Of a DNA stretch of 64,000 nt, positions 1 to 64,000 are shown in pieces. Below the pieces are notes generated by a model. That model searched no databases, was not told the origin of the DNA, and saw only the letters and a list, made by a program, of their open reading frames with translations. The stretch lies in the NCBI GenBank assembly GCA_947503305.1, contig CANNDF010000009.1, positions 993-64,992 on the forward strand, written 5' to 3'. The stretch comes from an uncultured Dokdonia sp. (lineage in GTDB: Bacteria; Bacteroidota; Bacteroidia; Flavobacteriales; Flavobacteriaceae). How positions within the stretch are numbered: position 1 is the stretch's first letter; each line of letters opens with the position of its first letter. The translations under genes and the position numbers were made by a program.

Positions 1-885
1 AAAGTTATCATCATTAACTCCATCACATTCAAGTTGGGTAATCGGAGCTACAGGAACAGGTATTTCAAAGAAGGTAACTATAATATCATCCGTACCCATA
101 TCCCCATCAAATGTAGTAATAGTGACTTCATATGTACCGGTCATAGTTACATTTATAATAGGCATCCCATCTGTACCGGGTACTGGAACAGGGCCTGTCC
201 CATCATCAAAGGTCCAAGTATAATTTGCTGCGGTAGGATCTGTAGCATCTAATGTTACAGGAGTACCATCATCACAGACATCAATATCTGGACCTAGAGC
301 AGGTTCTACAATAGAACAATCTGTTGTCCCTGCATCAGGATCCATAGCATTATCCTGTCTAATAAAAATTTCACCTTGAGCTTGATTAAAATTGGTTACT
401 AAAAAGACATATATTTCCCCTACCATCGCATTGGGGATAAATACCTCTTCAATAGAATCTATAGAAAAACTACAATCCACGGTATTTGCAGCGGTCAGAT
501 TTCCACACACGTTTGTATCTGCAAAAGGACCCCACACCGTAAAATCTACATCAAGACCAACACCATTTAAGGTACCATCATCAGCAATATCTGTATTTTG
601 AAAAATCGTAAACTCTAGATCTCCCGGATTCTCTATTTGTAAGAAGTACCACGTCGGAAAAGGGGTTGAACCCAGACATGTATAATCTGGTCCTACTTCT
701 CCTGAAGTAGCACAGTCTGGATTAGGGCTTCCTGCAAAACAATTATCAAAAGGTTGGTTAAGCTCTGCTGTACAAAAAGGAATAGCTTCGCCACATGTAG
801 GACCACCACTACCTTGTCCAAAACTTTGAAAAGATATAATACATATAGCAATAAACGTTATACGCCTGAGTAGGATTTTCTTCAT
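1..885 (-). CDS. Secreted Cys-rich / Ig-like-repeat surface protein, N-terminal part (3' end lies beyond the window edge)
   Basis: My own minus-strand translation runs from the ATG at 885-883 to position 1 with no stop. The ORF is absent from the supplied track because it is truncated. The N-terminus MKKILLRRITFIAICIISFQSFGQG looks like a signal peptide. It is followed by PTCGEAIPFCTAELNQPFDNCF, DVDFTVWGPF and GPDIDVCDDGTPVTLDAT..ANYTWTFDDG, which resemble large Bacteroidota adhesin-type proteins. The function is inferred. Confidence 0.7.
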   Translation of the reverse strand, partial: MKKILLRRITFIAICIISFQSFGQGSGGPTCGEAIPFCTAELNQPFDNCFAGSPNPDCATSGEVGPDYTCLGSTPFPTWYFLQIENPGDLEFTIFQNTDIADDGTLNGVGLDVDFTVWGPFADTNVCGNLTAANTVDCSFSIDSIEEVFIPNAMVGEIYVFLVTNFNQAQGEIFIRQDNAMDPDAGTTDCSIVEPALGPDIDVCDDGTPVTLDATDPTAANYTWTFDDGTGPVPVPGTDGMPIINVTMTGTYEVTITTFDGDMGTDDIIVTFFEIPVPVAPITQLECDGVNDDNF

Positions 886-1013
886 AATAGAGGTTTGTAG
901 GGCGAAAAATAAGGATTTTTTGTCAAAATTGTGTTAAAAATACCATGCTTTGTGTATACAAACGTAAGGAATCCCGATTTGTTACGTACCCCTTAATTTC
1001 TTACTACAATTTA

Positions 1014-1853
1014 TTAATTGCGATTATAAGCTTCTTTAAAAAGTTTAATGCATTCTATAGCAGGTTGCACATCATGCACACGTAATAAAGTGGCTCCTTT
1101 TTGTAATGCAATCATATGTAAAGCCGTTGTCCCATTAAGGGCTTCTGAGGGTTCTATACCCAGAGTTTTATATATCATTGATTTACGAGAAATACCTGTA
1201 AGGATAGGCACCTCAATCTTCTTTAAGATGTCTATATTAGAAAGTAATTCAAAATTTTGATCTGTTGTTTTTGCAAAACCAAATCCTGGATCTATAATTA
1301 TATCTTTGATCTTATGTTTGCGAGCTACTGCCAAACGCTCACTAAAATATTGCAATAAAGAACTGGTAATATCTTTATAATCTGTATAATCTTTCATTGT
1401 TTGTGGCCTACCACGCATATGCATCATACAGTAAGGTACTTGTAGATCTCCTACTATTTGCATCATATTTTTATCTAGTAAACCAGCACTTATATCATTA
1501 ATCATTACAGCACCTGCTTCTATAGCTTTTTGGGCTACGCTTGCGCGAAAAGTATCTACAGATAGTAACACATGAGGAAATTCTTTTATCATTTCTCCTA
1601 TTACTGGAAGAAGTCTACGTATCTCTTCTTCTTCAGATATATCTTTAGCATCAGGACGAGAACTATAGGCGCCTACGTCTATAAAGGTCGCTCCTTCTCT
1701 CAACATTTTTTCTGTCTGTGACATTACAGAATTCATATCATTATAATACCCTCCATCATAAAAAGAATCTGGAGTGAGATTAAGAATTCCCATTACTTTT
1801 GGAGTAGAAATATCGATAAGAGAACCTTTACAGTTAATGGTCATTTTATACAA
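1014..1853 (-). CDS. folP: Dihydropteroate synthase
   Basis: 279-aa ORF with the pterin-binding DHPS motifs GILNLTPDSFYDGG, DVGAYSSRP and DPGFGFAKT. Confidence 0.9.
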   Translation of the reverse strand: MYKMTINCKGSLIDISTPKVMGILNLTPDSFYDGGYYNDMNSVMSQTEKMLREGATFIDVGAYSSRPDAKDISEEEEIRRLLPVIGEMIKEFPHVLLSVDTFRASVAQKAIEAGAVMINDISAGLLDKNMMQIVGDLQVPYCMMHMRGRPQTMKDYTDYKDITSSLLQYFSERLAVARKHKIKDIIIDPGFGFAKTTDQNFELLSNIDILKKIEVPILTGISRKSMIYKTLGIEPSEALNGTTALHMIALQKGATLLRVHDVQPAIECIKLFKEAYNRN

Positions 1854-1994
1854 TTTATGTCATAAATACTGGGTATATATCACCATTCACTTAATGATAT
1901 GTATAGTAAATAATGATAGATTCAAACAAACTTACAACCCCATTTTTTATATTACGAATTTTAAGCGAAATTTACACAAATTCTAAATGCCTCT

Positions 1995-2531
1995 ATGAGC
2001 AACACTTCTCAACAATACGATACAGTAATTACACAATGTAGAGATCTCTTTATAAATAAAATGAAAGATTATGGAAGTGCTTGGCGTATTTTACGACTGC
2101 CTTCACTTACGGATCAAATTTTTATTAAAGCACAACGTATACGTGGATTACAGCAAAATGCAGTTCAGAAAGTAGATGAAGGTCAAGTTTCTGAATTTAT
2201 TGGAATTATTAATTACTGTGTTATGGCTCTTATCCAATTGGAAAAAGGAGTTGTAGAACAACCTGATCTTGATCTTGACAAAGCCATTCAAGCTTATGAT
2301 GAAAAGGTTGCTACGACTAAATCCCTTATGGAGGATAAAAATCATGATTATGGAGAGGCATGGCGAGACATGAGGGTGAGTTCGCTTACAGATTTGATAT
2401 TACAGAAACTATTACGCGTAAAACAGATTGAAGATAATCAAGGAAAAACGATTGTTTCAGAAGGTATTGATGCCAATTATCAGGATATGATTAATTATGC
2501 CGTATTTGCATTAATTCATATAGGAGAATAA
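1995..2531 (+). CDS. DUF1599-like protein (two internal repeats)
   Basis: 178 aa with an internal duplication (KDYGSAWRILRLPSLTDQI and HDYGEAWRDMRVSSLTDLI). It is divergent from folP, as I recall for this family in Flavobacteriia. Confidence 0.75.
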   Translation: MSNTSQQYDTVITQCRDLFINKMKDYGSAWRILRLPSLTDQIFIKAQRIRGLQQNAVQKVDEGQVSEFIGIINYCVMALIQLEKGVVEQPDLDLDKAIQAYDEKVATTKSLMEDKNHDYGEAWRDMRVSSLTDLILQKLLRVKQIEDNQGKTIVSEGIDANYQDMINYAVFALIHIGE

Positions 2532-2544
2532 AGGCAATGTATTT

Positions 2545-2558
2545 GCTTTCGCGAAAGC
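2545..2558. repeat. Iterated palindrome GCTTTCGCGAAAGC, exact copy, intergenic
   Basis: Exact 14-mer, 14 nt after the stop codon at 2531. Confidence 0.95.
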
Positions 2559-2596
2559 GTACCCTTCATATCATTCTGAAATAAAAATAATACATC

Positions 2597-4330
2597 ATGA
2601 AAATACTAGTTCACATTGCACGCTTTCTTGTAGGGGCGCTTTTTATTTTTAGTGGGTTTATAAAATTAAATGATCCTCTTGGGTTTTCATATAAACTTCA
2701 GGAATACTTTAGTCCTGAAGTTCTGGACATTGATTTTTTATCACCGTATGCCCTTTTGATATCTATTCTTCTAGTTATAGTAGAGGTCCTCTTAGGCATA
2801 GCTCTTTTAATAGGCTATTATAAAAAACCAACGCTATGGTTATTACTAGCCATGATTTTATTCTTTACATTCTTAACCTTTTATTCAGCATATTTTAATA
2901 AAGTTACTGACTGTGGTTGTTTTGGGGATGCTATCCCTTTAGTACCGTGGGAATCTTTTGCCAAGGATGTTATTTTACTTGTTCTTATTCTCTTTTTGCT
3001 AGCCAAACAAAAACACATACTACCATTATTTGGTAAAATGCCTCGCTCTATTATCATGTTTTTGTCCTTTGTAGCTTGTATGCTTTTTGGGTATCATGTA
3101 CTTATGCATTTACCATGGTTAGATTTTAGAGCATACAAAGCAGGGTCTAATATCGCCGAAAATATGATTATCCCCGAAGGGGCTCCTGAAGCTGTCTTTG
3201 AATACCATTGGAAGTTTAATATTAATGGAGAAGAAAAAATTATTACTACAACTGGGGCTTACCCCCAAGTTGAAGGTGATTTTATAGATTATGAAACCCA
3301 ACAGATTTCTGAAGGATATATTCCTCCTGTACATGACTTTACGATAGAAAGAAACGAGCAAGATTATACAACTACTTTTTTAGAGAAAGAAAACCTTGTG
3401 GTTATAGTTGCTTACAATCTAGATAAAACAGAGCGTGAAGCTTATTACAATATTAGAAATACTACAGAAGAAGCAATACGCAATGGATATACAGTCATAG
3501 GCCTTACCTCTTCTAGTCCAGAAGTAAATGAAGCCTTTGTTAAAGACTACAAACTTCCCTTTACTTTTTATTTTACAGATGAGACTGTTTTAAAAACAAT
3601 TGTACGTGCAAATCCTGGAATTGTTGCTCTTGACAAAGGAACTATCCTTCAAAAACTTCATTGGAATGATGCCAGTGATCTTACTATAAATGAGTTGCCT
3701 ACAGCCCAACCTTTATTAGATTTTGATTTAAAATTTGAGCTAGACAGCATTGCTGTTTTAGATCAAAAATATCGCAAACTAATGCACGTAAGTGGTGAGG
3801 AACGTGAAGCATTGGGTAAAAAAATGGGATTAGGGCCAGAAGATTACAATGGTAATTTATGGGAACGACAGATTGCTATAGATACTAGTAATCTCAAAAG
3901 AATTGAACAAATACTTAATACTAAAGGGTATCCTGGAAAGTCTATGGTAGGTACTCCAACGAATACTGCTGCTTGGTATGTAATACAACATTCTAATAAA
4001 ATTCCAAAATACCTTGAACTAATGAAAGAAGCAGGAAAGGCTGGAGAACTCCCTTTTAGGCTTGTAGCTATGATGGAAGATCGCTACCTGATGAGTGAAG
4101 GTAAATCACAAATATATGGTACTCAAGGAATGGAGTATAATAATAGTGGTCCTTTTATATGGCCTATAGAAAATCCAGAAAATGTAAATCAATTACGACG
4201 AGATGCAGGATTTGAAAGTACTATAGAAGTATATGCAAAAGACCTCTTCGGAGAAGATTTTGAGTTTGAACATATCACTCTAGAAGAAGCTGAAAAACGA
4301 AGATTGAGATCTATTAATACAAACGAATGA
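2597..4330 (+). CDS. DoxX/BT_3928-like membrane protein with a periplasmic thioredoxin-like region and an extra C-terminal domain
   Basis: 577 aa. The N-terminus MKILVHIARFLVGALFIFSGFIKLNDPLGF plus several TM helices and a CGCFGD motif fit the DoxX-type family. Residues from about 390 onward (LDQKYRKLM..WERQIAIDTSNLKRIEQIL..AAWYVIQHS) form an additional soluble module. Confidence 0.7.
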   Translation: MKILVHIARFLVGALFIFSGFIKLNDPLGFSYKLQEYFSPEVLDIDFLSPYALLISILLVIVEVLLGIALLIGYYKKPTLWLLLAMILFFTFLTFYSAYFNKVTDCGCFGDAIPLVPWESFAKDVILLVLILFLLAKQKHILPLFGKMPRSIIMFLSFVACMLFGYHVLMHLPWLDFRAYKAGSNIAENMIIPEGAPEAVFEYHWKFNINGEEKIITTTGAYPQVEGDFIDYETQQISEGYIPPVHDFTIERNEQDYTTTFLEKENLVVIVAYNLDKTEREAYYNIRNTTEEAIRNGYTVIGLTSSSPEVNEAFVKDYKLPFTFYFTDETVLKTIVRANPGIVALDKGTILQKLHWNDASDLTINELPTAQPLLDFDLKFELDSIAVLDQKYRKLMHVSGEEREALGKKMGLGPEDYNGNLWERQIAIDTSNLKRIEQILNTKGYPGKSMVGTPTNTAAWYVIQHSNKIPKYLELMKEAGKAGELPFRLVAMMEDRYLMSEGKSQIYGTQGMEYNNSGPFIWPIENPENVNQLRRDAGFESTIEVYAKDLFGEDFEFEHITLEEAEKRRLRSINTNE

Positions 4331-5403
4331 TACGGTACTTTCTTCAAAAATTAGGTTATGCAACTCTCACACTTGTAGGGGTTGTTACCGTCATATTTTT
4401 GTTGTTTAATGTATTACCTGGTGACCCTGCACGAATGATGTTAGATCAAAATGAAGACCCAGAACAGCTTGCAAAAATTAGAGCAAAGTATGGATTTGAC
4501 CAACCTGTGTATAAACAATACCTCTACTACCTTAATGATCTCTCTATCGTTTCTTTTCACGCAAGTGAAAAAGAACATTATACTAGCCTATCTTCAAAAA
4601 AGTATACTGCTACCCCCCTACTTACTCTAGGAAATACTCAAATCGCACTAAAATATCCTTACCTGAGAGAAAGCTTTCAAAAGACAGGAAAAAAAGTAAG
4701 TGAGGTCATTCAAGAAACATTACCCAATACTATTGTACTCGCTGTAAGTGCTATTACCATTGCAATTATACTTGGCATATTGTTGGGAGTTATTTCTGCT
4801 CAAACGCGAGATACATGGCTAGATAGACTTATACAAGTGATTAGTACTTTAGGCATGAGTGTTCCAAGCTTTTTTAGTGCTATTTTATTTGCATGGTTGT
4901 TTGGTTTTGTACTGCATAAGTATACACATCTCAATATGACGGGAAGTTTATATGCCATGGATGATTTTGGAGAAAAAATCACTATCCAATGGAAAAATTT
5001 AATTTTACCTGCTTTTGTATTAGGTATTAGGCCACTTGCAGTTATTATCCAACTCATGCGTAATTCGCTACTCGAGGTCTATAACCAAGAGTACATCAGA
5101 ACGGCTAAAGCCAAAGGATTAAGTACTTATCAAATCATAAAAAAACACGCACTTAAAAACGCATTGAATCCTGTAGTAACAGCAGTATCTGGCTGGTTTG
5201 CATCTATGCTTGCAGGTGCTGTTTTTGTAGAGTATATTTTTGGATGGAATGGCCTAGGAAAAGAGATTGTGGATGCTCTTAATACCTTAGATTTACCTAT
5301 TATCATGGGGGCTGTACTTATTATCGCATCCTTATTTGTTCTTATAAATATCTTTGTAGATCTTATCTATGGCTGGCTAGATCCTAAAATAAGATTATCC
5401 TAA
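4327..5403 (+). CDS. ABC transporter permease (Opp/Dpp-type binding-protein-dependent family)
   Basis: 358 aa, multi-TM, with the EAA-like loop EYIRTAKAKGLSTYQIIKKHALKNAL. Its start overlaps the upstream stop (ATGA). Confidence 0.85.
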   Translation: MIRYFLQKLGYATLTLVGVVTVIFLLFNVLPGDPARMMLDQNEDPEQLAKIRAKYGFDQPVYKQYLYYLNDLSIVSFHASEKEHYTSLSSKKYTATPLLTLGNTQIALKYPYLRESFQKTGKKVSEVIQETLPNTIVLAVSAITIAIILGILLGVISAQTRDTWLDRLIQVISTLGMSVPSFFSAILFAWLFGFVLHKYTHLNMTGSLYAMDDFGEKITIQWKNLILPAFVLGIRPLAVIIQLMRNSLLEVYNQEYIRTAKAKGLSTYQIIKKHALKNALNPVVTAVSGWFASMLAGAVFVEYIFGWNGLGKEIVDALNTLDLPIIMGAVLIIASLFVLINIFVDLIYGWLDPKIRLS

Positions 5404-5557
5404 ATTTATTTTTATCATAACCATTGCACTTCTTTCATTCTTTTTGAAAAGAGAAACTATTTTTTTAACATTCTATAAGACTTTATTGTAATCACTGAAA
5501 TATCAATAAAACTACATTTCTATTTTTCTTTTTTAGACGTATTCCCAATCTTATTAA

Positions 5558-5565
5558 TATTTTTG
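5558..5565 (+). promoter_or_regulatory. Candidate Bacteroidota -7 box (TATTTTTG) for tpiA
   Basis: Matches the TAnnTTTG consensus, 24 nt upstream of the ATG at 5589. No convincing -33 TTTG was seen. Confidence 0.35.
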
Positions 5566-5588
5566 CTCAATAAACTAATACACCTTAG

Positions 5589-6341
5589 ATGTCTAGAAAA
5601 CATATTGTTGCCGGAAATTGGAAAATGAATAATAATCTTGCAGAGACACAAGCATTAATTACCGATCTCAAAAGCAAAGAAAATACAGGAGATGCAGAAG
5701 TTATCATTGCGCCTACTTCAATAAATTTACATGCCGCCGTTGAAGCTTTAAAAGGAAGTACGATTCAAGTAGCAGCACAAAATATGCACCAAGCAGAAAG
5801 TGGAGCTTATACAGGGGAGGTATCTGCAGGAATGCTTAAAAGTATTGGATTGGAAACGGTCATTTTAGGACATAGTGAGCGTAGAGCCTATTTTCATGAA
5901 AGTGATGAATTACTAGCACAGAAGGTAAATACTGCTTTACAACATGGACTACGTGTTATTTTTTGTTTTGGCGAAGAGCTAGAAGATCGTAAAAATGGAA
6001 AACATTTTGAAGTAGTCTCTAGTCAACTTAAAAATGCACTTTTTCATCTATCTGCTACGCAATGGTCTCAGATTGTACTTGCTTATGAACCTGTCTGGGC
6101 GATAGGGACAGGAGAGACAGCTTCTCCAGAACAAGCACAAGAAATGCATGCATTTATAAGAACAACCGTAGTTGATTCTTATGATGAGACTACAGCCTCA
6201 AATGTTACTATACTTTATGGAGGATCTGTAAAACCTGCAAATGCCAAAGAGATATTCTCAAAACCCGATGTAGACGGAGGACTCATAGGAGGAGCATCTC
6301 TTAAAGCAACTGATTTTTTTGAGATTGTAAATGCATTCTAA
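5589..6341 (+). CDS. tpiA: Triosephosphate isomerase
   Basis: 250 aa with the canonical TIM motifs AGNWKMN, ILGHSERR, AYEPVWAIGTG and GGASL. Confidence 0.95.
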   Translation: MSRKHIVAGNWKMNNNLAETQALITDLKSKENTGDAEVIIAPTSINLHAAVEALKGSTIQVAAQNMHQAESGAYTGEVSAGMLKSIGLETVILGHSERRAYFHESDELLAQKVNTALQHGLRVIFCFGEELEDRKNGKHFEVVSSQLKNALFHLSATQWSQIVLAYEPVWAIGTGETASPEQAQEMHAFIRTTVVDSYDETTASNVTILYGGSVKPANAKEIFSKPDVDGGLIGGASLKATDFFEIVNAF

Positions 6342-6416
6342 ATACCATTAGAATAACTAACATACTGAAAGCTTTCATCGTATTTTAGTACCTTAGATGG
6401 ATAACTACTATATACT

Positions 6417-6944
6417 ATGAAAGCTTTTTCTGTTATAGCAATATTTATTGCTACTTTTTGCCTCTCTTGCCAGGCACAATCTATTACTACACTTTCTGAT
6501 GGAACCAAAGTTCTGCACGATGACACTTCTGAAACTAATGGAATTTATGTGTCAAAAGAAGGGAATTTAGGAATAGGTATCAAAGTTCCAAAAGATAAAC
6601 TTGAGGTCAACGGGCAAATACATGCCAAATCTGTAAAAATTGACTTAAAAGAGTGGGCAGATTATGTTTTTAAAGATGACTATCCGCTTTTACACTTACG
6701 CGAAATCGAAAACTATATAAACACCTATGGTCATTTACCGGAAATCCCATCGACAGATGAAGTTCTCAAAAATGGTATAGAATTGGGACATGTAAACACT
6801 CTTCTCCTTAAAAAGATAGAAGAATTGACCTTACATCTTATTCAAAAAGATCACGAGGTATCTCAATTACAAAACCAATACAAGAACCTCAAATATGAGA
6901 TAGAACAACTTCAAAAACAAGTTGAAACCCCATCAAGATCTTGA
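6417..6944 (+). CDS. Secreted hypothetical protein with a coiled-coil tail
   Basis: 175 aa with signal peptide MKAFSVIAIFIATFCLSCQA. The motif block GNLGIGIKVPKDKLEVNG..WADYVFKDDYPLL.L.EIENYI..YGHLPEIPS..E..KNGIELG is one I recognise from many small Bacteroidota hypothetical proteins. The C-terminus has heptad-like QLQNQYKNLKYEIEQLQKQ. Confidence 0.6.
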   Translation: MKAFSVIAIFIATFCLSCQAQSITTLSDGTKVLHDDTSETNGIYVSKEGNLGIGIKVPKDKLEVNGQIHAKSVKIDLKEWADYVFKDDYPLLHLREIENYINTYGHLPEIPSTDEVLKNGIELGHVNTLLLKKIEELTLHLIQKDHEVSQLQNQYKNLKYEIEQLQKQVETPSRS

Positions 6945-8557
6945 AAAATCTCCATTTAATTATACTATTTATACTGGTAAGCACACTATCCAGCTGGGCT
7001 CAAGAAGATCGTTTTTATATACGAACGATCAGTGAGGAGGTTGAAATCCCTGTTACTACAACAGACTCCATAGTTACATATACAGGGACAAATCAGAAAT
7101 TAAAAAGCATATTTGAAAAATATCATGTCAAAGTATTTCGGAAAGGTTTTAAATATGCAGATCGTGATAAGCTCAAGCGCACTTTTTTTGCAATAGCAGA
7201 CAGCCCCGATTTTCAAAAAGAGCTATTACAAGAAATGTCAAATATGTTTGAGTTTGGAGAAAGTTTGCAAGAGGAGCTCTTAAAAATTTATGAACCCAAT
7301 GATTATGGAACTACAAGTACAACTGGAAAAAACACAGGCGCCCAAGCGTATCTAGATTATTATGATTTTTTGGGGGTACCACAGGCATGGTATTATACTA
7401 CAGGTAGTCGCGATATTGTTATAGGAATTTCTGATGCTACTGTTGACCCAGAAGATCCTGAGTTTAAAGGAAAAACAACCGTTTTTAAAAATAGCACCTT
7501 CTCAGAAGGTCATGGGTTGAGTGTAGCCGCTACTGCAGCAGCACAAGGGGATAATGGATATGGTATTGCAGGGGTTTGCTATGATTGTAGCGTGTATACA
7601 ACGAGGTATGGTGATTTTAGATTTTTACGTCAGCTCTTAGAATTATCTAGAGCGGGTGCAAAAGTGATCAATTGTAGCTGGGGAGGCACAACTTATTATG
7701 AGACAGCTCAGGAAGCGATTAATGAAATGAGAGATAATGGTACCGTCATTGTTTCTGTACCTCATAATGAATCCTATGCTACTACCAAAGGAAAAAAGCC
7801 AAGGTACCCTGGAGCTTATGAACATGTGATTTCTGTTGGGAGTGTACAATATCGCTATAATGATCCATCAGAATCATTACATTTTAATGAAAAAAATGGC
7901 AACTACTATACTGTTGGGTTAAAGTACCATGTAGGCCGTACAGCTGGTTTCAAAGACAATGATCCAAAAAAAGAATATCGTATATACCCTGTCTCTACAA
8001 ATAACCTAGATCAATATGTGGATGTACTGGCACCAGGCAACTATATTTTCAGGTATGGCAGGTATGTAATGAAACAAGATAGTTTACTCTACAATAATGT
8101 AGAAGCCACTTCTCCAGCAGCACCCCTAGTTACTGGTACTATAGGATTAATGTTTTCTTTGAATCCATGTCTATCTGTAGATGAAGTAAATAGTATCATA
8201 AAGCTTACCGCAACAAATATAGATGGTATCAAAGCAAATGCCCCCTATAAAGATAATTATGGCGCAGGAAGTTTACATACTGGAAAAGCAGTAAAAATGA
8301 GTCATGATATGTTACAATCTAATATGTATACTATAATTGAAAATCAAAAATTCCATAGGTGGAATTTTACATTAAACGCCCCTTATAATATCAGGATTCG
8401 TAATCAAAAATTTACCGATAGTGTTAAGGTACATTTTACAGCAAAAAATAAAATTTTAATTGAAAACGAAACTGTACTTTTGCCCAGCGAAAAAGGAGAA
8501 CTATTATTAAAAATTGATCCAAACGCATCCTATCATTGCAAAGACACTCAAGAATGA
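6941..8557 (+). CDS. S8 (subtilisin-like) serine peptidase
   Basis: 538 aa with signal peptide KNLHLIILFILVSTLSSWAQ. The candidate triad is Asp in IGISDATVD, His in GHGLSVAATAAA and Ser in EATSPAAPLVTG. The start is TTG and overlaps the upstream stop (TTGA). Confidence 0.8.
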   Translation: MKNLHLIILFILVSTLSSWAQEDRFYIRTISEEVEIPVTTTDSIVTYTGTNQKLKSIFEKYHVKVFRKGFKYADRDKLKRTFFAIADSPDFQKELLQEMSNMFEFGESLQEELLKIYEPNDYGTTSTTGKNTGAQAYLDYYDFLGVPQAWYYTTGSRDIVIGISDATVDPEDPEFKGKTTVFKNSTFSEGHGLSVAATAAAQGDNGYGIAGVCYDCSVYTTRYGDFRFLRQLLELSRAGAKVINCSWGGTTYYETAQEAINEMRDNGTVIVSVPHNESYATTKGKKPRYPGAYEHVISVGSVQYRYNDPSESLHFNEKNGNYYTVGLKYHVGRTAGFKDNDPKKEYRIYPVSTNNLDQYVDVLAPGNYIFRYGRYVMKQDSLLYNNVEATSPAAPLVTGTIGLMFSLNPCLSVDEVNSIIKLTATNIDGIKANAPYKDNYGAGSLHTGKAVKMSHDMLQSNMYTIIENQKFHRWNFTLNAPYNIRIRNQKFTDSVKVHFTAKNKILIENETVLLPSEKGELLLKIDPNASYHCKDTQE

Positions 8558-9417
8558 CACCTGTATATATAAGCTTTACATTTACTGTAACACCATTACA
8601 ACCTGGAACCGAAATACTAATAGCAGAACTAGGCTATGCAGGCTTTGAGAGTTTTACTGAAACAGAAACAGGTGTTATAGCGTATATCCAAAAAGAAGAA
8701 GCAATTGTAAACTCCGCAGGAGTTGACTATAAAGCTACTTTAAGTACGATACAAATATTGAAATCTGATGAATTTCAAATCACATATACCACCGAAGAAA
8801 TAGCCCAAGTAAACTGGAATGAAGAATGGGAAAAAAACTTTGACCCTATAGATGTAGATGGTCGCTGTGCTGTACGTGCCCCTTTTCACCCTAAAACTGA
8901 TGTCGATTATGATATTATCATAGAACCCAAAATGTCTTTTGGAACTGGCCATCATGAGACTACACATATGATGATTAAGCATCTACTCAAACTTAATGTT
9001 TCTGATAAAAGAACATTAGATATGGGTTGTGGGACAGGAGTGCTTGCAATTCTTGCAGAAATGCGAGGAGCTCATCCTATAGATGCAATTGACATAGACA
9101 ACTGGTGTTATCTCAATTCCATTGAAAATGTAGAAAGGAATAACTGTTCTAATATTACTGTATATGAGGGTGATGCTTCACTACTTAAAGGAAAAGTCTA
9201 TGACCTCATTATTGCAAATATTAATAGAAACATTCTATTACAAGATATTGCTATATATGCACAATGTCTCTCTTCAAAAGGCGTTTTATTATTAAGCGGA
9301 TTTTATACAGAAGATATTGCATTAATCACAGAAACGTGTAATGAAAATCAGCTATATTTTGTGGGTAACTATGAACGTAATAATTGGGTTGCCTGTAAAT
9401 TTGAAAAAAGAATATAA
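8554..9417 (+). CDS. prmA: Ribosomal protein L11 methyltransferase
   Basis: Contains FGTGHHETT and the SAM-binding motif LDMGCGTGVLAI. I prefer the ATG at 8554 (ATGA overlap with the peptidase stop) over the track start at 8536. Confidence 0.85.
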   Translation: MTPVYISFTFTVTPLQPGTEILIAELGYAGFESFTETETGVIAYIQKEEAIVNSAGVDYKATLSTIQILKSDEFQITYTTEEIAQVNWNEEWEKNFDPIDVDGRCAVRAPFHPKTDVDYDIIIEPKMSFGTGHHETTHMMIKHLLKLNVSDKRTLDMGCGTGVLAILAEMRGAHPIDAIDIDNWCYLNSIENVERNNCSNITVYEGDASLLKGKVYDLIIANINRNILLQDIAIYAQCLSSKGVLLLSGFYTEDIALITETCNENQLYFVGNYERNNWVACKFEKRI

Positions 9418-9436
9418 TAAATTGGGGGATTATAAT

Positions 9437-9450
9437 GCTTTCGCGAAAGC
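9437..9450. repeat. Iterated palindrome GCTTTCGCGAAAGC, exact copy, intergenic
   Basis: Exact 14-mer, 17 nt after the prmA TAATAA stop. Confidence 0.95.
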
Positions 9451-9507
9451 GCACTGCAGTAATGTTCAATCTATTTTTTGTAAATTTCTACCAAGAAACT
9501 CGCCTCT

Positions 9508-9783
9508 ATGAGTACTAAAGAAAAATACCAAGAAGACTTAGATGTTCTTACAGAAGAAGAACAACAACATGAGATTATACTTTATAATGATGACGTAAAT
9601 ACATTTGACCATGTTATAAATTGTCTTATCAATGCCTGTGATCATACAGAAGAACAAGCACATCAATGCTCTCTTATTGTGCATTACAAAGGTAAATGCG
9701 CTGTAAAAACAGGAGAATATGACGACTTAAAACCTCGCTGTTCAAAACTTTTACAAGCTGGCCTCAGTGCAGAAATCATCTAA
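9508..9783 (+). CDS. clpS: ATP-dependent Clp protease adaptor ClpS
   Basis: 91 aa. The core ILYNDDVNTFDHVINCLI..C.HTEEQAHQCSLIVHYKG.C.V is typical of ClpS. Confidence 0.9.
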   Translation: MSTKEKYQEDLDVLTEEEQQHEIILYNDDVNTFDHVINCLINACDHTEEQAHQCSLIVHYKGKCAVKTGEYDDLKPRCSKLLQAGLSAEII

Positions 9784-9863
9784 TCATAGATAGCATAATC
9801 ATAAAGAAACCTATCCATTAATAATTTTAATTAAAAACAATTGTTCCCCCGTAGCGCTTTTGC

Positions 9864-9871
9864 TATTTTTG
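9864..9871 (+). promoter_or_regulatory. Candidate -7 box (TATTTTTG) for sucC
   Basis: TAnnTTTG match 36 nt upstream of the ATG at 9907. A weak -33-like ATTG lies about 20 nt upstream. Confidence 0.3.
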
Positions 9872-9906
9872 CACAGCGTAAATAAAGCACCATATAAAAA
9901 GGTATT

Positions 9907-11097
9907 ATGAATCTACACGAGTATCAAGGAAAAGAGATGTTAGCTAGTTTTGGCGTACGTATACAAAGAGGTATTGTCGCTACAACACCTGCAGAAGCTG
10001 TTGCTGCTGCAAAAAAACTTACAGAAGAAACCGGAACAAGTTGGCACGTTATAAAAGCACAAGTGCATGCGGGTGGCCGTGGTAAAGGTGGAGGAGTAAA
10101 ACTTGCTAAAAATCTTGAACAAGTAGAAGAAATTGCAGGTCAGATTATTGGAATGAATCTTGTAACACCACAAACAAGTGCTGAAGGTAAAAAAGTACAT
10201 CAGGTGCTTATTGCAGAAGACGTATATTACCCAGGTGATAATGAGCCCGAAGAATATTATATGTCTGTTCTCTTAAATAGAGCTAATGGTCGCAATATGA
10301 TTATGTATTCTACAGAAGGTGGTATGGATATAGAAACCGTAGCAGAAGAAACACCACACCTTATCTTTACAGAAGAGATAGATCCAGCAACAGGATTATT
10401 ACCTTTCCAAGCTCGTAAAATTGCATTCAATTTAGGATTATCTGGTACTGCTTTTAAAGAAATGACAAAATTTGTTTCTTCACTATATACTGCTTATATA
10501 AAAACAGATAGTTCCCTTTTTGAAATTAATCCTGTTTTAAAAACCAGCGATGATAAAATTATGGCTGTTGACTCTAAAGTATCTTTAGATGAAAATGCAC
10601 TTTTCCGTCATAAAGATCTTGCTGAACTCCGTGATGAACGAGAAGAAAACCCAGTAGAAGTAGAAGCAAAAGCGGTAGGTCTTAATTATGTAGACTTAGA
10701 TGGTAATGTAGGATGTATGGTAAATGGCGCAGGTCTTGCTATGGCTACTATGGATCTCATCAAACAAGCCGGAGGAGAACCAGCAAATTTTCTTGATGTA
10801 GGAGGTACTGCCGATGCAGAACGTGTAGAGATCGCTTTTGATCTTATTCTTAAAGACCCTAATGTAAAAGCAATTCTTGTGAATATCTTTGGAGGAATCG
10901 TACGTTGTGATCGTGTTGCTCAAGGGATTGTAGATGCCTATAAAAACATGGGAAATATTGAAGTACCTATTATTGTAAGATTACAAGGAACCAATGCAGA
11001 TATTGCAAAAGAACTCATAGACAATAGTGGACTCGATGTTCAAAGTGCTATAGAATTCCAAGAAGCCGCAGACAAAGTACAAGCTGTACTTGCATAG
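9907..11097 (+). CDS. sucC: Succinyl-CoA synthetase, beta subunit
   Basis: 396 aa with MNLHEYQGKE, KAQVHAGGRGKGGGV and the NIFGGIVRCD signature. Confidence 0.95.
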   Translation: MNLHEYQGKEMLASFGVRIQRGIVATTPAEAVAAAKKLTEETGTSWHVIKAQVHAGGRGKGGGVKLAKNLEQVEEIAGQIIGMNLVTPQTSAEGKKVHQVLIAEDVYYPGDNEPEEYYMSVLLNRANGRNMIMYSTEGGMDIETVAEETPHLIFTEEIDPATGLLPFQARKIAFNLGLSGTAFKEMTKFVSSLYTAYIKTDSSLFEINPVLKTSDDKIMAVDSKVSLDENALFRHKDLAELRDEREENPVEVEAKAVGLNYVDLDGNVGCMVNGAGLAMATMDLIKQAGGEPANFLDVGGTADAERVEIAFDLILKDPNVKAILVNIFGGIVRCDRVAQGIVDAYKNMGNIEVPIIVRLQGTNADIAKELIDNSGLDVQSAIEFQEAADKVQAVLA

Positions 11098-11122
11098 AGA
11101 AAATAACATTACAAATAATATC

Positions 11123-11161
11123 AAACTCTTTTAACGATATATGTTAAAAGAGTTTTTTTTA
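11123..11161 (+). terminator. Rho-independent terminator after sucC
   Basis: 13-bp perfect stem AAACTCTTTTAAC / GTTAAAAGAGTTT with a 7-nt loop, followed by a T-run. Confidence 0.75.
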
Positions 11162-11252
11162 TCCATCTCATAAATACATTTCTAAAACCCAGAAAATCTT
11201 TACTACGTCTATGATAATGCTTCTTCACAAATATTATCTATTGATTTTATGA

Positions 11253-11293
11253 TCGTTAACAACCGTTAACAATCGTTAAACAATGGTTAAATC
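11253..11293 (+). repeat. Head-to-tail decamer repeat (Y)CGTTAACAA x3 plus a degenerate fourth unit
   Basis: TCGTTAACAA, CCGTTAACAA, TCGTTAAACAA, TGGTTAAATC. The period is 10-11 nt and each unit contains the GTTAAC palindrome. Confidence 0.8.
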
Positions 11294-11369
11294 TAAAATA
11301 AGATGTAACAAAAGCTCCAAAATGCTCGTCTCTTTAGTATATCAATCTTTAATCTTAAAACGAATAATT

Positions 11370-11705
11370 ATGAGAAATTTAAAAATTTATTTAGTAGCAA
11401 TGTTACTAACAATGGGAACAGCAGTATTTGCAAACACAAATCCTGTAAAAGTAGAAAAGCCAGAAACAATTACTGAGCAAATCGCTGAATTACTTAAAAA
11501 TCCAACGTTCAAAGTAGAACAGGATATTATGGCAAAAGTAACTTTAATGGTAAATGGAGATAAGGAACTTGTCGTTCTTAATGTAGACACAGAAGATCAA
11601 AAAATTGAATCATTCATTAAAAGTAGATTAAACTACCAAAAATTAGAAACAACTGCGACACGAAGTCAATTAGTTGTACCAGTACGCGTAGTTCCAGGTG
11701 CCTAA
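11370..11705 (+). CDS. Small secreted hypothetical protein
   Basis: I prefer the ATG at 11370, which gives signal peptide MRNLKIYLVAMLLTMGTAVFA. The track start at 11283 would add a non-signal-like 29-aa leader and falls inside the decamer repeat. Confidence 0.6.
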   Translation: MRNLKIYLVAMLLTMGTAVFANTNPVKVEKPETITEQIAELLKNPTFKVEQDIMAKVTLMVNGDKELVVLNVDTEDQKIESFIKSRLNYQKLETTATRSQLVVPVRVVPGA

Positions 11706-11725
11706 TCAAACACCTAGAAAGAAGT

Positions 11726-11756
11726 AAAAGCCGAACATTAGTGTTCGGTTTTTTTG
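11726..11756 (+). terminator. Rho-independent terminator
   Basis: Stem CCGAACA / TGTTCGG with loop TTAG, an A-run on the 5' side and a T-run on the 3' side. Confidence 0.7.
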
Positions 11757-11832
11757 TTTTTAGAGATTTATGACCCATAGATTGCCTGTTAAAAGTCACT
11801 CCCCTATCTTTATTCTCCAGAAATTACTTTTT

Positions 11833-13029
11833 ATGAAGTCAATCCTAATTGCACTCCTCATTTTTGGCTCCTTCATAGGACACACACAAAATCGCTTTAC
11901 ACGCCTCTCTGAAGATGCTGAAATAAGCCTCATTACCATAGGTCCAGGTCCTGAACTATACGATTCTTTTGGACATACGGCTATTCGGGTACGTGACCCA
12001 GAATCTCAACTGGACATTGTATTCAATTATGGTCGATTTGATTTTAATACACCTAATTTTTATATGAAATTTGCAAGAGGAAAACTTTTATACTTATTAG
12101 GAGTAAGTACTTTTGATGACTTCATAACAGATTATAAAGAACAACGTCGCTGGGTCAAATCACAAATATTAAACATACGCTATACAGAAAAACTAACACT
12201 ATTTGATTTTCTTAAAAACAATGCAAAACAAGAAAACAGATCATATCTCTATGATTTTTTCTATGATAATTGTGCAACACGTCCTATAGATGCTATTAAT
12301 AGTATTTTAAATAACCAAGTGGTTTTTGATTATAGAAACTTTCCTGATGAACGTACTCACAGAAAACTTATCAGAGAAAATGTCCCTTGGAATTCATGGG
12401 GAAGTCTTGGAATGGATATAGCTATAGGTTCTGTTACAGATAAGCCAGCAACAAAAGAAGAATATTTATTTTTACCTAATTATACCATGGCAGCTTTAGA
12501 AAAAGCAGATGTCATGAGAAATAACATATTGTATCCACTTGTCTTAAGGACAGAAACACTTTTTGAACCTGCAGAAGAAAATATCTATAAAGAACGTTTC
12601 ATTACAAGTCCATTAATATTACTAGGAATACTATCGATACTCTTAGTATATAAAACGTATAAAGATTATAAAAATGACAAAGGAATTTATTTCTTAGATA
12701 CTACAATACTTATTATTATAGGGTGTATAGGGGTCTTAATTGCTCTGCTCTGGTTGGGTACAGATCATTCTTCTACTAAATGGAATTATAATTTATTATG
12801 GGCATTCCCTTTCCATATAATAGCTGGATTTGTAATCACTAAGACAAATCCTCCAAAATGGATTTACCCCTATATGAAACTAGCCCTAATCCTTATGTTC
12901 CTTTTATGCTTTCATTGGATCGTAGGAATCCAAGGGTATGCATACGCCCTTATTCCATTATTAATGGCGTTGAGTATACGCTATACCTATATGATCTATG
13001 AATTACGTAAAATAAGAGATACAAACTAA
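11833..13029 (+). CDS. DUF4105-like membrane protein
   Basis: Signal peptide MKSILIALLIFGSFIGHTQ from the ATG at 11833. The block ISLITIGPGPELYDSFGHTAIRV is the motif I associate with DUF4105. The C-terminal third is multi-TM. Confidence 0.7.
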   Translation: MKSILIALLIFGSFIGHTQNRFTRLSEDAEISLITIGPGPELYDSFGHTAIRVRDPESQLDIVFNYGRFDFNTPNFYMKFARGKLLYLLGVSTFDDFITDYKEQRRWVKSQILNIRYTEKLTLFDFLKNNAKQENRSYLYDFFYDNCATRPIDAINSILNNQVVFDYRNFPDERTHRKLIRENVPWNSWGSLGMDIAIGSVTDKPATKEEYLFLPNYTMAALEKADVMRNNILYPLVLRTETLFEPAEENIYKERFITSPLILLGILSILLVYKTYKDYKNDKGIYFLDTTILIIIGCIGVLIALLWLGTDHSSTKWNYNLLWAFPFHIIAGFVITKTNPPKWIYPYMKLALILMFLLCFHWIVGIQGYAYALIPLLMALSIRYTYMIYELRKIRDTN

Positions 13030-13032
13030 GAG

Positions 13033-14433
13033 CTACTGCCCTCTATAGAAAATGACTGTGCTTATTGTTTTAAGTACAATACTCAAATCCATAAATAGAT
13101 TACGATGTTTTATATAGTACAAGTCGTACTGTAATTTTTCTAGCGCATCGTCTTTAGAACTCCCATAACTTCCCATAACTTGAGCCCAGCCTGTTAGTCC
13201 TGGTTTTACGACATGACGTGTTTCATAAAAAGGAATTTGTTCGGATAAACCTCTCACGAATACAGGGCGTTCGGGTCTAGGACCTATAACACTCATTTCT
13301 CCAAATAATACATTAAAAAATTGAGGGATTTCATCCAGTCTAGAACGTCTTAAAAATTTTCCAAATCGCGTTATTCGTACATCATTTTTTTGTGCCCATA
13401 CAGCTCCATCTTTCTCCGCATCTTTAATCATCGTACGGAGCTTAATAATTTTAAACGCGCGACCATTACGGCCTATCCTGCTTTGCGAGTAAAATAAAGG
13501 GCCCCTATTTGCAAAAAGATTTCCTATAAAAATAAGTGGGGAAATAAAAATAAAAAACCCAATCCCTAACAGGGCCATTAGGATGTCAAATAGTCTATGA
13601 AAAAATTGATAAAACTTATTTTGATTACTTCTACTAAACGGGAAATAACGATAGAAATCTTTATCTACATACTGTACGGGTATACGCTGTGTAATCTCCT
13701 CATATACTTGCATGTACTCTCGTATCGGAAATCCAGATTCGAGTAAATTAATAAGTTGTAAGTACAATGGTTTTGATACTCCGTCACTATAATCACTAGC
13801 GACTACGATTTCAGATATGCCATTTTGTGAGACTGTTCTGGTCAACGCTTCTGTTGGAAATTCTATAACTTTATCTGAAATCTTTTGAGTATCAATAGTC
13901 CTCGTTTTATCCGTATTAATAAATCCTACAATTTTATAATTAGGGTCTGCGCCTTCCAGATTATTAATAATCTTTTTAATATCAAAAGAATCCCCTACAA
14001 CCAATACTCTTTTATAAAATCTAGGCGAAGAAATGAGAGAAATATATAGCCATCGCCAAAACAATATCCCAATAGTCATTGCCAAAAAGAAATAAATAAT
14101 CTGAAGTCTGTTTTCTGGAAGAACTGGCGTATAGAATGGAGTTAAAAGAAAAAATAGTGTAGTAACGGATACTGCAAGTAATGTGTTTTTTAAGACTATC
14201 TGAAACTTTGAGGCTTGCTGTAAATTATATAATTCAAATACAGTTCCAAAAACAGTAAGATATCCTCCCAGTACAATAGTCCATTCCCAATTTTGCTGAC
14301 TTATTGTAAAATAATCAAAATCAAAAAAATTGCCTATTAATTGCAGACATACAAACACAAAGACAAGATCCAATATACGAAGTAGGACTTTGCGCTCAGA
14401 AATTTCAAAATGAATATCTGGTAAGAGTGCCAT
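13033..14433 (-). CDS. Polyprenyl-phosphate glycosyl-1-phosphate transferase (WbaP/EpsL-type initiating sugar transferase)
   Basis: TM-rich N-terminal half. The C-terminal domain FKIIKLRTM..DEIPQFFNVLFGEMSVIGPRPERP is the bacterial sugar transferase signature. The start may be 14433 (MALLPD) or 14511. Confidence 0.85.
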   Translation of the reverse strand: MALLPDIHFEISERKVLLRILDLVFVFVCLQLIGNFFDFDYFTISQQNWEWTIVLGGYLTVFGTVFELYNLQQASKFQIVLKNTLLAVSVTTLFFLLTPFYTPVLPENRLQIIYFFLAMTIGILFWRWLYISLISSPRFYKRVLVVGDSFDIKKIINNLEGADPNYKIVGFINTDKTRTIDTQKISDKVIEFPTEALTRTVSQNGISEIVVASDYSDGVSKPLYLQLINLLESGFPIREYMQVYEEITQRIPVQYVDKDFYRYFPFSRSNQNKFYQFFHRLFDILMALLGIGFFIFISPLIFIGNLFANRGPLFYSQSRIGRNGRAFKIIKLRTMIKDAEKDGAVWAQKNDVRITRFGKFLRRSRLDEIPQFFNVLFGEMSVIGPRPERPVFVRGLSEQIPFYETRHVVKPGLTGWAQVMGSYGSSKDDALEKLQYDLYYIKHRNLFMDLSIVLKTISTVIFYRGQ

Positions 14434-14468
14434 AAATAGGTTAGTTCCTGTAAAGATATTACATTTTT

Positions 14469-15485
14469 TTAGGAGAGTATATCGCTCCAAAGGGTTTTGA
14501 CTTGAGTCCAATCAAATTTTTCTGCCTTTATTCTCGCATTTTTACTTATTGTAGACGCTAATACAGGGGTTTCTAGAAGTAATTGAATTTTTTCAGTAAA
14601 AGTTATAATATCTTTTGGAGGGCTTAATAGACCATCAATCTCATTTTCAATAAGAAATGGTATTCCCCCAACATCTGTAGATATAACGGGTAAGCCTATA
14701 GCCATGGCTTCAATGACACTAACGGGTGTATTATCAAAGTCTGTTGTACTTATAAATAGATCATGCGTAGTTCCCAATGCGATCCATTCTGCCTTTGATA
14801 ATTTTCCTGTAAATGTTACAGGGAGATTATTAGCTTTCGCGAAAGCGGTACACTCTTCATAACTCTCGTCCTTTCGAGGGCCTACCATTGTAAGTATTGC
14901 CTCAGGATATTTTTTGTGTAGTTCTTGTAACACTTTAAGGGCCATAATGGGATTATAAATGTGCGCAAAAGAGCGTACCCATAATAAAGTAGGAGTATAT
15001 TTTTCTCTTATTTTAAAAGGATAATTATCTATCTCTATACTATTAGGAATATGGATAACATTAGAAAAACCTTCTTCATTAAAAGCATTTAATAAATACC
15101 TTGATGGTGCAATATTTATTTTTGCATTATTAAAAAGTTTTTGAGCACTTTTTTGACTTCTTTTAATACGCATAGGTAAGTTACCGCCATGTAAAATAGG
15201 GATATAAGGAATTTTAAAAAGCCTACATAATTTTGCAACATATATCGCATACCAATAATTTGCTGTGCTATATGTATCTATCAGTACTGTATTTACCGTA
15301 TTCCTATTTGTAATTACCGACCATAACATATCTAATAATCGAAGCGCCTTATTACGTATATGTGAGGATACAATAACATGATAACCTTCTTCTTTGAGCG
15401 AATTACTCAAAGTATCAATAGTAGATACCGTATTACCTTTATGAGATAATGCGTTTCCTATGTATAGAAGACTTTTTCTTTTCAT
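14469..15485 (-). CDS. Glycosyltransferase, GT4-like (GT-B)
   Basis: N-terminus KSLLYIGNALSHKGN and C-terminal E-x7-E-like region VSVIEAMAIGLPVISTDVGGIPFLIENEIDG. Confidence 0.8.
   Translation of the reverse strand: MKRKSLLYIGNALSHKGNTVSTIDTLSNSLKEEGYHVIVSSHIRNKALRLLDMLWSVITNRNTVNTVLIDTYSTANYWYAIYVAKLCRLFKIPYIPILHGGNLPMRIKRSQKSAQKLFNNAKINIAPSRYLLNAFNEEGFSNVIHIPNSIEIDNYPFKIREKYTPTLLWVRSFAHIYNPIMALKVLQELHKKYPEAILTMVGPRKDESYEECTAFAKANNLPVTFTGKLSKAEWIALGTTHDLFISTTDFDNTPVSVIEAMAIGLPVISTDVGGIPFLIENEIDGLLSPPKDIITFTEKIQLLLETPVLASTISKNARIKAEKFDWTQVKTLWSDILS
14833..14846. repeat. Iterated palindrome, exact copy, inside the GT4 CDS
   Basis: Exact GCTTTCGCGAAAGC. It is read on the minus strand as A-F-A-K-A (CTAFAKANN). 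Confidence 0.95.
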
Positions 15486-16797
15486 GAACAACGTTTAGAA
15501 GGCATAGTGCGTATATAAATGCAGGAGCTGCAATACGCATAGACGAGTGATTGATCGTCAGAAACCAAAATCCTAATACAGAATAGAACAAATAATTACG
15601 TTTATTTTTAAAACGATAGATTAAAGGATATATTAATAAAATAGAAAGAGCAAGAATACCGGCAATACCGTGTTCTGACAATAACCTACTTATTTCATTA
15701 TGCGATGCAGCAGAGATTCCTAATTGTTCTTTGCGATATTCTTTTATCTTACCCACTCCTACTCCTGTTACTGGATTTGCATAAAAGGCCTCAAGTTCAG
15801 AATTAATCAATATACTTCTACCTGTCGACACATCTTCTTTAATTCTACCTGCGGCATCCTTATTTGCATATCGTTTGTCTATAAGTCCTTCTGTACGGGT
15901 AGAACTAAGAATCCATGTCAAACTTCCAGTAAAGACAATAATTAATGTTAATGCAGTAAGTCTGCCTCTCATTTTTGTTGAAGCTCCCTGAAAATAAATA
16001 AAAATAAACACAGCACTTATAATCACAGCAGTAAGTACGCCTCCTCTTGAAAAGGTAACTATAGCTCTATATCCTAATAAAGAAAGTAATCCTAAATTAA
16101 AAAGATTAACCGTAAGGTATTTTGTTTGAGTTACCAATTGTACAATGACCATAAAAATTCCTAATCCTAAAGCTGTAGCTACTTGATTAGGACCAAAACC
16201 TCCTGAAGTTGCAAAGTTAGAGCCCGTACCCGTTAATGCTTCTCTAGTATCTGGCGTATAAAAATATAAGTAGACTCCCATTGCTACTATAGGCATTAAT
16301 ATAGCCCAACAAACTTCTTGAAGCTTCTTATATGATATCTTCCTGTCTACACAATATAAAGCCGCTATCCCTAGACAAAAAGGACCACTTAAATTAAATA
16401 TCACCGCTTTTCTAAAGTCTGTAGCATAATCTAAGGTTATAGATGAAATTATAATTGCTGGTATGAGAAACAATAGATACAACCAATAAGGCCCTGATTT
16501 CCTGGAGGTTCCGCTAAGGAAAAGACCTAACAAAATAAAGAATATCACTCCATACTTACCTGCTTCATAAGCAAATGAAGCCGACGTCATTCTAAAAAAT
16601 ACTTCACCCCCAGCAATATAGCCCGCTGCAAGTAATGCCATGTCATTCCTATTTCCTTTTTTTAAAATTTCATAAAGAAAAAAAGCACAGGCTCCTAGAA
16701 AATATACCTTAGCAAAAGGCCTAAAAGCATACACAACTAATCCAATAATCACATGGATAATTAATAAAATGACGTATATGTTTTGTTTTTTAACCAA
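15439..16797 (-). CDS. O-antigen ligase / polymerase family (Wzy_C-type) integral membrane protein
   Basis: 452 aa with more than 10 predicted TM helices. It has a large loop and a SRGGVLTAVIIS..HNEISRLLSEHGIAG-type signature typical of the Wzy_C/WaaL family. Confidence 0.7.
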   Translation of the reverse strand: MVKKQNIYVILLIIHVIIGLVVYAFRPFAKVYFLGACAFFLYEILKKGNRNDMALLAAGYIAGGEVFFRMTSASFAYEAGKYGVIFFILLGLFLSGTSRKSGPYWLYLLFLIPAIIISSITLDYATDFRKAVIFNLSGPFCLGIAALYCVDRKISYKKLQEVCWAILMPIVAMGVYLYFYTPDTREALTGTGSNFATSGGFGPNQVATALGLGIFMVIVQLVTQTKYLTVNLFNLGLLSLLGYRAIVTFSRGGVLTAVIISAVFIFIYFQGASTKMRGRLTALTLIIVFTGSLTWILSSTRTEGLIDKRYANKDAAGRIKEDVSTGRSILINSELEAFYANPVTGVGVGKIKEYRKEQLGISAASHNEISRLLSEHGIAGILALSILLIYPLIYRFKNKRNYLFYSVLGFWFLTINHSSMRIAAPAFIYALCLLNVVHEKKKSSIHRKRIIS

Positions 16798-17866
16798 TAA
16801 CTTCTGAATATAGATTTACAATTTGCTTGAGAATACTTCCCGAACTATACGCACTTTTTACATGATTATGAAATGCCTTTTTATCCTGATCGTATTTTAT
16901 ACGATCATTCAGATAATCTATTATCCCTTTTGCAAACGCTTTCTTATTTCCATATTTTACAAAGGTACCATAATCCTTTACGACTAATGCGCATTGCCCT
17001 ACATCCGTTACAACAACAGCCAGTCTAGCTCTGCCATATTCTAATAATGCCATAGGCAGGCCTTCTGACGATGATGCTAAAACTCCTATATCACATTGTA
17101 GTAAAACGGATTCAGGTTGTGCCACTTTTCCGTAAATAAAAATGTGTTCTCCCAAATCATTCTCTTTAATAAATACTCGCAATGAATTGCTATAGGCATC
17201 TTGATAATCTTCTCCTATAAGATGAAGTGTAACTTCTGGAACTTCTTGAGAAACTAAGGCAAAACTTTCTAATAAAAAAGTATGCCCTTTTGGATTTTTG
17301 AGGTTTGCCAGACACACAATACGCTTTCCTTGAATACCGCCTATAGGTGTGCGTTTTATTTCTTGTCTATTATCAAATTCTACAAAATTTGATATATATA
17401 TTACTTTTTGACTATTGAGATGTTGTTCTGCCCAAATGAGTAATTCATCATTTACTGCAATAATTGTATCAAAATTATAGGAGCATATTTTAAGACTGTA
17501 TAAAGCTTTTTTACTAATAAGTATACTTGCTCCTAGATGGTTATGCCATATCAACTTAAGAGATGGATTGCTAAGTTTTAATAACGTTGCTATGAAATAT
17601 GAAGAACCATGAGCATGAATACAATCAATATGTTCCTTTTTGATATAACGACTTAATCGTAGTAATGCATTAATATCTAATGTGCGTTTACGTTTTAAAA
17701 ACAGATAACTTACATGAGTATCCAACATTTCTCGCAAATCCCCCTCAGCACGAGTCGTACAGAGATATGACCGTTCTATTTGAGGAGCAAGCATGTTTGC
17801 ATAATTTACCGCCATACGTTCTGCTCCTCCTAGTCGAAGACTGTCTATAAGCTGCATTACCCGCAT
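16790..17866 (-). CDS. Glycosyltransferase, GT4-like
   Basis: MRVMQLIDSLRLGGAERM N-terminus; SSSEGLPMALLEYGRARLAVVVTDVGQ in the C-terminal domain. Confidence 0.8.
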   Translation of the reverse strand: MRVMQLIDSLRLGGAERMAVNYANMLAPQIERSYLCTTRAEGDLREMLDTHVSYLFLKRKRTLDINALLRLSRYIKKEHIDCIHAHGSSYFIATLLKLSNPSLKLIWHNHLGASILISKKALYSLKICSYNFDTIIAVNDELLIWAEQHLNSQKVIYISNFVEFDNRQEIKRTPIGGIQGKRIVCLANLKNPKGHTFLLESFALVSQEVPEVTLHLIGEDYQDAYSNSLRVFIKENDLGEHIFIYGKVAQPESVLLQCDIGVLASSSEGLPMALLEYGRARLAVVVTDVGQCALVVKDYGTFVKYGNKKAFAKGIIDYLNDRIKYDQDKKAFHNHVKSAYSSGSILKQIVNLYSEVIG

Positions 17867-18972
17867 AAAAATTGTTTTATAGCTTCTTCAAACTGATCTA
17901 ATGTATATTGATGTGACCACTCTTGAGATGCATGAGACATCATTTGAAGTTTGCTAGGATTTGATATTGCTTTCGCGAAAGCAGTAACATCTTTCTCAAG
18001 ATCTAAACTTACTAATACCCCTCGTTTACCATGATCTAGCATCCAAGGCACACATGAAATTGAAGTTCCTAAAGGAATCACTCCCCAAAACATAGCCTCA
18101 GCAATAACTTTAGGCCAGCCTTCTGACTTTGAAGGTAAGATTAAAAAATGTGAATTTAAGTATGCCTCTCTAATGACAGTTGCATTTTGATTTCCATGTA
18201 ATGTTACATTATTTTCTAGCTTATGATTCTTAATGTATTTTTCAATAGCTTCTCTTTGGTTTCCTTCTCCATAGAAATCAAGAGAGATATCAATAGCAGA
18301 TTCTAGACATTTCTTTATAAATTCTAAGGCGTACATTGGACGTTTTCCTGGTGACAAACTTCCTACAAATATCATTTTGTAAGGTGCAACATACGTGAGT
18401 GTATTTATCTCTGGAATTGCCGATTTTTGGTATGATGCTGTAAAAAAGGAGGTGATATTTTTACTTTGACCTGGCCAATTACCATAGACAAGAACATTCA
18501 TGTTTTTTGTTAAAAATGTATTACTTAATATCTTTTTTTGCAACGTATAACTCCATGGTTGTTTTGCCTTTGGATCCCAATTTCCAGCATATTTTGCTGT
18601 TTTCAATTTGGATGGAAATACTATCTGAACAATAGCTCCCAATAATCCTATATTTCCTGGGCATCTTAAATGAATATGATCTGCATTACGCATCGCTTTA
18701 AAAAGACGATAGCATATCATAGGAATTTTATATACACATTGTAATAGCTTCTTTAATGAGAGTAGCGATAGTTGAGGTATTCTTGTAAAAATAACCTCTT
18801 TTGAATATGGCAGGTCAATAGGGTCTATATTGCCTTTTATTTGATGGGCTACGACTTCTACTGTGTCACTATGTTTTATCCATAAATTCATCTCTTTGAC
18901 ATAAGGCCCATATCCATAGTAATGACCGTCTTTCAATCTATGTTGCACATGTGTTATAATGAGTAATCGCAT
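17857..18972 (-). CDS. Glycosyltransferase, GT4-like
   Basis: 371 aa with the GT-B C-terminal motif LPSKSEGWPKVIAEAMFWGVIPLGTSISCVP. Confidence 0.7.
   Translation of the reverse strand: MRLLIITHVQHRLKDGHYYGYGPYVKEMNLWIKHSDTVEVVAHQIKGNIDPIDLPYSKEVIFTRIPQLSLLSLKKLLQCVYKIPMICYRLFKAMRNADHIHLRCPGNIGLLGAIVQIVFPSKLKTAKYAGNWDPKAKQPWSYTLQKKILSNTFLTKNMNVLVYGNWPGQSKNITSFFTASYQKSAIPEINTLTYVAPYKMIFVGSLSPGKRPMYALEFIKKCLESAIDISLDFYGEGNQREAIEKYIKNHKLENNVTLHGNQNATVIREAYLNSHFLILPSKSEGWPKVIAEAMFWGVIPLGTSISCVPWMLDHGKRGVLVSLDLEKDVTAFAKAISNPSKLQMMSHASQEWSHQYTLDQFEEAIKQFLCG
17968..17983. repeat. Iterated palindrome, exact core extended to a 16-mer, inside a GT CDS
   Basis: TGCTTTCGCGAAAGCA, read as A-F-A-K-A (TAFAKAIS). 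Confidence 0.95.
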
Positions 18973-18982
18973 ATACTATAGT

Positions 18983-19900
18983 TTATATGGTAAACCATCT
19001 CATAAAAGGGTTCCAAGCATTATAACCTATTTTTCGTGAAAGGAAAGGTTGTTTATCTATCTGCTCTTTAGGTATACAAAGCCAATTCTTATTTGTTTTC
19101 ACTTGAAAATCAGCTATATCTATTGGACTAATTCTTGTTTTATCTATATAGAAAGATATGTAATCTAAAGACTCCATAAGTTCAAACAATTTTTCTAACG
19201 TCACTCCACCCCGTTTTTCTAAATATCTTGCATTTGCTTCTAAAATAACAAATGGTTTATGTTTTTCAATTAATGACATAGCACCAAGTATGACTTGATA
19301 TTCAAACCCTTCTACATCTATTAAGATAGTAGATAGTGATTTTTCTTCTTTTAATGAATCATCTAAGCGAACTGCATCTACTTCTATCGTATTTTCTGTT
19401 ACCGCTTGAGCAACAAAACCAGATCCTGAATACGTTATCTCTGGTTCTTCAAAGAGTACCTTCCCAGAAGTATCACTAACTGCTTTATTAAATATCTCTA
19501 TTACAGAAGAGGGGTTTATTTCTTTTATTTTTTCCAAATAGTTATAATTAAAAGGTACTGGTTCATAAGCGTAAACCTTTTCTTTTTTACTAATATCGGC
19601 AAGCGATACAGTCTCTGTCCCTACATTTGCTCCTACCTCAACAATAGATCCAGGTTTAAGCATTTGGATTGCCTTTGAGAGAATAATATTTCGCCAGTCA
19701 AAATAGCCATGTATAAGAACTTTGAGTGCATGAAAATCACGTGTATTCCCTACAAAAACTCCTCCTGTAAACACCCGTGTATTAAAATCTCTAGCTAGGG
19801 TTTCACCTTCTTTTAAATTAATAAAAAAACTCCTAAACCGCTGTGCTAGGATCGGAGGCATAAAATAACATAAAAACCGTATCAGATATATTTTAAACAT
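18983..19900 (-). CDS. FkbM-family SAM-dependent methyltransferase
   Basis: 305 aa. The VEVGANVGTETVSLA glycine-rich motif and IDVEGFEYQVILG are typical of the FkbM family. Confidence 0.75.
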   Translation of the reverse strand: MFKIYLIRFLCYFMPPILAQRFRSFFINLKEGETLARDFNTRVFTGGVFVGNTRDFHALKVLIHGYFDWRNIILSKAIQMLKPGSIVEVGANVGTETVSLADISKKEKVYAYEPVPFNYNYLEKIKEINPSSVIEIFNKAVSDTSGKVLFEEPEITYSGSGFVAQAVTENTIEVDAVRLDDSLKEEKSLSTILIDVEGFEYQVILGAMSLIEKHKPFVILEANARYLEKRGGVTLEKLFELMESLDYISFYIDKTRISPIDIADFQVKTNKNWLCIPKEQIDKQPFLSRKIGYNAWNPFMRWFTI

Positions 19901-20969
19901 GTGCTTTTAAATTTTCAAGCTCTTTGGCCAATGCTTTTGTAGCACTCTCTACTTCAAAAGTATTTTTAAATCGTTTATAGCAATTTTTACTATAAAGAAT
20001 TCTTTGTATTGGACTACTTAATATATCTATAATTTTTTGTGATAAGTCTTCAGGAGAATTAGGTTCAAATAATACCCCATCTTGTCCATGTCTTATGATT
20101 TCTGCTATTCCTGTTGTATTTGATCCTATTACTGGTGTACCTACTGAAAAACTCTCTATGACGACAAACCCAAAAGCTTCTACCAATGAAGGAACTATTG
20201 TTATTTGGGCATTTGCAAAAATCTCTAGGACTTTATCTTTAGGTTGGTTTCCTAAAAAACGAACATTCCCTTTAATAGCTATATCTTCTACTTTTTGTTG
20301 ATATTTCTTAATAGCATTTCCGGTTAGACTACCTCCTAATACTAGCAATTCTACATCTTTATACAATTTTACAACTGCGGGAAGGGCTTCTAATAGCGTA
20401 TCTATGCCTTTTGATTTATGCAACCTCCCAGCATATACCAATCGATATGGGTGTACCTTTTTAGATTCAACCCTATAATCTTTCACAGCATTATAGACGA
20501 CTCTTACCTTAGAGGAAGGAACGTTAAAATGTTGTTCTATATCTGTCTTTGTAGCCTTTGAATTTGCATAAATTTCTGTAGCCATTTTATAAATAAACCG
20601 CTTTCGAAAGAGTGAAAATCGGGAGGGATTTAATTGATCTACTAAAGTCCTACGCCATGCTATCCGATGTTTTACATTATGAACAAAACCTCCTATCAAA
20701 AACATATTAACTGCCCCAAAAACAGAAATCATAATTTCTGGTTGATACTTTCTTATCCTCTGGTGTAAAAATTTAAAATCTTTCCACTGAGTAGGTCTTT
20801 TTGAGGGCCATTTATATATCGTAATGGCTTCAAGATCTTCATGCACTTCTCTAGTATCTGTAAATACAACCACGGTATGGGTATGGGAAAGATGTATAGC
20901 AAGCGATGTAAAGTAATCAGAAACAGATGCTTTTGATATAGAATATGCTAAGAATACACAAGGTTTCAT
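19893..20969 (-). CDS. Glycosyltransferase, GT4-like
   Basis: LVYAGRLHKSKGIDTLLEA..PSLVEAFGFVVIESFSVGTPVIGSNTTGIAEII. Confidence 0.8.
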   Translation of the reverse strand: MKPCVFLAYSISKASVSDYFTSLAIHLSHTHTVVVFTDTREVHEDLEAITIYKWPSKRPTQWKDFKFLHQRIRKYQPEIMISVFGAVNMFLIGGFVHNVKHRIAWRRTLVDQLNPSRFSLFRKRFIYKMATEIYANSKATKTDIEQHFNVPSSKVRVVYNAVKDYRVESKKVHPYRLVYAGRLHKSKGIDTLLEALPAVVKLYKDVELLVLGGSLTGNAIKKYQQKVEDIAIKGNVRFLGNQPKDKVLEIFANAQITIVPSLVEAFGFVVIESFSVGTPVIGSNTTGIAEIIRHGQDGVLFEPNSPEDLSQKIIDILSSPIQRILYSKNCYKRFKNTFEVESATKALAKELENLKAHV

Positions 20970-21044
20970 TGTTCTATAAAGTAGGTTAACGTCTAGTCAT
21001 ATCTGAAATTCTGATCAAGATACTGTTATTATTTATCAATATTT

Positions 21045-22055
21045 CTAGGAATGGGTCACTTTTGGTTTTGAGAACAATAAACTCAACCATCCCACTACTC
21101 TTCCTATACTCTCAGTAAATGCTTCCATTCTTACTTGCTTGCTCATACTCAAGGCATTACTAAAACGAATAGCGGTTAGTAATCCAGAGGTTGCATTCCA
21201 TTTCAATCTGGCTTTTATACTGGGTTTTGGATATCGCACTCTCCACACATACCATCCATTACGAATCACCATTTTACCATATTTATATTTATTAGGACGG
21301 CCATCCGGATCGTGATAATGATGTAATTGAGCATTTGTATTTACATATAATTTCCCTTTTTGAGATAACCTCAAGGTAAAGTCTGCGTCTTCATATAAAC
21401 CATATCCTTCAAAATATTCTGAGAATCGCTGTGCTTTTAATGCTGCTATCCTATAAGAGGCAACCCCGCCCATAAATTGTTCTACAGGGTAGATTTTTCC
21501 TGAAGGTGGAATAAAACTGACGGATCTTCCATGAGAAAAATCAGGTAAAAATCCGGGAGGAGTATTTGCATCAAGCCCTAGTTTTTTTCGTAACACAAAA
21601 CGACTTCCATCGGAGCGTACATATCCATCATAGAAAAATTGATGTTTAGTAGGAACAAATGTCTCTTCTACCTTTTTCCATGAAATCTCATTACTAATGT
21701 AGCCTCCTACTCCTAATGCTTCTGGATAAAGAGTGTAAGTGTTTAAAAGGGCTTTAAAATAATTGGGATGTAACACCGTATCATCATCCAAAAAACATAC
21801 AATATCTACTGCTGGATCCAGATGATCTATCCCATAATTACGTTGTTTTGTAAGACCGCGCTCATCATCACCTACTCTGTAATATACAACCTCGTTAAAT
21901 CCTTCGGCCTGAAGTGCTCTTTCAGAGGCATCATTAAGAGAACCATCTACTACAATGATATCATCAGGACACCTTTTTTGTTTATACACCGAATGAAGTA
22001 ATGTCACAGTGGGTATAGGTCGTTGATATGTACAAATAATAAGTGCTACTCTCAC
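21045..22055 (-). CDS. Glycosyltransferase, GT2 (GT-A)
   Basis: VALIICTYQRP..VVDGSLND..FLDDDTV (DxD). GTG start overlaps the upstream stop. Confidence 0.8.
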   Translation of the reverse strand: MRVALIICTYQRPIPTVTLLHSVYKQKRCPDDIIVVDGSLNDASERALQAEGFNEVVYYRVGDDERGLTKQRNYGIDHLDPAVDIVCFLDDDTVLHPNYFKALLNTYTLYPEALGVGGYISNEISWKKVEETFVPTKHQFFYDGYVRSDGSRFVLRKKLGLDANTPPGFLPDFSHGRSVSFIPPSGKIYPVEQFMGGVASYRIAALKAQRFSEYFEGYGLYEDADFTLRLSQKGKLYVNTNAQLHHYHDPDGRPNKYKYGKMVIRNGWYVWRVRYPKPSIKARLKWNATSGLLTAIRFSNALSMSKQVRMEAFTESIGRVVGWLSLLFSKPKVTHS

Positions 22056-23593
22056 TGTACTTTATTTTCAAGAGTTTTTGCCCAATACACACTCTGTTCC
22101 CACGCCTTTCTAAAATAAGCCCTATAGGTAAATGGGTTCTTGATATGTTGGCGTTTATAATACTTAAATGCTAAGACTAGTCGATACCCTTGCACTTGTT
22201 TTTGAGTTGTATTCTTACGTTTATGATACATCACAGTAGGAGAAGGCTTAGGTTGTAACGATTCATTACTCCAGGGAAATGTAATCGGTTTTCTGAAACC
22301 CCCTATTGGAGCTTTTAAATGCAATAACGAGATTGTAGGTTCATATAAGATTTCGGCACCTTTTTTCCTTAGTTGCATTCCATAATCCGTATCCTCTCCA
22401 TAACCAAACTCTAAAGCAATATCAAATAAAGTACTACGAGCCAGATCGCCCTTTACAAAACTATTCCCAGCACCAAAGGCTTGCCACTGTTTTGTAATTA
22501 CTTCTACTTGTTTTTCATTTTTTTGCAGATAACTTGTCGTAAGCACTTCTACTCCATATTGTTTGATACTATCAAAAATACGATATACAACATCTTTCTC
22601 GAAACGATTATCATCATCTGCAAAGAAAACCCATGGTGCATCTGTTAGAGCTATAGCCGTATTGCGAGCATTACAAGCGCCCGTTTTATGTATAAAAGTA
22701 TGCTTAATGGGATAGGGCCATTTTTCTTCCTCAATATAATTGAGAGCAGATGTATGATCCTTATTTTCATCTTGTTCTATAATAATAACCTTAGAGGGTA
22801 GAAGGGTTTGATTAGAAAAATCTTTTAAAACATTATACAGATATTCTTCCCGCCCCATTGTTGGGATAATCACATCATAAGTACGATCAAGTACTGCATT
22901 AGCATTAGACATAATAGGTATAGAAGAAATAGAAGTAACACGTTGTTTTTTTCTATATCCTAAAGAGACTATAAGATGTAAAAGCGTGAACCTTTTTTCA
23001 TATTTCCAAAGACATATGAATAAGAAAAAAATCCATTGCGTTCTATAATGCTCTTTCACAAACCTATATAACTCTCTTGTTGTTCCTAGTATTGGAGTTA
23101 TTTTAGAGAATTCATTTTTAAGCAAGGGTGCCTGATAGCAAAACAACCCTTGAGGCATTCCTTTTTTTGCTATTGAATTCAAAAAATAACCCAGAGTACG
23201 CTTTCGCGAAAGCATACTTTGGAAAGTAAGTAATACAGCTCCATGAATCCCTCCTACATCTGTACTCATAAGCCATGTAGGATAACGTACTTCTCTATTA
23301 ATTTTATGAAAGGGATTATCTTCCAGATACTCGATAGATGCAGGTATATAACTATTACCGCAAGTACTGAAACTAGCCATAACTCGTTTATGATGAAAGA
23401 TAGAATGAATTTTATTTTTATCTAGATAGGGGACTAAATTTTCTTCACACCACACAATAAGTTGATCTGGATATTCTAATGCCAACTCAAATAAAGCGCC
23501 TGTACAATGTTGTTCTTGCAATGTGATAATGTCGCCATTTGAATCAACAGCATGTATACATTCTTCTCCATTTTTATGAACAAGTATAATCAT
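22052..23593 (-). CDS. Two-domain protein: unknown N-terminal domain (about 235 aa) plus C-terminal GT2 glycosyltransferase
   Basis: The C-terminal half has YDVIIPTMGREEYL..IIIEQDEN..FFADDDNRF. I recognise no motif in the N-terminal half. Confidence 0.75.
   Translation of the reverse strand: MIILVHKNGEECIHAVDSNGDIITLQEQHCTGALFELALEYPDQLIVWCEENLVPYLDKNKIHSIFHHKRVMASFSTCGNSYIPASIEYLEDNPFHKINREVRYPTWLMSTDVGGIHGAVLLTFQSMLSRKRTLGYFLNSIAKKGMPQGLFCYQAPLLKNEFSKITPILGTTRELYRFVKEHYRTQWIFFLFICLWKYEKRFTLLHLIVSLGYRKKQRVTSISSIPIMSNANAVLDRTYDVIIPTMGREEYLYNVLKDFSNQTLLPSKVIIIEQDENKDHTSALNYIEEEKWPYPIKHTFIHKTGACNARNTAIALTDAPWVFFADDDNRFEKDVVYRIFDSIKQYGVEVLTTSYLQKNEKQVEVITKQWQAFGAGNSFVKGDLARSTLFDIALEFGYGEDTDYGMQLRKKGAEILYEPTISLLHLKAPIGGFRKPITFPWSNESLQPKPSPTVMYHKRKNTTQKQVQGYRLVLAFKYYKRQHIKNPFTYRAYFRKAWEQSVYWAKTLENKVQ
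23200..23213. repeat. Iterated palindrome, exact copy, inside a CDS
   Basis: Exact 14-mer, read in the second frame as L-S-R-K-R (SMLSRKRTLG). Confidence 0.95.
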
Positions 23594-24741
23594 CCTTCTA
23601 TTATGCTTTTGTAAAAATCAATATTTTGTATTGCTATACGTATACTATCAAAAGTAGCTTCTACTTTTTTTCTACCTTCTTTTCCTAGCTGAATACATCG
23701 TGACTCGTCTTGAAATAAATGTAAAATAGTTTCTACGTATGCTTCTACATTATTAGGGTCAATCAAAAAACCATTTTTATCATGATCAATAAGCTCCTGT
23801 GCCCATCCATAATTCGTATTGACAACTGCTTTTTGAAGCGCCATAGATTCTATGGTTACCATTCCTAAGGTTTCTGCTAGTGAAGGGAAAGCACATACAT
23901 GTGCCTGCTTAAGATGTTCTTGGACCTCCATATAACTCACTTTTTCTAAGTAGTGAGTTTGTTTTTTTGCTTTTTCAGAAAGAGTAGCTTCTACCAATGA
24001 CCATGTAGAAGCACTACCCGTTTTAATATCTCCAGAATCACTTCCTATAAAGTACAAACTTGCATCTGGCTGTATTTCTACAATATGATTAAAAGCCTCT
24101 GCCAATTGAAATACGCCTTTTTTACGGATGACTGTTCCAACATTGACAATCCTATACGTCTCAAATTTTTCTGGATGATCGTTTTGGAACTTTGATAAAT
24201 CTAGTCCGTAATGAATGGTACGAACCTTCTCTTTAGGGATTTGAAAAAGACGAGCTGTTTCTACTCCTGCATATGTTGTAGGTGCAATATAATAAGAAGC
24301 GCTTTGAATCGCTTTTTGTTCTAAAAATTTATTTTTTGCCTTTTGAGGCCTCTTTTCCAATGTACAGAAATAAGTGTCACTCCCATGAAAACGTATAACT
24401 AATGGTACTTTGAACTTCATAAAAGCTGTTATTCCTGTCCAATCAGGTGCTTCAATAGCTTGTATCTTATCTATAGTTATATGCCTATTTACATAGGAGT
24501 TAATATATTTACGATGTAAATACCAGCCTCCAAAAGGATACGATTTATTTTTTATCAAATGCATTTTTGCTCCATCAGCTTCTAGAATAGCATCCTCTTT
24601 TTGCCCATAGATAAATAGAGATACCTTAATTCCTTTTCGCGTAAGCGTAACTACTAGATTCTTAATACTAGTTCCCATTCCAGCTGCTGTTTGCACTCTA
24701 GCATGTGGGTATTCTGGAGTAATAAATCCTAAATGCATCAT
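23590..24741 (-). CDS. Glycosyltransferase, GT4-like
   Basis: MMHLGFITPEYP..GMGTSIKNL N-terminus; FPSLAETLGMVTIESMALQKAVVNTNYGWAQELI C-terminal motif. Confidence 0.8.
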   Translation of the reverse strand: MMHLGFITPEYPHARVQTAAGMGTSIKNLVVTLTRKGIKVSLFIYGQKEDAILEADGAKMHLIKNKSYPFGGWYLHRKYINSYVNRHITIDKIQAIEAPDWTGITAFMKFKVPLVIRFHGSDTYFCTLEKRPQKAKNKFLEQKAIQSASYYIAPTTYAGVETARLFQIPKEKVRTIHYGLDLSKFQNDHPEKFETYRIVNVGTVIRKKGVFQLAEAFNHIVEIQPDASLYFIGSDSGDIKTGSASTWSLVEATLSEKAKKQTHYLEKVSYMEVQEHLKQAHVCAFPSLAETLGMVTIESMALQKAVVNTNYGWAQELIDHDKNGFLIDPNNVEAYVETILHLFQDESRCIQLGKEGRKKVEATFDSIRIAIQNIDFYKSIIEG

Positions 24742-26123
24742 GTAATGGTATTTTCTAATGCTTGCCAGATACGCTCAGAGGCTTTCTCTGCTGGCATTGT
24801 ATTGATCGTTGCAAACCAATCTTGTGTTGATTGCCGAATGGCTTCTGTATCTGTAAGAACTGTTACTATCTTTTTTTTAATATCCTCTTTTGAGTAAACC
24901 CATACTACAGCATCTGTCGTAGGCATTGATCTGAAATGTACATAATCATATACCTTATGTACATCCTTTTGAAGCGTAATATTTTTAGGATTATACTTAA
25001 TATATAAACAGGGTTTATCTTGACTTATATAATCAAAGACCATTGATGAGCCCAAATTAATAGCGCATAGTGTATGTGCTACTGTATTTGCTAGTAAACT
25101 CATATCCTCACGAAGGGGTAATATTGTATTCCATGCACCTCCTATTTTTTTCCATTGGGGAGCTATGGGATATATAATGGATTTATGTTTTTCTAATACC
25201 TTATCAAATCGATCTGAAAAATCTACCGGACATCGCCTGAATAGAATACCTAGATTCTTCCCTTCTTTATTAAGCTCTGAAATTGTAGTTGCAATATCAT
25301 CCAGATATATAGGATCATGCGGGGAAGTTGTAATATCATCTCCAGAAAAACATATATAATGTATATCAGAAGGTATGTTATGTTGTTTACAAAAATCTGC
25401 TTTAGAGACTAGTATACTTGTATCATAATGAGGTTCAAATTGTGGAGTTCCCGTTACATGAATCTGATTTTCCTGAATATATGGGTAATACTCCATAAGT
25501 TGCTGTTTCATAAAGTCACTCCAAACATAATAATAATCTGTTTCTACAACTAAGGTCGCTTTAGGCACATTATCCCATGAGAAAATAAAAGTTGCTGTGG
25601 GTATTCCTAGCTCCTGAGCTGCTAGTAAGGGCGCTATCGCATGTACGGGTCGTTGATTTGTGCAAAATACAATATCAGGGCGGGCTTCTTTTAATTGTGT
25701 TATGCACTTTTGAAAATATGGTGTAGAACGCTCTTTTTTAAGAATCTGTTTACGTAATTTTTGAACTTTTTCACCTGCATATCGGGTTTCTAAAAAATGG
25801 ATGGTCCAATTTTTAATTTTCTTTTTAAATGTATTATTTGATGCCTTAAACCGATAGCTATCATATACATGATCATTAAATTTCTGTTTAAAGTTAGTGA
25901 GTTCTATTTCTTTACGAGCTCTCTTAAACAGATCTGTAACAGTAGCGGCTTTTCCAGATAGTCGTTGTTCTTGTAATCCTAAATCTGAGAGATTAAATGG
26001 GGTATGATTCCAATATACAATATCCCAGTCTTTCTCCTTTCCAATAGAAGCAAAAGAGGTGTAGGCAAAATTCCTAAGTCCTATACCGTCTGGTAATACT
26101 ATATATATCTTTTTTTTAGACAT
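24738..26123 (-). CDS. Uncharacterised protein, possibly a GT-B-fold transferase
   Basis: 461 aa with a Rossmann-like start KKIYIVLPDGIGLRNF. The central block DIVFCTNQRPVHAIAPLLAAQELGIPTATFIFSWDN looks like an inter-domain GT-B region. I cannot assign a family from the sequence alone. Confidence 0.5.
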   Translation of the reverse strand: MSKKKIYIVLPDGIGLRNFAYTSFASIGKEKDWDIVYWNHTPFNLSDLGLQEQRLSGKAATVTDLFKRARKEIELTNFKQKFNDHVYDSYRFKASNNTFKKKIKNWTIHFLETRYAGEKVQKLRKQILKKERSTPYFQKCITQLKEARPDIVFCTNQRPVHAIAPLLAAQELGIPTATFIFSWDNVPKATLVVETDYYYVWSDFMKQQLMEYYPYIQENQIHVTGTPQFEPHYDTSILVSKADFCKQHNIPSDIHYICFSGDDITTSPHDPIYLDDIATTISELNKEGKNLGILFRRCPVDFSDRFDKVLEKHKSIIYPIAPQWKKIGGAWNTILPLREDMSLLANTVAHTLCAINLGSSMVFDYISQDKPCLYIKYNPKNITLQKDVHKVYDYVHFRSMPTTDAVVWVYSKEDIKKKIVTVLTDTEAIRQSTQDWFATINTMPAEKASERIWQALENTIT

Positions 26124-26126
26124 TGA

Positions 26127-27020
26127 TTAGGGGTTGGTGTTTAGATGGTCATCTGTAAAAATTTCTGTGAATTTTTGAGCTCCAGAATTATTAAGGTGAC
26201 TACAATTGTAAAAATAGTCATCTCTATCTATAAATAGTCTTGAATAATCTATAAGTGACGGTAATTGTATTTTGAGCTTATCCACATATGCTATATTTTG
26301 AGTATTCTTACAAAAGGGAGCTGTAAAAAATACGATCGTTATCTCTTCAGCTTCTGCAAAAGCTTTTATCTTCTCTATTACTGAGTTTTCTTTTGCAATC
26401 GTATCTGGCAATTTATACTGTAATACACTATTTTGTTTTTTATATTTTGGACTATATCCATTCATAAGATTATGCTTAGGAGCTTTTCCTATACTTGAAT
26501 TAAAAAACTCTCTAAATCCTATCTTATAATCAAACTTCATATATCTAAAAAAAGGGACGTATCGTAAACTCCAATAGTTTGGATCTCTTTCTTTAATGTA
26601 TGTATCTATAACTGGAACATTAATGTGTGGTATTAAATTACTTTTTAATATCTCTGATGTACCATCTATATTGTAGACATAATCTACTTGAATAAATACA
26701 GAATCTGTACTTATTTTTTTATGAGCTAGTAATTGCAACATTAAATAGTAATCATCGAGCTTACCTCCTTGTACACCTAAGTTGATAGCACTTTTTCCAG
26801 TCTTTTTTGTTATTAATGAAGCGTCTATAGTATTATCAACCCTGGAAGATCCTATAAAGACGTAGTCTATATTTTTTAAAGGAGTTGCAAGTAAGTTTGC
26901 AACTTTATTTCTAGGTACTGCATGCTTATATACATAACTATATATATAATCCATCATAAAAAGCAATAGACATACAGCGATAAGGGTAGTAATGATATAT
27001 ATTAAAAATCGCTTCATCAA
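26127..27020 (-). CDS. Membrane-anchored SGNH/DltD/AlgJ-like protein (distant paralogue 3)
   Basis: N-terminal TM helix, a FIGSSR block (Ser nucleophile-like) and C-terminal YFYNCSHLNNSGAQKFT (NxxH where the paralogues have DxxH). Translationally coupled to the MBOAT gene. Confidence 0.55.
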   Translation of the reverse strand: MMKRFLIYIITTLIAVCLLLFMMDYIYSYVYKHAVPRNKVANLLATPLKNIDYVFIGSSRVDNTIDASLITKKTGKSAINLGVQGGKLDDYYLMLQLLAHKKISTDSVFIQVDYVYNIDGTSEILKSNLIPHINVPVIDTYIKERDPNYWSLRYVPFFRYMKFDYKIGFREFFNSSIGKAPKHNLMNGYSPKYKKQNSVLQYKLPDTIAKENSVIEKIKAFAEAEEITIVFFTAPFCKNTQNIAYVDKLKIQLPSLIDYSRLFIDRDDYFYNCSHLNNSGAQKFTEIFTDDHLNTNP

Positions 27021-28450
27021 AACTGGAAATAAATAAAACTTTGATGTTCTGAAAACACTCCAAATACAATAATCATTAAGAGTACAATCACAATTTTAAC
27101 CATATCAAACTTTCCATATAAAGGAGTTTCTCGCTGCCTATAAACCCACTCTACGCCTAGAAAAAATGCAATTAACAATAGCATTTCAACACTGTAGCGT
27201 TCTATATTTAAATATTGTTTTTTAAATTCAAGGTTTGTAAAAAGGCGTTCCAAATAAGCTAGACTATCGGTGATACTAGAAGACCTGAAAAACACCCATG
27301 CAAGACACGTAAGCACAAAGGTGCTTCCTATTTGAAAAATTTCTTTGATACTAGGAAAAAATCGCCCTCCAGCAACTATATCTATATTATTACGGTTTTG
27401 TTTTAAAAGTAATAAAGGCAGGAAATATAATGCATTTAATGCCCCCCAAGCTACAAATGTCCAGTTGGCTCCATGCCAAAATCCACTTACGATAAAAATG
27501 ACAAATACGTTACGTATTTGTTGTGTTTTACTTCCTTTAGACCCCCCAAGTGGGATATATAGATAATCTCTAAACCATGTGGACAAGGAAATATGCCAGC
27601 GTCTCCAGAACTCTGCAATATCTCTAGAAAAATAGGGGTAATTAAAATTACGCATCAAATCAAACCCAAGTAATCTTGCAACTCCAATAGCTATATTAGA
27701 ATATCCTGCAAAATCTCCATATATCTGAAATGCAAAATATACTGCACCCAGCAATAAAGTAAGAGAGTTCATGCCTTCGTAATTTGTAAAAATTGCATTC
27801 ACATAGGTTGCACAACTATCTGCAATTACTACTTTTTGAAAAAGTCCCCATATAATTAAGTGTACCCCACTTTTTGCAGTCTCAAAATTAAAAGTACGTG
27901 GTATTTTAAATTGCGGTAATAAATGGGATGCTCTTTCAATAGGGCCAGCTACTAGCTGAGGGAAAAATGCAACATAGGTGGCAAATTGTACAAAACTAGA
28001 GGTTGGTTCCATTTTTTTACGATATACATCAATAGTATAACTTAATGTCTGGAATGTATAAAAAGAAATCCCTACGGGAAGAATAATCTGTAACGAACTA
28101 GATTGCATTTCTACTCCTAGCATTTGCCATGCATCTACCCAACTTTCAATAAAGAAGTTTGCATATTTAAAAAAACCTAATAGACTTAAATTGAAGACTA
28201 AACTACATGCCAATAACCATTTCCGCTTTTTTGTGTCCTGTTGTTTCTGTAAGGCAAGTCCAACAAAATAATCTACAATCGTACTTAAAATAATAAGACT
28301 TAAAAAGCGATAATCCCACCAGCCATAAAAAACATAACTCGCTACTAAAACTAGTAGGTTTTGCGACTTTAAGTGACGTTTAAAAACGAACCAATAAAGT
28401 ATAAATACTATGGGTAAAAATGCTGCAAATGTCAATGAGTTAAAAAACAT
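27017..28450 (-). CDS. MBOAT-family membrane O-acyltransferase (AlgI/DltB-like)
   Basis: 477 aa, multi-TM. It has the conserved MBOAT block FWRRWHISLSTWFRDYLYIPLGGS and FIVSGFWHGANW with the catalytic-type His. Confidence 0.9.
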   Translation of the reverse strand: MFFNSLTFAAFLPIVFILYWFVFKRHLKSQNLLVLVASYVFYGWWDYRFLSLIILSTIVDYFVGLALQKQQDTKKRKWLLACSLVFNLSLLGFFKYANFFIESWVDAWQMLGVEMQSSSLQIILPVGISFYTFQTLSYTIDVYRKKMEPTSSFVQFATYVAFFPQLVAGPIERASHLLPQFKIPRTFNFETAKSGVHLIIWGLFQKVVIADSCATYVNAIFTNYEGMNSLTLLLGAVYFAFQIYGDFAGYSNIAIGVARLLGFDLMRNFNYPYFSRDIAEFWRRWHISLSTWFRDYLYIPLGGSKGSKTQQIRNVFVIFIVSGFWHGANWTFVAWGALNALYFLPLLLLKQNRNNIDIVAGGRFFPSIKEIFQIGSTFVLTCLAWVFFRSSSITDSLAYLERLFTNLEFKKQYLNIERYSVEMLLLIAFFLGVEWVYRQRETPLYGKFDMVKIVIVLLMIIVFGVFSEHQSFIYFQF

Positions 28451-28457
28451 CTATTCT

Positions 28458-29420
28458 TTATTTATTTAGTATTTTTTTTATTTCAGTATTTACTTTTTTT
28501 GAAAACTTCTCGGCTCCATTTTTATTAAGGTGAAAAGAGTCATAAAAATAATCTTTATTCATTGAGATCGTATCTTCAGAAAAATCCAAAAAATAAACTG
28601 TATCATGATGTGTTGCGTATTCAAGTAATTTATCATGGACCATTGGTTTAAGATTTGATATCACTTGCAAACGTTCTTTATATTCTGGTGCCCATATCAA
28701 AACCACCTTAATATTATCTTTCCGTAATTGCTCATAAAAAGTTATCGATTCTGAAACTCCTTTCATGTATGCTTGCGCATTTGAAGCATCTGTATTTAAT
28801 CTTTTAAACCGTTCAATATTTATACTGTCTCTTTGAAAATTTTGTTCTCTAGGGTAATAACCATCATAAGAAGGCTTTATAGAATATTTTTTTCCAAAAA
28901 ATGAACGTATCCCTTTTAGTAAGTATTCATTAAACTTATTATATTTTAATAAAGGGACGAAAGGATACAGGCTATAATTCTCATCTATTACAGAGAGTCC
29001 TTCTTGTAATATAGCGTTGTTTATATATGGAATAAACTGAAATTCATCTGGGATATATTGTGCCTCTAAAAAATGTGTCAAATCAACATTTTGAACAACC
29101 ATTTTTGAGGTTTTATTTGATTGTTTATACAACTCGTATTTAATCTTTTGTAAGTTGTAAGGAGCTGCATTAAGGCTAAGATTATATGCGTTTAATTCCA
29201 ATCCCTTTTGGAGTATTTTAGGGTCGTAAGAAACATAAGCTCTTGAAGATCCTAAAATAAGGATGTCTGCATTTAACTGCCCTCTAACGATTCGATTCCA
29301 TTCTCTATATGTACTTACCTCATTTCGCATAAGTCCTCTATCCGAGATATACTGGAGTCCCGCAGCAAATAACCATAGTACCAATAGTATTTTTAGAATA
29401 TATAGTATAAATACTCTCAT
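28458..29420 (-). CDS. Membrane-anchored SGNH/DltD/AlgJ-like protein (paralogue 1)
   Basis: N-terminal TM helix, ILILGSSRAY block I and C-terminal YFYDSFHLNKNGAEKFSKK (DxxH block V). Clearly homologous along its full length to the 29420-30400 product. Confidence 0.6.
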   Translation of the reverse strand: MRVFILYILKILLVLWLFAAGLQYISDRGLMRNEVSTYREWNRIVRGQLNADILILGSSRAYVSYDPKILQKGLELNAYNLSLNAAPYNLQKIKYELYKQSNKTSKMVVQNVDLTHFLEAQYIPDEFQFIPYINNAILQEGLSVIDENYSLYPFVPLLKYNKFNEYLLKGIRSFFGKKYSIKPSYDGYYPREQNFQRDSINIERFKRLNTDASNAQAYMKGVSESITFYEQLRKDNIKVVLIWAPEYKERLQVISNLKPMVHDKLLEYATHHDTVYFLDFSEDTISMNKDYFYDSFHLNKNGAEKFSKKVNTEIKKILNK

Positions 29421-30400
29421 TATTTTAGAGTCTTATTTTCTATCATCAAACTATCAATCTTTACAGCGAGTTTTTTGGAAAAAGATTTGGCCCCTTTTGC
29501 ACTTAAATGGAAGCTATCATAGTAATTACTCTCATCATATGATATTGTATCTGTAGCTAGGTTTAAAAAATGAATATTAGAATTACTCTGAGCAAACTGT
29601 TTAAGTTTTTTTGAGTAATACGTTCTTAAATTTTTATTGGCTTCCAACCGTTTTATAAACTCAGGAGCCCATACAAAAATGGTTACTATTGATTGATCGG
29701 ATAATGAGGTGGCAAAATCAGTCGTATGTTTATATCCTGATTCAAACTTATCCGTATAGTTTATAGATGTATCGAGTCTTCTAAAGCGTTCTATATTTAA
29801 ACTATCTAATCTAAATTTTTTATTCTTTGGACAGAAACCATCTATCAATTCTATTTCATTATAGACCTTATTAAATAATAAGGTTCGAAGACTACGTTTC
29901 AGGTATTCACGATTTGTGTTGTATTTTAATAATGGTACTATTGTATAGTATTTATATTTTTCATCTATTATAGGCAATGTTTCTTTTATGATATCATTCG
30001 AAAAATAAGAGATGTATTGATACTCTTCAAAAACTTTATGAGAAGCTATAAAGTGTGATAAATCAACATTTTGAATTACCACTTTTGGTTTTACATTAGT
30101 ATCTACATAGAGGTCATATTTCATTTTTTGAATGTTATATCCGCCTCCATTTGCACTTAAATTATATGTTTTAATACCTAGATTGTCAGTTAGTATTGTA
30201 GGATCATAACCAGTATAAGCCCTAGAAGAGCCTAAAATTATAGACTTTGCATTTATTGCTCCAGAATAAATCTGGGTCCATTCTTTTAATATCCCTTTTT
30301 CAAAGCGTTTCATTCCCAGGTCTGCCATGTATTGAATCGTATAGCCCAAAACACATGTCAAAACAAGTAAACTGATGATATAGATTAAAAATCGGCGCAT
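29420..30400 (-). CDS. Membrane-anchored SGNH/DltD/AlgJ-like protein (paralogue 2)
   Basis: N-terminal TM helix, IILGSSRAY and C-terminal YYDSFHLSAKGAKSFSKK. Shares LNIERF(K/R)RL, VPLLKYN and WAPE(Y/F) blocks with paralogue 1. Confidence 0.6.
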   Translation of the reverse strand: MRRFLIYIISLLVLTCVLGYTIQYMADLGMKRFEKGILKEWTQIYSGAINAKSIILGSSRAYTGYDPTILTDNLGIKTYNLSANGGGYNIQKMKYDLYVDTNVKPKVVIQNVDLSHFIASHKVFEEYQYISYFSNDIIKETLPIIDEKYKYYTIVPLLKYNTNREYLKRSLRTLLFNKVYNEIELIDGFCPKNKKFRLDSLNIERFRRLDTSINYTDKFESGYKHTTDFATSLSDQSIVTIFVWAPEFIKRLEANKNLRTYYSKKLKQFAQSNSNIHFLNLATDTISYDESNYYDSFHLSAKGAKSFSKKLAVKIDSLMIENKTLK

Positions 30401-30422
30401 ATATTAAATATAAAATGATATC

Positions 30423-31112
30423 CTATTCCAGAAGCCTTTCTGCTTTTTCCCAATCTTCCAATGTATCAATATTTACATGGTTCTTTGAATCTGATTCAAC
30501 ATACGTAATTGTATTTCCATAAAAGGAATGTTGCTGTTGTATGACGTCTGTTTTTGTGATATAGATACCTCCATCTCTTATATATGCTGTTGGGAGTTCT
30601 TGCCTTCTCTTAATAATTTCTTTTTCTCCCGTAGCAATCTGTAGATTTCCTGAAGCATTAGGTTCAAAGACCCAGTGTGGGTTGTATTGATGTGGCACAG
30701 GAAGTACCGAGATCAATGTGTCTGTATGAGCATCCATAAACCTTTTAATAGCCTTATCGATATCATTTGCTGTTCTAAAAGGAGTTGTTACTTGTAACAA
30801 ACAGATTGCATCAAATTTTTCTCCAAGTTGCTCCATCTCTATAAGGGTATGTTGAACTACTTCTAAAGAACCAGCGCTATCGGTTGCCAGGTGATCAGGT
30901 CTCTTAAAAGGAACGCGTACTCCAAGCTGTTTAGCAATTTCTATGAGAGATGAGTCTTCAGAAGAAAAAACTACTGTTGTCAGGGATGTTGCTTTTAATG
31001 CCGCTTCAATAGTATATTGCATAAGGGGTTTTCCTCCAAGTATTTTTTTATTCTTATCTGGAATTCCTTTACTCCCTCCCCGAGCGGGTATAATACCTAA
31101 TATCTTCATCAA
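30423..31112 (-). CDS. neuA: CMP-nonulosonic acid synthetase (acylneuraminate cytidylyltransferase family)
   Basis: 229 aa. ILGIIPARGGSKGIPDKN is the CTP-transferase 3 signature. Confidence 0.85.
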   Translation of the reverse strand: MMKILGIIPARGGSKGIPDKNKKILGGKPLMQYTIEAALKATSLTTVVFSSEDSSLIEIAKQLGVRVPFKRPDHLATDSAGSLEVVQHTLIEMEQLGEKFDAICLLQVTTPFRTANDIDKAIKRFMDAHTDTLISVLPVPHQYNPHWVFEPNASGNLQIATGEKEIIKRRQELPTAYIRDGGIYITKTDVIQQQHSFYGNTITYVESDSKNHVNIDTLEDWEKAERLLE

Positions 31113-32269
31113 TAGGTAATGGTTTTATGAAATCGAAGTGTTATTTCTGATAATATTTGAGCAATTTTGACACCACTATCCCCAGATCCATATATCGTAC
31201 TTTGCTCATTTTTAGGGTGTTGTAATTGTGATTTTATAGCATCTTCAATCGCTTTAATATCATAGGATACATCCATCACATTATCACCTCTTAATCTTCT
31301 ATTTTGACGAGTCCCTATATTTACTACGGGAACTCCTAAATAAGAACACTCTCGTATTCCTACACTACTATTCCCTATCAAACATTTGCTATTAATCAAT
31401 AGTCTTAAAAAATCAAAAGGCTCCATATTCTTAAAGAATCGTATGTTCTTAGGTTGATGTTTTTCTCTATAGGATCGGATTCCATTTGATGTACCATCGG
31501 CTCCTGCATCTACATTAGGCCAAAACCAAAAAGTTGGAATCCCTAGTCCATCAATAACTTCTAGTGTTTTTAAAACATCTTTTTTTGCCTGATGATATTC
31601 GGTGGTCACAGGGTGTTGCATCACAACAATATAATCCTCAGCAGGATCTACCATAGCACCTACTCCACCGTATTTTTTAATGGGATCATAATCAAGATTA
31701 GGATGTTCCATTACTTCTGCAGCAAGATCAATAGAGGGGCATCCTGTATTAAAAACATAGTTTTCATCTTCACCCATCTTAAGGACACGATTCTTTGCAT
31801 CTTCTGAAGTCACAAAATGAATATCTGCCAGTTTTGTATTTGCATGACGTACTTTCTCATCTATATTCCCAGTAACTTCCCCTCCCTGAAGATGAATTAA
31901 TGGTATATTTTGATAGGCTGCAGCAATTGAAGTAGCAATCGTTTCAAAACGATCTGCAATAGTTAATACCGCATCAGGTTGTAAATTATAAAAGACATTT
32001 GCTAGCTCCATTACTCCTAGACCTGTCGTCTTTGCCATTGCAGTTTTATTTTCTCCTTCAAGAACCATAAAGACTTTTTCATTGATAATAAATCCATCTT
32101 TTTCAATAAAGTTTACGGCATTTCCATAACGATCTAATAATGCAGATCCTGCTACTACTAGTTGTAATTCTAATAATGGATGTGTATCTATAGCCTGTAG
32201 GACTGTTTTTACTCTACTATAACTAGGCCTGGCTGTTATGACAGCACAAATTTTACGTTTCTCTTTCAT
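31109..32269 (-). CDS. neuC: UDP-N-acetylglucosamine 2-epimerase, hydrolysing type (NeuC-like)
   Basis: 386 aa with ICAVITARPSYSR, LHLQGGEVTGNIDEKVRHA and GNSSVGIRE, as in NeuC/LegG-type epimerases. Confidence 0.85.
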   Translation of the reverse strand: MKEKRKICAVITARPSYSRVKTVLQAIDTHPLLELQLVVAGSALLDRYGNAVNFIEKDGFIINEKVFMVLEGENKTAMAKTTGLGVMELANVFYNLQPDAVLTIADRFETIATSIAAAYQNIPLIHLQGGEVTGNIDEKVRHANTKLADIHFVTSEDAKNRVLKMGEDENYVFNTGCPSIDLAAEVMEHPNLDYDPIKKYGGVGAMVDPAEDYIVVMQHPVTTEYHQAKKDVLKTLEVIDGLGIPTFWFWPNVDAGADGTSNGIRSYREKHQPKNIRFFKNMEPFDFLRLLINSKCLIGNSSVGIRECSYLGVPVVNIGTRQNRRLRGDNVMDVSYDIKAIEDAIKSQLQHPKNEQSTIYGSGDSGVKIAQILSEITLRFHKTITY

Positions 32270-32271
32270 AA

Positions 32272-33267
32272 TTATATTACAGCCTCTTCAGTTAAAAACT
32301 CCCAAGCTTCAAGATCCTTAGTCAATGCCTTTCCTATCACTTCTTTATATTGAGATGCTAGAATTCCGTATCCTTTTGGTTTTTTTGCTTCCAAATCTTC
32401 AAACGTAAGTATATGTCCCTGAGGTAATGATTTATTTACTGCTAATGATTTTTCAAAAATATTTTTCACTTTCGCGAAAGCGCTATTATCATTTTTATTG
32501 ATCGGATTTTTAAGTGCTTTTGAAACTGCATGGACTCCTTCTACCAACTCTTTTGTTTGATTGATGGTAAGTGATGAGGACACATCTGGGCCAAACATTG
32601 CTTTATCAAAGACTACATGAAACTCTAATAGTTTTGCACCTAATGCTGTAGCAGCAATCCCGGTAGCAATTTGTGCTGAATGATCTGAAAATCCTACTGG
32701 GATTTGATATCGTTCTTTAAGTTCGGAAATAACATTAAGTCCATATTGCTCTGGGGCAGTAGGATAACTTGTTGTACACTGTAGTATTGAAACCTCAGTC
32801 TGTGCTTCTTTTAAAATTGCCATGGTCTCATCCAACTCCTCGAAAGAACTCATTCCACTAGAGATAATTATAGGTTTACCTGTAGCAATCACTTTTTTAA
32901 GTAATAAATGATTATTTACTTCACCACTTCCTATCTTATATCGGTCTACCCCTGCTACTTCAAGAATATCTACAGCTGCATTGCTGAATGGGCTACTTAT
33001 AAAATCCAACCCTACATCCTTACAATGTTTTCCTATAGCGATCCATTGTTCTTGTGTAAACTCCATGCGTTTCCAATAGTCATAACGTGTAGCATCCTGC
33101 GTAGAAAAATGAACCCTAAAAGGTTCGTAAATACTACTTTCAGCATGAGCAATATGTGTTTGGAATTTAATGGCATGTACTCCGGTTGTTGCAACAGCAT
33201 CTATATAAGCATGCAGCGTTCCTAGACTTCCGTCATGTGCTTGCCCTATCTCTGCAATTATATACAT
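32272..33267 (-). CDS. neuB: N-acetylneuraminate (nonulosonate) synthase family protein
   Basis: 331 aa with MYIIAEIGQAHDGSLG, KFQTH, KIGSGE, SDHS and a C-terminal SAF-like domain. Confidence 0.9.
   Translation of the reverse strand: MYIIAEIGQAHDGSLGTLHAYIDAVATTGVHAIKFQTHIAHAESSIYEPFRVHFSTQDATRYDYWKRMEFTQEQWIAIGKHCKDVGLDFISSPFSNAAVDILEVAGVDRYKIGSGEVNNHLLLKKVIATGKPIIISSGMSSFEELDETMAILKEAQTEVSILQCTTSYPTAPEQYGLNVISELKERYQIPVGFSDHSAQIATGIAATALGAKLLEFHVVFDKAMFGPDVSSSLTINQTKELVEGVHAVSKALKNPINKNDNSAFAKVKNIFEKSLAVNKSLPQGHILTFEDLEAKKPKGYGILASQYKEVIGKALTKDLEAWEFLTEEAVI
32468..32481. repeat. Iterated palindrome, 13/14 copy, inside neuB
   Basis: The plus strand reads ACTTTCGCGAAAGC. The coding strand reads GCTTTCGCGAAAGT, giving A-F-A-K-V (SAFAKVKN). 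Confidence 0.85.
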
Positions 33268-33285
33268 GTTTTTTTCTTTGGTTCG

Positions 33286-33900
33286 TTAGGTGTTCTTTTT
33301 TTGTAAATAAAACAATGATTGACTTCTCCATATAGTTTCTTTTACAATGGTATAATTATATCTTGCAAAAACAGCCTTCAATGCGTCTTCAGTATAATCA
33401 CTTAGCCATCCATTTTTAAGGCGGTTGTCTTTTGCTATATCAGAACAACAGTAAGATACACAGATATTCTCAATTTCTGGAGACAAGAATTCCATCACTG
33501 CATTAATATCATACACATATTCCAAAACTCCGCTCATGATCACTGTATCATACGATGAAAGGTCTAATGCTGTTGAAAGGTTATTTAAATCAAATACAAT
33601 CGTTTCTGGATATCGTTGTACAATATCTGAAGGGGTATAGGTTATAGAACTGTCTAAATATTTTTTTAAAAACATACTCCCCGCACCAAACTCCAGTACT
33701 GATGCACCCATAGGCACATAGTCTCCCAGCATGGCAGTTCTTGTATTCCAATCTTCTTTAAGAGATTGATTTTTACTCCACCTCGCCAGATCAGAAGATG
33801 CCTGCGATCGTAATTCTTTGGTCCTCAGTATTTGACCTGTGGATGTACTTTCCTGTGGTTTTTTAAAAAACGTATTCCTGATTTTTTCCAATAGGGACAT
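33286..33900 (-). CDS. Class I SAM-dependent methyltransferase
   Basis: VLEFGAGSMFLKKYL glycine-rich motif. The probable start is MSLLEKIRN at 33900; the track start is 33951. Confidence 0.7.
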   Translation of the reverse strand: MSLLEKIRNTFFKKPQESTSTGQILRTKELRSQASSDLARWSKNQSLKEDWNTRTAMLGDYVPMGASVLEFGAGSMFLKKYLDSSITYTPSDIVQRYPETIVFDLNNLSTALDLSSYDTVIMSGVLEYVYDINAVMEFLSPEIENICVSYCCSDIAKDNRLKNGWLSDYTEDALKAVFARYNYTIVKETIWRSQSLFYLQKKNT

Positions 33901-33988
33901 AGGGGCAAAATACTTCTTTAAGCAATATAAACAATTCCGAGGCTGTGCCAAATTACTTACGCAGAAAAAACAAAATCAGGTTGCTATC

Positions 33989-35113
33989 CTAAAAGGTTTT
34001 CTTAGCGTCTTCAATTATTTTTGTAAGTTGAGCACACCAGGTTTTTAATCCATATATTTCATCAGGAATCGTATATGCCTGTTTTAATTTTTTTTCATGA
34101 AATAAGGATACAGATACTCTCATCGCATCCAACCACTCACTTCTGTAGTTAGGGTGTGTAACCAACGCTGCTAATTTTCCGTGATCTACAACTTCAGGCA
34201 CACCTCCGTTTGCAGATGCTATGCAGTAGCAACCAGACTTAAGCGCTTCAATTAATGTCAAACCAAATCCTTCCTTACATAGCGTCGGATATAGATATAC
34301 ATCTGTAGCTTGATAATATTTAGGAAGTTCATGATTAGGTACTTTCCCAAAAAATACAACACCTTCTATAGCTATATCTCGATGTGCACCCACAACCCAT
34401 AAGACACAATGATTATGTTCTTTGTAGAAAAGCTTCCATACTTTTAATATAAAATCAAGTCCTTTTTTAGGTCTGTCTTGAGACACCCATAAAAATACTT
34501 GTTGCTCTTGAGAAACACCTAACGAACTTCTCAATTCTACCTTTGATGCATCATCAGGTTTAAAAAACAACGTACTATCAACACCATTATGTAAGACGGA
34601 CACTGCGCAAGGCATATCGGTATAATAATCCAGATGCGCTTTGTATGAAGCATGTGTAAGAAGTATTGCTTCATCAATTGCTGCAAAAAACATTCGTCCT
34701 CTGGGATTCCCAAAGAAAGGTGGAAATCCGTGATAATAGAACTGTAAATAGCACTGTTTTGCAATATGTTTTTCTTCTAAATAAGCTCTTAATGGGAGTA
34801 CTAATCCTGCATTATCGATAATCTTAATGATTATCGAATTCTCTTTCTCTAGAATGGTATCCAATGCATCAAAAATTTGCTCATAGGTCTTTGAAGCACC
34901 GAGTTTACGTTTGATTTTATGTACGGTAGACGCTTTTACAAAAGCATATTCTACATCCGTATACTTCTCAGTAGGTTCTGGACAAATAATATAATCTATA
35001 ACATGAGAATCTGTTTTTAAGTAATAATCATATAGCGTAGTCCAACTTCCAATACCCTCGTAAGGAAGCGGGAAGTGTGATATGAGTAGTACTTTAGGGT
35101 TTATTCCTTCCAT
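33989..35113 (-). CDS. Glycosyltransferase, GT4-like
   Basis: VLLISHFPLPYEGIGSW; YPTLCKEGFGLTLIEALKSGCYCIASANGGVPEVV. Confidence 0.8.
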   Translation of the reverse strand: MEGINPKVLLISHFPLPYEGIGSWTTLYDYYLKTDSHVIDYIICPEPTEKYTDVEYAFVKASTVHKIKRKLGASKTYEQIFDALDTILEKENSIIIKIIDNAGLVLPLRAYLEEKHIAKQCYLQFYYHGFPPFFGNPRGRMFFAAIDEAILLTHASYKAHLDYYTDMPCAVSVLHNGVDSTLFFKPDDASKVELRSSLGVSQEQQVFLWVSQDRPKKGLDFILKVWKLFYKEHNHCVLWVVGAHRDIAIEGVVFFGKVPNHELPKYYQATDVYLYPTLCKEGFGLTLIEALKSGCYCIASANGGVPEVVDHGKLAALVTHPNYRSEWLDAMRVSVSLFHEKKLKQAYTIPDEIYGLKTWCAQLTKIIEDAKKTF

Positions 35114-36162
35114 ATCGTGTATGATATCGATTTACAATCTGAACTTATGGAATAAAGATACTTCATATTACATAGATGATTGATATGAAACCATAATAGT
35201 TGATCACTAGCTGCCTTTAATGTATATCTGTGCATTACCCTCGATAGGATCGTCGAAAATGTATTATTATGACCAGAAAGAGTGTATTTAAAAACTCCTT
35301 TGGGAGTGTCTTGAGGTAATTGTGCAAGCCAGTTTTCAAATTTATGCTTCTGTAAAGATACTTCTATACTATGATCAGGTTTCAGTAAACGCTCATAGGT
35401 CTGTTTATCTTGAATCTCCCCCCAATTTTTATCAGTATTTACAACGGTTACTTTTGCTTCATTTTGCGATAAGCGATACTTATAATTTTTACGGGCTATA
35501 TCTTTAATTGTAATATGGCGTGTTATATATCTGTCTTCTATATTTCTGTATATTTTATGATACTGATGTAGCATGAGTATTTTCTTATCATAAAAAGATA
35601 CAGTAAGACCATAATGTTTTAATCGATCATGTACATCAGTATCTTCAGAACCCCAAAGATGATAATACTCATCAAACCCTCTTAGGGCTTGAAGGGCTTG
35701 TACTGGAAATAAAGACAACCCTGTTGCACCTGGAGCAGATTCAAATTTTATCGTGTACTTATCAAATGGCTTCTCTTGTTGTGTTTCTTCTTTAGATAGA
35801 AATCCTACCTGAAAATAAGTGGTCGCTGTAGGTGATTTTACCTGATGAAGTGTTTCTACAAAATCTGGGTGGAAAATCATGTCAATATCTGCTACAAAAC
35901 AGTAGGGCGTTTTTAACTCTTTAATCAAGATATTAAGAGCTCTTGATTTATTCCACATAGTATTTATGTGATAAGAATACTGATATCTTGCAAACGGGTA
36001 TTTAGCGATAAGTTGTGCTACTTCTTTTGCCTTTTCACGTGAAGTCCCATAGTCAATAAAAGCAACATCAAAATTTGTATTTGATTGTAACACTAATGAA
36101 TCTAGTGATCTTTTGACTCTAGAAAGTTCCCTATCACGATATGGAAAAAGTAAAGTAATCAT
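35101..36162 (-). CDS. Glycosyltransferase, GT2-like with a galactosyltransferase-type C-terminal motif
   Basis: ITLLFPYRDRE..FIDYGTS..VADIDMIF (DxD) and WGSEDTDVHDRL, which resembles the WGxEDxD motif of GT7C/GT2-type enzymes. Confidence 0.7.
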   Translation of the reverse strand: MITLLFPYRDRELSRVKRSLDSLVLQSNTNFDVAFIDYGTSREKAKEVAQLIAKYPFARYQYSYHINTMWNKSRALNILIKELKTPYCFVADIDMIFHPDFVETLHQVKSPTATTYFQVGFLSKEETQQEKPFDKYTIKFESAPGATGLSLFPVQALQALRGFDEYYHLWGSEDTDVHDRLKHYGLTVSFYDKKILMLHQYHKIYRNIEDRYITRHITIKDIARKNYKYRLSQNEAKVTVVNTDKNWGEIQDKQTYERLLKPDHSIEVSLQKHKFENWLAQLPQDTPKGVFKYTLSGHNNTFSTILSRVMHRYTLKAASDQLLWFHINHLCNMKYLYSISSDCKSISYTIWKE

Positions 36163-37184
36163 TAATGATATGCTTGTGCTTCTTGAGCCGATAGCCCTTT
36201 TTTCCTCAATAAATAGGCTCCTATTTTTTTATGCTGTAGACATTTACCTATCACTTTATATGCTATTTTTTTAAAAACCCCAGGTGGTACAATAGGAGAA
36301 AGTTGGATAGGGACTCCTCCTTTTTGTTTTTCGGATCTTGTATCTGAAGGACACATCCATTCTTCATACGTATTTCCCATATGGGATGCATAAGATGTTG
36401 TTGTAGAGAGCCTATAGAGACCTGCTTCATATACAGGTTTGTCTATATATTCTTGTACTATCTTAGCGCCTAGAGCATGTACAGTAGCTTTTTTTATATT
36501 TGTTTTTAAAATATCTCCTCTATATGTAGCTACATAATGTCCAGCACCTAGAACCGCTTTTTTCCCTTGTGTATTGGTAAGAATTAAGGTTTTCTTTAAC
36601 TGGATATCATTATAGAATGCTGGATTTGCAAGGCTTTTGGCAAAATTCCGCATCCCTTCAGGGTCGGGATTATCTTCAAAAACAAGTCGTTTACTCCAAC
36701 CATATCGATACCATAGGGATTGTGTCATATGTGCATATGATTTTGAGGAAGGTGTAGGGCACACCGCCCCTACTTGCTCAAAATTTCTGTAGATATCTTC
36801 TACGGCTTGTTGCCACCCTTCATAAAAATATACATCCGCATCACTGAGTGTGACCAAAGGATAATCATCACCAGCAAGTACTTTATAAATACTATTTACT
36901 TTCCCCACATTTTCTCTTGTAATAGAGAGTTCTTGAATAACTTTATCTGTATACAACTGTTGTAAATAAGCAATGACAGTATTACAACTTCCATTATCAG
37001 CTACAGCGATTAGTGTTTTATCATGAGTAGTAGCTACAAGAGTCTGAAGACATAGTTTAAGAATCTTAAAAGCATCACGATAATACCCTTCTTCATTGGG
37101 TATATATACAGGAACGATTACTTTGTGGTAATATCCTGTATTTAAGATTTGAGCATTTTTTTGAGGGTTTGTTCCCTTTCTCAT
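36162..37184 (-). CDS. Glycosyltransferase, GT-A fold (GT2-like)
   Basis: VIVPVYIPNEE..IAVADNGSCN..LSDADVYF (DxD). Confidence 0.65.
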   Translation of the reverse strand: MRKGTNPQKNAQILNTGYYHKVIVPVYIPNEEGYYRDAFKILKLCLQTLVATTHDKTLIAVADNGSCNTVIAYLQQLYTDKVIQELSITRENVGKVNSIYKVLAGDDYPLVTLSDADVYFYEGWQQAVEDIYRNFEQVGAVCPTPSSKSYAHMTQSLWYRYGWSKRLVFEDNPDPEGMRNFAKSLANPAFYNDIQLKKTLILTNTQGKKAVLGAGHYVATYRGDILKTNIKKATVHALGAKIVQEYIDKPVYEAGLYRLSTTTSYASHMGNTYEEWMCPSDTRSEKQKGGVPIQLSPIVPPGVFKKIAYKVIGKCLQHKKIGAYLLRKKGLSAQEAQAYH

Positions 37185-37193
37185 ATGGTTAAC

Positions 37194-38354
37194 TTATGAT
37201 AATAGCTCAGATACAATAGTTCTATAGCGTTGTGCAATTGTCTGGTTCATGTATCTTGATGTATATCGTTGACGTAAACTTAATGAAATTCTATGAACCT
37301 CTTCCGAGTTTAAAGCACACATACGTTCTTTTTCTTTTATGAAAGTCTGAGGTGTTTTAATATCAAACCAAAACTGAGTTTCAATTTCTTCTAATCGTTC
37401 TTTCATAGCTCCAACATCTGTACTTATAATAAGTTTACCAGCAGCCATCGCTTCTAGACCTACTAGAGGCCCAGATTCTTCATAAGAACTAATGATCACA
37501 CAGTCTACTGTAGCATAAAAACCCTGTAACCCTTCCCTAGACAATTGCCCCATATATTTAACATTAACTCGCCCTTCTATAGCGTCTTTTACAGCCTCTC
37601 TTAAGACGCCATCACCAGCTATTATCAAACGTTCGTCTGGAGCAAGATCAAGTATTTCAAGAAGTTCAAGAAGCCCTTTTTCTTTACTCAATCTCCCTAT
37701 AAAACCATATACTTTTACTGTATTTGTAAGTGGAGGGATTTTTAAAAGCGTGGTCTCTGTAGTGGCTGCTTGATCAATAATTGCATAGGAAGTATCTAGA
37801 TAAGAAGGCATATTCTGAGCGTTTGCTTCAGAATGATGAATATACATTGTTATATTTTCTAAAAATGTTAAGTCGATTCCATATGGTAAATCTATAGTTC
37901 CTGTAGTCCGTACAATAAGTGGTGTCTTATTTTCTAAACAATAGTCTGCAATTTCTATAAGGTATGTAGAGGTCAATTGGCCAATAAAAAAGACAATATC
38001 TGTAGTTGCTATTGCTGTTTGAATGATATGTAAACTCGATCTCTTAAAATCAAATTGCCTTAGCGAGAGCTGATTTTTAACATAATAATACGGTTCATTC
38101 TTACGACCATGTATAAGGTAGCTTATCCATGCGGTACACTTTATTCTCCAAGAGCTTTTATACTGTTCTTTCTGAATACTAGTAAACGTATCTTTTGTTA
38201 TACTGGTAAGAGCAAAAGACGCAGAAGAAATATACCCTGTAGAACATACGTGTATATCACAAGTCGTTTCCAATGCGTTGGTGATGAGTTGTACCTCTAC
38301 ATCTCTCCCTCCAAAATCGCCTATAGGTCCTATAAGTAATACCTTAGATTTCAC
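37194..38354 (-). CDS. Glycosyltransferase, GT4-like
   Basis: FIGRLSKEKGLLELL..ISSYEESGPLVGLEAMAAGKLIISTDVGAMKE. Confidence 0.75.
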   Translation of the reverse strand: MKSKVLLIGPIGDFGGRDVEVQLITNALETTCDIHVCSTGYISSASFALTSITKDTFTSIQKEQYKSSWRIKCTAWISYLIHGRKNEPYYYVKNQLSLRQFDFKRSSLHIIQTAIATTDIVFFIGQLTSTYLIEIADYCLENKTPLIVRTTGTIDLPYGIDLTFLENITMYIHHSEANAQNMPSYLDTSYAIIDQAATTETTLLKIPPLTNTVKVYGFIGRLSKEKGLLELLEILDLAPDERLIIAGDGVLREAVKDAIEGRVNVKYMGQLSREGLQGFYATVDCVIISSYEESGPLVGLEAMAAGKLIISTDVGAMKERLEEIETQFWFDIKTPQTFIKEKERMCALNSEEVHRISLSLRQRYTSRYMNQTIAQRYRTIVSELLS

Positions 38355-38362
38355 TTTGCTTA

Positions 38363-39289
38363 TTACAGTTTAAAAAATAACCTTTTTACTTTCTTGATAA
38401 TTTTATTTTGTAATGATGCCTCCTTTTTTTGTGTATCAAGTGGTCCTTTAAAAAAAGAAGCATGAGTATGAATTACAGATTGATCTTTGATTTTTTGAAA
38501 CAAATACGTTTTTGCATTCTCAACATAAGCATATTTTTTTTGAGGTTCTATTTGTTTGAGATGACTTGCAATCAGTTTCCAACTTTGCACTGCAGCTTCG
38601 GCTTTTATTACCGAGTCTAATTGACTGACACTTCCTGCTTCTGGAGTTCTGTAATAGGCCATTCCTATAGGTGCATGTACAACTCGTTTTGCATGTATTA
38701 ATACTCGTGTAAAAAACTCCCCATCTTGATTAATTTTTAAAGATTCATTCCATAAGCCACTGGAGGCAATGATTGCTCGTGATACTAAGTAGCTATGACA
38801 TGGGAAGAATGGTGCCCGATGGTCAAAAGCTTCTATAAGTGCCAAGCCGCTATCAAAATCTTTATTCAAATGGTTTGTCCGTGGTAATACAGCGTCTACT
38901 GTATCTACAAATTTATTCCATTTTGAAGTAGCTATTTGGTACGTTTCTGTACTTTCCTGAAGGCGCTGTACTTGATTTTTTAATTTATCAGGACTTATCA
39001 AATCATCACTATCCAACCAGTTAACGTACAGACCTTTACTTTTCTCAAACCCATAATTACGGCACGTGTTTGCGCCTTTGAGTAATGTCTCGGGGCGTTT
39101 AAAAAGTTGTATTCTTGAGTCCGCTTTCGCGAAAGCGGCCACCTTCTCCATACTAGCATCTGTAGATCCATCATCTATTACGATACATTCCCAATGTGCA
39201 TACTCTTGATTTTGAACAGAACGTAATGTTTCTTCAATACAATGAGCACGATTAAAAACAGGAATGATGATAGAAAGAAGCGGTTGCAT
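38363..39289 (-). CDS. Glycosyltransferase GT2 (paralogue group with 40541-42495)
   Basis: LSIIIPVFNRA..HWECIVIDDGSTD..KGANTCRNYGFEKSKGLYVNWLDSDDL. Confidence 0.85.
   Translation of the reverse strand: MQPLLSIIIPVFNRAHCIEETLRSVQNQEYAHWECIVIDDGSTDASMEKVAAFAKADSRIQLFKRPETLLKGANTCRNYGFEKSKGLYVNWLDSDDLISPDKLKNQVQRLQESTETYQIATSKWNKFVDTVDAVLPRTNHLNKDFDSGLALIEAFDHRAPFFPCHSYLVSRAIIASSGLWNESLKINQDGEFFTRVLIHAKRVVHAPIGMAYYRTPEAGSVSQLDSVIKAEAAVQSWKLIASHLKQIEPQKKYAYVENAKTYLFQKIKDQSVIHTHASFFKGPLDTQKKEASLQNKIIKKVKRLFFKL
39121..39138. repeat. Iterated palindrome, exact core extended to an 18-mer, inside a GT2 CDS
   Basis: CCGCTTTCGCGAAAGCGG, read as A-A-F-A-K-A-D. Confidence 0.95.
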
Positions 39290-39356
39290 AGGGTACTAAG
39301 ATAGCAAAACGTTTAAAGAAGAATAACAGTACTTATAAGTACGATATAATAGGAGA

Positions 39357-40544
39357 TTATTTTTTATAATAAGAAAGCAATTGAGAAGTTATAAATGTTG
39401 AATCATATAATGCTATCATTCGTTGTCTTCCTGTATTTCCCATTATTTCCCATTGTTCTCGGGCAGATAACATAGTACGTAATCCTGTAGCTATAGCATT
39501 TTCTGAGACCTCATCTACAATAATGCCGGATGTGTCTATCATCATTGCCGATGCACCCACAGGCGTCGCAACTACAGGAAGTGCACAGGAAAGACTTTCT
39601 AATATAACCGTAGGAAATGCTTCTGTCCTGCTAGGCAATAATAAAAAATCGGATTGTTGCATTGCCTTACATACATCCATTGAATTTTGGGCTCCTTTAA
39701 AATGGATACAAGCTTCTAATTCTAATGTTTTGGATAATTGCTTGAGTGTAGCCTCTTCGGGTCCAGTCCCTATAATTGAGTATATGATCGTATGAGTAGA
39801 TTGTTTTTTGATATGCGATAGTGCTCGTAGTGCCATATCTATCCCTTTTTCTTTAGAAAGTCGACCTACTATTAAAACTCGCGTATGCTTATTTGCTCTT
39901 TTTTTAAGGTCAGGTTTAAAAAACTGAGTGTCAACACCATTAGGCAGGTCTATTATTTTTGAGGCTGGTGCTCCCATAGTGCGTAATGCATCTTTATTGT
40001 AGGGAGAGATAGAAAATACGGCATCCCCTTGAGTAAAGGTAGGTGTATAATCATATCCATTATAGAGGCCTTCTAGAATATCATATCCATGAAAGGTTGT
40101 AAATACCTTAAGTTCGGGTAATAGTTTTTTATAAAATACTGCCTTATTGCCATTAGACCCATAATGCGCATGAATTATATCAATCTTATGTTGTATCAAA
40201 TAATGTACTACAAATAATTCGGATAATGACCGAAGACGTTGACCATACTTGCGTGATTGAGTCGCTTTAATACAGGGACGATAGCTTTTTATAAAAATAG
40301 CTTTCCCTAAAATTGGGAGGGCTTTTATAATACGTATCCATTTATTTCTAGGGCTTAGAGCCAGGGCTGTCGTAGCATTAAAATCAAACTGCTCATATCC
40401 TTTTAAGGCAATATCATCCTCAGAAATAAGTCGTTTTGCAATCACAAAAACACCTATTCCTTTAGCACTTAGAGAAGCCATTTGATTGCGAATAAATGTC
40501 TCAGAAATAGCAGGAAAATCATTAAGTAAGAAGAGTACGTTCAT
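39357..40544 (-). CDS. Glycosyltransferase, GT4-like
   Basis: MNVLFLLNDFPAISETF; VGRLSKEKGIDMAL; LPSRTEAFPTVILESLSCALPVVATPVGA. Confidence 0.85.
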   Translation of the reverse strand: MNVLFLLNDFPAISETFIRNQMASLSAKGIGVFVIAKRLISEDDIALKGYEQFDFNATTALALSPRNKWIRIIKALPILGKAIFIKSYRPCIKATQSRKYGQRLRSLSELFVVHYLIQHKIDIIHAHYGSNGNKAVFYKKLLPELKVFTTFHGYDILEGLYNGYDYTPTFTQGDAVFSISPYNKDALRTMGAPASKIIDLPNGVDTQFFKPDLKKRANKHTRVLIVGRLSKEKGIDMALRALSHIKKQSTHTIIYSIIGTGPEEATLKQLSKTLELEACIHFKGAQNSMDVCKAMQQSDFLLLPSRTEAFPTVILESLSCALPVVATPVGASAMMIDTSGIIVDEVSENAIATGLRTMLSAREQWEIMGNTGRQRMIALYDSTFITSQLLSYYKK

Positions 40545-41545
40545 AACCCTAATTTTTTATGGAGTTCCTTACGAAGTCTATGCATCCCTATCCCTTTAAT
40601 GGTATGCCATTGCCTTTTTTCTATTTGATAAGCAAGTATATAATAACTCGACTTCTGAGTACTTATATAGCCCGCTTTTTTTCCGAGTTTCAGGTATGCT
40701 TTTAACACACGTTTATCAGACAGTAAAAATAGATATGTATGTAATGCCTTAAAATACATTTGTCTTAGGTATTCCAAACGTTCTTCATAGGATAGGATCT
40801 CTGTATTTATATCACGACTCAAATATTTTGTAAGATACCCATATATACCTTTAAAAGCTTTTGTTACAAAAGCAGGATCTGTATATTTAGAAGTTGTGCT
40901 ATTATCTATGCGGTACAGAAAATTTGCTATAGGTACTCTCTTAATTTGTACTCCTTGTAGCAATAAATATGTATGAAGATCTACATCTTGGAAACGTTGT
41001 AATGCCTCATCAAAACCTCCATAGGTTTCAAAAACCTTTCTTCGCCATATAGGGCTTGTAATCTGCCAGGGAATTGTATATGCCAAGAATAATTTTAAAT
41101 ATTCTATGGTATCCTCAGAGGTTTCTGGGTCCTTATTAAGTATGTGTAATGGCGTATCTATATCTTCAAATATGCGAGTGTCAAATACAACTCCATCTAT
41201 ATTCTTGTTTTGTCTGATTGCATGTATACGGTCTTCTATACACCCAGAAGTCAACAGGTCATCTCCATCTAAAAAAATAATATAATCTCCTTGGCTTTTT
41301 TCTATCCCTATATTACGACAAGCATTGGCACCTTTGGGTCGATCTGATGGGCGTATATAATTTATATAGCGAGAATCCCTACTAGCAAAATTTTGTATTA
41401 TGGATACTGTCGCATCTGTAGAACCATCATCTATACAAATACATTCCCATTCCTGATAAGTTTGCGCTAGTAAACTGTCTAGTGTCTCTTCTAGAAACAA
41501 GGCATTGTTATACGTTGGGATAATAATTGAGACGGTAGGTTTCAT
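40541..41545 (-). CDS. Glycosyltransferase GT2 (paralogue)
   Basis: VSIIIPTYNNA..EWECICIDDGSTD..KGANACRNIGIEKSQGDYIIFLDGDDL. Confidence 0.85.
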   Translation of the reverse strand: MKPTVSIIIPTYNNALFLEETLDSLLAQTYQEWECICIDDGSTDATVSIIQNFASRDSRYINYIRPSDRPKGANACRNIGIEKSQGDYIIFLDGDDLLTSGCIEDRIHAIRQNKNIDGVVFDTRIFEDIDTPLHILNKDPETSEDTIEYLKLFLAYTIPWQITSPIWRRKVFETYGGFDEALQRFQDVDLHTYLLLQGVQIKRVPIANFLYRIDNSTTSKYTDPAFVTKAFKGIYGYLTKYLSRDINTEILSYEERLEYLRQMYFKALHTYLFLLSDKRVLKAYLKLGKKAGYISTQKSSYYILAYQIEKRQWHTIKGIGMHRLRKELHKKLGL

Positions 41546-42495
41546 AAAGACTGGACTACTTTTTTCTTAAGTGAATATCCCTTACCTGCAATCGTTGCAC
41601 TTAATTGATACATAACATAAGTACTGGCAATTACCCAGCCTTTTATTTTGAGCAATTCTTTAAAAATAAAAAACAAATGTGCTCTTGAGGGGGTATCTTT
41701 AAGGTAAAGCATACCCATTTTTTTTATCAAAAAAGACAGCCCTTCTTTAGGAGCATTTGCCTTTTGCAACTCTTTATAGGTCTCTTTATAGAGAATTGCT
41801 CTATCGTGTTGTAGTCGTTTTGTATCTTTAGTTAGTACCCCTCGTATGGAATCTTCATGCATCCTTCTTAACGTAGTATAACGATCTAAGACAATCCCTT
41901 TTTGACTTTTTAAGGTTAGTTTTGAAAAGAGATTATACTCCTGTCCTGATGGTAAAGCAGTATGGAATCTCAATTCTTTAAAAAGAGATGATTTCCCCAT
42001 AAAATCAGGCGTCAACCAATTGATCTTTTGAGTAACATAATGGGTATGTGTAATGGCATAATGATCAAAAGTATAATACGCATCTTGCCTATCTATGATA
42101 TGCGTAGAGTCTGGATGTTGAAAACTCTCTGTTTTAGAAATCACATAATCACATGGATTAGCCTCTAATATTTTTACTTTTTCTTCAAGCATCGTAGGTT
42201 GCATAAGATCATCACTATCAAAAAATTGAAGGTATACCCCTTGTGCCTTTTCTATTCCAATATTCCTACATGTATTCCCTCCTTTTTTTTGATGTTTTTC
42301 TCTTTCAAAAACAAGGATACGTGAATCTCCTACTTGTATTTTTTTTAAAACAGCCATACTATTATCTGTAGAACCGTCATCTACGATAATACATTCCCAA
42401 TGCGTATAGGTTTGTTGCTGAATAGAAGTAATTGTCTCTTTTAAAAAAGAGGCTCTGTTATACGTTGGGATGATTATAGAAACTAGACTAGGCAT
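41542..42495 (-). CDS. Glycosyltransferase GT2 (paralogue)
   Basis: VSIIIPTYNRA..HWECIIVDDGSTD..KGGNTCRNIGIEKAQGVYLQFFDSDDL. Confidence 0.85.
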   Translation of the reverse strand: MPSLVSIIIPTYNRASFLKETITSIQQQTYTHWECIIVDDGSTDNSMAVLKKIQVGDSRILVFEREKHQKKGGNTCRNIGIEKAQGVYLQFFDSDDLMQPTMLEEKVKILEANPCDYVISKTESFQHPDSTHIIDRQDAYYTFDHYAITHTHYVTQKINWLTPDFMGKSSLFKELRFHTALPSGQEYNLFSKLTLKSQKGIVLDRYTTLRRMHEDSIRGVLTKDTKRLQHDRAILYKETYKELQKANAPKEGLSFLIKKMGMLYLKDTPSRAHLFFIFKELLKIKGWVIASTYVMYQLSATIAGKGYSLKKKVVQSL

Positions 42496-43693
42496 AGATA
42501 TTAGTAAACAGTGTTAGCCATTTTTCTATATTAACCTTATCTCCAAAAATTGCATCCAAGCTTATATGAATATCTCTTATATCCTTGGGACTGTCCGCTA
42601 CTACATGAGGGATAAGATCTCGTAATTCATTAAAGTTTTCAAAAAAATACATTGGAGCATTGGTCTTACGATATACTTCGTAAGGTAACCATTTGCCAGC
42701 AATTACTTTACTTCCACTATACAACGCTTCTGTTACGGTACCACTCATCGCATCACTTACAGGAGCATAAATTAATATATCTATATCTGAGCGTAATGCG
42801 ACTAGATCTTCGCCCACACAATACTTTTTATGCACTACATATGGAATAGGGTATTGTCGAAGATATCTTTCCAACTCTTTTTCATACTTCTCATCTAAGC
42901 CATATGTTAGAAACAAATAAATACAAAATTGTTCTGGATGCTCAAACCCTTTAAGAGCTTCCAGTATGGATATATGATTATTCTCTTTATAACCATTATG
43001 CCCTACCATGATCGTAATAGGACCTTTTTTTAGTTTTTTGTCTATACTAATTTTCTTAAAAGAATCTACATAGAATGCATTTTGTAAAAACTTAACAACA
43101 TGAATTTTGTTTTTTACAGCACTCCCAAAACGCTTTTCTAATTCCCTCTGTAAAGTTTCATTTTGAATAGTAAGCGCTTTTGCATTTTGCAAACATACTT
43201 TCTTAAATGCATCTACCTGAGGATTTGTTTGTCGTAATAAATCAGAACCCCAAAATGAAACAACAATAGGAGTATTCCTGATAAAAACCATTTTCTTAAG
43301 GTGCGTCAGACTTGCAAAATGACAATGTATACATGACATCCCTAGTTGATCATATGCTTTTGCTTTAAGAAAAAGAGTGAAATAAGGTTTTAAATGTTGA
43401 GCAGCATATCGTATCCCATGATATTTAACCTCTAAGAAAAGTAGTTTCCATAATAAGCTATGACTTAGAAAGGCAATGTACGTTCCCAATTTTTGAAATG
43501 CTTTCATTTTTTTAACAGGGATATCTATTAATGTAAGTGCCTTACTTTCTATAATAGCATCCCCTAGATGTTCTATATCTTCTGTATATACTTTTAAGTC
43601 AGGATTTTCTTCTTTGAGTCCATCGTACAAATTGATCAAAAAATTTGATTGTGTTTTACCTATAGCAAGTATGTTCAGAGCTTTACGACCCAT
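42488..43693 (-). CDS. Putative GT56-like glycosyltransferase (WecF / 4-alpha-L-fucosaminyl-transferase-like)
   Basis: By-eye alignment to my recollection of E. coli WecF: VVSFWGSDLL vs HIWGADLY, ITIMVGHNGYKENNHISILEAL vs [22 protein letters not shown], and a similar C-terminal block. The assignment is from memory only. Confidence 0.45.
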   Translation of the reverse strand: MGRKALNILAIGKTQSNFLINLYDGLKEENPDLKVYTEDIEHLGDAIIESKALTLIDIPVKKMKAFQKLGTYIAFLSHSLLWKLLFLEVKYHGIRYAAQHLKPYFTLFLKAKAYDQLGMSCIHCHFASLTHLKKMVFIRNTPIVVSFWGSDLLRQTNPQVDAFKKVCLQNAKALTIQNETLQRELEKRFGSAVKNKIHVVKFLQNAFYVDSFKKISIDKKLKKGPITIMVGHNGYKENNHISILEALKGFEHPEQFCIYLFLTYGLDEKYEKELERYLRQYPIPYVVHKKYCVGEDLVALRSDIDILIYAPVSDAMSGTVTEALYSGSKVIAGKWLPYEVYRKTNAPMYFFENFNELRDLIPHVVADSPKDIRDIHISLDAIFGDKVNIEKWLTLFTNIYA

Positions 43694-45423
43694 TATGTAC
43701 TGTATTGATGTGAGCCCCCATGGTATTTTACATATGTGTATGCTACATGAAATGCTAAAAATTGCGCATCCGGATGGTTCATTTCTGATTGCTCTTTAAT
43801 TGCATTTTTTAAAACAATATCTGATATATGTGGTAATAAATCTGCAATTACATCAGAATACCACGTTGCCATATCATCAGAAAACCAATCAGATTTCCCT
43901 AATAAACTTTTTACAGTAAGGTCCAACCCAAAAGATTTGAGCTGTTCTATCTGAATCCTATTTTTTATACGTCGGATCCATTTATTATTGCCAGGCCTAG
44001 GTAGTGTACGTGTCTTTGTTTTCTCGTAATAATATTTTCCAGCATTCGGATGATACTTTTCAATCCAGGCACTATACAGTTTATGTTTGTGGCGATAAGG
44101 CAATGGTAACGAAAAACAAAAATCAAGGACTTCCTGATATAAAAAAGGAGAAACCGATTCTGTATGCGGGTATATCAACCAATTACCATTCATTGTACCA
44201 TTATATACGTGATTATAAAACTGGGCTATCTCTACATTCTCATACATTGTACATTCTTGTTTCCATATAGAAGCTACATGACTTGAATACAAACCCTCAT
44301 GATAGCTTCGTTTTGATACAAAATCTTGATGTACCTCATAAGGATGCAGGGTATTACCTAAAACTGCATCACCCACTTGCCCAGAATGTAGTATCCCATA
44401 TTTACTAAAATCAAGCTTGTTATACATAGAAGGTATTTGGCTAGTAAGATGATAAAAAACCAATCCCGAATTTTGTTTGAAAACGGGTTCAATATTTTTT
44501 AAATGATCAAAATTCTCTATATAATATACATGATTTTTTAAGCTTAAATCTTTGGAAATATGATGTGCAATCGCATCATCCCAATACCCTTTTGTAGAAA
44601 AAGTAAATCTTCCTATGTTTTTATATCCTGTATTTGCACCTGCAATTACTGTCATTCTAGAATCTAGACCTCCACTCAAACCACATAAATGGTCATAACC
44701 ATATTCCAAATCTTTATCAAATTGTAAACGAATAGCTTGATCAAACACCTCTTGAAATCCATCTATAGCAGCATTAAAAGAAATATTGGAAGACCTTTGC
44801 TGTAACTTGTAATACTCATGCTTTTTAACCTGAGACCTTGTCACTTCAAGATAACATCCGGGAGTCAGCTTTTTAAGCTCTTTATACAATGTTCTATCTC
44901 CTAGAACATTTCCAAAACACAATAACGAATAATAAGCTTCTATATCTACTGTTAAGGAAGCTTCTTCCTGTTTGCAGGTATTGACTAGGAATTCAAAATT
45001 AGAACATCCACAAAAACCCTTGGATATATCTTCGGTATAGTAAATAGGTTTTGAGCTTGTAAGATTGGTATATATATATTGCGTTTGTGTATTCTTATCA
45101 TATATGATCATACTAAAGTCACCCCGCATTTCCTTGACAAAAGATGCTCCATATTGATTCCAAAGCTTTTCTAACAATACCTCAGTGCTATGCTGAGCAT
45201 GGCTATTTTTTAATTGCTGAAGATTAATAACCACCCCATCAATACAAAAAAAACAACTGTCAGATTCATAAAAGACTTTGTCGTCTTTAAACTTAGAATT
45301 AAGATTTCTAAAAATATGTACTCCAGCAGATACATCTCTATAAGAATTATATAAATATGCCTCGCCTTTTTCCAGATCTGGTGTAATATATTTAAACCCT
45401 TGGGAAGAAAACAATCCGAACAT
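43693..45423 (-). CDS. Asparagine synthase (AsnB)-family protein lacking the N-terminal Cys nucleophile
   Basis: 576 aa with the PP-loop motif LSGGLDSRMTV of the synthetase domain. The N-terminus is MFGLF where AsnB-type enzymes have MCG. Confidence 0.75.
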   Translation of the reverse strand: MFGLFSSQGFKYITPDLEKGEAYLYNSYRDVSAGVHIFRNLNSKFKDDKVFYESDSCFFCIDGVVINLQQLKNSHAQHSTEVLLEKLWNQYGASFVKEMRGDFSMIIYDKNTQTQYIYTNLTSSKPIYYTEDISKGFCGCSNFEFLVNTCKQEEASLTVDIEAYYSLLCFGNVLGDRTLYKELKKLTPGCYLEVTRSQVKKHEYYKLQQRSSNISFNAAIDGFQEVFDQAIRLQFDKDLEYGYDHLCGLSGGLDSRMTVIAGANTGYKNIGRFTFSTKGYWDDAIAHHISKDLSLKNHVYYIENFDHLKNIEPVFKQNSGLVFYHLTSQIPSMYNKLDFSKYGILHSGQVGDAVLGNTLHPYEVHQDFVSKRSYHEGLYSSHVASIWKQECTMYENVEIAQFYNHVYNGTMNGNWLIYPHTESVSPFLYQEVLDFCFSLPLPYRHKHKLYSAWIEKYHPNAGKYYYEKTKTRTLPRPGNNKWIRRIKNRIQIEQLKSFGLDLTVKSLLGKSDWFSDDMATWYSDVIADLLPHISDIVLKNAIKEQSEMNHPDAQFLAFHVAYTYVKYHGGSHQYST

Positions 45424-45440
45424 ATAATTAATGATAAAAC

Positions 45441-46727
45441 TTAAGTCTCTATTGAAAAGTTATCTATTGTACAATCAAGTATTACCTCTTGTGCAGATCT
45501 ATTAATTTTACCCGTTTTCCAATAATCACCAGGTAAAACATTAATCATACTAAATTTTTCTTTCACATGTAAAAAATCTGAAGGAGATGTAGATCCCAAA
45601 CTAGAGAAAACTTTTAATGAGTAAATACCCCCTCTTAAGGCCAATCTAGATAAATTCCAATCAAAGTATCCATTACTATGAATTTTATCTAGTACTATAC
45701 CGCTTTCAATAGATGAAAGTCCAGAAATTAAATTTCCATATGGATCATTTATACTAAAACCCCAGAAAAATTCTTTTGTTTTAATATCTATTTTTGATTT
45801 ATAGTAAATTCGAATTGTAGCATCTTCACCAGATATCAAGGCATTTACTAATTTCCCTTTAGAATCAATTAAATCAACATTAGTAAATGAAAAAATTCCA
45901 TTAAACTTGTTGTCTTCATCATTTTTATCACTATCCGTAACAGAAAGATAGTCCTGTACTACATCTTCTATTTCTCCTGTAGAATATATCCCGCCGTTTT
46001 TAAGTAAAATCCCTCTTGTACAGAGTGATTTTACAGCCGCCATATTATGACTTACAAATAATATAGTACGTCCCCCATCTTTTGAGATATCCTGCATCTT
46101 ACCAATGGCCTTTTTCTGGAACTCGGCATCTCCTACAGCTAGAACTTCATCTATCACCAAAATTTCAGGTTCTAAGTGTGCCGCTACAGCAAAGGCAAGT
46201 CGTACCCGCATCCCACTACTATAGCGTTTTACTGGTGTATCTATATAGCCTTCACATCCTGAAAAGTCTACAATCTCATCAAGTTTGGAAGCAATTTCGG
46301 CTTTATTCATTCCCAGAATAGCACCGTTTAAAAATATATTTTCTTTCCCAGTAAGCTCAGGATGAAAGCCGGTCCCTACTTCCAATAAAGAAGCAATACG
46401 GCCTCTTGTTTTTATAGAACCCGTAGTAGGACTCGTGACTCTGGATAATATCTTAAGTAAAGTAGACTTCCCTGCTCCATTTTTTCCTATAATGCCTAAT
46501 ACTTCTCCTCGTTTTACCTCAAAATTGATATCCTGAAGCGCCCATACATAATCATCATTTGCCCGCACACTCCTATCATTTGCAGTCCCTACTTTAAGAA
46601 ATGGATCTTCTTTACCTCGTACCAAATGCCACCAACGATTCAAATCATCTTTAAGAGATCCAGAACCCACCAGACCTAGTCGATACTGCTTAGAAATATT
46701 TGTTGCTTTTAATATGATATCACTCAT
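45441..46727 (-). CDS. wzt: Polysaccharide-export ABC transporter ATP-binding protein with a C-terminal extra domain (Wzt-like)
   Basis: Walker A GKNGAGKST, signature YSSGMRVRLAF and Walker B ILVIDEVLAVGD in the first ~250 aa. An extra beta-rich domain of about 170 aa follows (FSFTNVDLIDSKGK..ATIRIYYKS). Confidence 0.85.
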   Translation of the reverse strand: MSDIILKATNISKQYRLGLVGSGSLKDDLNRWWHLVRGKEDPFLKVGTANDRSVRANDDYVWALQDINFEVKRGEVLGIIGKNGAGKSTLLKILSRVTSPTTGSIKTRGRIASLLEVGTGFHPELTGKENIFLNGAILGMNKAEIASKLDEIVDFSGCEGYIDTPVKRYSSGMRVRLAFAVAAHLEPEILVIDEVLAVGDAEFQKKAIGKMQDISKDGGRTILFVSHNMAAVKSLCTRGILLKNGGIYSTGEIEDVVQDYLSVTDSDKNDEDNKFNGIFSFTNVDLIDSKGKLVNALISGEDATIRIYYKSKIDIKTKEFFWGFSINDPYGNLISGLSSIESGIVLDKIHSNGYFDWNLSRLALRGGIYSLKVFSSLGSTSPSDFLHVKEKFSMINVLPGDYWKTGKINRSAQEVILDCTIDNFSIET

Positions 46728-47565
46728 CGTTTCTAAATGGACAACTTTTAAGAAGCCCCTTTTGTAAAGTGGTTATGATTTCCTTTTGAGGCACTAATTG
46801 ATCAGGGGACAGTACTTCAAAAAGAGATTGTAAATGACCATTCTCAAAGGTAGTTAAATCCTTTGAGTTTAAGATTTTCATGGGATCTATCCCTTGATAT
46901 GGAGGGATCCCTACCGATTCAAAATAATCTCTGAATTTGATATCATCCCCATATAGTTTATCCGACCATCGCACCCATACTGCTGGAATACCATAAGCAT
47001 GAGCAACAATAAGTCCATGCAAGGATGAAGACAAAATATAATTACATTTATAAATTGCATCTGTGGTTGCCTCTACGTCATTTGTTTTTAAATCTATGCA
47101 GACCTGTCCTTGCTGTAGTTTTTTATCCTCAAAAAGCTCATAATCTGCATAATGAGGAATCCAACCAAATTCAAATTCTTTATTACCTTTAGGTGTATAA
47201 AATTGCGGAAGCAATAACGCAGGGTCCCCATAATTTTCGGGACAATTATATCCAAGAGCCAAAAGTCTTTTTCGGGTCTGAGGTCCGCGTACTGCATAAA
47301 ATGTAGCAGGAGCTACCTGTTGATCTTCTGTAATAATACCACTCCCCCATACATGGCTATGCTTAGTTGCCTGTGCCAAAATACTTCCAATAGCCAGATA
47401 ATGCTTTTTAGATTGGAACCATTTTATTTTTTTAGGATGTATCCATTGAATACGCTTTTGCGAAAGCCTCTCCGTAAGATAAGCACTTAAGAGATCGCCA
47501 TAGTTTTCTTGCGACCACCCTTGTAGACGAATATTACTCCAAAAAAACAAACGTATTGTATCCAA
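46720..47565 (-). CDS. Polysaccharide pyruvyl transferase family protein
   Basis: 281 aa with NYGDLLSAYL near the N-terminus and SSSLHGLIVAHAYGIPAVWV, as in the CsaB/WcaK-type pyruvyl transferase family. Confidence 0.75.
   Translation of the reverse strand: MDTIRLFFWSNIRLQGWSQENYGDLLSAYLTERLSQKRIQWIHPKKIKWFQSKKHYLAIGSILAQATKHSHVWGSGIITEDQQVAPATFYAVRGPQTRKRLLALGYNCPENYGDPALLLPQFYTPKGNKEFEFGWIPHYADYELFEDKKLQQGQVCIDLKTNDVEATTDAIYKCNYILSSSLHGLIVAHAYGIPAVWVRWSDKLYGDDIKFRDYFESVGIPPYQGIDPMKILNSKDLTTFENGHLQSLFEVLSPDQLVPQKEIITTLQKGLLKSCPFRNDE
47454..47467. repeat. Iterated palindrome, 13/14 copy, inside the pyruvyl transferase CDS
   Basis: GCTTTTGCGAAAGC (one C>T change), read as L-S-Q-K-R. Confidence 0.8.
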
Positions 47566-47583
47566 ATAAATCTATATTAAAAC

Positions 47584-48459
47584 CTATACTGTATCAATAA
47601 ATCGCTTCTCTGTACGATTAAAAATAATTAATCCCACAAAAAATAATACGACAGCAATCCCAGCGGTATATCCTAATCCTAACCAACTAAAAGAAGTGAC
47701 ATCAGGGTCTTCAAACAATAAGTATCTAAACCCTTCTATAATTTGAGTAATAGGATTTCCTTCTACTAACCAGACATATTGTGGTTGTTTCTCACGCATC
47801 ACTGCCAGAGGATAAGGCACTGCAGATACATACATGAGCAACTGAGTCGCAAAACCTACTAAAATCGTTAAATCTCGATATTTTGTAGTCATTGCCGAAA
47901 TAATCATCCCCAGACCTAATCCAAATAAAGCCGCTATCAAAAAATAAAAAGGAGCTAAAAAAACAAATACACTAGGACGCACCCCTTCTCCTTTTACAAA
48001 TACGAAGTATGCATAAAAAGCTATCAAAATTAATAACTGTATTGCTAATCGAAAAAGGTTTGATACCGACTTAGACAATGGTACAATCACTCTCGGAAAG
48101 TATACTTTTCCGAACATACTCTGGTTGGCCCGAAACGTATTGGATGTCGTATTTAGACAGATCTTAAAATAACTCCACATGGTAATCCCTGCGAGGTTAA
48201 ATAAAAAGGCAGGAACAATACCCGTATTTATAGAAGCGATATTATTAAAAACTAAGGTAAAAATGACTGAGGTAAAAAGTGGCTGTATAAAAAACCATAA
48301 CGGTCCTAATATGGTTTGTTTATAGACAGTAACAATATCGCGTTTTACAAACAACCACAGTAAATCTCTATACCGCCATATCTCTTTAAAATTGAGATCG
48401 ATATATTTCCCTTTAGGGGTAATCTCATATAACCAATCTGATTTTTCTGATGTATTCAA
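47584..48459 (-). CDS. wzm: Polysaccharide-export ABC-2 type permease (Wzm-like)
   Basis: 291 aa with 6 predicted TM helices and the ABC-2 family N-terminal block EIWRYRDLLWLFVKRDIVTVYKQTILGPLW. Confidence 0.85.
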   Translation of the reverse strand: MNTSEKSDWLYEITPKGKYIDLNFKEIWRYRDLLWLFVKRDIVTVYKQTILGPLWFFIQPLFTSVIFTLVFNNIASINTGIVPAFLFNLAGITMWSYFKICLNTTSNTFRANQSMFGKVYFPRVIVPLSKSVSNLFRLAIQLLILIAFYAYFVFVKGEGVRPSVFVFLAPFYFLIAALFGLGLGMIISAMTTKYRDLTILVGFATQLLMYVSAVPYPLAVMREKQPQYVWLVEGNPITQIIEGFRYLLFEDPDVTSFSWLGLGYTAGIAVVLFFVGLIIFNRTEKRFIDTV

Positions 48460-48485
48460 TACAATAGTTTTTAAACAGCTACAGA

Positions 48486-50948
48486 TTACCTTTTAAGTCG
48501 TTTTTGGATCTTACGTCGTAAACGTTTGATAATCCCAGATCGTTTTATATCCTCATGATATCCATTACTATAAGCTCCATAACCATAGCCGTATCCATAA
48601 CCGTATCCATAGCCATAGCCATATCTGCCTTTGGTTCTAAAGTAATTAAGTACAAAACTTACATTATTGATCTCTCCCTTACGATACTTTTCGTTGATAA
48701 GCCCTAACATGGCTTTTTTGGTATACCCCTGGCGTATCATATAAATCGTGGCATCCGCATAAGGAATAATTTCTAATGCATCTGCCACTAGTCCTACAGG
48801 AGGAGTATCCAGAATTATGTAATCATATTTCTTCTTAAGTTCGTCCATAAATACTCCCATTTGATCACTGATCAATAACTCAGAAGGATTGGGAGGAATA
48901 GGACCTGCAAGAATAATATCCAGAAAAGGCAAACTACTCGTTTGTGTAATTTCATCTAATGATGATTGCCCTATCAAATAATTGACAACCCCGCTATCAT
49001 TATGCAGGTCAAAATCACCAAATATTTTAGGTTTCCGTAAATCCAACCCTACAAGCACTGTTTTCTTTTCGCTTAAAGCGAAAACAGAAGCAATATTCAT
49101 AGAAGTAAACGTTTTTCCTTCTCCACTTACAGAAGAGGTAACCAATACTGTTTTTGCGCCCTCTACTTTGTTAGATTTATAAATAAATTGAAGGCTGGAA
49201 CGTATGCCTCTAAAAGCCTCGGCAATTGAAGACCGGGGTTTATCTTTTACAATCAAATTACTCTTATATGCACTCTTACCTACAACTCCTAAAACAGGGA
49301 TCTTAGATAAAGATTTAACCTCTTCAGGATTTCCAATTTTGGTGTCAAAAAACACTAGTAAAAAGACAAGCACCAAAGGAATCAAACCACCTACCAGAGA
49401 TGCAATCACATAATTGAGACGCATATTAGGACCCACGGGGCCATTACCAACATTTTTTGCAGGATCAATAAAGAGAATATCAGAAACATTAGAAGCCTTA
49501 ATAATTTTAGCCTCACTCTTTTTTGCCTCATAAAGATTATACGCCGCTTGACTTAATTTAAACCGTCGCTCTATTTCAGAAAGCTTTTGTTCTTCGGCAG
49601 GATATCGTCTTAGCTCCCTTTCGGCCTGAGCAATATCATTATTAATTTGTCGTATTTCACTATTGATAATCTCCTTAGAAGAACGTATGTTTTCTAACAA
49701 TACCTCTTTCTCAGCATTGATAGTACGGTCCAATTCTTTAAAGATAGGATTGGACTCCTTTGCAGAATACCCATAAGTGCTCCTTCGTACAGAGAGATCA
49801 ACAATTCTACTTACACTCTGAGAAATACTAGGTTCCTGAATACCCGCAACAGAAGGCGCAGGAACATTGGTATAATCTTCACGGGTCAACAAATAATTTT
49901 CTAATTGATTATAATACGTAAGTTTTTGATTTGCCCCCTCTTTCTGTAAATCATACGATTGTAATCGATTACTAAGTAGTTTAGATCCCCCTTTTAAAGC
50001 AACATCAATATTGTTATTTTTAAAAGTATTAAGCTCATCCAATACACTCTGTAATTCGGTATTCCTTTTTGTAAGACTCGTATCAATAAAAGCAATCGTA
50101 TTTGTAGCAAATAAGTTTTTACGCTCCAGTTGATCTCTTTCCCGTACACGTACAGAAGCATTCAGATAATCAATAAGCCTGAGCTTATTGGTCCCAGACA
50201 TAGCCAATTCTAGAATAGAAGAACCTTGAGGCTTCTGAGCAATATTTACACGATTATATGACTTTACGGTACTATTAAAATTGTTTGTACTTATAAAATA
50301 CTCTTGTCCTAAAGCTCCTGATCTTCCTCCAGGTAATAGTACCCCTTTTAAAAATGGGAGATTGATAGAATCCCCTACCTTAAACGTTTGCTTAAATTCC
50401 TCAGTAGGTCCTGGCACTACCGAATATCGTAACGTATTATAGTTAAACAAAGAGACATTCCCTCCTGAAAAAGGAATTTTGAATTCAAAATTTTTATCCC
50501 CAAGATCTGTGATTGTGATACGCCTCTGATGTAGCTGAGGATAACGATCATCTAATTTTAATGCAAAAGGAGTATACCCATATACATCTTCTAGATGGTA
50601 TTTACCTTGCTTTAAATAGCTTATATAATACTGAAGCTCTTTAACAACTTTCTCTGTATGAGTTCTGGATTTAAACAAGACAATATTAGTCTGAACCTTA
50701 TCTGTAGTCCCTCCCCAATTAAAAATCAAACTTGTATTTCCAGTAAATAATGGGTTTTGATCATCCTTAATAGAGATCATATTACTCATTAAGTAGATAG
50801 GTTGTTTTTTTAGGTTTTTATAATAAGCAATAGAATATGCAATCCCTAAACTTATTATAAACAAAGGCCAGAAACTTAAGAGTTTTATAATAAACCCTTT
50901 GAAATCAAAAAAATTACCCGATTCTTTTATTTCAAACTCTTCTTCCAT
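48486..50948 (-). CDS. wzc: Polysaccharide co-polymerase / tyrosine autokinase (Wzc-like, PCP-2a with BY-kinase domain)
   Basis: 820 aa. It has an N-terminal TM helix, a long coiled periplasmic region and a second TM helix. The kinase domain has Walker A SSVSGEGKTF, Walker A' VLVGLDLRKP and Walker B YIILDTPPVG, followed by a C-terminal Tyr cluster. Confidence 0.9.
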   Translation of the reverse strand: MEEEFEIKESGNFFDFKGFIIKLLSFWPLFIISLGIAYSIAYYKNLKKQPIYLMSNMISIKDDQNPLFTGNTSLIFNWGGTTDKVQTNIVLFKSRTHTEKVVKELQYYISYLKQGKYHLEDVYGYTPFALKLDDRYPQLHQRRITITDLGDKNFEFKIPFSGGNVSLFNYNTLRYSVVPGPTEEFKQTFKVGDSINLPFLKGVLLPGGRSGALGQEYFISTNNFNSTVKSYNRVNIAQKPQGSSILELAMSGTNKLRLIDYLNASVRVRERDQLERKNLFATNTIAFIDTSLTKRNTELQSVLDELNTFKNNNIDVALKGGSKLLSNRLQSYDLQKEGANQKLTYYNQLENYLLTREDYTNVPAPSVAGIQEPSISQSVSRIVDLSVRRSTYGYSAKESNPIFKELDRTINAEKEVLLENIRSSKEIINSEIRQINNDIAQAERELRRYPAEEQKLSEIERRFKLSQAAYNLYEAKKSEAKIIKASNVSDILFIDPAKNVGNGPVGPNMRLNYVIASLVGGLIPLVLVFLLVFFDTKIGNPEEVKSLSKIPVLGVVGKSAYKSNLIVKDKPRSSIAEAFRGIRSSLQFIYKSNKVEGAKTVLVTSSVSGEGKTFTSMNIASVFALSEKKTVLVGLDLRKPKIFGDFDLHNDSGVVNYLIGQSSLDEITQTSSLPFLDIILAGPIPPNPSELLISDQMGVFMDELKKKYDYIILDTPPVGLVADALEIIPYADATIYMIRQGYTKKAMLGLINEKYRKGEINNVSFVLNYFRTKGRYGYGYGYGYGYGYGYGAYSNGYHEDIKRSGIIKRLRRKIQKRLKR
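48576..48623 (-). repeat. Imperfect hexanucleotide repeat encoding (Tyr-Gly)x8
   Basis: The coding strand reads TATGGC TATGGC TATGGA TACGGT TATGGA TACGGC TATGGT TATGGA, by my own reverse complement. Confidence 0.9.
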
Positions 50949-51736
50949 TATAGTCGTATGAATAATAAAATAACACTCGTAAGAGCTGTAACTGTAGTAA
51001 GAATAGTTCTAAAAGTATCTAACCCAGTAGTACCTGCGCCCACACTTTTTTGAGGAAGTGGATTTACTAAAATTAAATCATTAGGCTTTACATAATAATA
51101 AGGAGATTGCATGGCATCGAGTCTTGTCAAATCCACATGGTGTACTTTTTGCCCTCCAGGATATTGCCTTACAATAACAATATCGGTAAGATCACCCGTC
51201 ACCGGAACTCCACCAGAATTTGCAATAGCATCCATAAGCGAGAGTTTCTCCGTAAGCTCTGTTCTCACACCCGAACTCCCTATCTCACCTGCAATAGTAT
51301 ACCGAATACCAGCCAGCTTAACAGTTACAAAAATATTTGCCTCCTCATTAAAATAATCTTTAAGCAAACGATCTTCAATAATTTTTCGTACTTCTTCAGT
51401 CGTACGCCCTAGTACATTAACCTCTCCTAACGTAGGCATTCTAATGTTTCCATGGCTATCAATGGCAAAACCATCATAATAATACCCTTCATCCAGAGAT
51501 GTACTAGTAGCACCTATGGGATTAAAAATCTCGACAAGGTTTTGATCCAGTGCCTTAACACGTATACTTAGCACATCACTCACCTGGAGCCGATAAGGTT
51601 GTTGTTGTAATTGTAAGCTTATTAGACTATCGTTTGCAGCCTCAGTTTCCTGAAGATACGTAAGTCGTTCTGTAGGTATACAAGAAGCCATGCTCACAAA
51701 AATAACGAGCAATAGAAGCAAAACAGGATATCTCAT
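50948..51736 (-). CDS. wza: Polysaccharide export outer-membrane protein (Wza-like: Poly_export plus SLBB domains)
   Basis: 262 aa with a lipoprotein-like signal MRYPVLLLLLVIFVSMASC. The PYRLQVSDVLSIRV and NGNIRMPTLGEVNVLGRT blocks are typical of Wza/KpsD-type exporters. Confidence 0.9.
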   Translation of the reverse strand: MRYPVLLLLLVIFVSMASCIPTERLTYLQETEAANDSLISLQLQQQPYRLQVSDVLSIRVKALDQNLVEIFNPIGATSTSLDEGYYYDGFAIDSHGNIRMPTLGEVNVLGRTTEEVRKIIEDRLLKDYFNEEANIFVTVKLAGIRYTIAGEIGSSGVRTELTEKLSLMDAIANSGGVPVTGDLTDIVIVRQYPGGQKVHHVDLTRLDAMQSPYYYVKPNDLILVNPLPQKSVGAGTTGLDTFRTILTTVTALTSVILLFIRL

Positions 51737-51755
51737 TAGAATAGGTTAAGTAACA

Positions 51756-51763
51756 CAAATATA
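51756..51763 (-). promoter_or_regulatory. Candidate -7 box (TATATTTG) for the glycan operon
   Basis: Perfect TAnnTTTG on the minus strand, about 20 nt upstream of the wza ATG (51736). No good -33 TTTG was found. Confidence 0.35.
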
Positions 51764-51899
51764 GGAGTTCGTCGTTAATAATGAAACTTTCATAGATGTA
51801 TACGCATAATTACCTTTAAAATTGTCTTAATAAAAAAAAGGAATTCAAGCACTTGCAACAGTACTATGATTATAGGTACTTTCGCAAAAAAGAATCACA

Positions 51900-53813
51900 T
51901 TGAATTATCTTTCGGTTGAACAAATTGCTAAATCTTACGGAGAACTCGTTCTATTTGAGAACATTGCCTTTGGTATTAACCAATATCAAAAAATAGGTTT
52001 TGTTGCAAAAAACGGTACAGGAAAAACATCCTTACTACATATTATTGCAGGAATTGAGCCGCCAGATAGCGGCCAAGTTATTTCTCGCAAAGGAATCATA
52101 AAAGCATTTTTACCTCAAGAACCTGACCTTAATCCCGAACTCACTATAGAAGAAACCATCTTTGCAAGTGATAATACAACACTTAAAATTATAGGTACCT
52201 ATGAGAAAGCGCTTCTTCATATGGAAGATCAGGAAGCCTATCAAAAAGCATTTGATGCCATGGAAGCGGCACAAGCTTGGGATTTTGAAACACAATACAA
52301 ACAGATACTTTTTAAACTCAAACTAGATGATCTTGATCGTAAAGTAGGATTGCTTAGTGGTGGACAAAAAAAACGCCTTGCACTAGCCGTATTACTACTT
52401 ACAAAACCAGATCTTGTTATTCTAGACGAACCTACAAACCACTTAGATCTAGAAATGATCGAGTGGTTGGAAGAATACTTCAAAAAAGAAAGCCTCACCA
52501 TATTTATGGTCACCCACGATCGTTATTTCTTAGAAAATGTATGTAATGAGATTGTAGAGTTAGAAGACGGGCAACTCTATAATTACAAAGGTAATTATGC
52601 GTACTATTTAGAAAACAAAGAAGCACGTATTGCAAATCAAGCTACCGAAACCGCAAAGGCAAAACAACTTTATAAAAAAGAATTGGAATGGATGCGTCGT
52701 CAGCCCAAAGCAAGAACTACCAAGTCCAAATCCCGTATCGATGATTTTTCAGAAATAAAAGAAAGAGCACATAAACGACGTAATGATCACCAGATCCAAT
52801 TAGAAATTAATATGGAACGTCTGGGAGGAAAAATTTTAGAGTTCCATAACGTAGGGAAGTCTTTTGGAGATTTGCAATTACTACATAAGTTTGAATATGT
52901 ATTCAAAACAGGAGAACGCATAGGTATCATAGGAAAAAACGGAACTGGAAAAACAACCTTTCTTAATATTATGACTGGAGCTTTACCTCCCGATTCTGGA
53001 AAAGTTATCGTAGGAGACACCGTAAAGTTTGGGTACTATACACAAAAAGGAATTACTATTAAAGAAGGCCAGAAAGTAATAGATGTCATCAAAGAATTTG
53101 GAGATTATATCCCACTCAAAAAAGGGCGTGTTATATCTGCCGGGCAATTATTGGAACGTTTCTTATTTGATCGAAAAAAGCAATATGACTATGTAGAAAA
53201 ATTAAGCGGAGGAGAACGTAAACGCTTATATTTATGTACCGTATTTATTCAAAACCCTAATTTCTTAATCTTAGATGAACCTACAAACGATCTAGATGTA
53301 GTAACTCTTAATGTGTTAGAAAATTTCTTATTAGATTTTCCAGGATGCTTAGTCGTGGTTTCTCACGACCGATATTTTATGGATAAGATTGTAGACCACT
53401 TATTTGTCTTTAAAGGAAATGCTATTGTAGAAGATTTTCCAGGAAATTATAGTGATTTTAGAGCCTACGAAGGAGACTTGAGTAACGCTTTCGCGAAAGT
53501 GGATAAAGACCTACACTCTTCTAAAAAAGATAACACTCAAAACATTGCTGCTCCAGACATAAAGAAAAGCTGGAAAGAACAACAACATACAGGCAGGCTA
53601 AGTTATAATGAACAAAAAGAGCATAGCAAGTTAGAACGTGAAATTGCTCAGTTAGAACGTGACAAAGCCCAAAAAGAAGCCCTGTTTCTTAATCCCGATA
53701 TAACCCAAGAGCAAATTACCGATGCCTCACAAGCACTACAAAAGATTATTAAGGATATCGAAACAAAAGAAGAACGATGGTTTGAACTATCGGCAAAACT
53801 AGAAGGAGAATAG
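51900..53813 (+). CDS. ABC-F family ATPase (two NBDs, no TM domain)
   Basis: 637 aa with two Walker A motifs (GFVAKNGTGKTS, GIIGKNGTGKTT), two LSGG signatures and a charged coiled C-terminal tail. TTG start. Confidence 0.9.
   Translation: MNYLSVEQIAKSYGELVLFENIAFGINQYQKIGFVAKNGTGKTSLLHIIAGIEPPDSGQVISRKGIIKAFLPQEPDLNPELTIEETIFASDNTTLKIIGTYEKALLHMEDQEAYQKAFDAMEAAQAWDFETQYKQILFKLKLDDLDRKVGLLSGGQKKRLALAVLLLTKPDLVILDEPTNHLDLEMIEWLEEYFKKESLTIFMVTHDRYFLENVCNEIVELEDGQLYNYKGNYAYYLENKEARIANQATETAKAKQLYKKELEWMRRQPKARTTKSKSRIDDFSEIKERAHKRRNDHQIQLEINMERLGGKILEFHNVGKSFGDLQLLHKFEYVFKTGERIGIIGKNGTGKTTFLNIMTGALPPDSGKVIVGDTVKFGYYTQKGITIKEGQKVIDVIKEFGDYIPLKKGRVISAGQLLERFLFDRKKQYDYVEKLSGGERKRLYLCTVFIQNPNFLILDEPTNDLDVVTLNVLENFLLDFPGCLVVVSHDRYFMDKIVDHLFVFKGNAIVEDFPGNYSDFRAYEGDLSNAFAKVDKDLHSSKKDNTQNIAAPDIKKSWKEQQHTGRLSYNEQKEHSKLEREIAQLERDKAQKEALFLNPDITQEQITDASQALQKIIKDIETKEERWFELSAKLEGE
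53487..53500. repeat. Iterated palindrome, 13/14 copy, inside the ABC-F CDS
   Basis: GCTTTCGCGAAAGT, read as A-F-A-K-V (SNAFAKVDK). Confidence 0.85.
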
Positions 53814-53823
53814 AAATTATAAG

Positions 53824-54600
53824 ATGTCTACATTACATCAAATAAAAACATATATAAAATGGTTGCCTAAGACATTCTATCTTCATGGCATACATTCGCC
53901 TTTTGTTTTTCAACTTAAAAAAAATTGCCTCAAAGATACCCAACCCTCTACTGCCTACACAACCTTATCTTCCTATCGCAAGGAACTGTACTCTAATAGC
54001 AAAGAGATCACTATAACCGATTTTGGAGCAGGCTCCCGCATTTTTAAATCCAATACTCGTAAAATACAAGATATAGCGCGTCATGCAGGTGCGACCCTCA
54101 AGAGAATGCAACTCTTACATAGGGTAATTCGTTATTTTCAACCAGAAAATGTATTGGAGTTAGGCACATCACTTGGTCTTTCTACCATTGCTATGGCTAT
54201 CCATAAAAATACAAAAGTCACAACCTTAGAAGGATGCCCAGAAACTGCAAAAGTAGCCCAAGAACAACTCCATAAATTTGAAGTTACAAATATCCAATGT
54301 ATTGTAAGTCCATTTGAAAAAAGCCTTGATAATGTCCATACAAACATGTACGATTTTATCTATTTTGACGGGAATCATTCTAAAAAAGCGACGCTTACAT
54401 ACGCAAAAAAATTACTCCCTACGGCCACAAATAATAGTTGTTGGATTTTTGATGATATACATTGGTCACCAGAAATGACAGAAGCCTGGTCAGAAATTAA
54501 AAAAATACCCGCAGTATCCGTAACTATAGATTGCTTCTGGTTTGGAATTGTGTTTTTTAGAAAAGAACAATCTAAAGAGCACTTTTATATTCGAACTTAA
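53824..54600 (+). CDS. Class I SAM-dependent (O-)methyltransferase
   Basis: 258 aa with VLELGTSLGLSTIAMA (motif I) and IYFDGNHSK. Confidence 0.7.
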   Translation: MSTLHQIKTYIKWLPKTFYLHGIHSPFVFQLKKNCLKDTQPSTAYTTLSSYRKELYSNSKEITITDFGAGSRIFKSNTRKIQDIARHAGATLKRMQLLHRVIRYFQPENVLELGTSLGLSTIAMAIHKNTKVTTLEGCPETAKVAQEQLHKFEVTNIQCIVSPFEKSLDNVHTNMYDFIYFDGNHSKKATLTYAKKLLPTATNNSCWIFDDIHWSPEMTEAWSEIKKIPAVSVTIDCFWFGIVFFRKEQSKEHFYIRT

Positions 54601-54601
54601 G

Positions 54602-55324
54602 TTATTTTCTAGAAAAAGTATTGTACTTTAAAATACACCACAAGGCTCTAAATCCATCTTTCCAATTAATCTTTTTACCTTCCTCATAGGTCCGTCCATA
54701 ATAAGAGATTCCTACCTCATAAATACGTACTTTAGGGATACGAGAAATTTTTGCAGTCACCTCCGGTTCAAAACCAAAACGCTTTTCTTTTAGTCGTAGC
54801 CCTTTAATCATCGAGGTATTAAAAAGCTTATAACACGTTTCCATATCTGTCAAATTAAGATTGGTAAACATATTACTCATAAATGTCAAAAACTTATTCC
54901 CTATCGTATGCCAGAAAAATAAAATACGATGAGGATTACCCCCGGCAAAACGAGATCCATATACTACATCGGCATTTCCAGAAAGTACAGGCTCTAGTAA
55001 TAGATTGTATTCATTAGGGTCATACTCAAGATCTGCATCTTGAATGATCAGATAAGCTCCCGTAGCCTCTTGTATACCTCTATGCAAAGCGGCCCCTTTA
55101 CCCATATTTTTAGGTTGATTAAAAAACTGAACATTTAACTCTGGGTAATCTTTTATAAACTGTTCTACCAAAGAAGCTGTTGCATCTGTAGAGCAATCAT
55201 TTACGATAATAAGTTCTTTTTCAATCTTATCAGGAAGTTGAATATCTTTTAAAACAGTAAGAATTTTAACAATCGTAGCCTGCTCATTATAAGCAGGCAT
55301 CACAATAGATAATGTAAATGACAT
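54602..55324 (-). CDS. GT2 glycosyltransferase, polyprenyl-phosphate sugar synthase-like
   Basis: 240 aa with [30 protein letters not shown]. The short soluble GT2 architecture resembles DPM1/ArnC-type enzymes. Confidence 0.8.
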
Positions 55325-55465
55325 AGAGCACTATTAGGATGCAAATATATTTTTTTTCGCTTTAAGCGAAATTATTATTGTCAAAATTGTAACAATCCTT
55401 CCATTTAGTCTTCTAATAGCAAACCAATTTCTGTTATCTTCGGGGTAACAAAATAATAACCATGT

Positions 55466-56152
55466 ATGGGTAATTTGATTAAAATCCGAGATATTCGTAG
55501 AGATTTCCCACTAGGAAGTGAGATCGTTCGAGTACTAAAAGGTATTGATTTAGATATAGATAAGGGAGAATATGTAGCATTCATGGGACCATCGGGTTCT
55601 GGAAAATCTACATTGATGAATCTCTTAGGATGTCTGGATACCCCAACCTCAGGTTCCTATATCTTAAATGGTAGAGATGTAAGTCAAATGTCTGATGATG
55701 AACTTGCAGATGTACGTAATACCGAGATAGGGTTTGTATTTCAAACATTTAATTTATTACCAAGAACCACCGCATTAGATAATGTCGCCTTACCAATGGT
55801 CTATGCAGGTTCATCAAAAACAGCACGTAGAGAACGAGCTGAAGAAGTACTTACGGATGTAGGTCTTGCTGATCGTATGGATCATAAGCCCAATCAACTT
55901 TCGGGAGGTCAACGGCAGCGTGTCGCAGTAGGTAGAGCACTGGTAAACAAACCTTCTATTATTCTTGCCGATGAGCCTACAGGAAATTTAGATTCTAAAA
56001 CCTCTGTAGAAATTATGGCTCTTTTTGATGAGATACATGCCGCTGGAAATACAGTTATCCTAGTAACACATGAAGAAGATATTGCAGAACATGCACATAG
56101 AATCATACGACTAAGAGATGGCATTATAGAAAGTGATGTCAGAAATAAATAA
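55466..56152 (+). CDS. ABC transporter ATP-binding protein (MacB/LolD/FtsE-like family)
   Basis: 228 aa with [25 protein letters not shown] and [11 protein letters not shown]. Confidence 0.9.
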
Positions 56153-56178
56153 TAAAATTAGACCCTAATATAATTTTT

Positions 56179-56209
56179 AAACCATCTATATATCAATAGA
56201 TGGTTTTTT
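56179..56209 (+). terminator. Rho-independent terminator
   Basis: Stem AAACCATCTA / TAGATGGTTT with an 8-nt loop, then a T-run. Confidence 0.65.
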
Positions 56210-56271
56210 ATAACATCATTTTTGTGATTTGATATTTAGGGCAGTATCTTCATAGCATAGAAAATGATACT

Positions 56272-56451
56272 ATGGATTTTTTTAATTCACTTTCGGATAC
56301 TACACAATCAATTCTTATTTTTATTGTAATCGTGATTCTTTTTTTTCTTGTTTTTGCAAATAACAAAAAAAATAAAAACAAACTCTATAACCGTAAACGA
56401 AGAAATTTTAGAGAGAACTACAATGAAAAACGAAACAATAAACAAGACTAA
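56272..56451 (+). CDS. Possible small membrane protein (59 aa)
   Basis: My own translation gives MDFFNSLSDTTQSILIFIVIVILFFLVFANNKKNKNKLYNRKRRNFRENYNEKRNNKQD: one TM helix plus a basic tail. It is below the track size cut-off, and low-complexity AT-rich DNA makes it uncertain. Confidence 0.3.
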   Translation: MDFFNSLSDTTQSILIFIVIVILFFLVFANNKKNKNKLYNRKRRNFRENYNEKRNNKQD

Positions 56452-56500
56452 CTCTCTATTTTTTGCCTCTTTATAAGATATACTAAGAGCACTAATAACT

Positions 56501-57076
56501 ATGAAAATATATACCAAAACAGGAGACAAGGGAACAACAGCACTTTTTGGAGGTACTAGAGTCCCAAAACACCATATCCGTATCGATAGTTATGGAACTG
56601 TAGATGAGTTAAACTCATACATAGGACTTATACGAGATCAAGAAATCGATCCAAGAAGTAAAGAAATATTGATTCATATCCAAGATAAACTATTTACCGT
56701 AGGAGCTGTTTTGGCAACCGATCCAGAAAAAAAGACCCTCAAAAGTGGGAAAGATCGATTAAACATTCCAAGAATAGACGAAGAAGACATCGCTCTATTA
56801 GAAAAAGAAATGGACATGATGAACGATTCACTTCCTCCAATGACACATTTTGTACTTCCAGGAGGACATACTACTGTGTCATATTGTCACATTGCACGTT
56901 GTGTATGTCGGAGAGCAGAGCGCTTATCTACAGCGCTTTATGAACAAGAGCCTTTTGACGAACATACTTTAAAATACCTAAACCGCCTTTCTGACTACCT
57001 TTTTGTGCTGGCACGGAAATTGTCACACGATTTACAGGCAGATGAGATCAAATGGATCCCAAAAAAAATAGAATAA
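56501..57076 (+). CDS. ATP:cob(I)alamin adenosyltransferase, PduO type
   Basis: 191 aa. MKIYTKTGDKGTTALFGG and the RAER motif are typical of the PduO/MMAB family. Confidence 0.9.
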   Translation: MKIYTKTGDKGTTALFGGTRVPKHHIRIDSYGTVDELNSYIGLIRDQEIDPRSKEILIHIQDKLFTVGAVLATDPEKKTLKSGKDRLNIPRIDEEDIALLEKEMDMMNDSLPPMTHFVLPGGHTTVSYCHIARCVCRRAERLSTALYEQEPFDEHTLKYLNRLSDYLFVLARKLSHDLQADEIKWIPKKIE

Positions 57077-57196
57077 AAAGAATAAACTGCTGATTATTTT
57101 TTTGTAGAAAAAAGGATAAACATAAAATCCGTTGCAATACCTTAATACTACTGAAATACACGTTCTTAAATTTATTTTGAAATAATTGATAATTCA

Positions 57197-57227
57197 TTTG
57201 GTTTTTTGCTCAGAAAAATTATTTTTG
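57197..57227 (+). promoter_or_regulatory. Candidate Bacteroidota promoter (-33 TTTG, 19-nt spacer, -7 TATTTTTG)
   Basis: TTTG at 57197-57200 and TATTTTTG at 57220-57227. The ATG at 57253 lies 25 nt downstream. Confidence 0.45.
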
Positions 57228-57252
57228 CACAAAATTAAAAACACACACTGCT

Positions 57253-57474
57253 ATGTACTGGACTTTAGAACTAGCTTCTTATTTAAGTGATGCACCTTGG
57301 CCAGCGACCAAAGATGAATTGATTGATTATGCGATTAGAACGGGAGCGCCTCTAGAAGTAGTTGAAAATCTTCAAGCAATTGAAGATGAAGGAGATTCTT
57401 ACGATTCTATCGAAGAGATTTGGCCAGATTATCCTTCAGATGAGGATTATCTCTGGAACGAAGATGAATATTAA
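57253..57474 (+). CDS. DUF2795-like small acidic protein
   Basis: 73 aa. YLSDAPWPATKDELIDYAIRTGAPLEVVENLQ matches my recollection of the DUF2795 family. Confidence 0.75.
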   Translation: MYWTLELASYLSDAPWPATKDELIDYAIRTGAPLEVVENLQAIEDEGDSYDSIEEIWPDYPSDEDYLWNEDEY

Positions 57475-57498
57475 TAAAACATTACGTTAAAACACTAT

Positions 57499-57527
57499 AA
57501 AAAGTCTCGCTCAGAGGCTTTTTTTTT
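57499..57527 (+). terminator. Rho-independent terminator
   Basis: Stem AAAAAGTCTC / GAGGCTTTTT (one G-U pair) with loop GCTCA, then a T-run. Confidence 0.55.
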
Positions 57528-57530
57528 GAG

Positions 57531-57538
57531 TAAATTTG
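57531..57538 (+). promoter_or_regulatory. Candidate -7 box (TAAATTTG) for secA
   Basis: Perfect TAnnTTTG, 35 nt upstream of the ATG at 57573. Confidence 0.3.
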
Positions 57539-57572
57539 ACGTTTATAACAATTGACACCAATTACCATAATT

Positions 57573-60500
57573 ATGGGATTATTAGATAACGTATTAAAAA
57601 TTTTTGTAGGCGATAAGTCAAAACAAGATGTAAGTGCTATTACACCTATTGTAGATAAAATTAAATCACATGGGAAAGAAATGGAAGCACTCTCTCTGGA
57701 TGACTTACGTAAAAAGACTATAGAATTCAAAGAGCGTCTTGCAAATGCACTACAAGAAGTAAATGAAAAAATCGCAACACTTCAAACTGAAGCAGAAACT
57801 ACAGAAGATATAGATCATCGTGAAGAGATATATACCCAAATAGATGCTTTAAAAGATGAAGCCTATACCGTTTCAGAAAAAGCACTCAATGACATACTCC
57901 CTGAAGCATATGCTGTTGTAAAAGAAACAGCTACTCGTTTTGCACATAATACATCACTAGAAGTAACAGCGACAGAGTATGATCGATTTTTAAGTGGTTC
58001 AAAAGACTATATCACCCTGGAAGGAGAAAAAGCTATCTGGGCAAATAGCTGGGATGCTGCAGGAAAAGAGATTACGTGGGATATGATCCATTACGATGTA
58101 CAACTCATCGGTGGTGTTGCAATGCATCAGGGAAAAATTGCCGAAATGCAAACAGGAGAAGGAAAAACACTGGTGGCAACATTACCAGTTTACCTGAACG
58201 CCCTTACAGGAAATGGCGTACACCTTGTAACAGTAAATGATTACCTAGCAAAACGTGATAGTGCATGGATGGCACCACTCTTTCAGTTTCATGGATTGAC
58301 AGTAGATTGTATCGATTACCATAGACCTAATAGTCCTGAACGTCGTGAAGCCTATGCTGCAGATATCACCTATGGGACTAATAATGAGTTTGGTTTTGAT
58401 TACTTAAGAGATAATATGGCACATGCTCCAGGAGATCTGGTACAGCGCCCGCATAACTATGCTATTGTAGATGAAGTAGATTCAGTACTTGTAGATGATG
58501 CACGTACACCATTAATCATATCTGGACCAGTACCTAAAGGAGACGTACATGAGTTTAATGCTCTAAAACCTCAGATAGAAAAGCTAGTTTCTATACAACG
58601 CCAGCAACTAGTAGGCACACTAGCAGAAGCAAAAAAATTAATTGCAGCAGGAGACACGAAAGAAGGAGGTGTACAATTACTTCGAGTATATCGCGGACTT
58701 CCTAAAAACAAAGCCCTGATTAAATATTTAAGTGAAGAAGGTATCCGTATGTTATTACAGAAGACCGAGAACTTCTATATGCAGGACAATAACCGTGAGA
58801 TGCCAAAAATTGATGCCGAATTATATTTCACCATCGATGAGAAGAACAATCAAATAGAGCTTGCAGATCGTGGCATCGAATATCTATCTGGAAAAGAAGA
58901 TCCTAATTTCTTCGTTATGCCTGAAATGGGGATGGAAATCGCCAAGATAGAAGGCAAAGGTCTTACACCAGAGCAGGAAGCCGAAGAAAAAGAAGAGCTT
59001 TTCCGTGAGTTTAGTGTAAAATCTGAACGTATCCATACCATGAATCAATTACTTAAAGCCTACACCCTATTTGAAAAAGATACGGAGTATGTCGTGATGG
59101 AAAACAAAGTAATGATTGTCGATGAGCAAACTGGACGTATCATGGACGGACGCCGTTATAGTGACGGACTGCATCAAGCGATAGAAGCCAAGGAGAATGT
59201 AAAAATTGAAGATGCTACTCAAACCTTTGCAACGGTAACACTTCAAAATTACTTCCGTATGTACCGTAAACTGTCAGGTATGACGGGTACGGCAGTTACA
59301 GAAGCAGGAGAACTTTGGGAAATATATAAATTAGATGTAGTAGAAATACCTACCAATCGTCCTATCGCACGTAAAGATAGAGATGATCTTGTTTATAAAA
59401 CAAAACGAGAAAAATACAATGCAGTAATCGAAGAAGTGACTGCACTTTCTAATGCAGGAAGACCCGTATTAATAGGTACAACTTCTGTAGAGATTTCTGA
59501 ATTATTGAGTCGTATGCTTGCCATACGTAAAGTGCCTCATAACGTATTGAATGCAAAGCTTCATAAAAAAGAAGCCGACATCGTTGCAGAAGCAGGAAAT
59601 GCTGGAATCGTAACAATAGCAACAAACATGGCAGGTCGTGGTACAGACATCAAACTCTCTGATGAAGTAAAAGCTGCAGGAGGTCTTGCCATTGTGGGAA
59701 CAGAGCGTCATGACTCACGTCGTGTAGACAGACAATTACGAGGACGATCAGGACGTCAAGGAGATCCAGGAAGTTCACAGTTTTATGTGTCGCTAGAAGA
59801 TAACTTAATGCGCCTCTTTGGAAGTGAACGTATCGCCAAAATGATGGACCGTATGGGGCTTAAAGAAGGCGAAGTGATACAGCACGGAATGATATCAAAG
59901 TCTATCGAACGTGCACAGAAAAAAGTAGAAGAAAATAACTTTGGTGTACGTAAGCGATTACTCGAATATGATGATGTAATGAATGCACAACGTGAGGTTG
60001 TCTACAAACGTCGCCGCCATGCATTACATGGAGAACGTTTACGAGTAGATCTTGCAAATATGATCTATGATACTTCAGAAGTTATTGTAGAATCCAATAA
60101 AGCAGCACAAGACTATAAGAATTTTGAATTCGAACTCATACGGTATTTCTCTATGAGTAGTCCTGTATCAGAAAATGAGTTTGGAAGCCTTTCGCCAAAA
60201 GCACTGACAGACAAAATATACCACGCAGCCTTTGATCACTATAAAGACAAAATGGCTCGAAATGCTGATCTGGCTTTCCCGATCATCAAACAAGTATATG
60301 AAGATCCTGCAAGTAAATTTGAACGAATCGTTGTCCCATTTTCAGATGGTACAAAAGAATTACGTGTTGTAACCAACCTTAAAGATGCTTATGAATCTGA
60401 CGGAAAACAATTGGTTACTGATTTTGAAAAAAATATTACACTTGCTATTATAGATGATGCCTGGAAAACGCATCTTCGTAAAATGGACGAATTAAAGCAA

Positions 60501-60932
60501 AGTGTACAACTTGCCGTTCATGAACAAAAAGATCCATTATTGATCTATAAGTTTGAAGCTTTTGAATTATTCAAAACTATGATCGACAAAGTAAATAAAG
60601 AGGTAATCTCTTTCTTATTTAAAGGTGAAATCCCACAAGGAAACCAGCAAGTAGGAGATGCTAGTCAAGTACGTCGCTCTAAAGAAAAGCTAGAGACTTC
60701 AAAAGAAGAAATCCCTAATATGGATGAGCGTTCTGCACAAAGTCGAGCTGCAGGGAACACACAACCCCAACAGCAACAAGTTACAGAAACCATCGTGCGT
60801 GACCGTCCAAAAATAGGGCGTAATGATCGTGTTACTATTAAAAATGTAATGTCTGGAGAAAATAAAGTAGTAAAATACAAACAAGCAGAACCCCTCATTG
60901 CAAATGGCCAATGGGTACTGGTAGAAGAATAG
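57573..60932 (+). CDS. secA: Preprotein translocase ATPase SecA
   Basis: Contains [14 protein letters not shown] (Walker A), [19 protein letters not shown] and [11 protein letters not shown] prefer the ATG at 57573 ([11 protein letters not shown]) over the TTG at 57552. Confidence 0.95.
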
Positions 60933-60961
60933 TCTTTATAAATACATAAAAGACATTTAAA

Positions 60962-60995
60962 AAACGGTGAACTTATAAGTTCACCGTTTCTATTT
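60962..60995 (+). terminator. Rho-independent terminator after secA
   Basis: Perfect palindrome AAACGGTGAACTTATAAGTTCACCGTTT, with an A-run before it and T-rich sequence after it. Confidence 0.7.
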
Positions 60996-61075
60996 TTATC
61001 TTATAGTAATAAAGAAATATATTATTTAGCATACTATTTTTAATCTCTACGCTATAATTTGTATTTTAACAGACC

Positions 61076-62539
61076 ATGAATAATGACTACGCAACACGCA
61101 TCCAGAACTACAGTAACGGCAGTTATCAAGACCCGGCTTCTAATCAATGGATTGATAACTACGAGCCTTCATCAGGTAAAATCTATGGAGATATACCTAA
61201 CAGTAATGCAAATGATATAGAGGAAGCGGTAGCTTTTGCAAAAGCGGCATTCTCATCATGGTCACAAACTACTATTGAACAACGTAGTCGTATCTTATTA
61301 AAAATAGCAGATGGTATCGAAGCTAGACTACAGCAACTAGCCGAAGCCGAAAGTCGAGATAATGGAAAACCCATAGGCCTTGCCAAAAGTGTAGACATTC
61401 CAAGAGCTGCGTCCAATTTTAGATTTTTTGGAAATGCAATCACACAATTTGCATCAGAAAGCCACGAAAGCATAGGTCTTAATGCCATTAACTTTACATT
61501 ACGTAAACCCATAGGAGTCGTAGGATGTATAAGCCCTTGGAACCTTCCTTTATACCTATTTACATGGAAGATAGCACCCGCTATTGCAGCAGGAAATTGC
61601 GTCATTGCAAAGCCATCAGAAGTGACCCCTATGACCGCCTATCTTCTTGGGGAAATATGTACAGAAGCAGGATTACCCCCAGGTGTTTTAAATATCATAC
61701 ATGGCCTAGGGACAACAACTGGACAAGCAATCTTAGAACATCCAGAAATTAAAGCCATAAGCTTTACTGGAGGTACAAAAACAGGGGAGCATCTCGCACG
61801 TACCTGTGCACCTATGTTTAAAAAACTCTCTCTGGAACTCGGTGGTAAAAACCCAAATCTCATCTTTGCCGATTGCGATTATGAACATATGCTAGAGACC
61901 ACATTACGCTCTTCTTTTGCCAATCAAGGGCAAATATGCCTCTGCGGTAGTCGGATTTTTGTAGAACGATCTATTTACAAAAAATTCAAATCTGATTTTG
62001 TAAGCCGTGTCAAACAACTCGTCGTGGATCATCCTTCGTCAACAAAAGCAAACCTAGGTGCATTAGTATCAAAGCAACATCTAGAAAAAGTACAATCCTA
62101 TATAGCATTGACAAAAACCAAAGGCCAAGGCACTATCCTCTGTGGCGGGAATCGTATTATAATAAAAGGATATGAAGAAGGCTATTATCTAGAACCCACT
62201 GTTATAGAAGTCCCTAGTAACACCTGTACTCTTAATCAAGAAGAAATTTTTGGCCCTGTGGTTACCCTTATGCCATTTGATACAGAAGAAGAAGTCCTAT
62301 CCTATGCAAATGATGTAACCTATGGACTGTCTTCTACACTATGGACAAAAGATATAGACAGAACGATGCGAATAAGCAATCAACTTCAAGCAGGTATTGT
62401 CTGGGTAAATACATGGATGATGCGGGATTTACGAACCCCGTTTGGAGGCGTAAAAGCTAGTGGCGTTGGTCGTGAAGGTGGTTTTGAAGCATTACGTTTT
62501 TTTACAGAATCAAAAAACGTATGTATAAAATATAGCTAA
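61076..62539 (+). CDS. NAD(P)-dependent aldehyde dehydrogenase
   Basis: 487 aa with ELGGKNP and FANQGQICLCGSRIF (catalytic Cys) motifs. The substrate cannot be determined from the sequence. Confidence 0.9.
   Translation: MNNDYATRIQNYSNGSYQDPASNQWIDNYEPSSGKIYGDIPNSNANDIEEAVAFAKAAFSSWSQTTIEQRSRILLKIADGIEARLQQLAEAESRDNGKPIGLAKSVDIPRAASNFRFFGNAITQFASESHESIGLNAINFTLRKPIGVVGCISPWNLPLYLFTWKIAPAIAAGNCVIAKPSEVTPMTAYLLGEICTEAGLPPGVLNIIHGLGTTTGQAILEHPEIKAISFTGGTKTGEHLARTCAPMFKKLSLELGGKNPNLIFADCDYEHMLETTLRSSFANQGQICLCGSRIFVERSIYKKFKSDFVSRVKQLVVDHPSSTKANLGALVSKQHLEKVQSYIALTKTKGQGTILCGGNRIIIKGYEEGYYLEPTVIEVPSNTCTLNQEEIFGPVVTLMPFDTEEEVLSYANDVTYGLSSTLWTKDIDRTMRISNQLQAGIVWVNTWMMRDLRTPFGGVKASGVGREGGFEALRFFTESKNVCIKYS
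61232..61245. repeat. Palindrome GCTTTTGCAAAAGC (symmetric two-transition variant of the iterated palindrome)
   Basis: A perfect palindrome in its own right, read as A-F-A-K-A (VAFAKAAF) inside the ALDH CDS. Confidence 0.6.
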
Positions 62540-62597
62540 AACAAGGCATTTCAATATATTAAAAATTACGATTAATAAAAACCAGTATCTCTTATCT

Positions 62598-63377
62598 ATG
62601 AACCTACATCTTACACATAAAAATGCTCTGGTATGCGGTAGTACCGCAGGAATAGGAAAAGCGACAGCAATTGCCCTTGCACAAGAAGGTGCAAATGTAA
62701 CACTAGTCGCTCGTAATGAAGACAAGTTAAAAAACGTGTTATCAGAGCTATCCAATAACGGCTCGCAAACACATAGCTATATCAGTGCTGATTTTACAAA
62801 CCCTACCCAAGTAGCAAATGCAGTACTGGCAACAGGAAATGTATATCATATATTAATCAATAATACCGGAGGTCCTCCTGGAGGGGCTATAGTAGATGCC
62901 GATATTTCCGCTTTCGCGAAAGCGTTTACCCAACACCTGCAAACCAACCATTTATTAGTACAATCAGTAATTTCAGGAATGAAAGAAGCTGATTATGGGC
63001 GCATTATCAATGTGATTTCTACATCAGTAAAACAACCACTAGATGGATTAGGGGTAAGTAATACCATACGTGGAGCTGTTGCCAATTGGAGTAAAACACT
63101 AGCCAATGAACTAGGTCCTTATGGCATCACTGTAAATAATGTATTACCAGGAGCCACAGCCACAGGAAGGCTATCAGAAATTATAGAAAATAAAGCAAAA
63201 AAGACAGGGAAATCTATAGAAGAAATAAGTGCATCAATGCAAAATGCTTCACCTGCAAAACGCTTTGCATTACCCGAAGAAATCGCAAACGCTATTGTGT
63301 TTTTGGCAAGTGAAAAAGCGAGCTATATAAATGGAATTAATGTTCCAGTAGACGGAGGGCGAACAAAGTCTCTTTAA
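62598..63377 (+). CDS. Short-chain dehydrogenase/reductase (SDR)
   Basis: 259 aa with the cofactor motif VCGSTAGIGKA, the NNTGGPP region and a C-terminal INVPVDGG block. Confidence 0.9.
   Translation: MNLHLTHKNALVCGSTAGIGKATAIALAQEGANVTLVARNEDKLKNVLSELSNNGSQTHSYISADFTNPTQVANAVLATGNVYHILINNTGGPPGGAIVDADISAFAKAFTQHLQTNHLLVQSVISGMKEADYGRIINVISTSVKQPLDGLGVSNTIRGAVANWSKTLANELGPYGITVNNVLPGATATGRLSEIIENKAKKTGKSIEEISASMQNASPAKRFALPEEIANAIVFLASEKASYINGINVPVDGGRTKSL
62909..62924. repeat. Iterated palindrome, exact core extended to a 16-mer, inside the SDR CDS
   Basis: CGCTTTCGCGAAAGCG, read as A-F-A-K-A (ISAFAKAFTQ). Confidence 0.95.
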
Positions 63378-63384
63378 ATAATAC

Positions 63385-64000
63385 ATGGGATTATTTAAAA
63401 AGAAATACAAACCCGTTTTTATTACCACAAAGAGTACTTTTATCATTACACTTATTGTCATAGTGCTCACAATTATTGTTGTATGGCTTCAAGGGTTACA
63501 TATTGAAAGATCTATCGTACGTAATTCGTTCCTTTCTACTTTAATTCTCTCTGGTTTTTTATTTCTTTTCATGAGTATAGGTCTCTACCGTGGTTATAAA
63601 CTAAAAGACAATCTTGGAAAAATAACCGACTCATTTAAAGTAAATACCGATATGATAGATGGTTCTTGGAGTCCAGCTGACTCGATAGACTTAAGCATAG
63701 GAGATGGTTGTGAAGGTATTATTGGGTCGATTATCGCTTGGATACTTGCAACTATAGTTTTAGGAATCCTTTTATTCATCTTTAGCAATCTTATCGGTTT
63801 TTCAATACTATTCTTACTAGCCATTCTGTATTGGATATTTTTTAGAGCGCTTAGACTAGTATTTAAAAAATCCCCCATTTGCCAAGGTGATTTTTTATTG
63901 AGCCTTAGATATGCATTTATCTACACATGCTTTTCTACACTATGGCTTACACTACTTTTATTTATAGCAGAACACCAAAATAATAGTTTGATAGCATTAC
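63385..64000 (+). CDS. Hypothetical multi-pass membrane protein (3' end lies beyond the window edge)
   Basis: My own translation from the ATG at 63385 (MGLFKKKYKPVFITTKSTFIITLIVIVLTIIVVW...) stays open to the window end and has several hydrophobic segments. It is not in the track because it is truncated. Confidence 0.6.
   Translation, partial: MGLFKKKYKPVFITTKSTFIITLIVIVLTIIVVWLQGLHIERSIVRNSFLSTLILSGFLFLFMSIGLYRGYKLKDNLGKITDSFKVNTDMIDGSWSPADSIDLSIGDGCEGIIGSIIAWILATIVLGILLFIFSNLIGFSILFLLAILYWIFFRALRLVFKKSPICQGDFLLSLRYAFIYTCFSTLWLTLLLFIAEHQNNSLIAL

Follow-up and report, generated by a model that had tools for sequence, protein, structure and literature searches.

A clade-specific, highly iterated palindrome is present in the 64,000-nt window, the whole stretch of Dokdonia DNA analysed here. 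The 14-nt motif GCTTTCGCGAAAGC was found in seven exact, three one-mismatch and one two-mismatch copies (Table 1), with fewer than 0.001 copies expected, and was over-represented more than 10^4-fold. All 11 positions given in an earlier note on this DNA, including that of a symmetric two-transition variant, proved correct, and the observation of an iterated palindrome is confirmed. Dinucleotide-preserving shuffles of the window yielded no exact copy and 0.05 copies at up to two mismatches, and under Markov models of order 1–5 the expectation did not exceed 0.03 copies, or 6e-5 with the copies masked. The k-mer background comparison proposed in that note, run on the window, gave a count well above the Markov expectation, and chance is excluded. 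A single gene family, which the note had also discounted, is excluded because the copies occupy unrelated genes and spacers. The nine genic copies lie in genes of both strands (two GT1, two GT2, NeuB, pyruvyl transferase, ABC-F, aldehyde dehydrogenase and SDR), and the two intergenic copies were indeed found just past stop codons. The motif density was one per ~6 kb (~0.17 per kb, ~170 per Mb); the polysaccharide cluster, a type of region that tends to vary, equalled housekeeping DNA in this respect. The extension to palindromes of 16–18 nt held at 17969, 39123 and 62910. The full palindromic core comprises 16 nt, CGCTTTCGCGAAAGCG, and its 20-mer form is TACGCTTTCGCGAAAGCGTA. Nine of the ten TCGCGA sites and every GCGAAAGC site of the window lay within motif copies, and no other 10–14-mer of the window was iterated in this way. 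The earlier note had missed four features described below: the 16-nt extent of the core, the mirror-symmetric bias of the flanks, the over-dispersion of the copies and their restriction to one clade.

Table 1. Copies of the palindromic motif in the window
Position	Copy	Location (gene, strand)	Peptide	Remarks
2545–2558	exact	intergenic, 14 nt past the stop of the DUF1599 gene (1995–2531), 39 nt before the next ORF		biased flanks: 1 C in the left 20 nt, 1 G in the right 20 nt; L121 also has a copy in the same spacer
9437–9450	exact	intergenic, 20 nt past the stop of prmA (8536–9417)		position common to the D. donghaensis group; two-mismatch copy there in Hel_I_53
14833–14846	exact	GT1 glycosyltransferase gene 14469–15491, minus	A-F-A-K-A	L121 ortholog reads GCTTTTGAATAAGC, without indel
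17969–17982	exact	second GT1 gene 17857–18972, minus	A-F-A-K-A	16-nt palindrome
23200–23213	exact	GT2 gene 22052–23593, minus	L-S-R-K	sole window copy without the usual flank bias
32468–32481	one-mismatch, ACTTTCGCGAAAGC (G1 to A)	NeuB-family gene 32272–33267, minus	A-F-A-K-V	
39123–39136	exact	GT2 gene 38363–39289, minus	A-F-A-K-A	18-nt palindrome CCGCTTTCGCGAAAGCGG
47454–47467	one-mismatch, GCTTTTGCGAAAGC (CpG to TpG)	polysaccharide pyruvyl transferase gene 46720–47565, minus	L-S-Q-K	
53487–53500	one-mismatch, GCTTTCGCGAAAGT (C14 to T)	ABC-F ATPase gene 51900–53813, plus	A-F-A-K-V	
61232–61245	two-mismatch, GCTTTTGCAAAAGC (C6 to T, G9 to A)	aldehyde dehydrogenase gene 61076–62539, plus	A-F-A-K-A	palindromic despite two mismatches; flank bias present
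62910–62923	exact	SDR gene 62598–63377, plus	A-F-A-K-A	16-nt palindrome

Clade distribution and origin of the copies

Only Dokdonia, Nonlabens and some further Flavobacteriaceae have the trait. Seven other Dokdonia genomes carried 2–7 copies per 20 kb, and multi-copy 8-kb blocks were found in Dokdonia, Nonlabens and further Flavobacteriaceae MAGs, including blocks at four dispersed locations on the complete CP138998 chromosome. Other Flavobacteriaceae, sampled at 79 TIM-anchored loci totalling 842 kb, had no copy. The motif occurred in temperate-like phage contigs and was absent from two lytic Nonlabens phages. In the latter, CGCG was depleted (9 versus 44 expected), which hints at CGCG restriction-modification in the Nonlabens host lineage and is the sole indirect pointer to the methylation or restriction link that the earlier note had offered as speculation; GGCC and CCGG were avoided even more strongly, yet they are not iterated.

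The copies were made in place by base substitution, not by insertion. Orthologs of the genic copies showed neither indels nor length changes, which settles in favour of substitution the ortholog comparison suggested in the earlier note, and the polymorphisms between close relatives were single point changes (159 shared versus 7 polymorphic pairings, at 2 distinct sites). Site positions were conserved among close species, albeit weakly above chance (4/4 sites versus 0.39 per site); spacer sites showed deep positional conservation, and sites turned over between distant species. A mobile or REP/MITE-like repeat that inserts itself is barely credible and already largely refuted. It would fit the enrichment in spacers and a loosely recurring GAGTAC...GTACTC flank, but 70% of the copies are genic, the genic copies have the same length as their orthologs, the polymorphisms are point changes, and the flanks hold ~0.1–0.4 bit per position with no common sequence.

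Specificity, reading frames and spacing

The motif acts at the level of DNA, not of peptide, RNA or mobile element. Genic copies used all three reading frames (67:27:25) and rewrote the local peptides into AFAKA, RFRES or LSRK. The motif encoded 72 of 75 AFAKA peptides, and other Flavobacteriaceae had none in 275,000 aa. An RNA element, namely a transcription terminator, an attenuator or an mRNA-stabilising hairpin, is very improbable. Two window copies and many others do lie shortly past stop codons, and one L124 copy sits at the tip of a perfect palindrome of 44 nt (−20.9 kcal/mol). Against this, the genic majority occupies all frames, there is no T-tract, the window copies were not flagged by a terminator scan, convergent gene pairs were not preferred (3 versus 6.7 expected), no Rfam match was obtained, and the stem is not extended in most copies.

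The copies are kept exact and evenly spread. Exact, one-, two- and three-mismatch copies numbered 214:21:24:43, an exact to one-mismatch ratio of ~10:1, and C stood at position −1 in 83% of half-sites. The motif centre contains CGCG and TCGCGA, and a CpG lies at each end of the 16-mer. Copies avoided each other below ~1.5 kb (4/49 gaps versus 39% expected, P = 2e-6), and the gap CV of the 11 window copies was 0.36 (P = 0.001). Spacers were enriched 3-fold, with 30% of the sites in 9.5% of the DNA.

Such a distribution could also mark ~500 high-affinity sites for a lineage-specific protein of nucleoid organisation, segregation or occlusion, of the type seen in the parS/ParB, NBS/Noc, SBS/SlmA and matS/MatP systems, with the even spacing reflecting the domain served by each site; we regard this as rather doubtful. 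An exact 14–16-bp palindrome is what a helix-turn-helix dimer would be expected to bind, the sites lie in genes and spacers regardless of gene structure, they are over-dispersed and conserved in position among species, and a role in chromosome structure has been proposed for HIP1 (PMC5861425). However, the known systems have 10–70 sites that are often regional, as opposed to ~1 per 6 kb scattered across chromosomes. A strand-polar, C-free flank of 20–30 nt is not known from such proteins, and neither the turnover between distant species nor the protein cost of the motif would be explained.

Flank composition

The flanks of each copy have a derived composition that is polar with respect to strand, and the core sits in a two-fold-symmetric unit of ~55–75 bp. 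On each strand, the 5′ flank of ~20–30 nt was poor in C and rich in G and T, with the mirror image on the other side; C at positions −4 to −19 amounted to 1–8% versus a background of 18.6%. The bias held in spacers and in genic sites of all three frames. It was absent at random positions, non-motif TCGCGA and CGCG, half-sites and all control words. Since the outgroup orthologs of two genic sites (39 and 79 sequences) had ordinary flanks, the bias is derived.

The flanks and the exactness of the core also bear on a methylation-linked repair drive of the kind modelled by Elhai for HIP, which we consider unlikely. A methyltransferase would mark the central CGCG or TCGCGA, mismatch or very-short-patch-type repair keyed to the mark would correct near-cognate sites towards the motif, and the motif would be a by-product of biased repair, with the flank bias as the mutational scar of ~20–30-nt patches starting at the site. 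The CGCG/TCGCGA centre and the terminal CpGs agree with this, as do the length and 5′-to-3′ polarity of the flank bias, which fit excision patches from an incision in the site. All five substitutions in the window variants, and 9/16 one-mismatch changes overall, were C-to-T or G-to-A; one-mismatch copies were rarer than two-mismatch ones (21 versus 24), a pattern suggestive of single-error correction. The avoidance of CGCG by the lytic phages is likewise in line with it, and the abundance of HIP1 is correlated with a CGATCG methyltransferase (PMC4390886). On the other hand, non-motif CGCG and TCGCGA lacked the flank bias, GGCC and CCGG are not iterated despite their stronger avoidance by the same phages, and a neutral repair bias does not predict even spacing or deep conservation of spacer sites. 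The fact that we know of no methyltransferase or repair nuclease that reads 14–16 bp also argues against repair drive. A search of 1.2 Mb of motif-bearing DNA turned up neither a methyltransferase nor a Vsr-like gene, a weak test at ~1/3 genome-equivalent. For HIP1, Xu et al. favoured selection over replenishment by repair (PMC5861425).

The motif on each strand ends with GCGAAAGC. This sequence is identical to a DNA mini-hairpin of exceptional stability, which is refractory to SSB and to exonuclease attack and is found in the primase origin of phage G4 (PMC13037366). A single-strand signal for priming or restart, or an exonuclease stop on an exposed strand, would draw on this identity and its documented properties; we judge it improbable. 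The G at +1 lengthens the mini-hairpin stem, and the G+T flank on one side and the A+C flank on the other would remain unstructured beside it. Yet GCGAAAGC alone, the half-site, never occurred outside the full palindrome, the allowed mini-hairpin variants GCGNNAGC were not seen among the copies, and symmetric double variants that preserve pairing (2/24) were not significantly enriched. Standard folding gave −2 to −4 kcal/mol, a weak point against the signal as the parameters do not model this hairpin.

A possible tag for self DNA

We tentatively favour, as possible though somewhat short of probable, a tag that marks self DNA and is recognised by a symmetric factor during DNA uptake or recombination. 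The exact 16–20-bp palindrome would be the binding site of a putative dimeric (two-fold-symmetric), Dokdonia/Nonlabens-specific DNA-processing factor, and would mark DNA as self in uptake and/or homologous recombination, as do USS/DUS, Chi and, according to recent work, HIP1. Tagged DNA would preferentially be taken up, protected or recombined, and we propose that tagged alleles would consequently spread by drive plus selection. Processing may begin at the site, with the strand lying 5′ to the site, on either side, used or exposed as single-stranded DNA; this polarity would account for the G+T-rich, C-poor composition of that strand over ~20–30 nt, either because such flanks work better or because the strand is repeatedly deaminated.

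This reading draws on the over-representation, clade restriction, DNA-level action, substitution origin, sharp specificity, even spacing, spacer enrichment and polar flanks, as well as on the literature on competence and HIP1. Natural competence with a preference for own DNA has been described in the flavobacterium Riemerella columbina (PMC7965970), and transformation is more efficient with HIP1, which acts in a Chi-like manner (bioRxiv 10.1101/2024.09.10.611283). Several observations count against a self-DNA tag. The USS, DUS and Chi sequences known so far lack symmetry and span 5–12 nt, versus a 16-nt palindrome here, and the motif density is several-fold below that of USS/DUS, which is ~0.8–1 per kb. 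A graded uptake drive would be expected to yield a shallower ratio than 10:1, copies are as dense in the polysaccharide cluster as in housekeeping DNA, and conservation among close species is weakly above chance. To our knowledge, neither USS nor Chi nor HIP1 has a comparable flank bias, and a small, G+C-confounded test of substitution direction showed no net C-to-T flux.

Comparison with known systems

On sequence grounds, the palindrome appears to behave like HIP1 and the DNA-uptake sequences of other bacteria. Full-text literature searches (14-mer, 10-mer core, Dokdonia/Nonlabens palindromes) gave no prior description, in agreement with the earlier note, and its likening of the motif to HIP1 was borne out by the clade-wide occurrence (seven other Dokdonia, Nonlabens), the placement in unrelated genes and spacers, and the origin by substitution. 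HIP1 (GCGATCGC) and the alternate HIPs are likewise G+C-rich perfect palindromes, hyper-abundant against any background model, scattered clade-wide over unrelated genes and spacers and conserved in position between related genomes; deviations fall mostly on the outer positions, the centre looks like the target of a restriction-modification system, and the function is debated (repair drive, chromosome structure, transformation and recombination). However, HIP1 is an 8-nt cyanobacterial sequence with 300–2700 copies per Mb, whereas the Dokdonia motif belongs to Bacteroidota, spans 14–16 nt at ~170 per Mb and has far fewer one-off variants. It shows short-range repulsion in place of a 10–90-kb periodicity and a 20–30-nt strand-polar flank bias not reported for HIP1, and the 1.2 Mb of motif-bearing DNA yielded no cognate methyltransferase.

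USS (Pasteurellaceae) and DUS (Neisseriaceae) share with the motif a clade-specific 'dialect', hundreds of copies arisen by substitution inside genes, a reading-frame bias, characteristic peptides imposed on proteins, ~3-fold spacer enrichment, unusually even spacing (reported for USS) and extended weak flank preferences. They are asymmetric, 9–12 nt long and flanked by A/T tracts, in contrast to the palindromic Dokdonia motif with its G/C-skewed mirror pattern; competence and uptake bias are demonstrated for USS/DUS, whereas an uptake role of the motif is a proposal. Chi (RecBCD/AddAB) also occurs once per few kb as a species-specific sequence inside genes, with a G/T-rich strand that ends 3′ at the break, and the flank bias is polarised like the strand retained as the RecA-loading tail. 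Unlike the motif, Chi is 5–8 nt long, asymmetric, co-oriented with replication and read as single-stranded DNA by one subunit; we know of no palindromic 16-nt Chi. The parS, NBS, SBS and matS sites are exact 13–16-bp palindromes, often in genes and read by dimers, but they number in the tens and are regional and without a flank signature, whereas the Dokdonia motif numbers in the hundreds, is scattered and carries such a signature.

Copies of the palindrome in the window

The earlier note had placed eleven copies of a G+C-rich palindrome in the window, and all 11 coordinates proved right, comprising seven exact copies, three with one mismatch and one symmetric two-transition variant. Its view that chance could not explain them was borne out: Markov models of orders 1-5 predicted at most 0.03 exact copies in 64 kb against the seven present, and this expectation fell to at most 6e-5 once the motif copies were masked. 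A set of 100 dinucleotide-preserving shuffles gave no exact copy and 0.05 copies with up to two mismatches. The motif accounts for nine of the window's ten TCGCGA sites and for every occurrence of GCGAAAGC, and no other 10-14-mer of the window is iterated like it. The copies are not the property of a single gene family, as had also been proposed, since the nine genic ones are spread over both strands and over genes unrelated to each other (two GT1, two GT2, NeuB, a pyruvyl transferase, ABC-F, an aldehyde dehydrogenase and an SDR). These copies read as A-F-A-K-A/V in seven genes and as L-S-R/Q-K in two. The two spacer copies start 14 nt past the DUF1599 stop codon and 20 nt past that of prmA. 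The density of the motif was the same in the variable polysaccharide cluster (13-51 kb) as in housekeeping DNA.

Positions of the motif copies and of associated features
Feature	Sequence	Position	Strand	Remarks
Exact copies	Window	2545, 9437, 14833, 17969, 39123, 62910		
Exact copy	Window	23200-23213		Left flank is the recurrent GAGTAC; reading frame L-S-R-K
One-mismatch copies	Window	32468, 47454, 53487		
Two-mismatch copy	Window	61232		
DUF1599 gene ('nucleotide modification associated domain 1')	Window	1995-2531		Divergent from folP; motif copy directly downstream; gene order kept in all Dokdonia loci compared
Polysaccharide cluster, capsule or O-antigen-like	Window	13033-51736	Minus	More than 30 co-oriented genes, uninterrupted: several GT1/GT2, NeuB-family sugar synthase, pyruvyl transferase, Wzy-like ORF, GNVR/AAA_31 chain-length/tyrosine-kinase protein
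18-nt perfect A+T-rich palindrome AATTTTGAATTCAAAATT	Window	50475-50492		Within the GNVR/AAA_31 gene
12-mer half of AATTTTGAATTCAAAATT, further occurrences	Window	44989, 60120		
44-nt perfect palindrome TGTTATGATGAGTAC-motif-GTACTCATCATAACA	L124 (Dokdonia sp. Asnod2-E02)	9874-9917		ABC permease-tpiA spacer; -20.9 kcal/mol; right arm with a 6-nt deletion in three close relatives
25-nt G/T-only tract TGTGGTGGTTGGTGGTGTGGTGGTT forming one flank of a phage motif site	L153 (IMG/VR contig)	10834-10858		Chi-like in appearance
Same tract	L157 (IMG/VR contig)	5090-5114		Chi-like in appearance

Distribution among organisms and along genomes

The triose-phosphate isomerase (TIM, tpiA) of the window had no identical entry on record; by homology it falls nearest to Dokdonia, with 82-84% identity to the closest named proteins of that genus. 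The 14-mer was searched for with one genome per species and, among the matches listed, 8-kb blocks with multiple copies occurred in Dokdonia, Nonlabens (including strain BBFL7) and Flavobacteriaceae MAGs, while unrelated taxa gave, among the same matches, only single hits compatible with chance. On the complete chromosome CP138998 such blocks were found at no fewer than four places (0.88, 1.38, 2.15 and 2.82 Mb), and the copies therefore do not appear to be regional. Seven syntenic tpiA regions, from other species of Dokdonia, contained 2-7 exact copies per 20 kb. As an unbiased control, 80 metagenome loci anchored on TIM were scanned. The motif was present in a single one, the closest (77% identity), with four copies in 13 kb; the remaining 79 loci, which amount to 842 kb from other Flavobacteriaceae, contained no copies, and no alternative iterated palindrome was seen in them.

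The sites, at a density of about one per 6 kb, repel one another. Within 8-kb blocks, 4 of the 49 gaps were shorter than 1.5 kb, compared with 39% expected (P = 2e-6), and the gap CV of the 11 window copies was 0.36 (P = 0.001; not significant for the seven exact copies alone). DNA outside long ORFs was enriched, with 30% of sites in 9.5% of the sequence, and the genic sites were distributed unequally over the three reading frames (67:27:25). There was no excess in convergent-gene spacers (3 sites versus 6.7 expected), and no Rfam family matched the motif sites. The exact palindrome of 16-20 bp points to a two-fold-symmetric reader. That the copies serve as binding sites of a nucleoid protein is distinctly unlikely in our estimation; in parS/NBS systems a few to tens of regional sites go with a ParB-like protein, and both the density of the motif and its positions on CP138998 argue against such an arrangement.

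Two candidates were rejected. An intrinsic terminator did not fit, as the copies were not flagged by a terminator scan, have no T-tract and are followed by an A/C-rich 3' flank. A mobile repeat of the REP/MITE kind did not fit either, given that 70% of copies are genic, orthologues align without indels and the polymorphisms are point changes.

Origin and persistence of the copies

The earlier note had named point substitution and insertion as possible routes to the palindrome, and orthologue alignments decided in favour of the former: genic copies entail no change in length. In the TIM of D. sinensis the motif coincides with ERFRESG, where relatives have ESLSDSN, and locus L121 has GCTTTTGAATAAGC at the position aligned with window copy 14833. 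Among close relatives 159 site pairings were shared and seven were polymorphic, the latter representing two distinct sites, one with a single CpG transition and one with two changes. Four syntenic sites were intact in four genomes of ~94% identity (4/4, versus 0.39 per 14-mer window) and their flanks had diverged; conservation among these four genomes was above chance, at weak significance. The spacer sites between prmA and clpS, downstream of sucC and between the permease gene and tpiA were common to deep splits within Dokdonia, and most genic sites differed between distant species.

Copies with 0, 1, 2 and 3 mismatches stood at 214:21:24:43, compared with about 0/0.06/1.3/23 expected by chance, and exact copies outnumbered one-mismatch copies by about 10:1. 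In HIP, variant copies deviate chiefly at the outermost bases. Here about 15 of the 24 two-mismatch copies were altered at one terminal dinucleotide (GC) alone, and the one-mismatch changes fell at positions 1-2 (7/16) or 5-7 (9/16). On each strand the motif ends in the GCGAAAGC mini-hairpin (PMC13037366), and a single-strand signal based on it is a reading that we regard as highly improbable; symmetric double variants that preserve pairing, a test of hairpin selection, made up 2 of 24 against 2.6% expected, which was not significant.

The encoded peptide was rejected as the driver of the repeat. The motif encoded 72 of 75 AFAKA peptides, and 275,000 aa from other Flavobacteriaceae contained none, indicating that the DNA dictates the peptides.

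Core and flanking sequence

A profile was built from about 170 non-redundant sites. At the half-site, position -1 was C (+1 G) in 83%, -3 was T in 69% and -2 was A in 47%, and the core is therefore CGCTTTCGCGAAAGCG, often extended to TAC...GTA. On each strand the 5' flank was depleted of C (1-8% at -4 to -19, versus a background of 18.6%) and raised in G and T, and the 3' flank was its mirror image, poor in G and rich in A/C. The C-free tract running outward from -4 had a median length of 12 nt, compared with 3 nt for random positions. A G-C skew of +0.49 at -11 to -20 fell back to zero by about -35. Genic sites in all three frames had this bias on either side, as did spacer sites. Within the window it accompanied 10 of the 11 copies, variants included, the sole exception being 23200-23213, with 4 C to its left and 4 G to its right. 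No flank bias was observed at random positions, sporadic copies in unrelated phyla, half-sites, TCGCGA or CGCG outside the motif, or other palindromes. The signal is compositional. A fixed secondary motif in the flanks was rejected, as TGTTG, TGTGG and similar words had no set position and were enriched no more than composition predicts.

Outgroup orthologues that never carried the motif had ordinary flanks at two D. sinensis sites (79 orthologues for TIM and 39 for a MauE/DoxX protein), and the bias was therefore derived along with the motif, as judged from these two sites only. Flank substitutions at eight genic sites relative to motif-less orthologues comprised 33 versus 10 A-to-G and 11 versus 11 C-to-T changes, a small count in which the higher G+C of D. 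sinensis and possible fossil sites are confounding factors. The flank bias may be either a mutational scar or a functional requirement.

A weak ripple of 3 nt and 6 nt was also visible in the flanks of the ~170 pooled sites, with T peaks at -4, -7, -10 and -13 and partial tolerance of C at -8, -14 and -20. It occurred in spacer and genic sites and, the numbers being small, could reflect a 3-nt binding register or noise.

Phages, restriction and methylation

IMG/VR contigs contained the 16-mer in 42 stretches. Portal, major-head and tape-measure genes are present on some of them, together with host-like motif density and a weaker flank bias, and their host-like tetranucleotide profile suggests temperate phages or prophages. 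The phage site flanked by TGTGGTGGTTGGTGGTGTGGTGGTT, an extreme instance of the flank bias on the related contigs L153 and L157, showed a single CpG transition polymorphism among 99%-identical phages. The whole genomes of the cultured lytic Nonlabens phages P12024S and P12024L (35.7 kb each) contained neither the motif nor TCGCGA. Observed versus expected sites in these phages were 0 versus about 35 for GGCC, 2 versus about 34 for CCGG and 9 versus about 44 for CGCG, an avoidance that implies restriction-modification systems of those specificities in the Nonlabens host lineage; CGCG is also the centre of the motif. A restriction origin of the motif was unsupported, as the observed/expected ratio of host TCGCGA and CGCG outside the motif was about 0.7-0.8, like that of other Flavobacteriaceae.

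A repair drive linked to methylation, as in Elhai's model (PMC4390886), ranks with the nucleoid-protein and single-strand readings among the main rival explanations and is in our opinion rather unlikely. Genomes rich in a HIP have a cognate, often orphan, DNA methyltransferase for one of its internal sub-sites. A screen of 1.2 Mb for methyltransferases and Vsr (regex and Pfam) returned two methylase-like genes of phages (an N6/N4 methylase and a DUF4942 protein), the housekeeping PrmC and false positives. The avoidance of CGCG by the lytic Nonlabens phages is the one indirect hint, and a marine methylome paper gives TCGCGA methylation for archaeal MGIIA only.

Interpretation

The motif is a DNA-level feature that is made by substitution, kept exact, evenly spread and bundled with a derived, strand-polar flank. 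The polarity of the flank matches a strand that would stay as a 3' tail or unpaired, were processing to run 5'-to-3' on the opposite strand from the site; Chi recognition and short-patch excision produce the same polarity. This polarity, together with the traits shared with USS/DUS and HIP1, leads us to favour a self-DNA tag, and the motif may quite possibly, if still doubtfully, serve uptake and/or recombination in that capacity. A more unusual proposal, which we consider rather improbable, places each copy in the middle of a unit of ~55-75 bp with two-fold symmetry. Such a unit would combine Chi and an uptake signal in palindromic form and would initiate recombination or repair. A lineage-specific machine would load at the unit and run outward on one strand on each side, or expose that strand, and the local mark of this activity, rich in G+T and free of C, would be strong enough to rewrite about 18 codons of the host gene. 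If true, the 55-75-bp unit would be a genome-wide processing site of a new class, and no earlier process of this kind would have had a strand polarity legible directly from sequence.

Few sequence features show how a lineage treats its own DNA; iterated 'self' words such as HIP1, USS, DUS and Chi belong to those few, and to our knowledge HIP1 is still unexplained after 30 years. The motif provides an independent example in another phylum, in culturable marine models (Dokdonia sp. MED134, Nonlabens dokdonensis) and with a clean contrast between genera with and without it. Culturable hosts, the genus contrast and the flank signature make the question testable, and a prediction of the processed strand follows from the polarity of the flanks. 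Hundreds of proteins bear the imprint of the motif, in the form of the short peptides AFAKA, RFRES and LSRK and of biased residues next to them. The motif is a possible taxonomic marker for binning, and may be required for the efficient genetic manipulation of the bacteria that bear it.

Comparison with known systems

The earlier note knew of no described equivalent, and full-text searches for the 14-mer, its 10-mer core, palindromes of Dokdonia or Nonlabens and HIP in Flavobacteria likewise gave no description of the motif. Its likeness to HIP1 was upheld, as the motif is short, palindromic and rich in G+C, and exceeds Markov expectation by orders of magnitude. HIP in the sense of Robinson and Elhai denotes clade-wide dispersal in unrelated coding and non-coding DNA, which the motif displays. 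HIP1 proper, however, is GCGATCGC in cyanobacteria, whereas the Dokdonia motif differs in sequence and phylum, is much longer and sharper, and has a strand-polar flank signature without a HIP1 report. Its length combined with exactness, short-range repulsion and mirror-image C-free flanks are, as far as we found, unreported for HIP1, USS and Chi. Chi is short, asymmetric and replication-oriented, whereas the motif, being perfectly palindromic over 14-16 nt, has no orientation. Methylated HIP1 raises transformation in a Chi-like manner and is needed for efficient genetic manipulation in Synechococcus. USS and DUS belong to naturally competent organisms in which a receptor favours DNA that bears them. 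Natural competence with a preference for self-DNA has been described in Riemerella columbina (PMC7965970). With USS/DUS and HIP1 the motif shares a clade 'dialect', peptides imposed through a bias in reading frame, enrichment in spacers and even spacing, and it belongs with these iterated 'self' words.

Follow-up and report, generated by a model that had tools for sequence, protein, structure and literature searches.

By which route does a surface polysaccharide leave the cell when one operon encodes both an outer-membrane export pair, Wza and Wzc, and an ABC exporter, Wzm and Wzt? This question is raised by a locus of a Dokdonia-like marine flavobacterium, contained in a window of 64 kb (the whole stretch of DNA that was analysed). 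The original prediction, made from the letters of the window, credited the locus with a mixed export logic in which the hallmarks of two textbook pathways occur together and no Wzx flippase is present. Surface glycans of marine Flavobacteriaceae influence phage susceptibility, particle attachment and carbon export, and their assembly routes are almost unstudied. We find that the parts of this surface-sugar operon agree with the known O-antigen route through an ABC transporter, and that its genuinely non-textbook feature is the presence of Wza and the BY-kinase Wzc at the head of the Wzm/Wzt operon.

Layout of the locus

The ORF list gives 34 consecutive ORFs spanning 38.7 kb (13033-51736) on the minus strand, to which the genes and the candidate promoter described below belong. 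Together with the junction table, it confirms the predicted gene count and tight packing: 19 of the 33 junctions overlap, and the widest gaps measure 75 nt (20970-21044) and 67 nt (39290-39356). The overlaps of -43 and -53 nt at the 3' end of the locus result from over-long ORF starts, and two short plus-strand ORFs inside it (32908-33225 and 51107-51412) are apparently spurious. GC content stays between 0.30 and 0.38 across the window, without a compositional island; this evenness across the locus, and flanks that are syntenic with D. ponticola, led us to reject a recent horizontally acquired island. The 64-kb window contains no tRNA gene or Rfam element.

The divergent intergenic region upstream of wza (51737..51899) contains a Bacteroidetes-type -7 box, TATATTTG, whose first base is at 51763, 20-27 nt ahead of the wza ATG. 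The internal gaps of 75, 67 and 37 nt contain no box of this type. Because TAnnTTTG boxes within genes occur at chance frequency, TATATTTG is no more than a candidate promoter. Scans for sigma-70 promoters and intrinsic terminators, whose models do not cover Bacteroidetes promoters, gave results at or below shuffle expectation.

By using Pfam and NCBIfam profiles, a check that the original prediction had proposed, we found its inventory to be correct: eight GT4 (Glycos_transf_1) and seven GT2 glycosyltransferases, one GT2 being weak (36162-37184), a WbaP-type primer transferase, Wza, Wzc, Wzm/Wzt and a Wzy_C-family protein. The cross-strain comparison, likewise proposed, yielded module boundaries. 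A contig scan with the Wzc query returned D. ponticola as the sole close relative, and for genus-wide statistics we used protein look-ups and one metagenome scan. As read from the sequences of the relatives compared, the layout is three-part, with a conserved head (wza-wzc-wzm-pyruvyl-transferase-like gene-wzt), a variable middle and a conserved tail (glycosyltransferases, Wzy_C protein, GT4 and primer transferase).

After wzt comes the gene of an AsnB-like glutamine amidotransferase (43693..45423; GATase_7 and Asn_synthase), a candidate for sugar-acid amidation whose gene also follows wzt in the related loci L006, L007 and L093. Further on, a block of variable-region glycosyltransferases identified with Pfam (33989..42495) comprises two GT2 (41542-42495 and 40541-41545), a GT4 (39357-40544), a GT2 (38363-39289), a GT4 (37194-38354), the weak GT2-like protein, a GT2/Glyco_transf_7C (35101-36162) and a GT4 (33989-35113). 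These enzymes are common to L093 (72-88%), partly present in L006 and essentially lacking in D. ponticola. They are followed by a SAM methyltransferase, a candidate modifying or capping enzyme (33286..33951; Methyltransf_23, 24.8 bits, below cut-off), and by a three-gene module for a nonulosonic (sialic-acid-like) sugar (30423..33267), made of a NeuB-type synthase (32272-33267; Pfam NeuB 227.6 bits, NCBIfam NeuB below cut-off), a NeuC-type hydrolysing epimerase (31109-32269; Epimerase_2 228.4 bits; TIGR03568 NeuC 385.7 bits, above cut-off) and a CMP-sugar synthetase (30423-31112; CTP_transf_3, NCBIfam PseF below cut-off). A putative periplasmic O-acylation module of four genes comes next (26127..30400): an MBOAT protein (27017-28450; MBOAT 106 bits; DltB model 153 bits, below cut-off) is accompanied by a DUF1574-like protein (29420-30400; DUF1574 below cut-off) and two unknown proteins (28458-29420 and 26127-27020), each of these three having one N-terminal hydrophobic segment. 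The MBOAT protein and the 26127-27020 protein are kept in L009 and L010.

Two further enzymes of the original prediction were recovered, both as weak matches. The WecF-like (GT56-like) glycosyltransferase candidate (42488..43693) matches PRK02797 well below cut-off (E = 1.4e-10) and, weakly, Glyco_trans_4_2. The GT-B protein (24738..26123), a candidate nonulosonic-acid transferase, has a partial NCBIfam match to BFO_1060 (E = 3.7e-7; 29.6 bits for a cut-off of 200) and a D. ponticola counterpart that is 71% identical. BFO_1060 is itself a member of the T. forsythia group of transferases for Pse/Leg derivatives (PMC5420450).

In the tail, a 3' glycosyltransferase block (16790..24741; Pfam and NCBIfam) consists of a GT4 (23590-24741), a GT2 of 513 aa (22052-23593), another GT2 (21045-22055), a GT4 (19893-20969), an FkbM methyltransferase (18983-19900) and two GT4 (17857-18972 and 16790-17866). 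Order and sequence are kept in D. ponticola (L009, 56-78%), in a second Dokdonia (L010) and in Leeuwenhoekiella (L011), except that FkbM is absent from all three and that, among these, the 19893-20969 GT4 occurs in D. ponticola only (61%). FkbM, the Methyltransf_23 protein, the NeuB/NeuC/CMP-synthetase module and the weak BFO_1060-like transferase are the candidate caps or terminators; no WbdD-like kinase-methyltransferase was found. Between the Wzy_C gene and that of the primer transferase lies one more GT4 (14469..15491; Glycos_transf_1, 88.4 bits), with 52-67% identity in relatives.

The ABC-dependent set and the lack of Wzx

Wzm (47584..48459; ABC2_membrane, 64.9 bits) is an ABC-2 permease with six hydrophobic segments, 87% identical to that of D. 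ponticola. Wzt (45441..46727) combines an ABC ATPase (ABC_tran, 83.7 bits) with a C-terminal carbohydrate-binding domain (Wzt_C, 44.6 bits for a cut-off of 30.4 bits), and its top PDB match is the full-length Aquifex Wzt (8DKU/7K2T, E = 1.6e-67). A further match, 8TSI (E = 8e-29), we take to be a KpsT entry, its label in the table being merely ABC transporter ATP-binding protein. Between wzm and wzt, a pyruvyl-transferase-like gene (46720..47565; PS_pyruv_trans, 56.6 bits, the match covering the C-terminal half only of the model) keeps its position in L001, L006, L013 and L093; Marixanthomonas has an unrelated small gene instead. Across genera, the ATPase domain of Wzt is 74-82% identical and the binding domain 25-52%. 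In D. ponticola, whose variable region is a different one with a KDN-like module, the binding domain is unrelated; in the close relative L093, whose variable-region genes seen are 72-88% identical, it is 82% identical. Wzt belongs to the O-antigen type, and its binding-domain sequence appears to track the glycan type.

The Wzy_C-family protein (15439..16797; 51.8 bits for a cut-off of 31.7) counts 437 aa in the database gene call and 452 aa in the ORF, with at least nine TM segments predicted from hydrophobicity. Its Pfam family includes WaaL ligases and does not separate ligases from polymerases. A PDB search with the single sequence gave no match, and WaaL was reached only by the family profile, with 7TPG as sole match (E = 4.6e-4), and by the predicted fold, an AF2 model (pLDDT 83.6) whose sole significant Foldseek match is 7TPG_B (E = 2.4e-4, TM 0.45-0.48). 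The match is modest (TM about 0.45), and the PDB matches include no solved Wzy polymerase. Counted along the profile alignment, the family-invariant R236, R312 and H351 align with R191, R265 and H313 of 7TPG, which are presumably the essential residues of WaaL. The pyrophosphate-binding arginines and proposed catalytic histidine of WaaL are common to O-oligosaccharyltransferases (O-OTases) (PMC12800693). The protein is 84, 58 and 62% identical in L009, L010 and L011, 55-85% across Dokdonia and about 61% in Leeuwenhoekiella and Flavimarina, which makes it, together with the primer transferase, the most conserved of the 3' block. Because WaaL is the only PDB match and conservation is highest here within the block, this compact polytopic protein, with its Wzy_C domain and predicted WaaL fold, is most likely a WaaL-type ligase rather than a serotype polymerase.

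[quoted passage not shown] As the sole primer of the locus, it takes the place of WecA (PNPT), which initiates the O9a-type pathway; this does not count against an ABC mechanism because PHPT-initiated ABC pathways are documented. The O-antigen pathway genes of Myxococcus xanthus are dispersed, and we know of no Wza/Wzc associated with them. They provide experimental precedent for a WbaP-type PHPT primer acting with Wzm/Wzt and a Wzy_C-domain WaaL (PMC7484181), as does the S-layer glycan of Geobacillus for a WbaP homologue, Wzm/Wzt and a Wzy_C transferase (PMC2943079). The slg clusters of Geobacillus stearothermophilus and Paenibacillus alvei also resemble the locus in that they combine an adaptor-plus-repeat design and a methyl cap with an AsnB homologue and tight single-strand packing, but belong to Gram-positive hosts, have a protein acceptor and lack an outer-membrane export pair (PMC2943079). 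Closest to the textbook, E. coli O8/O9a and K. pneumoniae O12 share with the locus Wzm and a Wzt bearing Wzt_C, a conserved ATPase domain beside a glycan-type-dependent binding domain, methyltransferases and an ulosonic-acid module as candidate caps, and a ligase-type Wzy_C protein without Wzx or Wzy; they differ in being primed by WecA and in having no OPX and BY-kinase PCP-2a head.

A WbaP-type primer, Wzm/Wzt and a Wzy_C-family ligase are a known coherent ABC-dependent set, so that it is no paradox, but to be expected, that Wzx is lacking. The Polysacc_synt, MurJ and MOP families matched no ORF of at least 100 aa in the 64-kb window, as the original prediction had stated. Within this window, the locus combines a Wzm and a Wzt whose binding domain appears to track the glycan type with no apparent need for Wzx or Wzy, as in ABC-dependent O-antigens. 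No MOP flippase was found among the multi-TM ORFs scanned from related Wzc-Wzm-Wzt loci, nor a Wzx in the examined parts of the D. ponticola contig. We also rejected a cryptic non-MOP flippase, every multi-TM protein of the locus in the TM prediction being assigned (Wzy_C protein, MBOAT, Wzm and primer transferase). Of the predicted mixed logic, what stands is that Wza/Wzc with Wzm/Wzt is non-textbook; the Wzy_C protein and the WbaP primer are not hallmarks of the Wzy route.

The Wza-Wzc head pair

Wza (50948..51736; Poly_export, 55 bits, and SLBB_2) is an OPX lipoprotein of 262 aa with a lipobox (MASC) and a C-terminal hydrophobic helix at 242-260, and this short form matches a Bacteroidetes class of short OPX proteins with a C-terminal helix (PMC9601211). 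Wzc (48486..50948; 820 aa; TIGR01007, 149 bits for a cut-off of 108) is a PCP-2a BY tyrosine autokinase with a periplasmic domain of ~480 aa between two predicted TM segments, Walker A (SGEGKT), A' (LVGLDLR) and B (IILDTPP) motifs and a C-terminal (GY)8 cluster. The spacing is -1 nt between wza and wzc and 26 nt between wzc and wzm, with no promoter-like box between them.

With its OPX lipoprotein and Tyr-cluster PCP-2a autokinase at the head, and its PHPT primer, the locus resembles E. coli group 1 (K30). The K30 system, however, needs Wzx/Wzy, where the present locus has an ABC exporter and neither protein was found within the 64-kb window; moreover, no ORF of the window matched a phosphatase family that would indicate Wzb, and Wza is of the short Bacteroidetes form. 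[quoted passage not shown] We rejected a group 2 (Kps) capsule, as the ATPase resembles Wzt much more closely than KpsT, the PCP belongs to the BY-kinase PCP-2a type and not to PCP-3, the 262-aa OPX has no GfcC match, and no Capsule_synth match indicative of the KpsS/KpsC linker enzymes was found in the locus.

Wza, Wzc, Wzm and Wzt are encoded by adjacent and co-oriented genes in D. ponticola, L006, Marixanthomonas and Leeuwenhoekiella palythoae, the last having RecQ as upstream neighbour in place of ABC-F. Among the metagenome loci that were informative (at least 6 kb of upstream sequence, n = 30), Wza-Wzc lies directly upstream of Wzm-Wzt in 13, all of which fall among the 20 with a GC below 0.43 (13/20), and the arrangement persists where Wzc is merely 25-33% identical. 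At the level of gene order, these occurrences show a recurrent Wza-Wzc-Wzm-Wzt module rather than a one-off fusion. To our knowledge, no characterised ABC-dependent system uses a BY-kinase PCP-2a, and the literature searched does not describe this gene combination for Flavobacteriia, Bacteroidota or Dokdonia.

Proposed pathway and competing readings

We give about an even chance to the reading of the locus as a single ABC-transporter-dependent pathway for a surface heteropolysaccharide, the ligase and wza-wzc steps included. The WbaP-class transferase would prime undecaprenyl phosphate in the cytoplasm, the conserved 3' glycosyltransferases would probably make a conserved linker or adaptor, and those of the variable region would add the type-specific chain, which the amidotransferase, the methyltransferases and the sialic-acid-like module with its candidate transferase may modify and probably cap. 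Homology suggests that the finished chain would be exported by Wzm/Wzt, and co-variation that the C-terminal domain of Wzt would read its type-specific end. In the periplasm, the MBOAT module may acylate the chain and the Wzy_C protein, as a WaaL-type ligase, would join it to lipid A-core; such ligation of an ABC-exported chain would make Wzx and Wzy unnecessary. Another part of the same Und-PP-linked polymer would most likely be carried by the wza-wzc head to the cell surface, there to form a capsule, and conserved gene order suggests that Wzc may replace the KpsE-type partner of ABC capsules and add tyrosine-phosphorylation control. More generally, we tentatively propose as a possibility that, in low-GC Bacteroidota including Flavobacteriaceae, the Wzm/Wzt polymer is handed to Wzc/Wza and split between LPS (via WaaL) and capsule.

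If true, this ABC-to-Wzc/Wza combination would have no place among the textbook schemes, whether Wzy-, ABC- or synthase-dependent. A locus type common in Bacteroidota would then be put in the wrong class by the three-pathway classification, and also by tools for which an ABC transporter and Wza/Wzc are markers that exclude each other. An ABC-dependent pathway would prove to be under the control of a BY-kinase, and serotyping of these bacteria could be built on the head-variable-tail layout. If Wza/Wzc do not export the polymer, the locus would be an ordinary O-antigen cluster beside an unrelated export pair.

That is the substance of a rather unlikely alternative, in which wza-wzc serve another, Wzx/Wzy-dependent capsule with its genes elsewhere or only regulate through the tyrosine kinase, their linkage reflecting shared regulation or history and not a common substrate. 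The two pairs are indeed separable, since in a Flavobacterium locus (L008) the 10 kb upstream of Wzm-Wzt contain no Wza/Wzc; Wzc is missing upstream in 17 of the 30 informative metagenome loci, and the sequences of Wza and Wzc do not co-vary with the variable region. Physical linkage is also an unreliable guide in Flavobacteriaceae because the wza-wzz pair of Capnocytophaga canimorsus lies apart from the wzx/wzy biosynthetic cluster that it serves (PMC5156936). Against this reading, the four genes lie side by side in one orientation, with little space between them, in three genera that have differing flanks, and likewise in the loci with a Wzc of 25-33% identity; in the window no promoter-like box separates wza, wzc and wzm, and a flippase occurs in none of such loci scanned.

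A polymerase of a conserved repeat unit could itself be conserved, as is WzyE of enterobacterial common antigen, and the Wzy_C domain does not tell ligase from polymerase. The locus might then be a fusion encoding two glycans, one a conserved polymer made by a true Wzy polymerase, with Wzx elsewhere and Wza/Wzc for export, and the other an ABC-dependent product of Wzm/Wzt and the variable region. Separate conservation of the 5' and 3' blocks around a variable middle agrees with such a fusion, which we consider improbable: its ABC-dependent half would be left without its own primer and ligase in the locus, no Wzx was found in the 64 kb or in the D. ponticola contig parts examined, WaaL is the only PDB relative of the Wzy_C protein, and this protein is more conserved than the surrounding glycosyltransferases, the opposite of what is usual for a polymerase. 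As far as is known, general O-glycosylation in Bacteroidota relies on a short oligosaccharide flipped by Wzx, which counts against yet another reading, a very improbable one, that the Wzy_C protein is an O-OTase transferring the ABC-exported glycan onto surface proteins instead of lipid A-core. The primer, Wzm/Wzt, Wzy_C protein, methyltransferases and AsnB homologue do mirror the slg clusters (PMC2943079), O-OTases resemble WaaL in fold and in the His/Arg proposed to be catalytic (PMC12800693), and there is a weak tie to the T. forsythia family of glycoprotein NulO transferases; yet the locus has no evident gene for a target protein or TPR partner, and the Wzy_C protein is compact (437 aa) and WaaL-like, without an extra C-terminal domain.

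The single pathway favoured here develops one reading of the original prediction, in which an ABC-dependent polymer is ligated by the Wzy_C protein and passed through Wza/Wzc, and this reading is the best supported once it is taken to mean a branch point from which the polymer goes either to ligation or to export by Wza; the two others, two glycans or a flippase encoded elsewhere, are weakened. A polymer split between capsule and lipid A-core is found in E. coli K30, with its K-LPS side product. In C. canimorsus, also of the Flavobacteriaceae but Wzx/Wzy-dependent, a Wza-dependent capsule and a WaaL-dependent LOS share one set of sugar units (PMC5156936).

Organization and Gene Content of the Locus

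The locus consists of exactly 34 consecutive minus-strand genes (13033-51736), as the original prediction had it, with largest internal gaps of 75 and 67 nt and overlaps at 19 of the 33 junctions. GC content is even throughout (0.30-0.38), with no compositional island. Profile annotation of the ORFs also confirmed the predicted inventory: eight GT4 and seven GT2 glycosyltransferases (GTs), a weak WecF-like and a weak GT-B candidate, a WbaP-class polyprenyl glycosylphosphotransferase (PHPT; TIGR03025 above cut-off), Wza (Poly_export and SLBB), Wzc (Walker A, A' and B motifs and a C-terminal GYGYGYGYGYGYGYGY tail), Wzm, Wzt with a Wzt_C domain, and a single Wzy_C protein (15439-16797). The locus further encodes an AsnB-like amidotransferase, a pyruvyl-transferase-like protein between wzm and wzt (46720-47565 (-)), two methyltransferases, a NeuB/NeuC/CMP-sugar synthetase module, and an MBOAT protein with three signal-anchored partners. 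The profile search gave no MOP/Wzx family match in any ORF of at least 100 aa across the whole 64 kb, in agreement with the earlier failure to see a Wzx there, and every multi-TM protein of the locus already has an assignment. Two plus-strand ORFs of ~100 aa each, 32908-33225 (+) and 51107-51412 (+), lie wholly within the minus-strand neuB and wza and are most likely spurious.

A TAnnTTTG box (at 51763), a candidate -7 element, is found 20-27 nt ahead of the wza start and in none of the internal gaps of the locus, a placement that would fit one long transcript; sigma-70 and terminator scans of the locus were uninformative.

A gene-by-gene comparison across relatives, proposed earlier as a means of finding module boundaries, divides the locus into a head, a middle, and a tail. 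For Dokdonia ponticola, whose equivalent locus spans ~38.6 kb of one contig, the comparison covers the two locus ends (L001 and L009), the middle 11.8 kb lying outside. The head (wza, wzc, wzm, the pyruvyl-transferase-like gene, and wzt) is 44-87% identical in D. ponticola, a Logan assembly locus (L006), Marixanthomonas, where the pyruvyl-transferase-like gene is missing, and the metagenome locus L013. The middle, from AsnB through a DUF1574-like gene, is variable. The tail, from 26127-27020 through the primer transferase, shows conservation in D. ponticola, in another Dokdonia (L010), and in Leeuwenhoekiella (L011). All three of these tails lack FkbM, and the GT4 gene at 19893-20969 occurs among them only in D. 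ponticola. With its head, variable center, and tail, the locus does not look like two independently varying neighbors; this layout is the usual one for a single locus that determines serotype.

Between wzm and wzt, Dokdonia and L013 have the pyruvyl-transferase-like gene, and Marixanthomonas has a small 23S_rRNA_IVP-family gene (L007 9596-9958). The MBOAT gene is flanked by two genes for ~300-aa proteins (26127-27020 and 28458-29420 (-)), both of which have a single hydrophobic segment at the N-terminus and match no Pfam or NCBIfam model even at E = 1. Conservation of the former extends to Dokdonia (66% and 37%).

The ABC Exporter and the Wzy_C Protein

Among PDB entries, Wzt came closest to the O-antigen Wzt of Aquifex in its full-length form (E 1.6e-67); the match to 8TSI, which we take to be a KpsT entry, was far weaker (8e-29). 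The Wzt ATPase domain is 74-82% identical across genera and the C-terminal binding domain 25-52%, with similarity of the latter to D. ponticola undetectable. The locus of a close relative (L093) has a binding domain 82% identical to that of the window, and the downstream genes on its 12.5-kb contig (AsnB through 36162-37184) are 72-88% identical. D. ponticola, with its unrelated binding domain, carries other genes straight after wzt (L001 15625-18674), encoding a CMP-transferase, a NeuB-family synthase, a methyltransferase-like protein, and a small HAD phosphatase; such a set resembles a KDN-type module for nonulosonic acid, where the window instead has NeuC/NeuB/CMP-synthetase. The divergence of the binding domain tracks the variable region, and the ABC exporter most likely belongs to the locus's own product. 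The same pattern is known from O8/O9a, where the C-terminal Wzt domain is given as the determinant of substrate specificity (Cuthbertson et al. 2005, as cited in PMC2943079). Several metagenome loci (L013, L016, L054, L055, and L091) likewise have NeuB homologs close to Wzt.

A single-sequence PDB search with the Wzy_C protein returned no match, and a 48-member family profile matched only the ligase WaaL (7TPG, E 4.6e-4). Its AlphaFold model (mean pLDDT 83.6) gave a sole significant Foldseek match, again to WaaL (7TPG_B, E 2.4e-4, TM 0.45-0.48), with RodA next. The family-invariant R236, R312, and H351 lie, when counted along the profile alignment, opposite R191, R265, and H313 of 7TPG, which are presumably the essential WaaL residues. 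The published picture of the WaaL active site is a general Arg/His one (PMC12800693). The Wzy_C protein is 84, 58, and 62% identical in L009, L010, and L011, surrounding GTs ranging from 36 to 78%, and together with the primer transferase it is the most conserved tail gene product. Serotype polymerases usually show the reverse, being less conserved than the GTs around them. A polymerase for a conserved repeat, or a protein O-oligosaccharyltransferase, is a less likely reading; fold, profile, and conservation point most likely, and with good confidence, to a ligase-type enzyme.

A ligase of this kind bears on the claim that the locus mixes Wzy-dependent and ABC-dependent export logic without a Wzx. 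A PHPT primer working with Wzm/Wzt and a ligase of the Wzy_C family is a coherent combination, known from experiment. The O-antigen of Myxococcus xanthus is lost on wbaP deletion, requires Wzm/Wzt, and has a WaaL with a Wzy_C domain (PMC7484181), so that PHPT primer, Wzm/Wzt, and Wzy_C-domain protein are all shared with the window. The Geobacillus/Paenibacillus S-layer glycan system, with WsaP, Wzm/Wzt, WsaB, a methyl cap, and an AsnB homolog (PMC2943079), shares PHPT, Wzm/Wzt, a Wzy_C-family protein, and the AsnB homolog. Because such sets have two documented precedents, the absence of Wzx is expected. Since every component is a familiar one and little is left of the seeming paradox, the mixed-logic interpretation is partly supported; what stands of it is the unusual position of Wza/Wzc, an OPX and BY-kinase PCP-2a pair that heads the operon.

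Recurrence of the Wza/Wzc-Wzm/Wzt Head and a Proposed Pathway

The four genes wza, wzc, wzm, and wzt sit side by side on the same strand in D. ponticola, L006, Marixanthomonas, and Leeuwenhoekiella palythoae. In the last of these the upstream neighbor is RecQ instead of ABC-F, so the module stays together even where its chromosomal surroundings differ. A scan of metagenomes, seeded with a Wzt alignment, returned 80 loci, of which 30 extend 6 kb or more upstream and were counted: a co-oriented Wzc homolog lies upstream of Wzm-Wzt in 13, that is, in 13 of the 20 with GC below 0.43, at Wzc identities down to 25-33%, and in several of these loci Wzm comes directly after Wzc. The multi-TM ORFs of related loci, having either this arrangement or the conserved tail, included no MOP flippase; the seven unannotated ones comprised three acyltransferases, one Na/H exchanger, and three without a family match, and the others were Wzy_C orthologs, MBOATs, and further proteins already annotated. 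We found no description of this head arrangement in the searchable literature.

The linkage might be accidental, with Wza/Wzc not coupled to the Wzm/Wzt polymer. One Flavobacterium genome has Wzm-Wzt without Wza/Wzc within 10 kb upstream, and in Capnocytophaga canimorsus, where capsule and LOS have the same units in common, the wza-wzz pair is encoded away from the Wzx/Wzy cluster that it serves (PMC5156936). Conserved gene order, with the four genes together across genera and in a different chromosomal setting, is what points to a possible coupling of the ABC-exported polymer to Wza/Wzc. Wza itself combines a lipobox with a hydrophobic helix at the C-terminus, and matches the short OPX class (≤280 aa, terminal helix, no coupled beta-barrel), which is mostly from Bacteroidetes and has been proposed to work like Wza (PMC9601211). 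The C-terminal tyrosine cluster of Wzc (48486-48600) is a nearly perfect dipeptide repeat (G-Y x8, GYGYGYGYGYGYGYGY), followed by a lysine/arginine-rich tail.

A single ABC-dependent pathway is most likely. PHPT would prime synthesis, as strong homology suggests, and up to 17 GTs would build the conserved adaptor first and the variable chain second. Tailoring would follow, probably with capping and possibly with a sugar of the sialic-acid type; the Tannerella forsythia family of nonulosonic-acid transferases is matched, weakly and in part, by the GT-B protein (24738-26123). Cap-dependent export by Wzm/Wzt, again suggested by strong homology, would precede acylation by the MBOAT module in the periplasm, after which the pathway may branch into ligation to lipid A-core versus Wzc/Wza-mediated export as capsule. 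The locus is best filed as ABC-transporter-dependent and O-antigen-type with a conserved non-canonical Wza/BY-kinase head module, and the recurrent Wza/Wzc-Wzm/Wzt module departs from the pathway classes of the textbooks in a way that is open to testing.

Source Organism and Flanking Genes

Wzc is 80% identical to that of D. ponticola, the best named matches of the Wzy_C protein all come from Dokdonia, and synteny with Dokdonia contigs extends to each flank (ABC-F to one side; Lnb, sucC, PrmA, an S8 peptidase, and TIM to the other), which together indicate that the source is a Dokdonia-like flavobacterium of the family Flavobacteriaceae. The gene that converges on the primer-transferase end encodes Lnb, a Bacteroidota lipoprotein N-acyltransferase (11770-13029 (+)), as in two Dokdonia loci. 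Leeuwenhoekiella has in this position a classical Lnt (LNT_N and CN_hydrolase; L011 13766-15370 (-)), so that two unrelated enzymes of the same function occupy the same syntenic spot, adjoining a locus whose Wza is a lipoprotein.

Just beyond the locus, between a methyltransferase and an ABC ATPase, lies a gene for a 240-aa GT2 (54602-55324 (-)) that resembles polyprenyl-phosphate glycosyltransferases (AglJ, PpgS, ArnC-like), all scores being below cut-off. It looks like an insertion in the source genome, since it is missing from the equivalent interval of D. ponticola (L001) and L006. Farther out, SecA (57552-60932 (+); 1126 aa) has an enlarged DEAD and preprotein-binding region, and its D. 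ponticola ortholog is similar (1136 aa).

Follow-up and report, generated by a model that had tools for sequence, protein, structure and literature searches.

A candidate O-acylation module with one MBOAT and three SGNH-fold partner proteins in a surface-glycan locus of an uncultured Dokdonia sp.

It is proposed that four packed genes in the window (the whole stretch of 64,000 nucleotides analysed here, from an uncultured Dokdonia sp.) encode an extracytoplasmic MBOAT-SGNH O-acylation module acting on the surrounding Wzm/Wzt-type glycan, most likely by O-acetylation, in which one MBOAT would serve three partner proteins working in parallel; we put the probability of this reading at about 0.6. 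The acyl group could be one other than acetyl. The layout of one MBOAT to three partners is uncommon within the well-known class of surface-sugar O-acetylation systems. The four ORFs run in the order A, B, MBOAT and C on the minus strand, and an ORF check reproduced the coordinates given for this arrangement in the initial annotation. The codon coordinates of the short motifs listed here were verified as well.

29420..30400, minus strand: partner A, 326 aa, A-type, N-terminally anchored SGNH-fold protein (ORF and predicted model)
28458..29420, minus strand: partner B, 320 aa, A-type paralogue (homology to A)
27017..28450, minus strand: MBOAT, 477 aa, PatA/AlgI-type (PF03062 match)
26127..27020, minus strand: partner C, 296/297 aa, C-type anchored SGNH-fold protein (ORF and model)
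30221-30232 (A), 29241-29252 (B) and 26841-26852 (C), minus strand: GSSR codons
29507-29518 (A) and 28530-28541 (B), minus strand: DSFH codons
26196-26207, minus strand: NCSH codons of C
27020-27037, minus strand: FIYFQF codons of the MBOAT

The A and B reading frames overlap at a TAATG junction, B is separated from the MBOAT gene by a 7-nt gap, and the MBOAT stop codon overlaps the start of C in a TGATG. The start of C is probably the ATG at 27017, giving a 296-aa product that matches the database entry P0010, rather than the TTG at 27020.

The MBOAT assignment is secure in an HMM search, with 106.2 bits against PF03062 (cut-off 27). Among solved structures its best sequence match is DltB (6bug, E 1.2e-27); this alignment ends at residue 375 of 477, leaving a C-terminal extension past the DltB-like core. 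His286 (FWRRWH286) and His326 (GFWH326G) align with His289 (FWNRWH motif) and His336 (GFWHG motif) of DltB, active residues whose roles have been described (PMC11035591), and both histidines are invariant in an alignment of related MBOATs. The protein terminates in FIYFQF (residues 472-477, with Tyr474), which fits the FxYxxF motif that 102/102 related MBOATs carry at their extreme C-terminus. In PatA this shuttle motif is auto-acetylated and then acts as the acyl donor for PatB (PMC12148441). Judged by sequence, the enzyme is a PatA/AlgI-type MBOAT with a fused candidate acyl-shuttle peptide.

A Dlt-like function, in which a carrier protein supplies the aminoacyl group that a DltB/DltD pair transfers (D-alanylation), might be read from DltB as the nearest solved MBOAT by sequence and from DltD as the nearest structure to the partners, but it is scarcely credible. 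The MBOAT scores 153 bits with TIGR04091, the DltB equivalog, far under the cut-off of 375, and carries the fused FxYxxF tail missing in DltB; the glycan locus contains no DltA, DltC or DltX and no gene for an adenylation enzyme, a carrier protein or a microprotein, and Pfam and NCBIfam searches of A, B and C gave no match to DltD (PF04914/LTA_DltD) with E<=1. D-alanylation is effectively refuted by these family-membership tests, which combine HMM scores with gene content.

The partners are confidently predicted to have the SGNH alpha/beta/alpha fold, A and C from structural models (pLDDT 88.4 and pTM 0.88 for A; pLDDT 94.7 and pTM 0.90 for C) and B through its 41% identity to the modelled A. 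The absence of an SGNH-like fold, which the initial annotation had named as grounds for giving up its proposal, is thus not what the models of A and C returned. Foldseek searches with both models retrieved DltD, PAF-AH, TesA, GDSL lipases and PatB (probability ~1.0, E 1e-6 to 1e-3), at modest TM-scores of 0.41-0.45 normalised to the query, a fold likeness that does not separate transferases from esterases. The best match was DltD 6o93 in each case (E 5.8e-6 for A and 3.5e-5 for C), with PatB structures (E ~2e-3 to 6e-3) behind DltD and the generic esterases. Both models place the conserved residues after strands 1, 2 and 3 and the His ahead of the final helix, matching the canonical arrangement of SGNH blocks. 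A, B and C each contain a single strongly hydrophobic segment, at residues ~3-23 and with Arg/Lys ahead of it, that appears as a helix in the models of A and C, in agreement with the N-terminal transmembrane helix originally claimed for all three.

GSSR and (D/N)xxH-L-xxx-G-A-xx-F blocks are present in A, B and C. The GSSR block was thus read correctly at the outset in all three; the C-terminal block begins (Y/F)-Y-(D/N)-x-x-H and not, as first given, Y-x-(D/N)-x-x-H. Ser59 is found in 157/157 A-type and 103/103 C-type relatives and the His in 156/157 (His298 of A) and 103/103, always in the order Ser...His and not permuted; Gly57 is also invariant in the A-type relatives (n=157), as are G57, S58, S59, R60, N80 and H275 in the C-type relatives (n=103, mostly Flavobacteriaceae). 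Ser59 of A is predicted to be the nucleophile. The invariance of the Ser and His blocks, the SGNH fold and DltD as the nearest structure uphold the initial suggestion of SGNH likeness, whereas the comparison with AlgJ/AlgX that came with it fails. AlgJ and AlgX are circularly permuted, the DxH preceding the Ser of GTSYS (PMC4148444, PMC9487903), while the order in A, B and C is the canonical Ser...(D/N)xxH; none of the three has an HMM match to the AlgX/AlgJ (PF16822) and DHHW families, and these families are missing from the top 50 Foldseek matches of the A and C models.

Among the curated family HMMs of Pfam and NCBIfam, none reaches its threshold for A, B or C. DUF1574 (PF07611, cut-off 29.1) gives sub-threshold scores of 26.7 bits with A and 20.7 bits with P0008 and does not match B or C; PF19040, faintly at the C-terminus of A, and Lipase_GDSL are likewise sub-threshold for A (E ~0.07). 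PatB (DUF459) has no HMM match in any of the three. A profile of the A-type relatives matches a DltD sequence weakly (E 0.058), with the DxxH blocks aligned.

Both transferases and esterases are known among SGNH folds, and many of the Foldseek matches are esterases, so that one or two of the paralogues might strip O-acyl groups as an editing or regulatory activity, as Ape1 and DltE do. Peptidoglycan O-acetylation offers a precedent in a three-gene operon (PMC12148441), and DltE, a D-Ala esterase, is integrated with DltD (PMC13653941). We regard such a division of labour as unlikely: all three proteins are DltD-like and membrane-anchored beside an MBOAT, and both subfamilies occur elsewhere as the sole MBOAT partner, a place that requires a transferase. 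No esterase-specific trait came to light in any of them, though fold likeness does not tell the two activities apart.

A and B are the tandem homologous pair described from the start, with 41% identity along the whole of both proteins (E 4e-92). C had been called homologous yet more divergent, which is borne out by its 24% identity to both A (E 2e-9) and B (E 2e-16) and by cross-family HMM scores of 61-80 bits that link the A/B family with the C family. The residue three before the Block V His is Asp in A and B and Asn in C, from which it had been suspected that C is inactive or specialised. This is not supported: Asn is the majority state (113/157 A-type and 64/103 C-type relatives), the Asp of A and B being the minority, and C has a dN/dS of 0.091, with 0.098 for A and 0.154 for B; each of the three is under purifying selection. 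SGNH enzymes lacking that Asp can be active, as in the Ser-His dyads of CE2 (PMC9487903). Nor is C a divergent extra. A C-type partner directly follows the MBOAT in the closest relatives of the window MBOAT, and sequence comparison identifies C as the widespread native partner type and A and B as the add-ons.

The module was compared with 85 MBOAT clusters from 80 other species. A single partner per MBOAT is the rule; extra partners occur in 5 clusters, and none of the 85 has three per MBOAT, which supplies the survey of multi-partner MBOATs that had been suggested. The commonest layout has a C-type protein as the sole partner. An A-type protein is the sole partner in L040, L059 and L080, A-type and C-type each have their own MBOAT in some genomes (L004, L027 and L073), and several have A-type and C-type genes together beside MBOATs (L001, L002 and L004).

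This last arrangement is what would be expected of a relay or obligate complex like that proposed for alginate (AlgI to AlgJ/AlgF to AlgX), in which one anchored partner passes the acyl group to another that alone modifies the polymer; alginate needs two SGNH-like proteins per MBOAT and cellulose acetylation four proteins (PMC4148444). The same survey makes a relay improbable, since either type can stand alone and in L004 each has a separate MBOAT. Furthermore, A, B and C share one anchored architecture, as opposed to an anchored AlgJ and a soluble two-domain AlgX, and there is neither an AlgF-like gene between the packed genes nor space for one. Parallel action is favoured over a relay because either type of partner can be found elsewhere as the only one beside an MBOAT, because some genomes pair each type with its own MBOAT, and because all three proteins are under purifying selection, with the A-B tandem kept in L088, a ~87% relative that carries a B copy of 84% identity.

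A and B, being of one subtype and 41% identical, might instead be redundant or condition-specific isoenzymes that serve the same acceptor position for reasons of dosage or growth conditions. This is also rather unlikely. The best relative of B is P0114 (44% identity), closer to it than A is, which makes B an old paralogue; both genes are retained under purifying selection in L088, and Dokdonia ponticola manages with A and without B. The identity between A and B is uneven, being 54% in the N-terminal core (residues 45-115) and 39-40% in the middle/cap region and the C-terminal core. It is plausible that the three partners serve three acceptor sites, given this divergence and the independence of the modules elsewhere.

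The mechanism proposed for parallel O-acylation follows the analogy of PatA/PatB; in it the donor, the topology, the chemistry at acyl-Tyr and acyl-Ser, the parallel action and the acceptor are inferred. The MBOAT would draw the acyl group from cytoplasmic acyl-CoA, as presumed for PatA/PatB, and with His326 as the catalytic residue Tyr474 of its own FIYFQF would become esterified at the external face of the membrane. The acyl-Tyr would dock in the active site of A, B or C and acylate Ser59, and the acylated partner would transfer the group onto one of the hydroxyls of the exported glycan. C would represent the ancestral and cognate partner, with A and B recruited to the same MBOAT from a second DltD-like subfamily, and the three would most probably work side by side on separate acceptor positions or sugars.

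A candidate acceptor is suggested by the genes around the module.

13033..51736, minus strand: enclosing glycan locus, ~39 kb (HMM searches)
32272-33267, minus strand: NeuB-family nonulosonate synthase (HMM, below equivalog cut-off)
31109-32269, minus strand: NeuC hydrolysing UDP-GlcNAc 2-epimerase (above TIGR03568 cut-off)
30423-31112, minus strand: neuA-like cytidylyltransferase (HMM, below equivalog cut-off)
24738..26123, minus strand: 461-aa protein (weak NF046086 BFO_1060-family match, 3.7e-7)

The locus encodes Wza, a Wzc-like protein, Wzm, Wzt (with Wzt_C), a pyruvyl transferase and an AsnB-like protein, together with ~17 glycosyltransferases, two methyltransferases, a Wzy_C-like protein and an initiating sugar transferase. 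NeuB and NeuA fall under their equivalog cut-offs, so that these genes point to a nonulosonic acid in general and not to a particular one. The BFO_1060 family is that of the T. forsythia transferase for Pse/Leg derivatives (PMC5420450), and the 461-aa protein, which accompanies the MBOAT-C cassette and has relatives no more than 10 kb from the MBOAT in 16/80 surveyed loci, is a candidate nonulosonic-acid transferase. O-Acetylation of the nonulosonic acid had been raised on the basis of adjacency to neuA, an argument strengthened by the recurrence of the MBOAT-C cassette beside two different sialic-family pathways; the link of the module to sialic-family sugars thus has comparative support and is unproven.

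If the acceptor is a nonulosonic acid, the module would share its substrate with the sialate O-acetyltransferases (NeuD, NeuO, OatC, OatWY and Orf11; CASD1 in animals). The bacterial enzymes of this group covered in a 2021 review differ from it in that none is an MBOAT-SGNH system, and that review does not mention MBOAT; homology of the module to known sialate O-acetyltransferases was neither detected nor expected. CASD1 is described as having a luminal catalytic domain, a covalent acetyl-enzyme intermediate and a multipass membrane domain (PMC4510713, PMC13043746). In the AT3-SGNH proteins (OatA, OafA/OafB) a membrane domain likewise forms an acyl-Tyr at the external face, from which the SGNH domain transfers the group to glycan (PMC12148441), and PF19040 is the faint match at the C-terminus of A; there, however, an AT3 domain is fused 1:1 with the SGNH domain, whereas here an MBOAT and its partners are separate genes at 1:3.

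AlgI/AlgJ/AlgF/AlgX and WssFGHI resemble the module in combining one MBOAT with several SGNH-like proteins for acetylation of an exported polysaccharide (PMC4148444). They differ in that AlgJ and AlgX are permuted, carry a Tyr where Block III would have Asn and come from another family (PMC4148444, PMC9487903), in having AlgF/WssG-type accessory proteins, which are absent here, and in that all components of the alginate system are required, whereas the partner types of this module stand singly in other genomes. DltD of the teichoic acid D-alanylation system (DltB/DltX/DltD) shares with A, B and C a single N-terminal transmembrane helix, an SGNH domain, predicted to be extracytoplasmic in the partners, and the placing of the Ser ahead of the DxxH block, (D/N)xxH in the partners (PMC13653941), and DltB, the nearest solved MBOAT, has both histidines in common with the enzyme described here. 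The partners, though, are ~100 residues shorter than DltD and outside its HMM, the MBOAT itself carries the shuttle motif, the locus is without DltA, DltC and DltX, and the host is a Gram-negative member of the Bacteroidota.

PatA/PatB of Neisseria and Campylobacter likewise consist of a separate MBOAT and SGNH partner with acyl-CoA as the presumed donor, and the MBOAT C-terminus has the FxYxxF motif, FIYANF in N. gonorrhoeae and FIYFQF here (PMC12148441). The Ser...DxxH order of PatB is likewise canonical, and an AlphaFold model suggests that it may have a membrane helix at its N-terminus (PMC12148441). By HMM, A, B and C lie outside PatB/DUF459, and Foldseek links the A and C models to it only at E ~3e-3. 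PatA/PatB belongs to a peptidoglycan O-acetylation operon with ape1 and has one partner, whereas the module described here sits in a polysaccharide locus and has three.

We propose, with a probability of roughly 0.85, that the four genes at 26127-30400 form a genuine MBOAT-SGNH module for glycan O-acylation, intact and maintained by selection, in which one MBOAT gene is surrounded by genes for three membrane-anchored SGNH-fold partner proteins (A, B and C). An ORF check placed all four where the initial annotation had put them:

29420-30400, minus strand: A, ORF of 326 aa
28458-29420, minus strand: B, ORF of 320 aa
27017-28450, minus strand: MBOAT, ORF of 477 aa
26127-27020, minus strand: C, ORF of 297 aa with a TTG start

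For C, the ATG at 27017 (296 aa) is a likelier start than the TTG one codon earlier and agrees with the database entry P0010. A and B overlap in TAATG, B and the MBOAT gene are separated by 7 nt, and the MBOAT gene and C overlap in TGATG. None of the public sequencing runs contains this DNA. An exact database look-up of B returned no record, a differing gene call being the probable cause; its orthologue was reached through entry P0002. A plus-strand ORF of 97 aa (window 29263-29556), antisense over the A/B junction, is unsupported and most likely a chance product of AT-rich DNA.

Pairwise alignment gives 41% identity between A and B along their whole length (E 4e-92), and 24% identity of C to both A (E 2e-9) and B (E 2e-16). 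The separate HMMs for the A-type subfamily (A and B) and the C-type subfamily (C) score the opposite type at 61-80 bits, indicating that the three proteins are truly homologous, as had been claimed from sequence inspection. Each partner possesses a single strongly hydrophobic segment (residues ~3-23) preceded by Arg/Lys, which is modelled as a long helix in A and C, a G-S-S-R block around residues 57-60 and a C-terminal (Y/F)-Y-(D/N)-x-x-H-L-x-x-x-G-A-x-x-F block. The extreme N-terminus, running into the membrane helix, reads M-(K/R)-x-F-(L/I)-x-Y-I in 66 of 82 partners of all subtypes (comparison loci L001-L086 plus the window), and (R/K)RFLIYII is almost exactly common to A and C despite their low overall identity of 24%; it may serve as a signal for docking to the MBOAT or for insertion into the membrane.

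The MBOAT protein matches PF03062 at 106 bits (cut-off 27) and the DltB equivalog TIGR04091 at 153 bits, below its cut-off of 375. It can be aligned to the solved DltB (E 1.2e-27), which puts FWRRWH286 and GFWH326G on the DltB motifs holding His289 and His336, the latter being the active-site His (residue roles from PMC11035591). This alignment stops at residue 375, beyond which an extension of ~100 residues leads to the C-terminal end S-F-I-Y-F-Q-F. In non-Dlt bacterial MBOATs, two additional TM helices bear a C-terminal FxYxxF motif, the "acyl shuttle"; the motif Tyr of Campylobacter jejuni PatA is auto-acetylated from acetyl-CoA, and the acetylated hexapeptide FIYANF is usable as a donor by Neisseria gonorrhoeae PatB (Anderson et al. 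2025, PMC12148441). FIYFQF fits the shuttle definition, and FxYxxF is C-terminal in all 102 related MBOATs collected, 99 of which have FIYFQF itself. Family scans of the glycan locus found no gene for an adenylating enzyme, a carrier protein or a DltX-like microprotein, and this absence, together with the FxYxxF tail, places the enzyme in the PatA/AlgI type and not the DltB type; its donor would most likely be an acyl-CoA. Dlt-type D-alanylation was rejected on the subthreshold TIGR04091 score and the lack of ligase, carrier and DltX-like genes.

Neither A, B and C nor ten of their relatives match a Pfam or NCBIfam family above threshold. A comes to 26.7 bits for DUF1574 (cut-off 29.1) and matches SGNH and GDSL families faintly, B and C have no family matches in these scans, and all three fail HMM membership for DltD, PatB, AlgX and DUF1574. 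Neither the single sequences nor the profiles of A and C had a significant match among PDB sequences, and C returned just noise; the best result was the A-type profile against DltD (E 0.058), with YDSFHL aligned to ADTIHL in the DxxH block of DltD. The AlphaFold models are confident (A, pLDDT 88.4 and pTM 0.88; C, pLDDT 94.7 and pTM 0.90) and do show the SGNH fold predicted in the initial annotation. DltD is the best PDB structural match of both (6o93, E 5.8e-6 for A and 3.5e-5 for C; also 3bma, 6pfx and 7dxm), followed by PAF acetylhydrolase, TesA and GDSL lipases, with PatB at E ~2e-3 to 6e-3. Of the proteins originally put up for comparison, DltD is the closest and PatB a weaker match, and AlgX and AlgJ are absent from the top 50 matches. 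In AlgJ and AlgX, which are SGNH-like, a circular permutation puts DxH ahead of the GTSYS serine, and a Tyr takes the place of the Block III Asn (PMC4148444, PMC9487903), whereas A, B and C keep the canonical, unpermuted block order; membership in that family was rejected on both grounds. In the models of A and C conserved residues occupy the positions of SGNH blocks I, II, III and V, strands 1, 2 and 3 being followed by Ser59, Asn80 and Asp113, respectively, and the His by the last helix.

DltD spans the membrane once, with an N-terminal TM helix; its SGNH domain, with Ser74, Asp373 and His376, is extracellular, and its catalytic pocket is where DltX docks its FxYxxF peptide (PMC13653941). 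By analogy with this architecture, the SGNH models suggest that A, B and C would work like short DltD/PatB-type acyl-acceptor transferases. The fold alone is also compatible with one paralogue acting as an esterase, for which the peptidoglycan O-acetylation operon (PMC12148441) and DltE (PMC13653941) offer precedents.

Across 157 A-type and 103 C-type sequences, Gly57, Ser59 and the His vary hardly or not at all. Three positions ahead of the His, Asn occurs in 113 of the A-type and 64 of the C-type sequences, and Asp in 40 and 37, respectively, so that the Asp of A and B is the minority state. C had been suspected of inactivity because of the Asn in its NCSH motif; this suspicion loses its basis, since Asn is the majority state and active SGNH enzymes without the Block V Asp exist, such as the CE2 Ser-His dyads, with Asp missing in 14 of 26 (PMC9487903). 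That C is a degenerate copy was rejected for the prevalence of Asn in both subfamilies and a dN/dS of 0.091. Asp113, in the QNVD/IQVD block, is present in 132 of 157 A-type and 102 of 103 C-type sequences, and Asn80 is nearly invariant; the partner active site may depart from the canonical acid or oxyanion arrangement, as those of PatB and PatB1 are reported to do.

The three partners come from two uncharacterised DltD-like SGNH subfamilies. The partner superfamily comprises 13,319 representative clusters at E<=1e-3 and 833 at E<=1e-30 in an exhaustive HMMER search, and has no curated family model. In a word-indexed search C-type is the commoner Flavobacteriaceae partner family (103 matches vs 9 for A-type); rarity of the A-type family was rejected, the nine relatives of that search standing against thousands in the exhaustive one. 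Nor is C the divergent odd one it had seemed, because its family is the commoner and a C-type gene directly follows each of the closest relatives of the window MBOAT (82, 65, 61 and 60% identity).

The syntenic locus of Dokdonia ponticola, neuB-neuC-neuA-A-MBOAT-C-p461-GT4 (p461 encoding a 461-aa protein), has a single A-type gene. A metagenomic ~87% relative carries neuA-A-B-MBOAT in locus L088 and MBOAT-C-p461 in L087, its B copy being 84% identical to that of the window. Other layouts include MBOAT-A-C (L002), MBOAT-A-MBOAT-C (L004) and MBOAT-C (L006, Gillisia). In L004 (GCA_000464355.2), L027 and L073, two or three complete MBOAT-partner pairs stand in tandem; these genomes duplicate the MBOAT itself rather than share one, the opposite of the window's solution.

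How often MBOATs have several partners, a question raised in the initial annotation, was surveyed in the best 80 of at least 598 MBOAT-centred loci from species-representative genomes, with partners counted by HMMs, so that all counts depend on HMM thresholds and on this top-80 sampling. Among 85 MBOAT clusters, 49 have one MBOAT with one partner, 25 one MBOAT with no detected partner, and four one MBOAT with two partners (C-MBOAT-C in L029, L030 and L049; MBOAT-C-C in L031); two MBOATs occur with three partners in one cluster (L017) and with zero, one or two in four, and three MBOATs with three partners in two (L027 and L073). Surplus partners are found in ~6% of these clusters and one MBOAT with three partners in none; among the loci compared, that layout is confined to the window and its close relative. 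The partner-less MBOATs include 26 with an ORF immediately downstream, 19 of which match a broadened partner profile, most showing GDSx/GxSx and DxxH blocks after an N-terminal hydrophobic helix. Nearly every MBOAT of the clade, as sampled by these best 80 loci, therefore has one anchored SGNH partner. Nothing specific turned up in literature searches on MBOATs with Flavobacterium or O-antigen, or on surveys of MBOAT/SGNH gene neighbourhoods in Bacteroidetes.

An obligatory relay from A to C, of the alginate kind, is argued against by the many loci in which a C-type protein is the sole partner, by L040, L059 and L080, where an A-type protein is, and by L004, L027 and L073, where each type has its own MBOAT; all of this favours independent, parallel transferases. 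Compared with the ~87% relative, A, B and C have dN/dS values of 0.098, 0.154 and 0.091 (neighbouring glycosyltransferases, 0.06-0.12), and all three genes are under purifying selection. B appears to be an old paralogue, as its closest relative is the database entry P0114 (44% identity, vs 41% to A), and a recent A/B duplication was rejected on this comparison. Identity between A and B drops from 54% in the N-terminal core (residues 45-115) to 39-40% in the middle/cap and C-terminal core regions. The enclosing locus contains ~17 glycosyltransferases, two methyltransferases and an initiating sugar transferase in addition to the following:

13033-51736, minus strand: enclosing glycan locus, between housekeeping genes
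48486-51736, minus strand: Wza/Wzc-like pair
47584-48459, minus strand: Wzm of the ABC-transporter export pair
46720-47565, minus strand: pyruvyl transferase
45441-46727, minus strand: Wzt with Wzt_C, of the same export pair
43693-45423, minus strand: AsnB-like amidotransferase
24738-26123, minus strand: p461, directly downstream of C, no family above threshold
15439-16797, minus strand: Wzy_C/O-antigen-ligase-like membrane protein

For a glycan built by so many glycosyltransferases, and further modified by methyl- and pyruvyltransferases, it is plausible that A, B and C recognise different acceptor positions or sugars; for their acting in parallel at distinct sites we see the chances as evenly balanced. 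Periplasmic modification after export fits the Wza/Wzm/Wzt setting.

The adjacency to neuA has some comparative backing as a possible link to sialic-family sugars. Of the 21 loci with a strong C-type partner, 13 have NulO-type genes at a distance of up to 10 kb, as against 3 of the 59 others (Fisher p = 2.5e-7, which overstates the evidence because the loci are phylogenetically non-independent). NeuB and NeuC (Neu5Ac-type) are found in the window, L008 and L011; L028 scores alike, without a family scan. L017, L029 and L031 combine a fusion of cytidylyltransferase and KdsC/Kdn-9-P-type phosphatase with a short NeuB-like synthase that has no C-terminal domain; their pathway looks Kdn-type, unlike the NeuB and NeuC set of the window. 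In these Flavobacterium loci, which have two C-type partners, the adjacent sugar-acid genes lie at:

L017, 3162-6225
L029, 5541-7602
L031, 6307-8338

Of the 80 loci surveyed, the best of at least 598, 16 have a relative of p461 no more than 10 kb from the MBOAT. A weak match to the BFO_1060 family, the Pse/Leg-derivative transferases of Tannerella forsythia (PMC5420450), makes p461 a candidate nonulosonic-acid transferase. Together with MBOAT-C it would fit a putative cassette to make, transfer and O-acylate a sialic-family sugar. The most specific reading, which we consider rather unlikely, is an MBOAT-SGNH sialate/nonulosonate O-acetyltransferase in which one shuttle Tyr supplies three anchored transferases after export, each acting on different hydroxyls of a sialic-family residue, or on that residue and neighbouring sugars.

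O-acetylation of sialic acids affects their recognition by phages, sialidases and host lectins, and a nonulosonic acid acceptor would imply a new, post-export route to this modification in bacteria. MBOAT-SGNH pairs are mechanistically understood for peptidoglycan and teichoic acids. To our knowledge almost nothing is known of them in Bacteroidota, where they appear very common, with at least 598 related MBOAT loci in species-representative genomes. A locus whose single MBOAT has three partners, drawn from two subfamilies, gives a handle on how the acyl-Tyr arm chooses its acceptor enzyme and on how site specificity of glycan O-acetylation is encoded; if the sialate reading were true, it would be a natural one-to-many test case for partner selection by acyl-shuttle MBOATs, and its enzymology would be unrelated to that of NeuD, NeuO, OatC and OatWY. 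None of the bacterial sialate O-acetyltransferases NeuD, NeuO, OatC, OatWY and Orf11 is of the MBOAT-SGNH kind (2021 review). The kind of system is known; its novelty lies in the 1:3 stoichiometry, in partner families that no curated model covers and in a recurrent link with sialic-family pathways.
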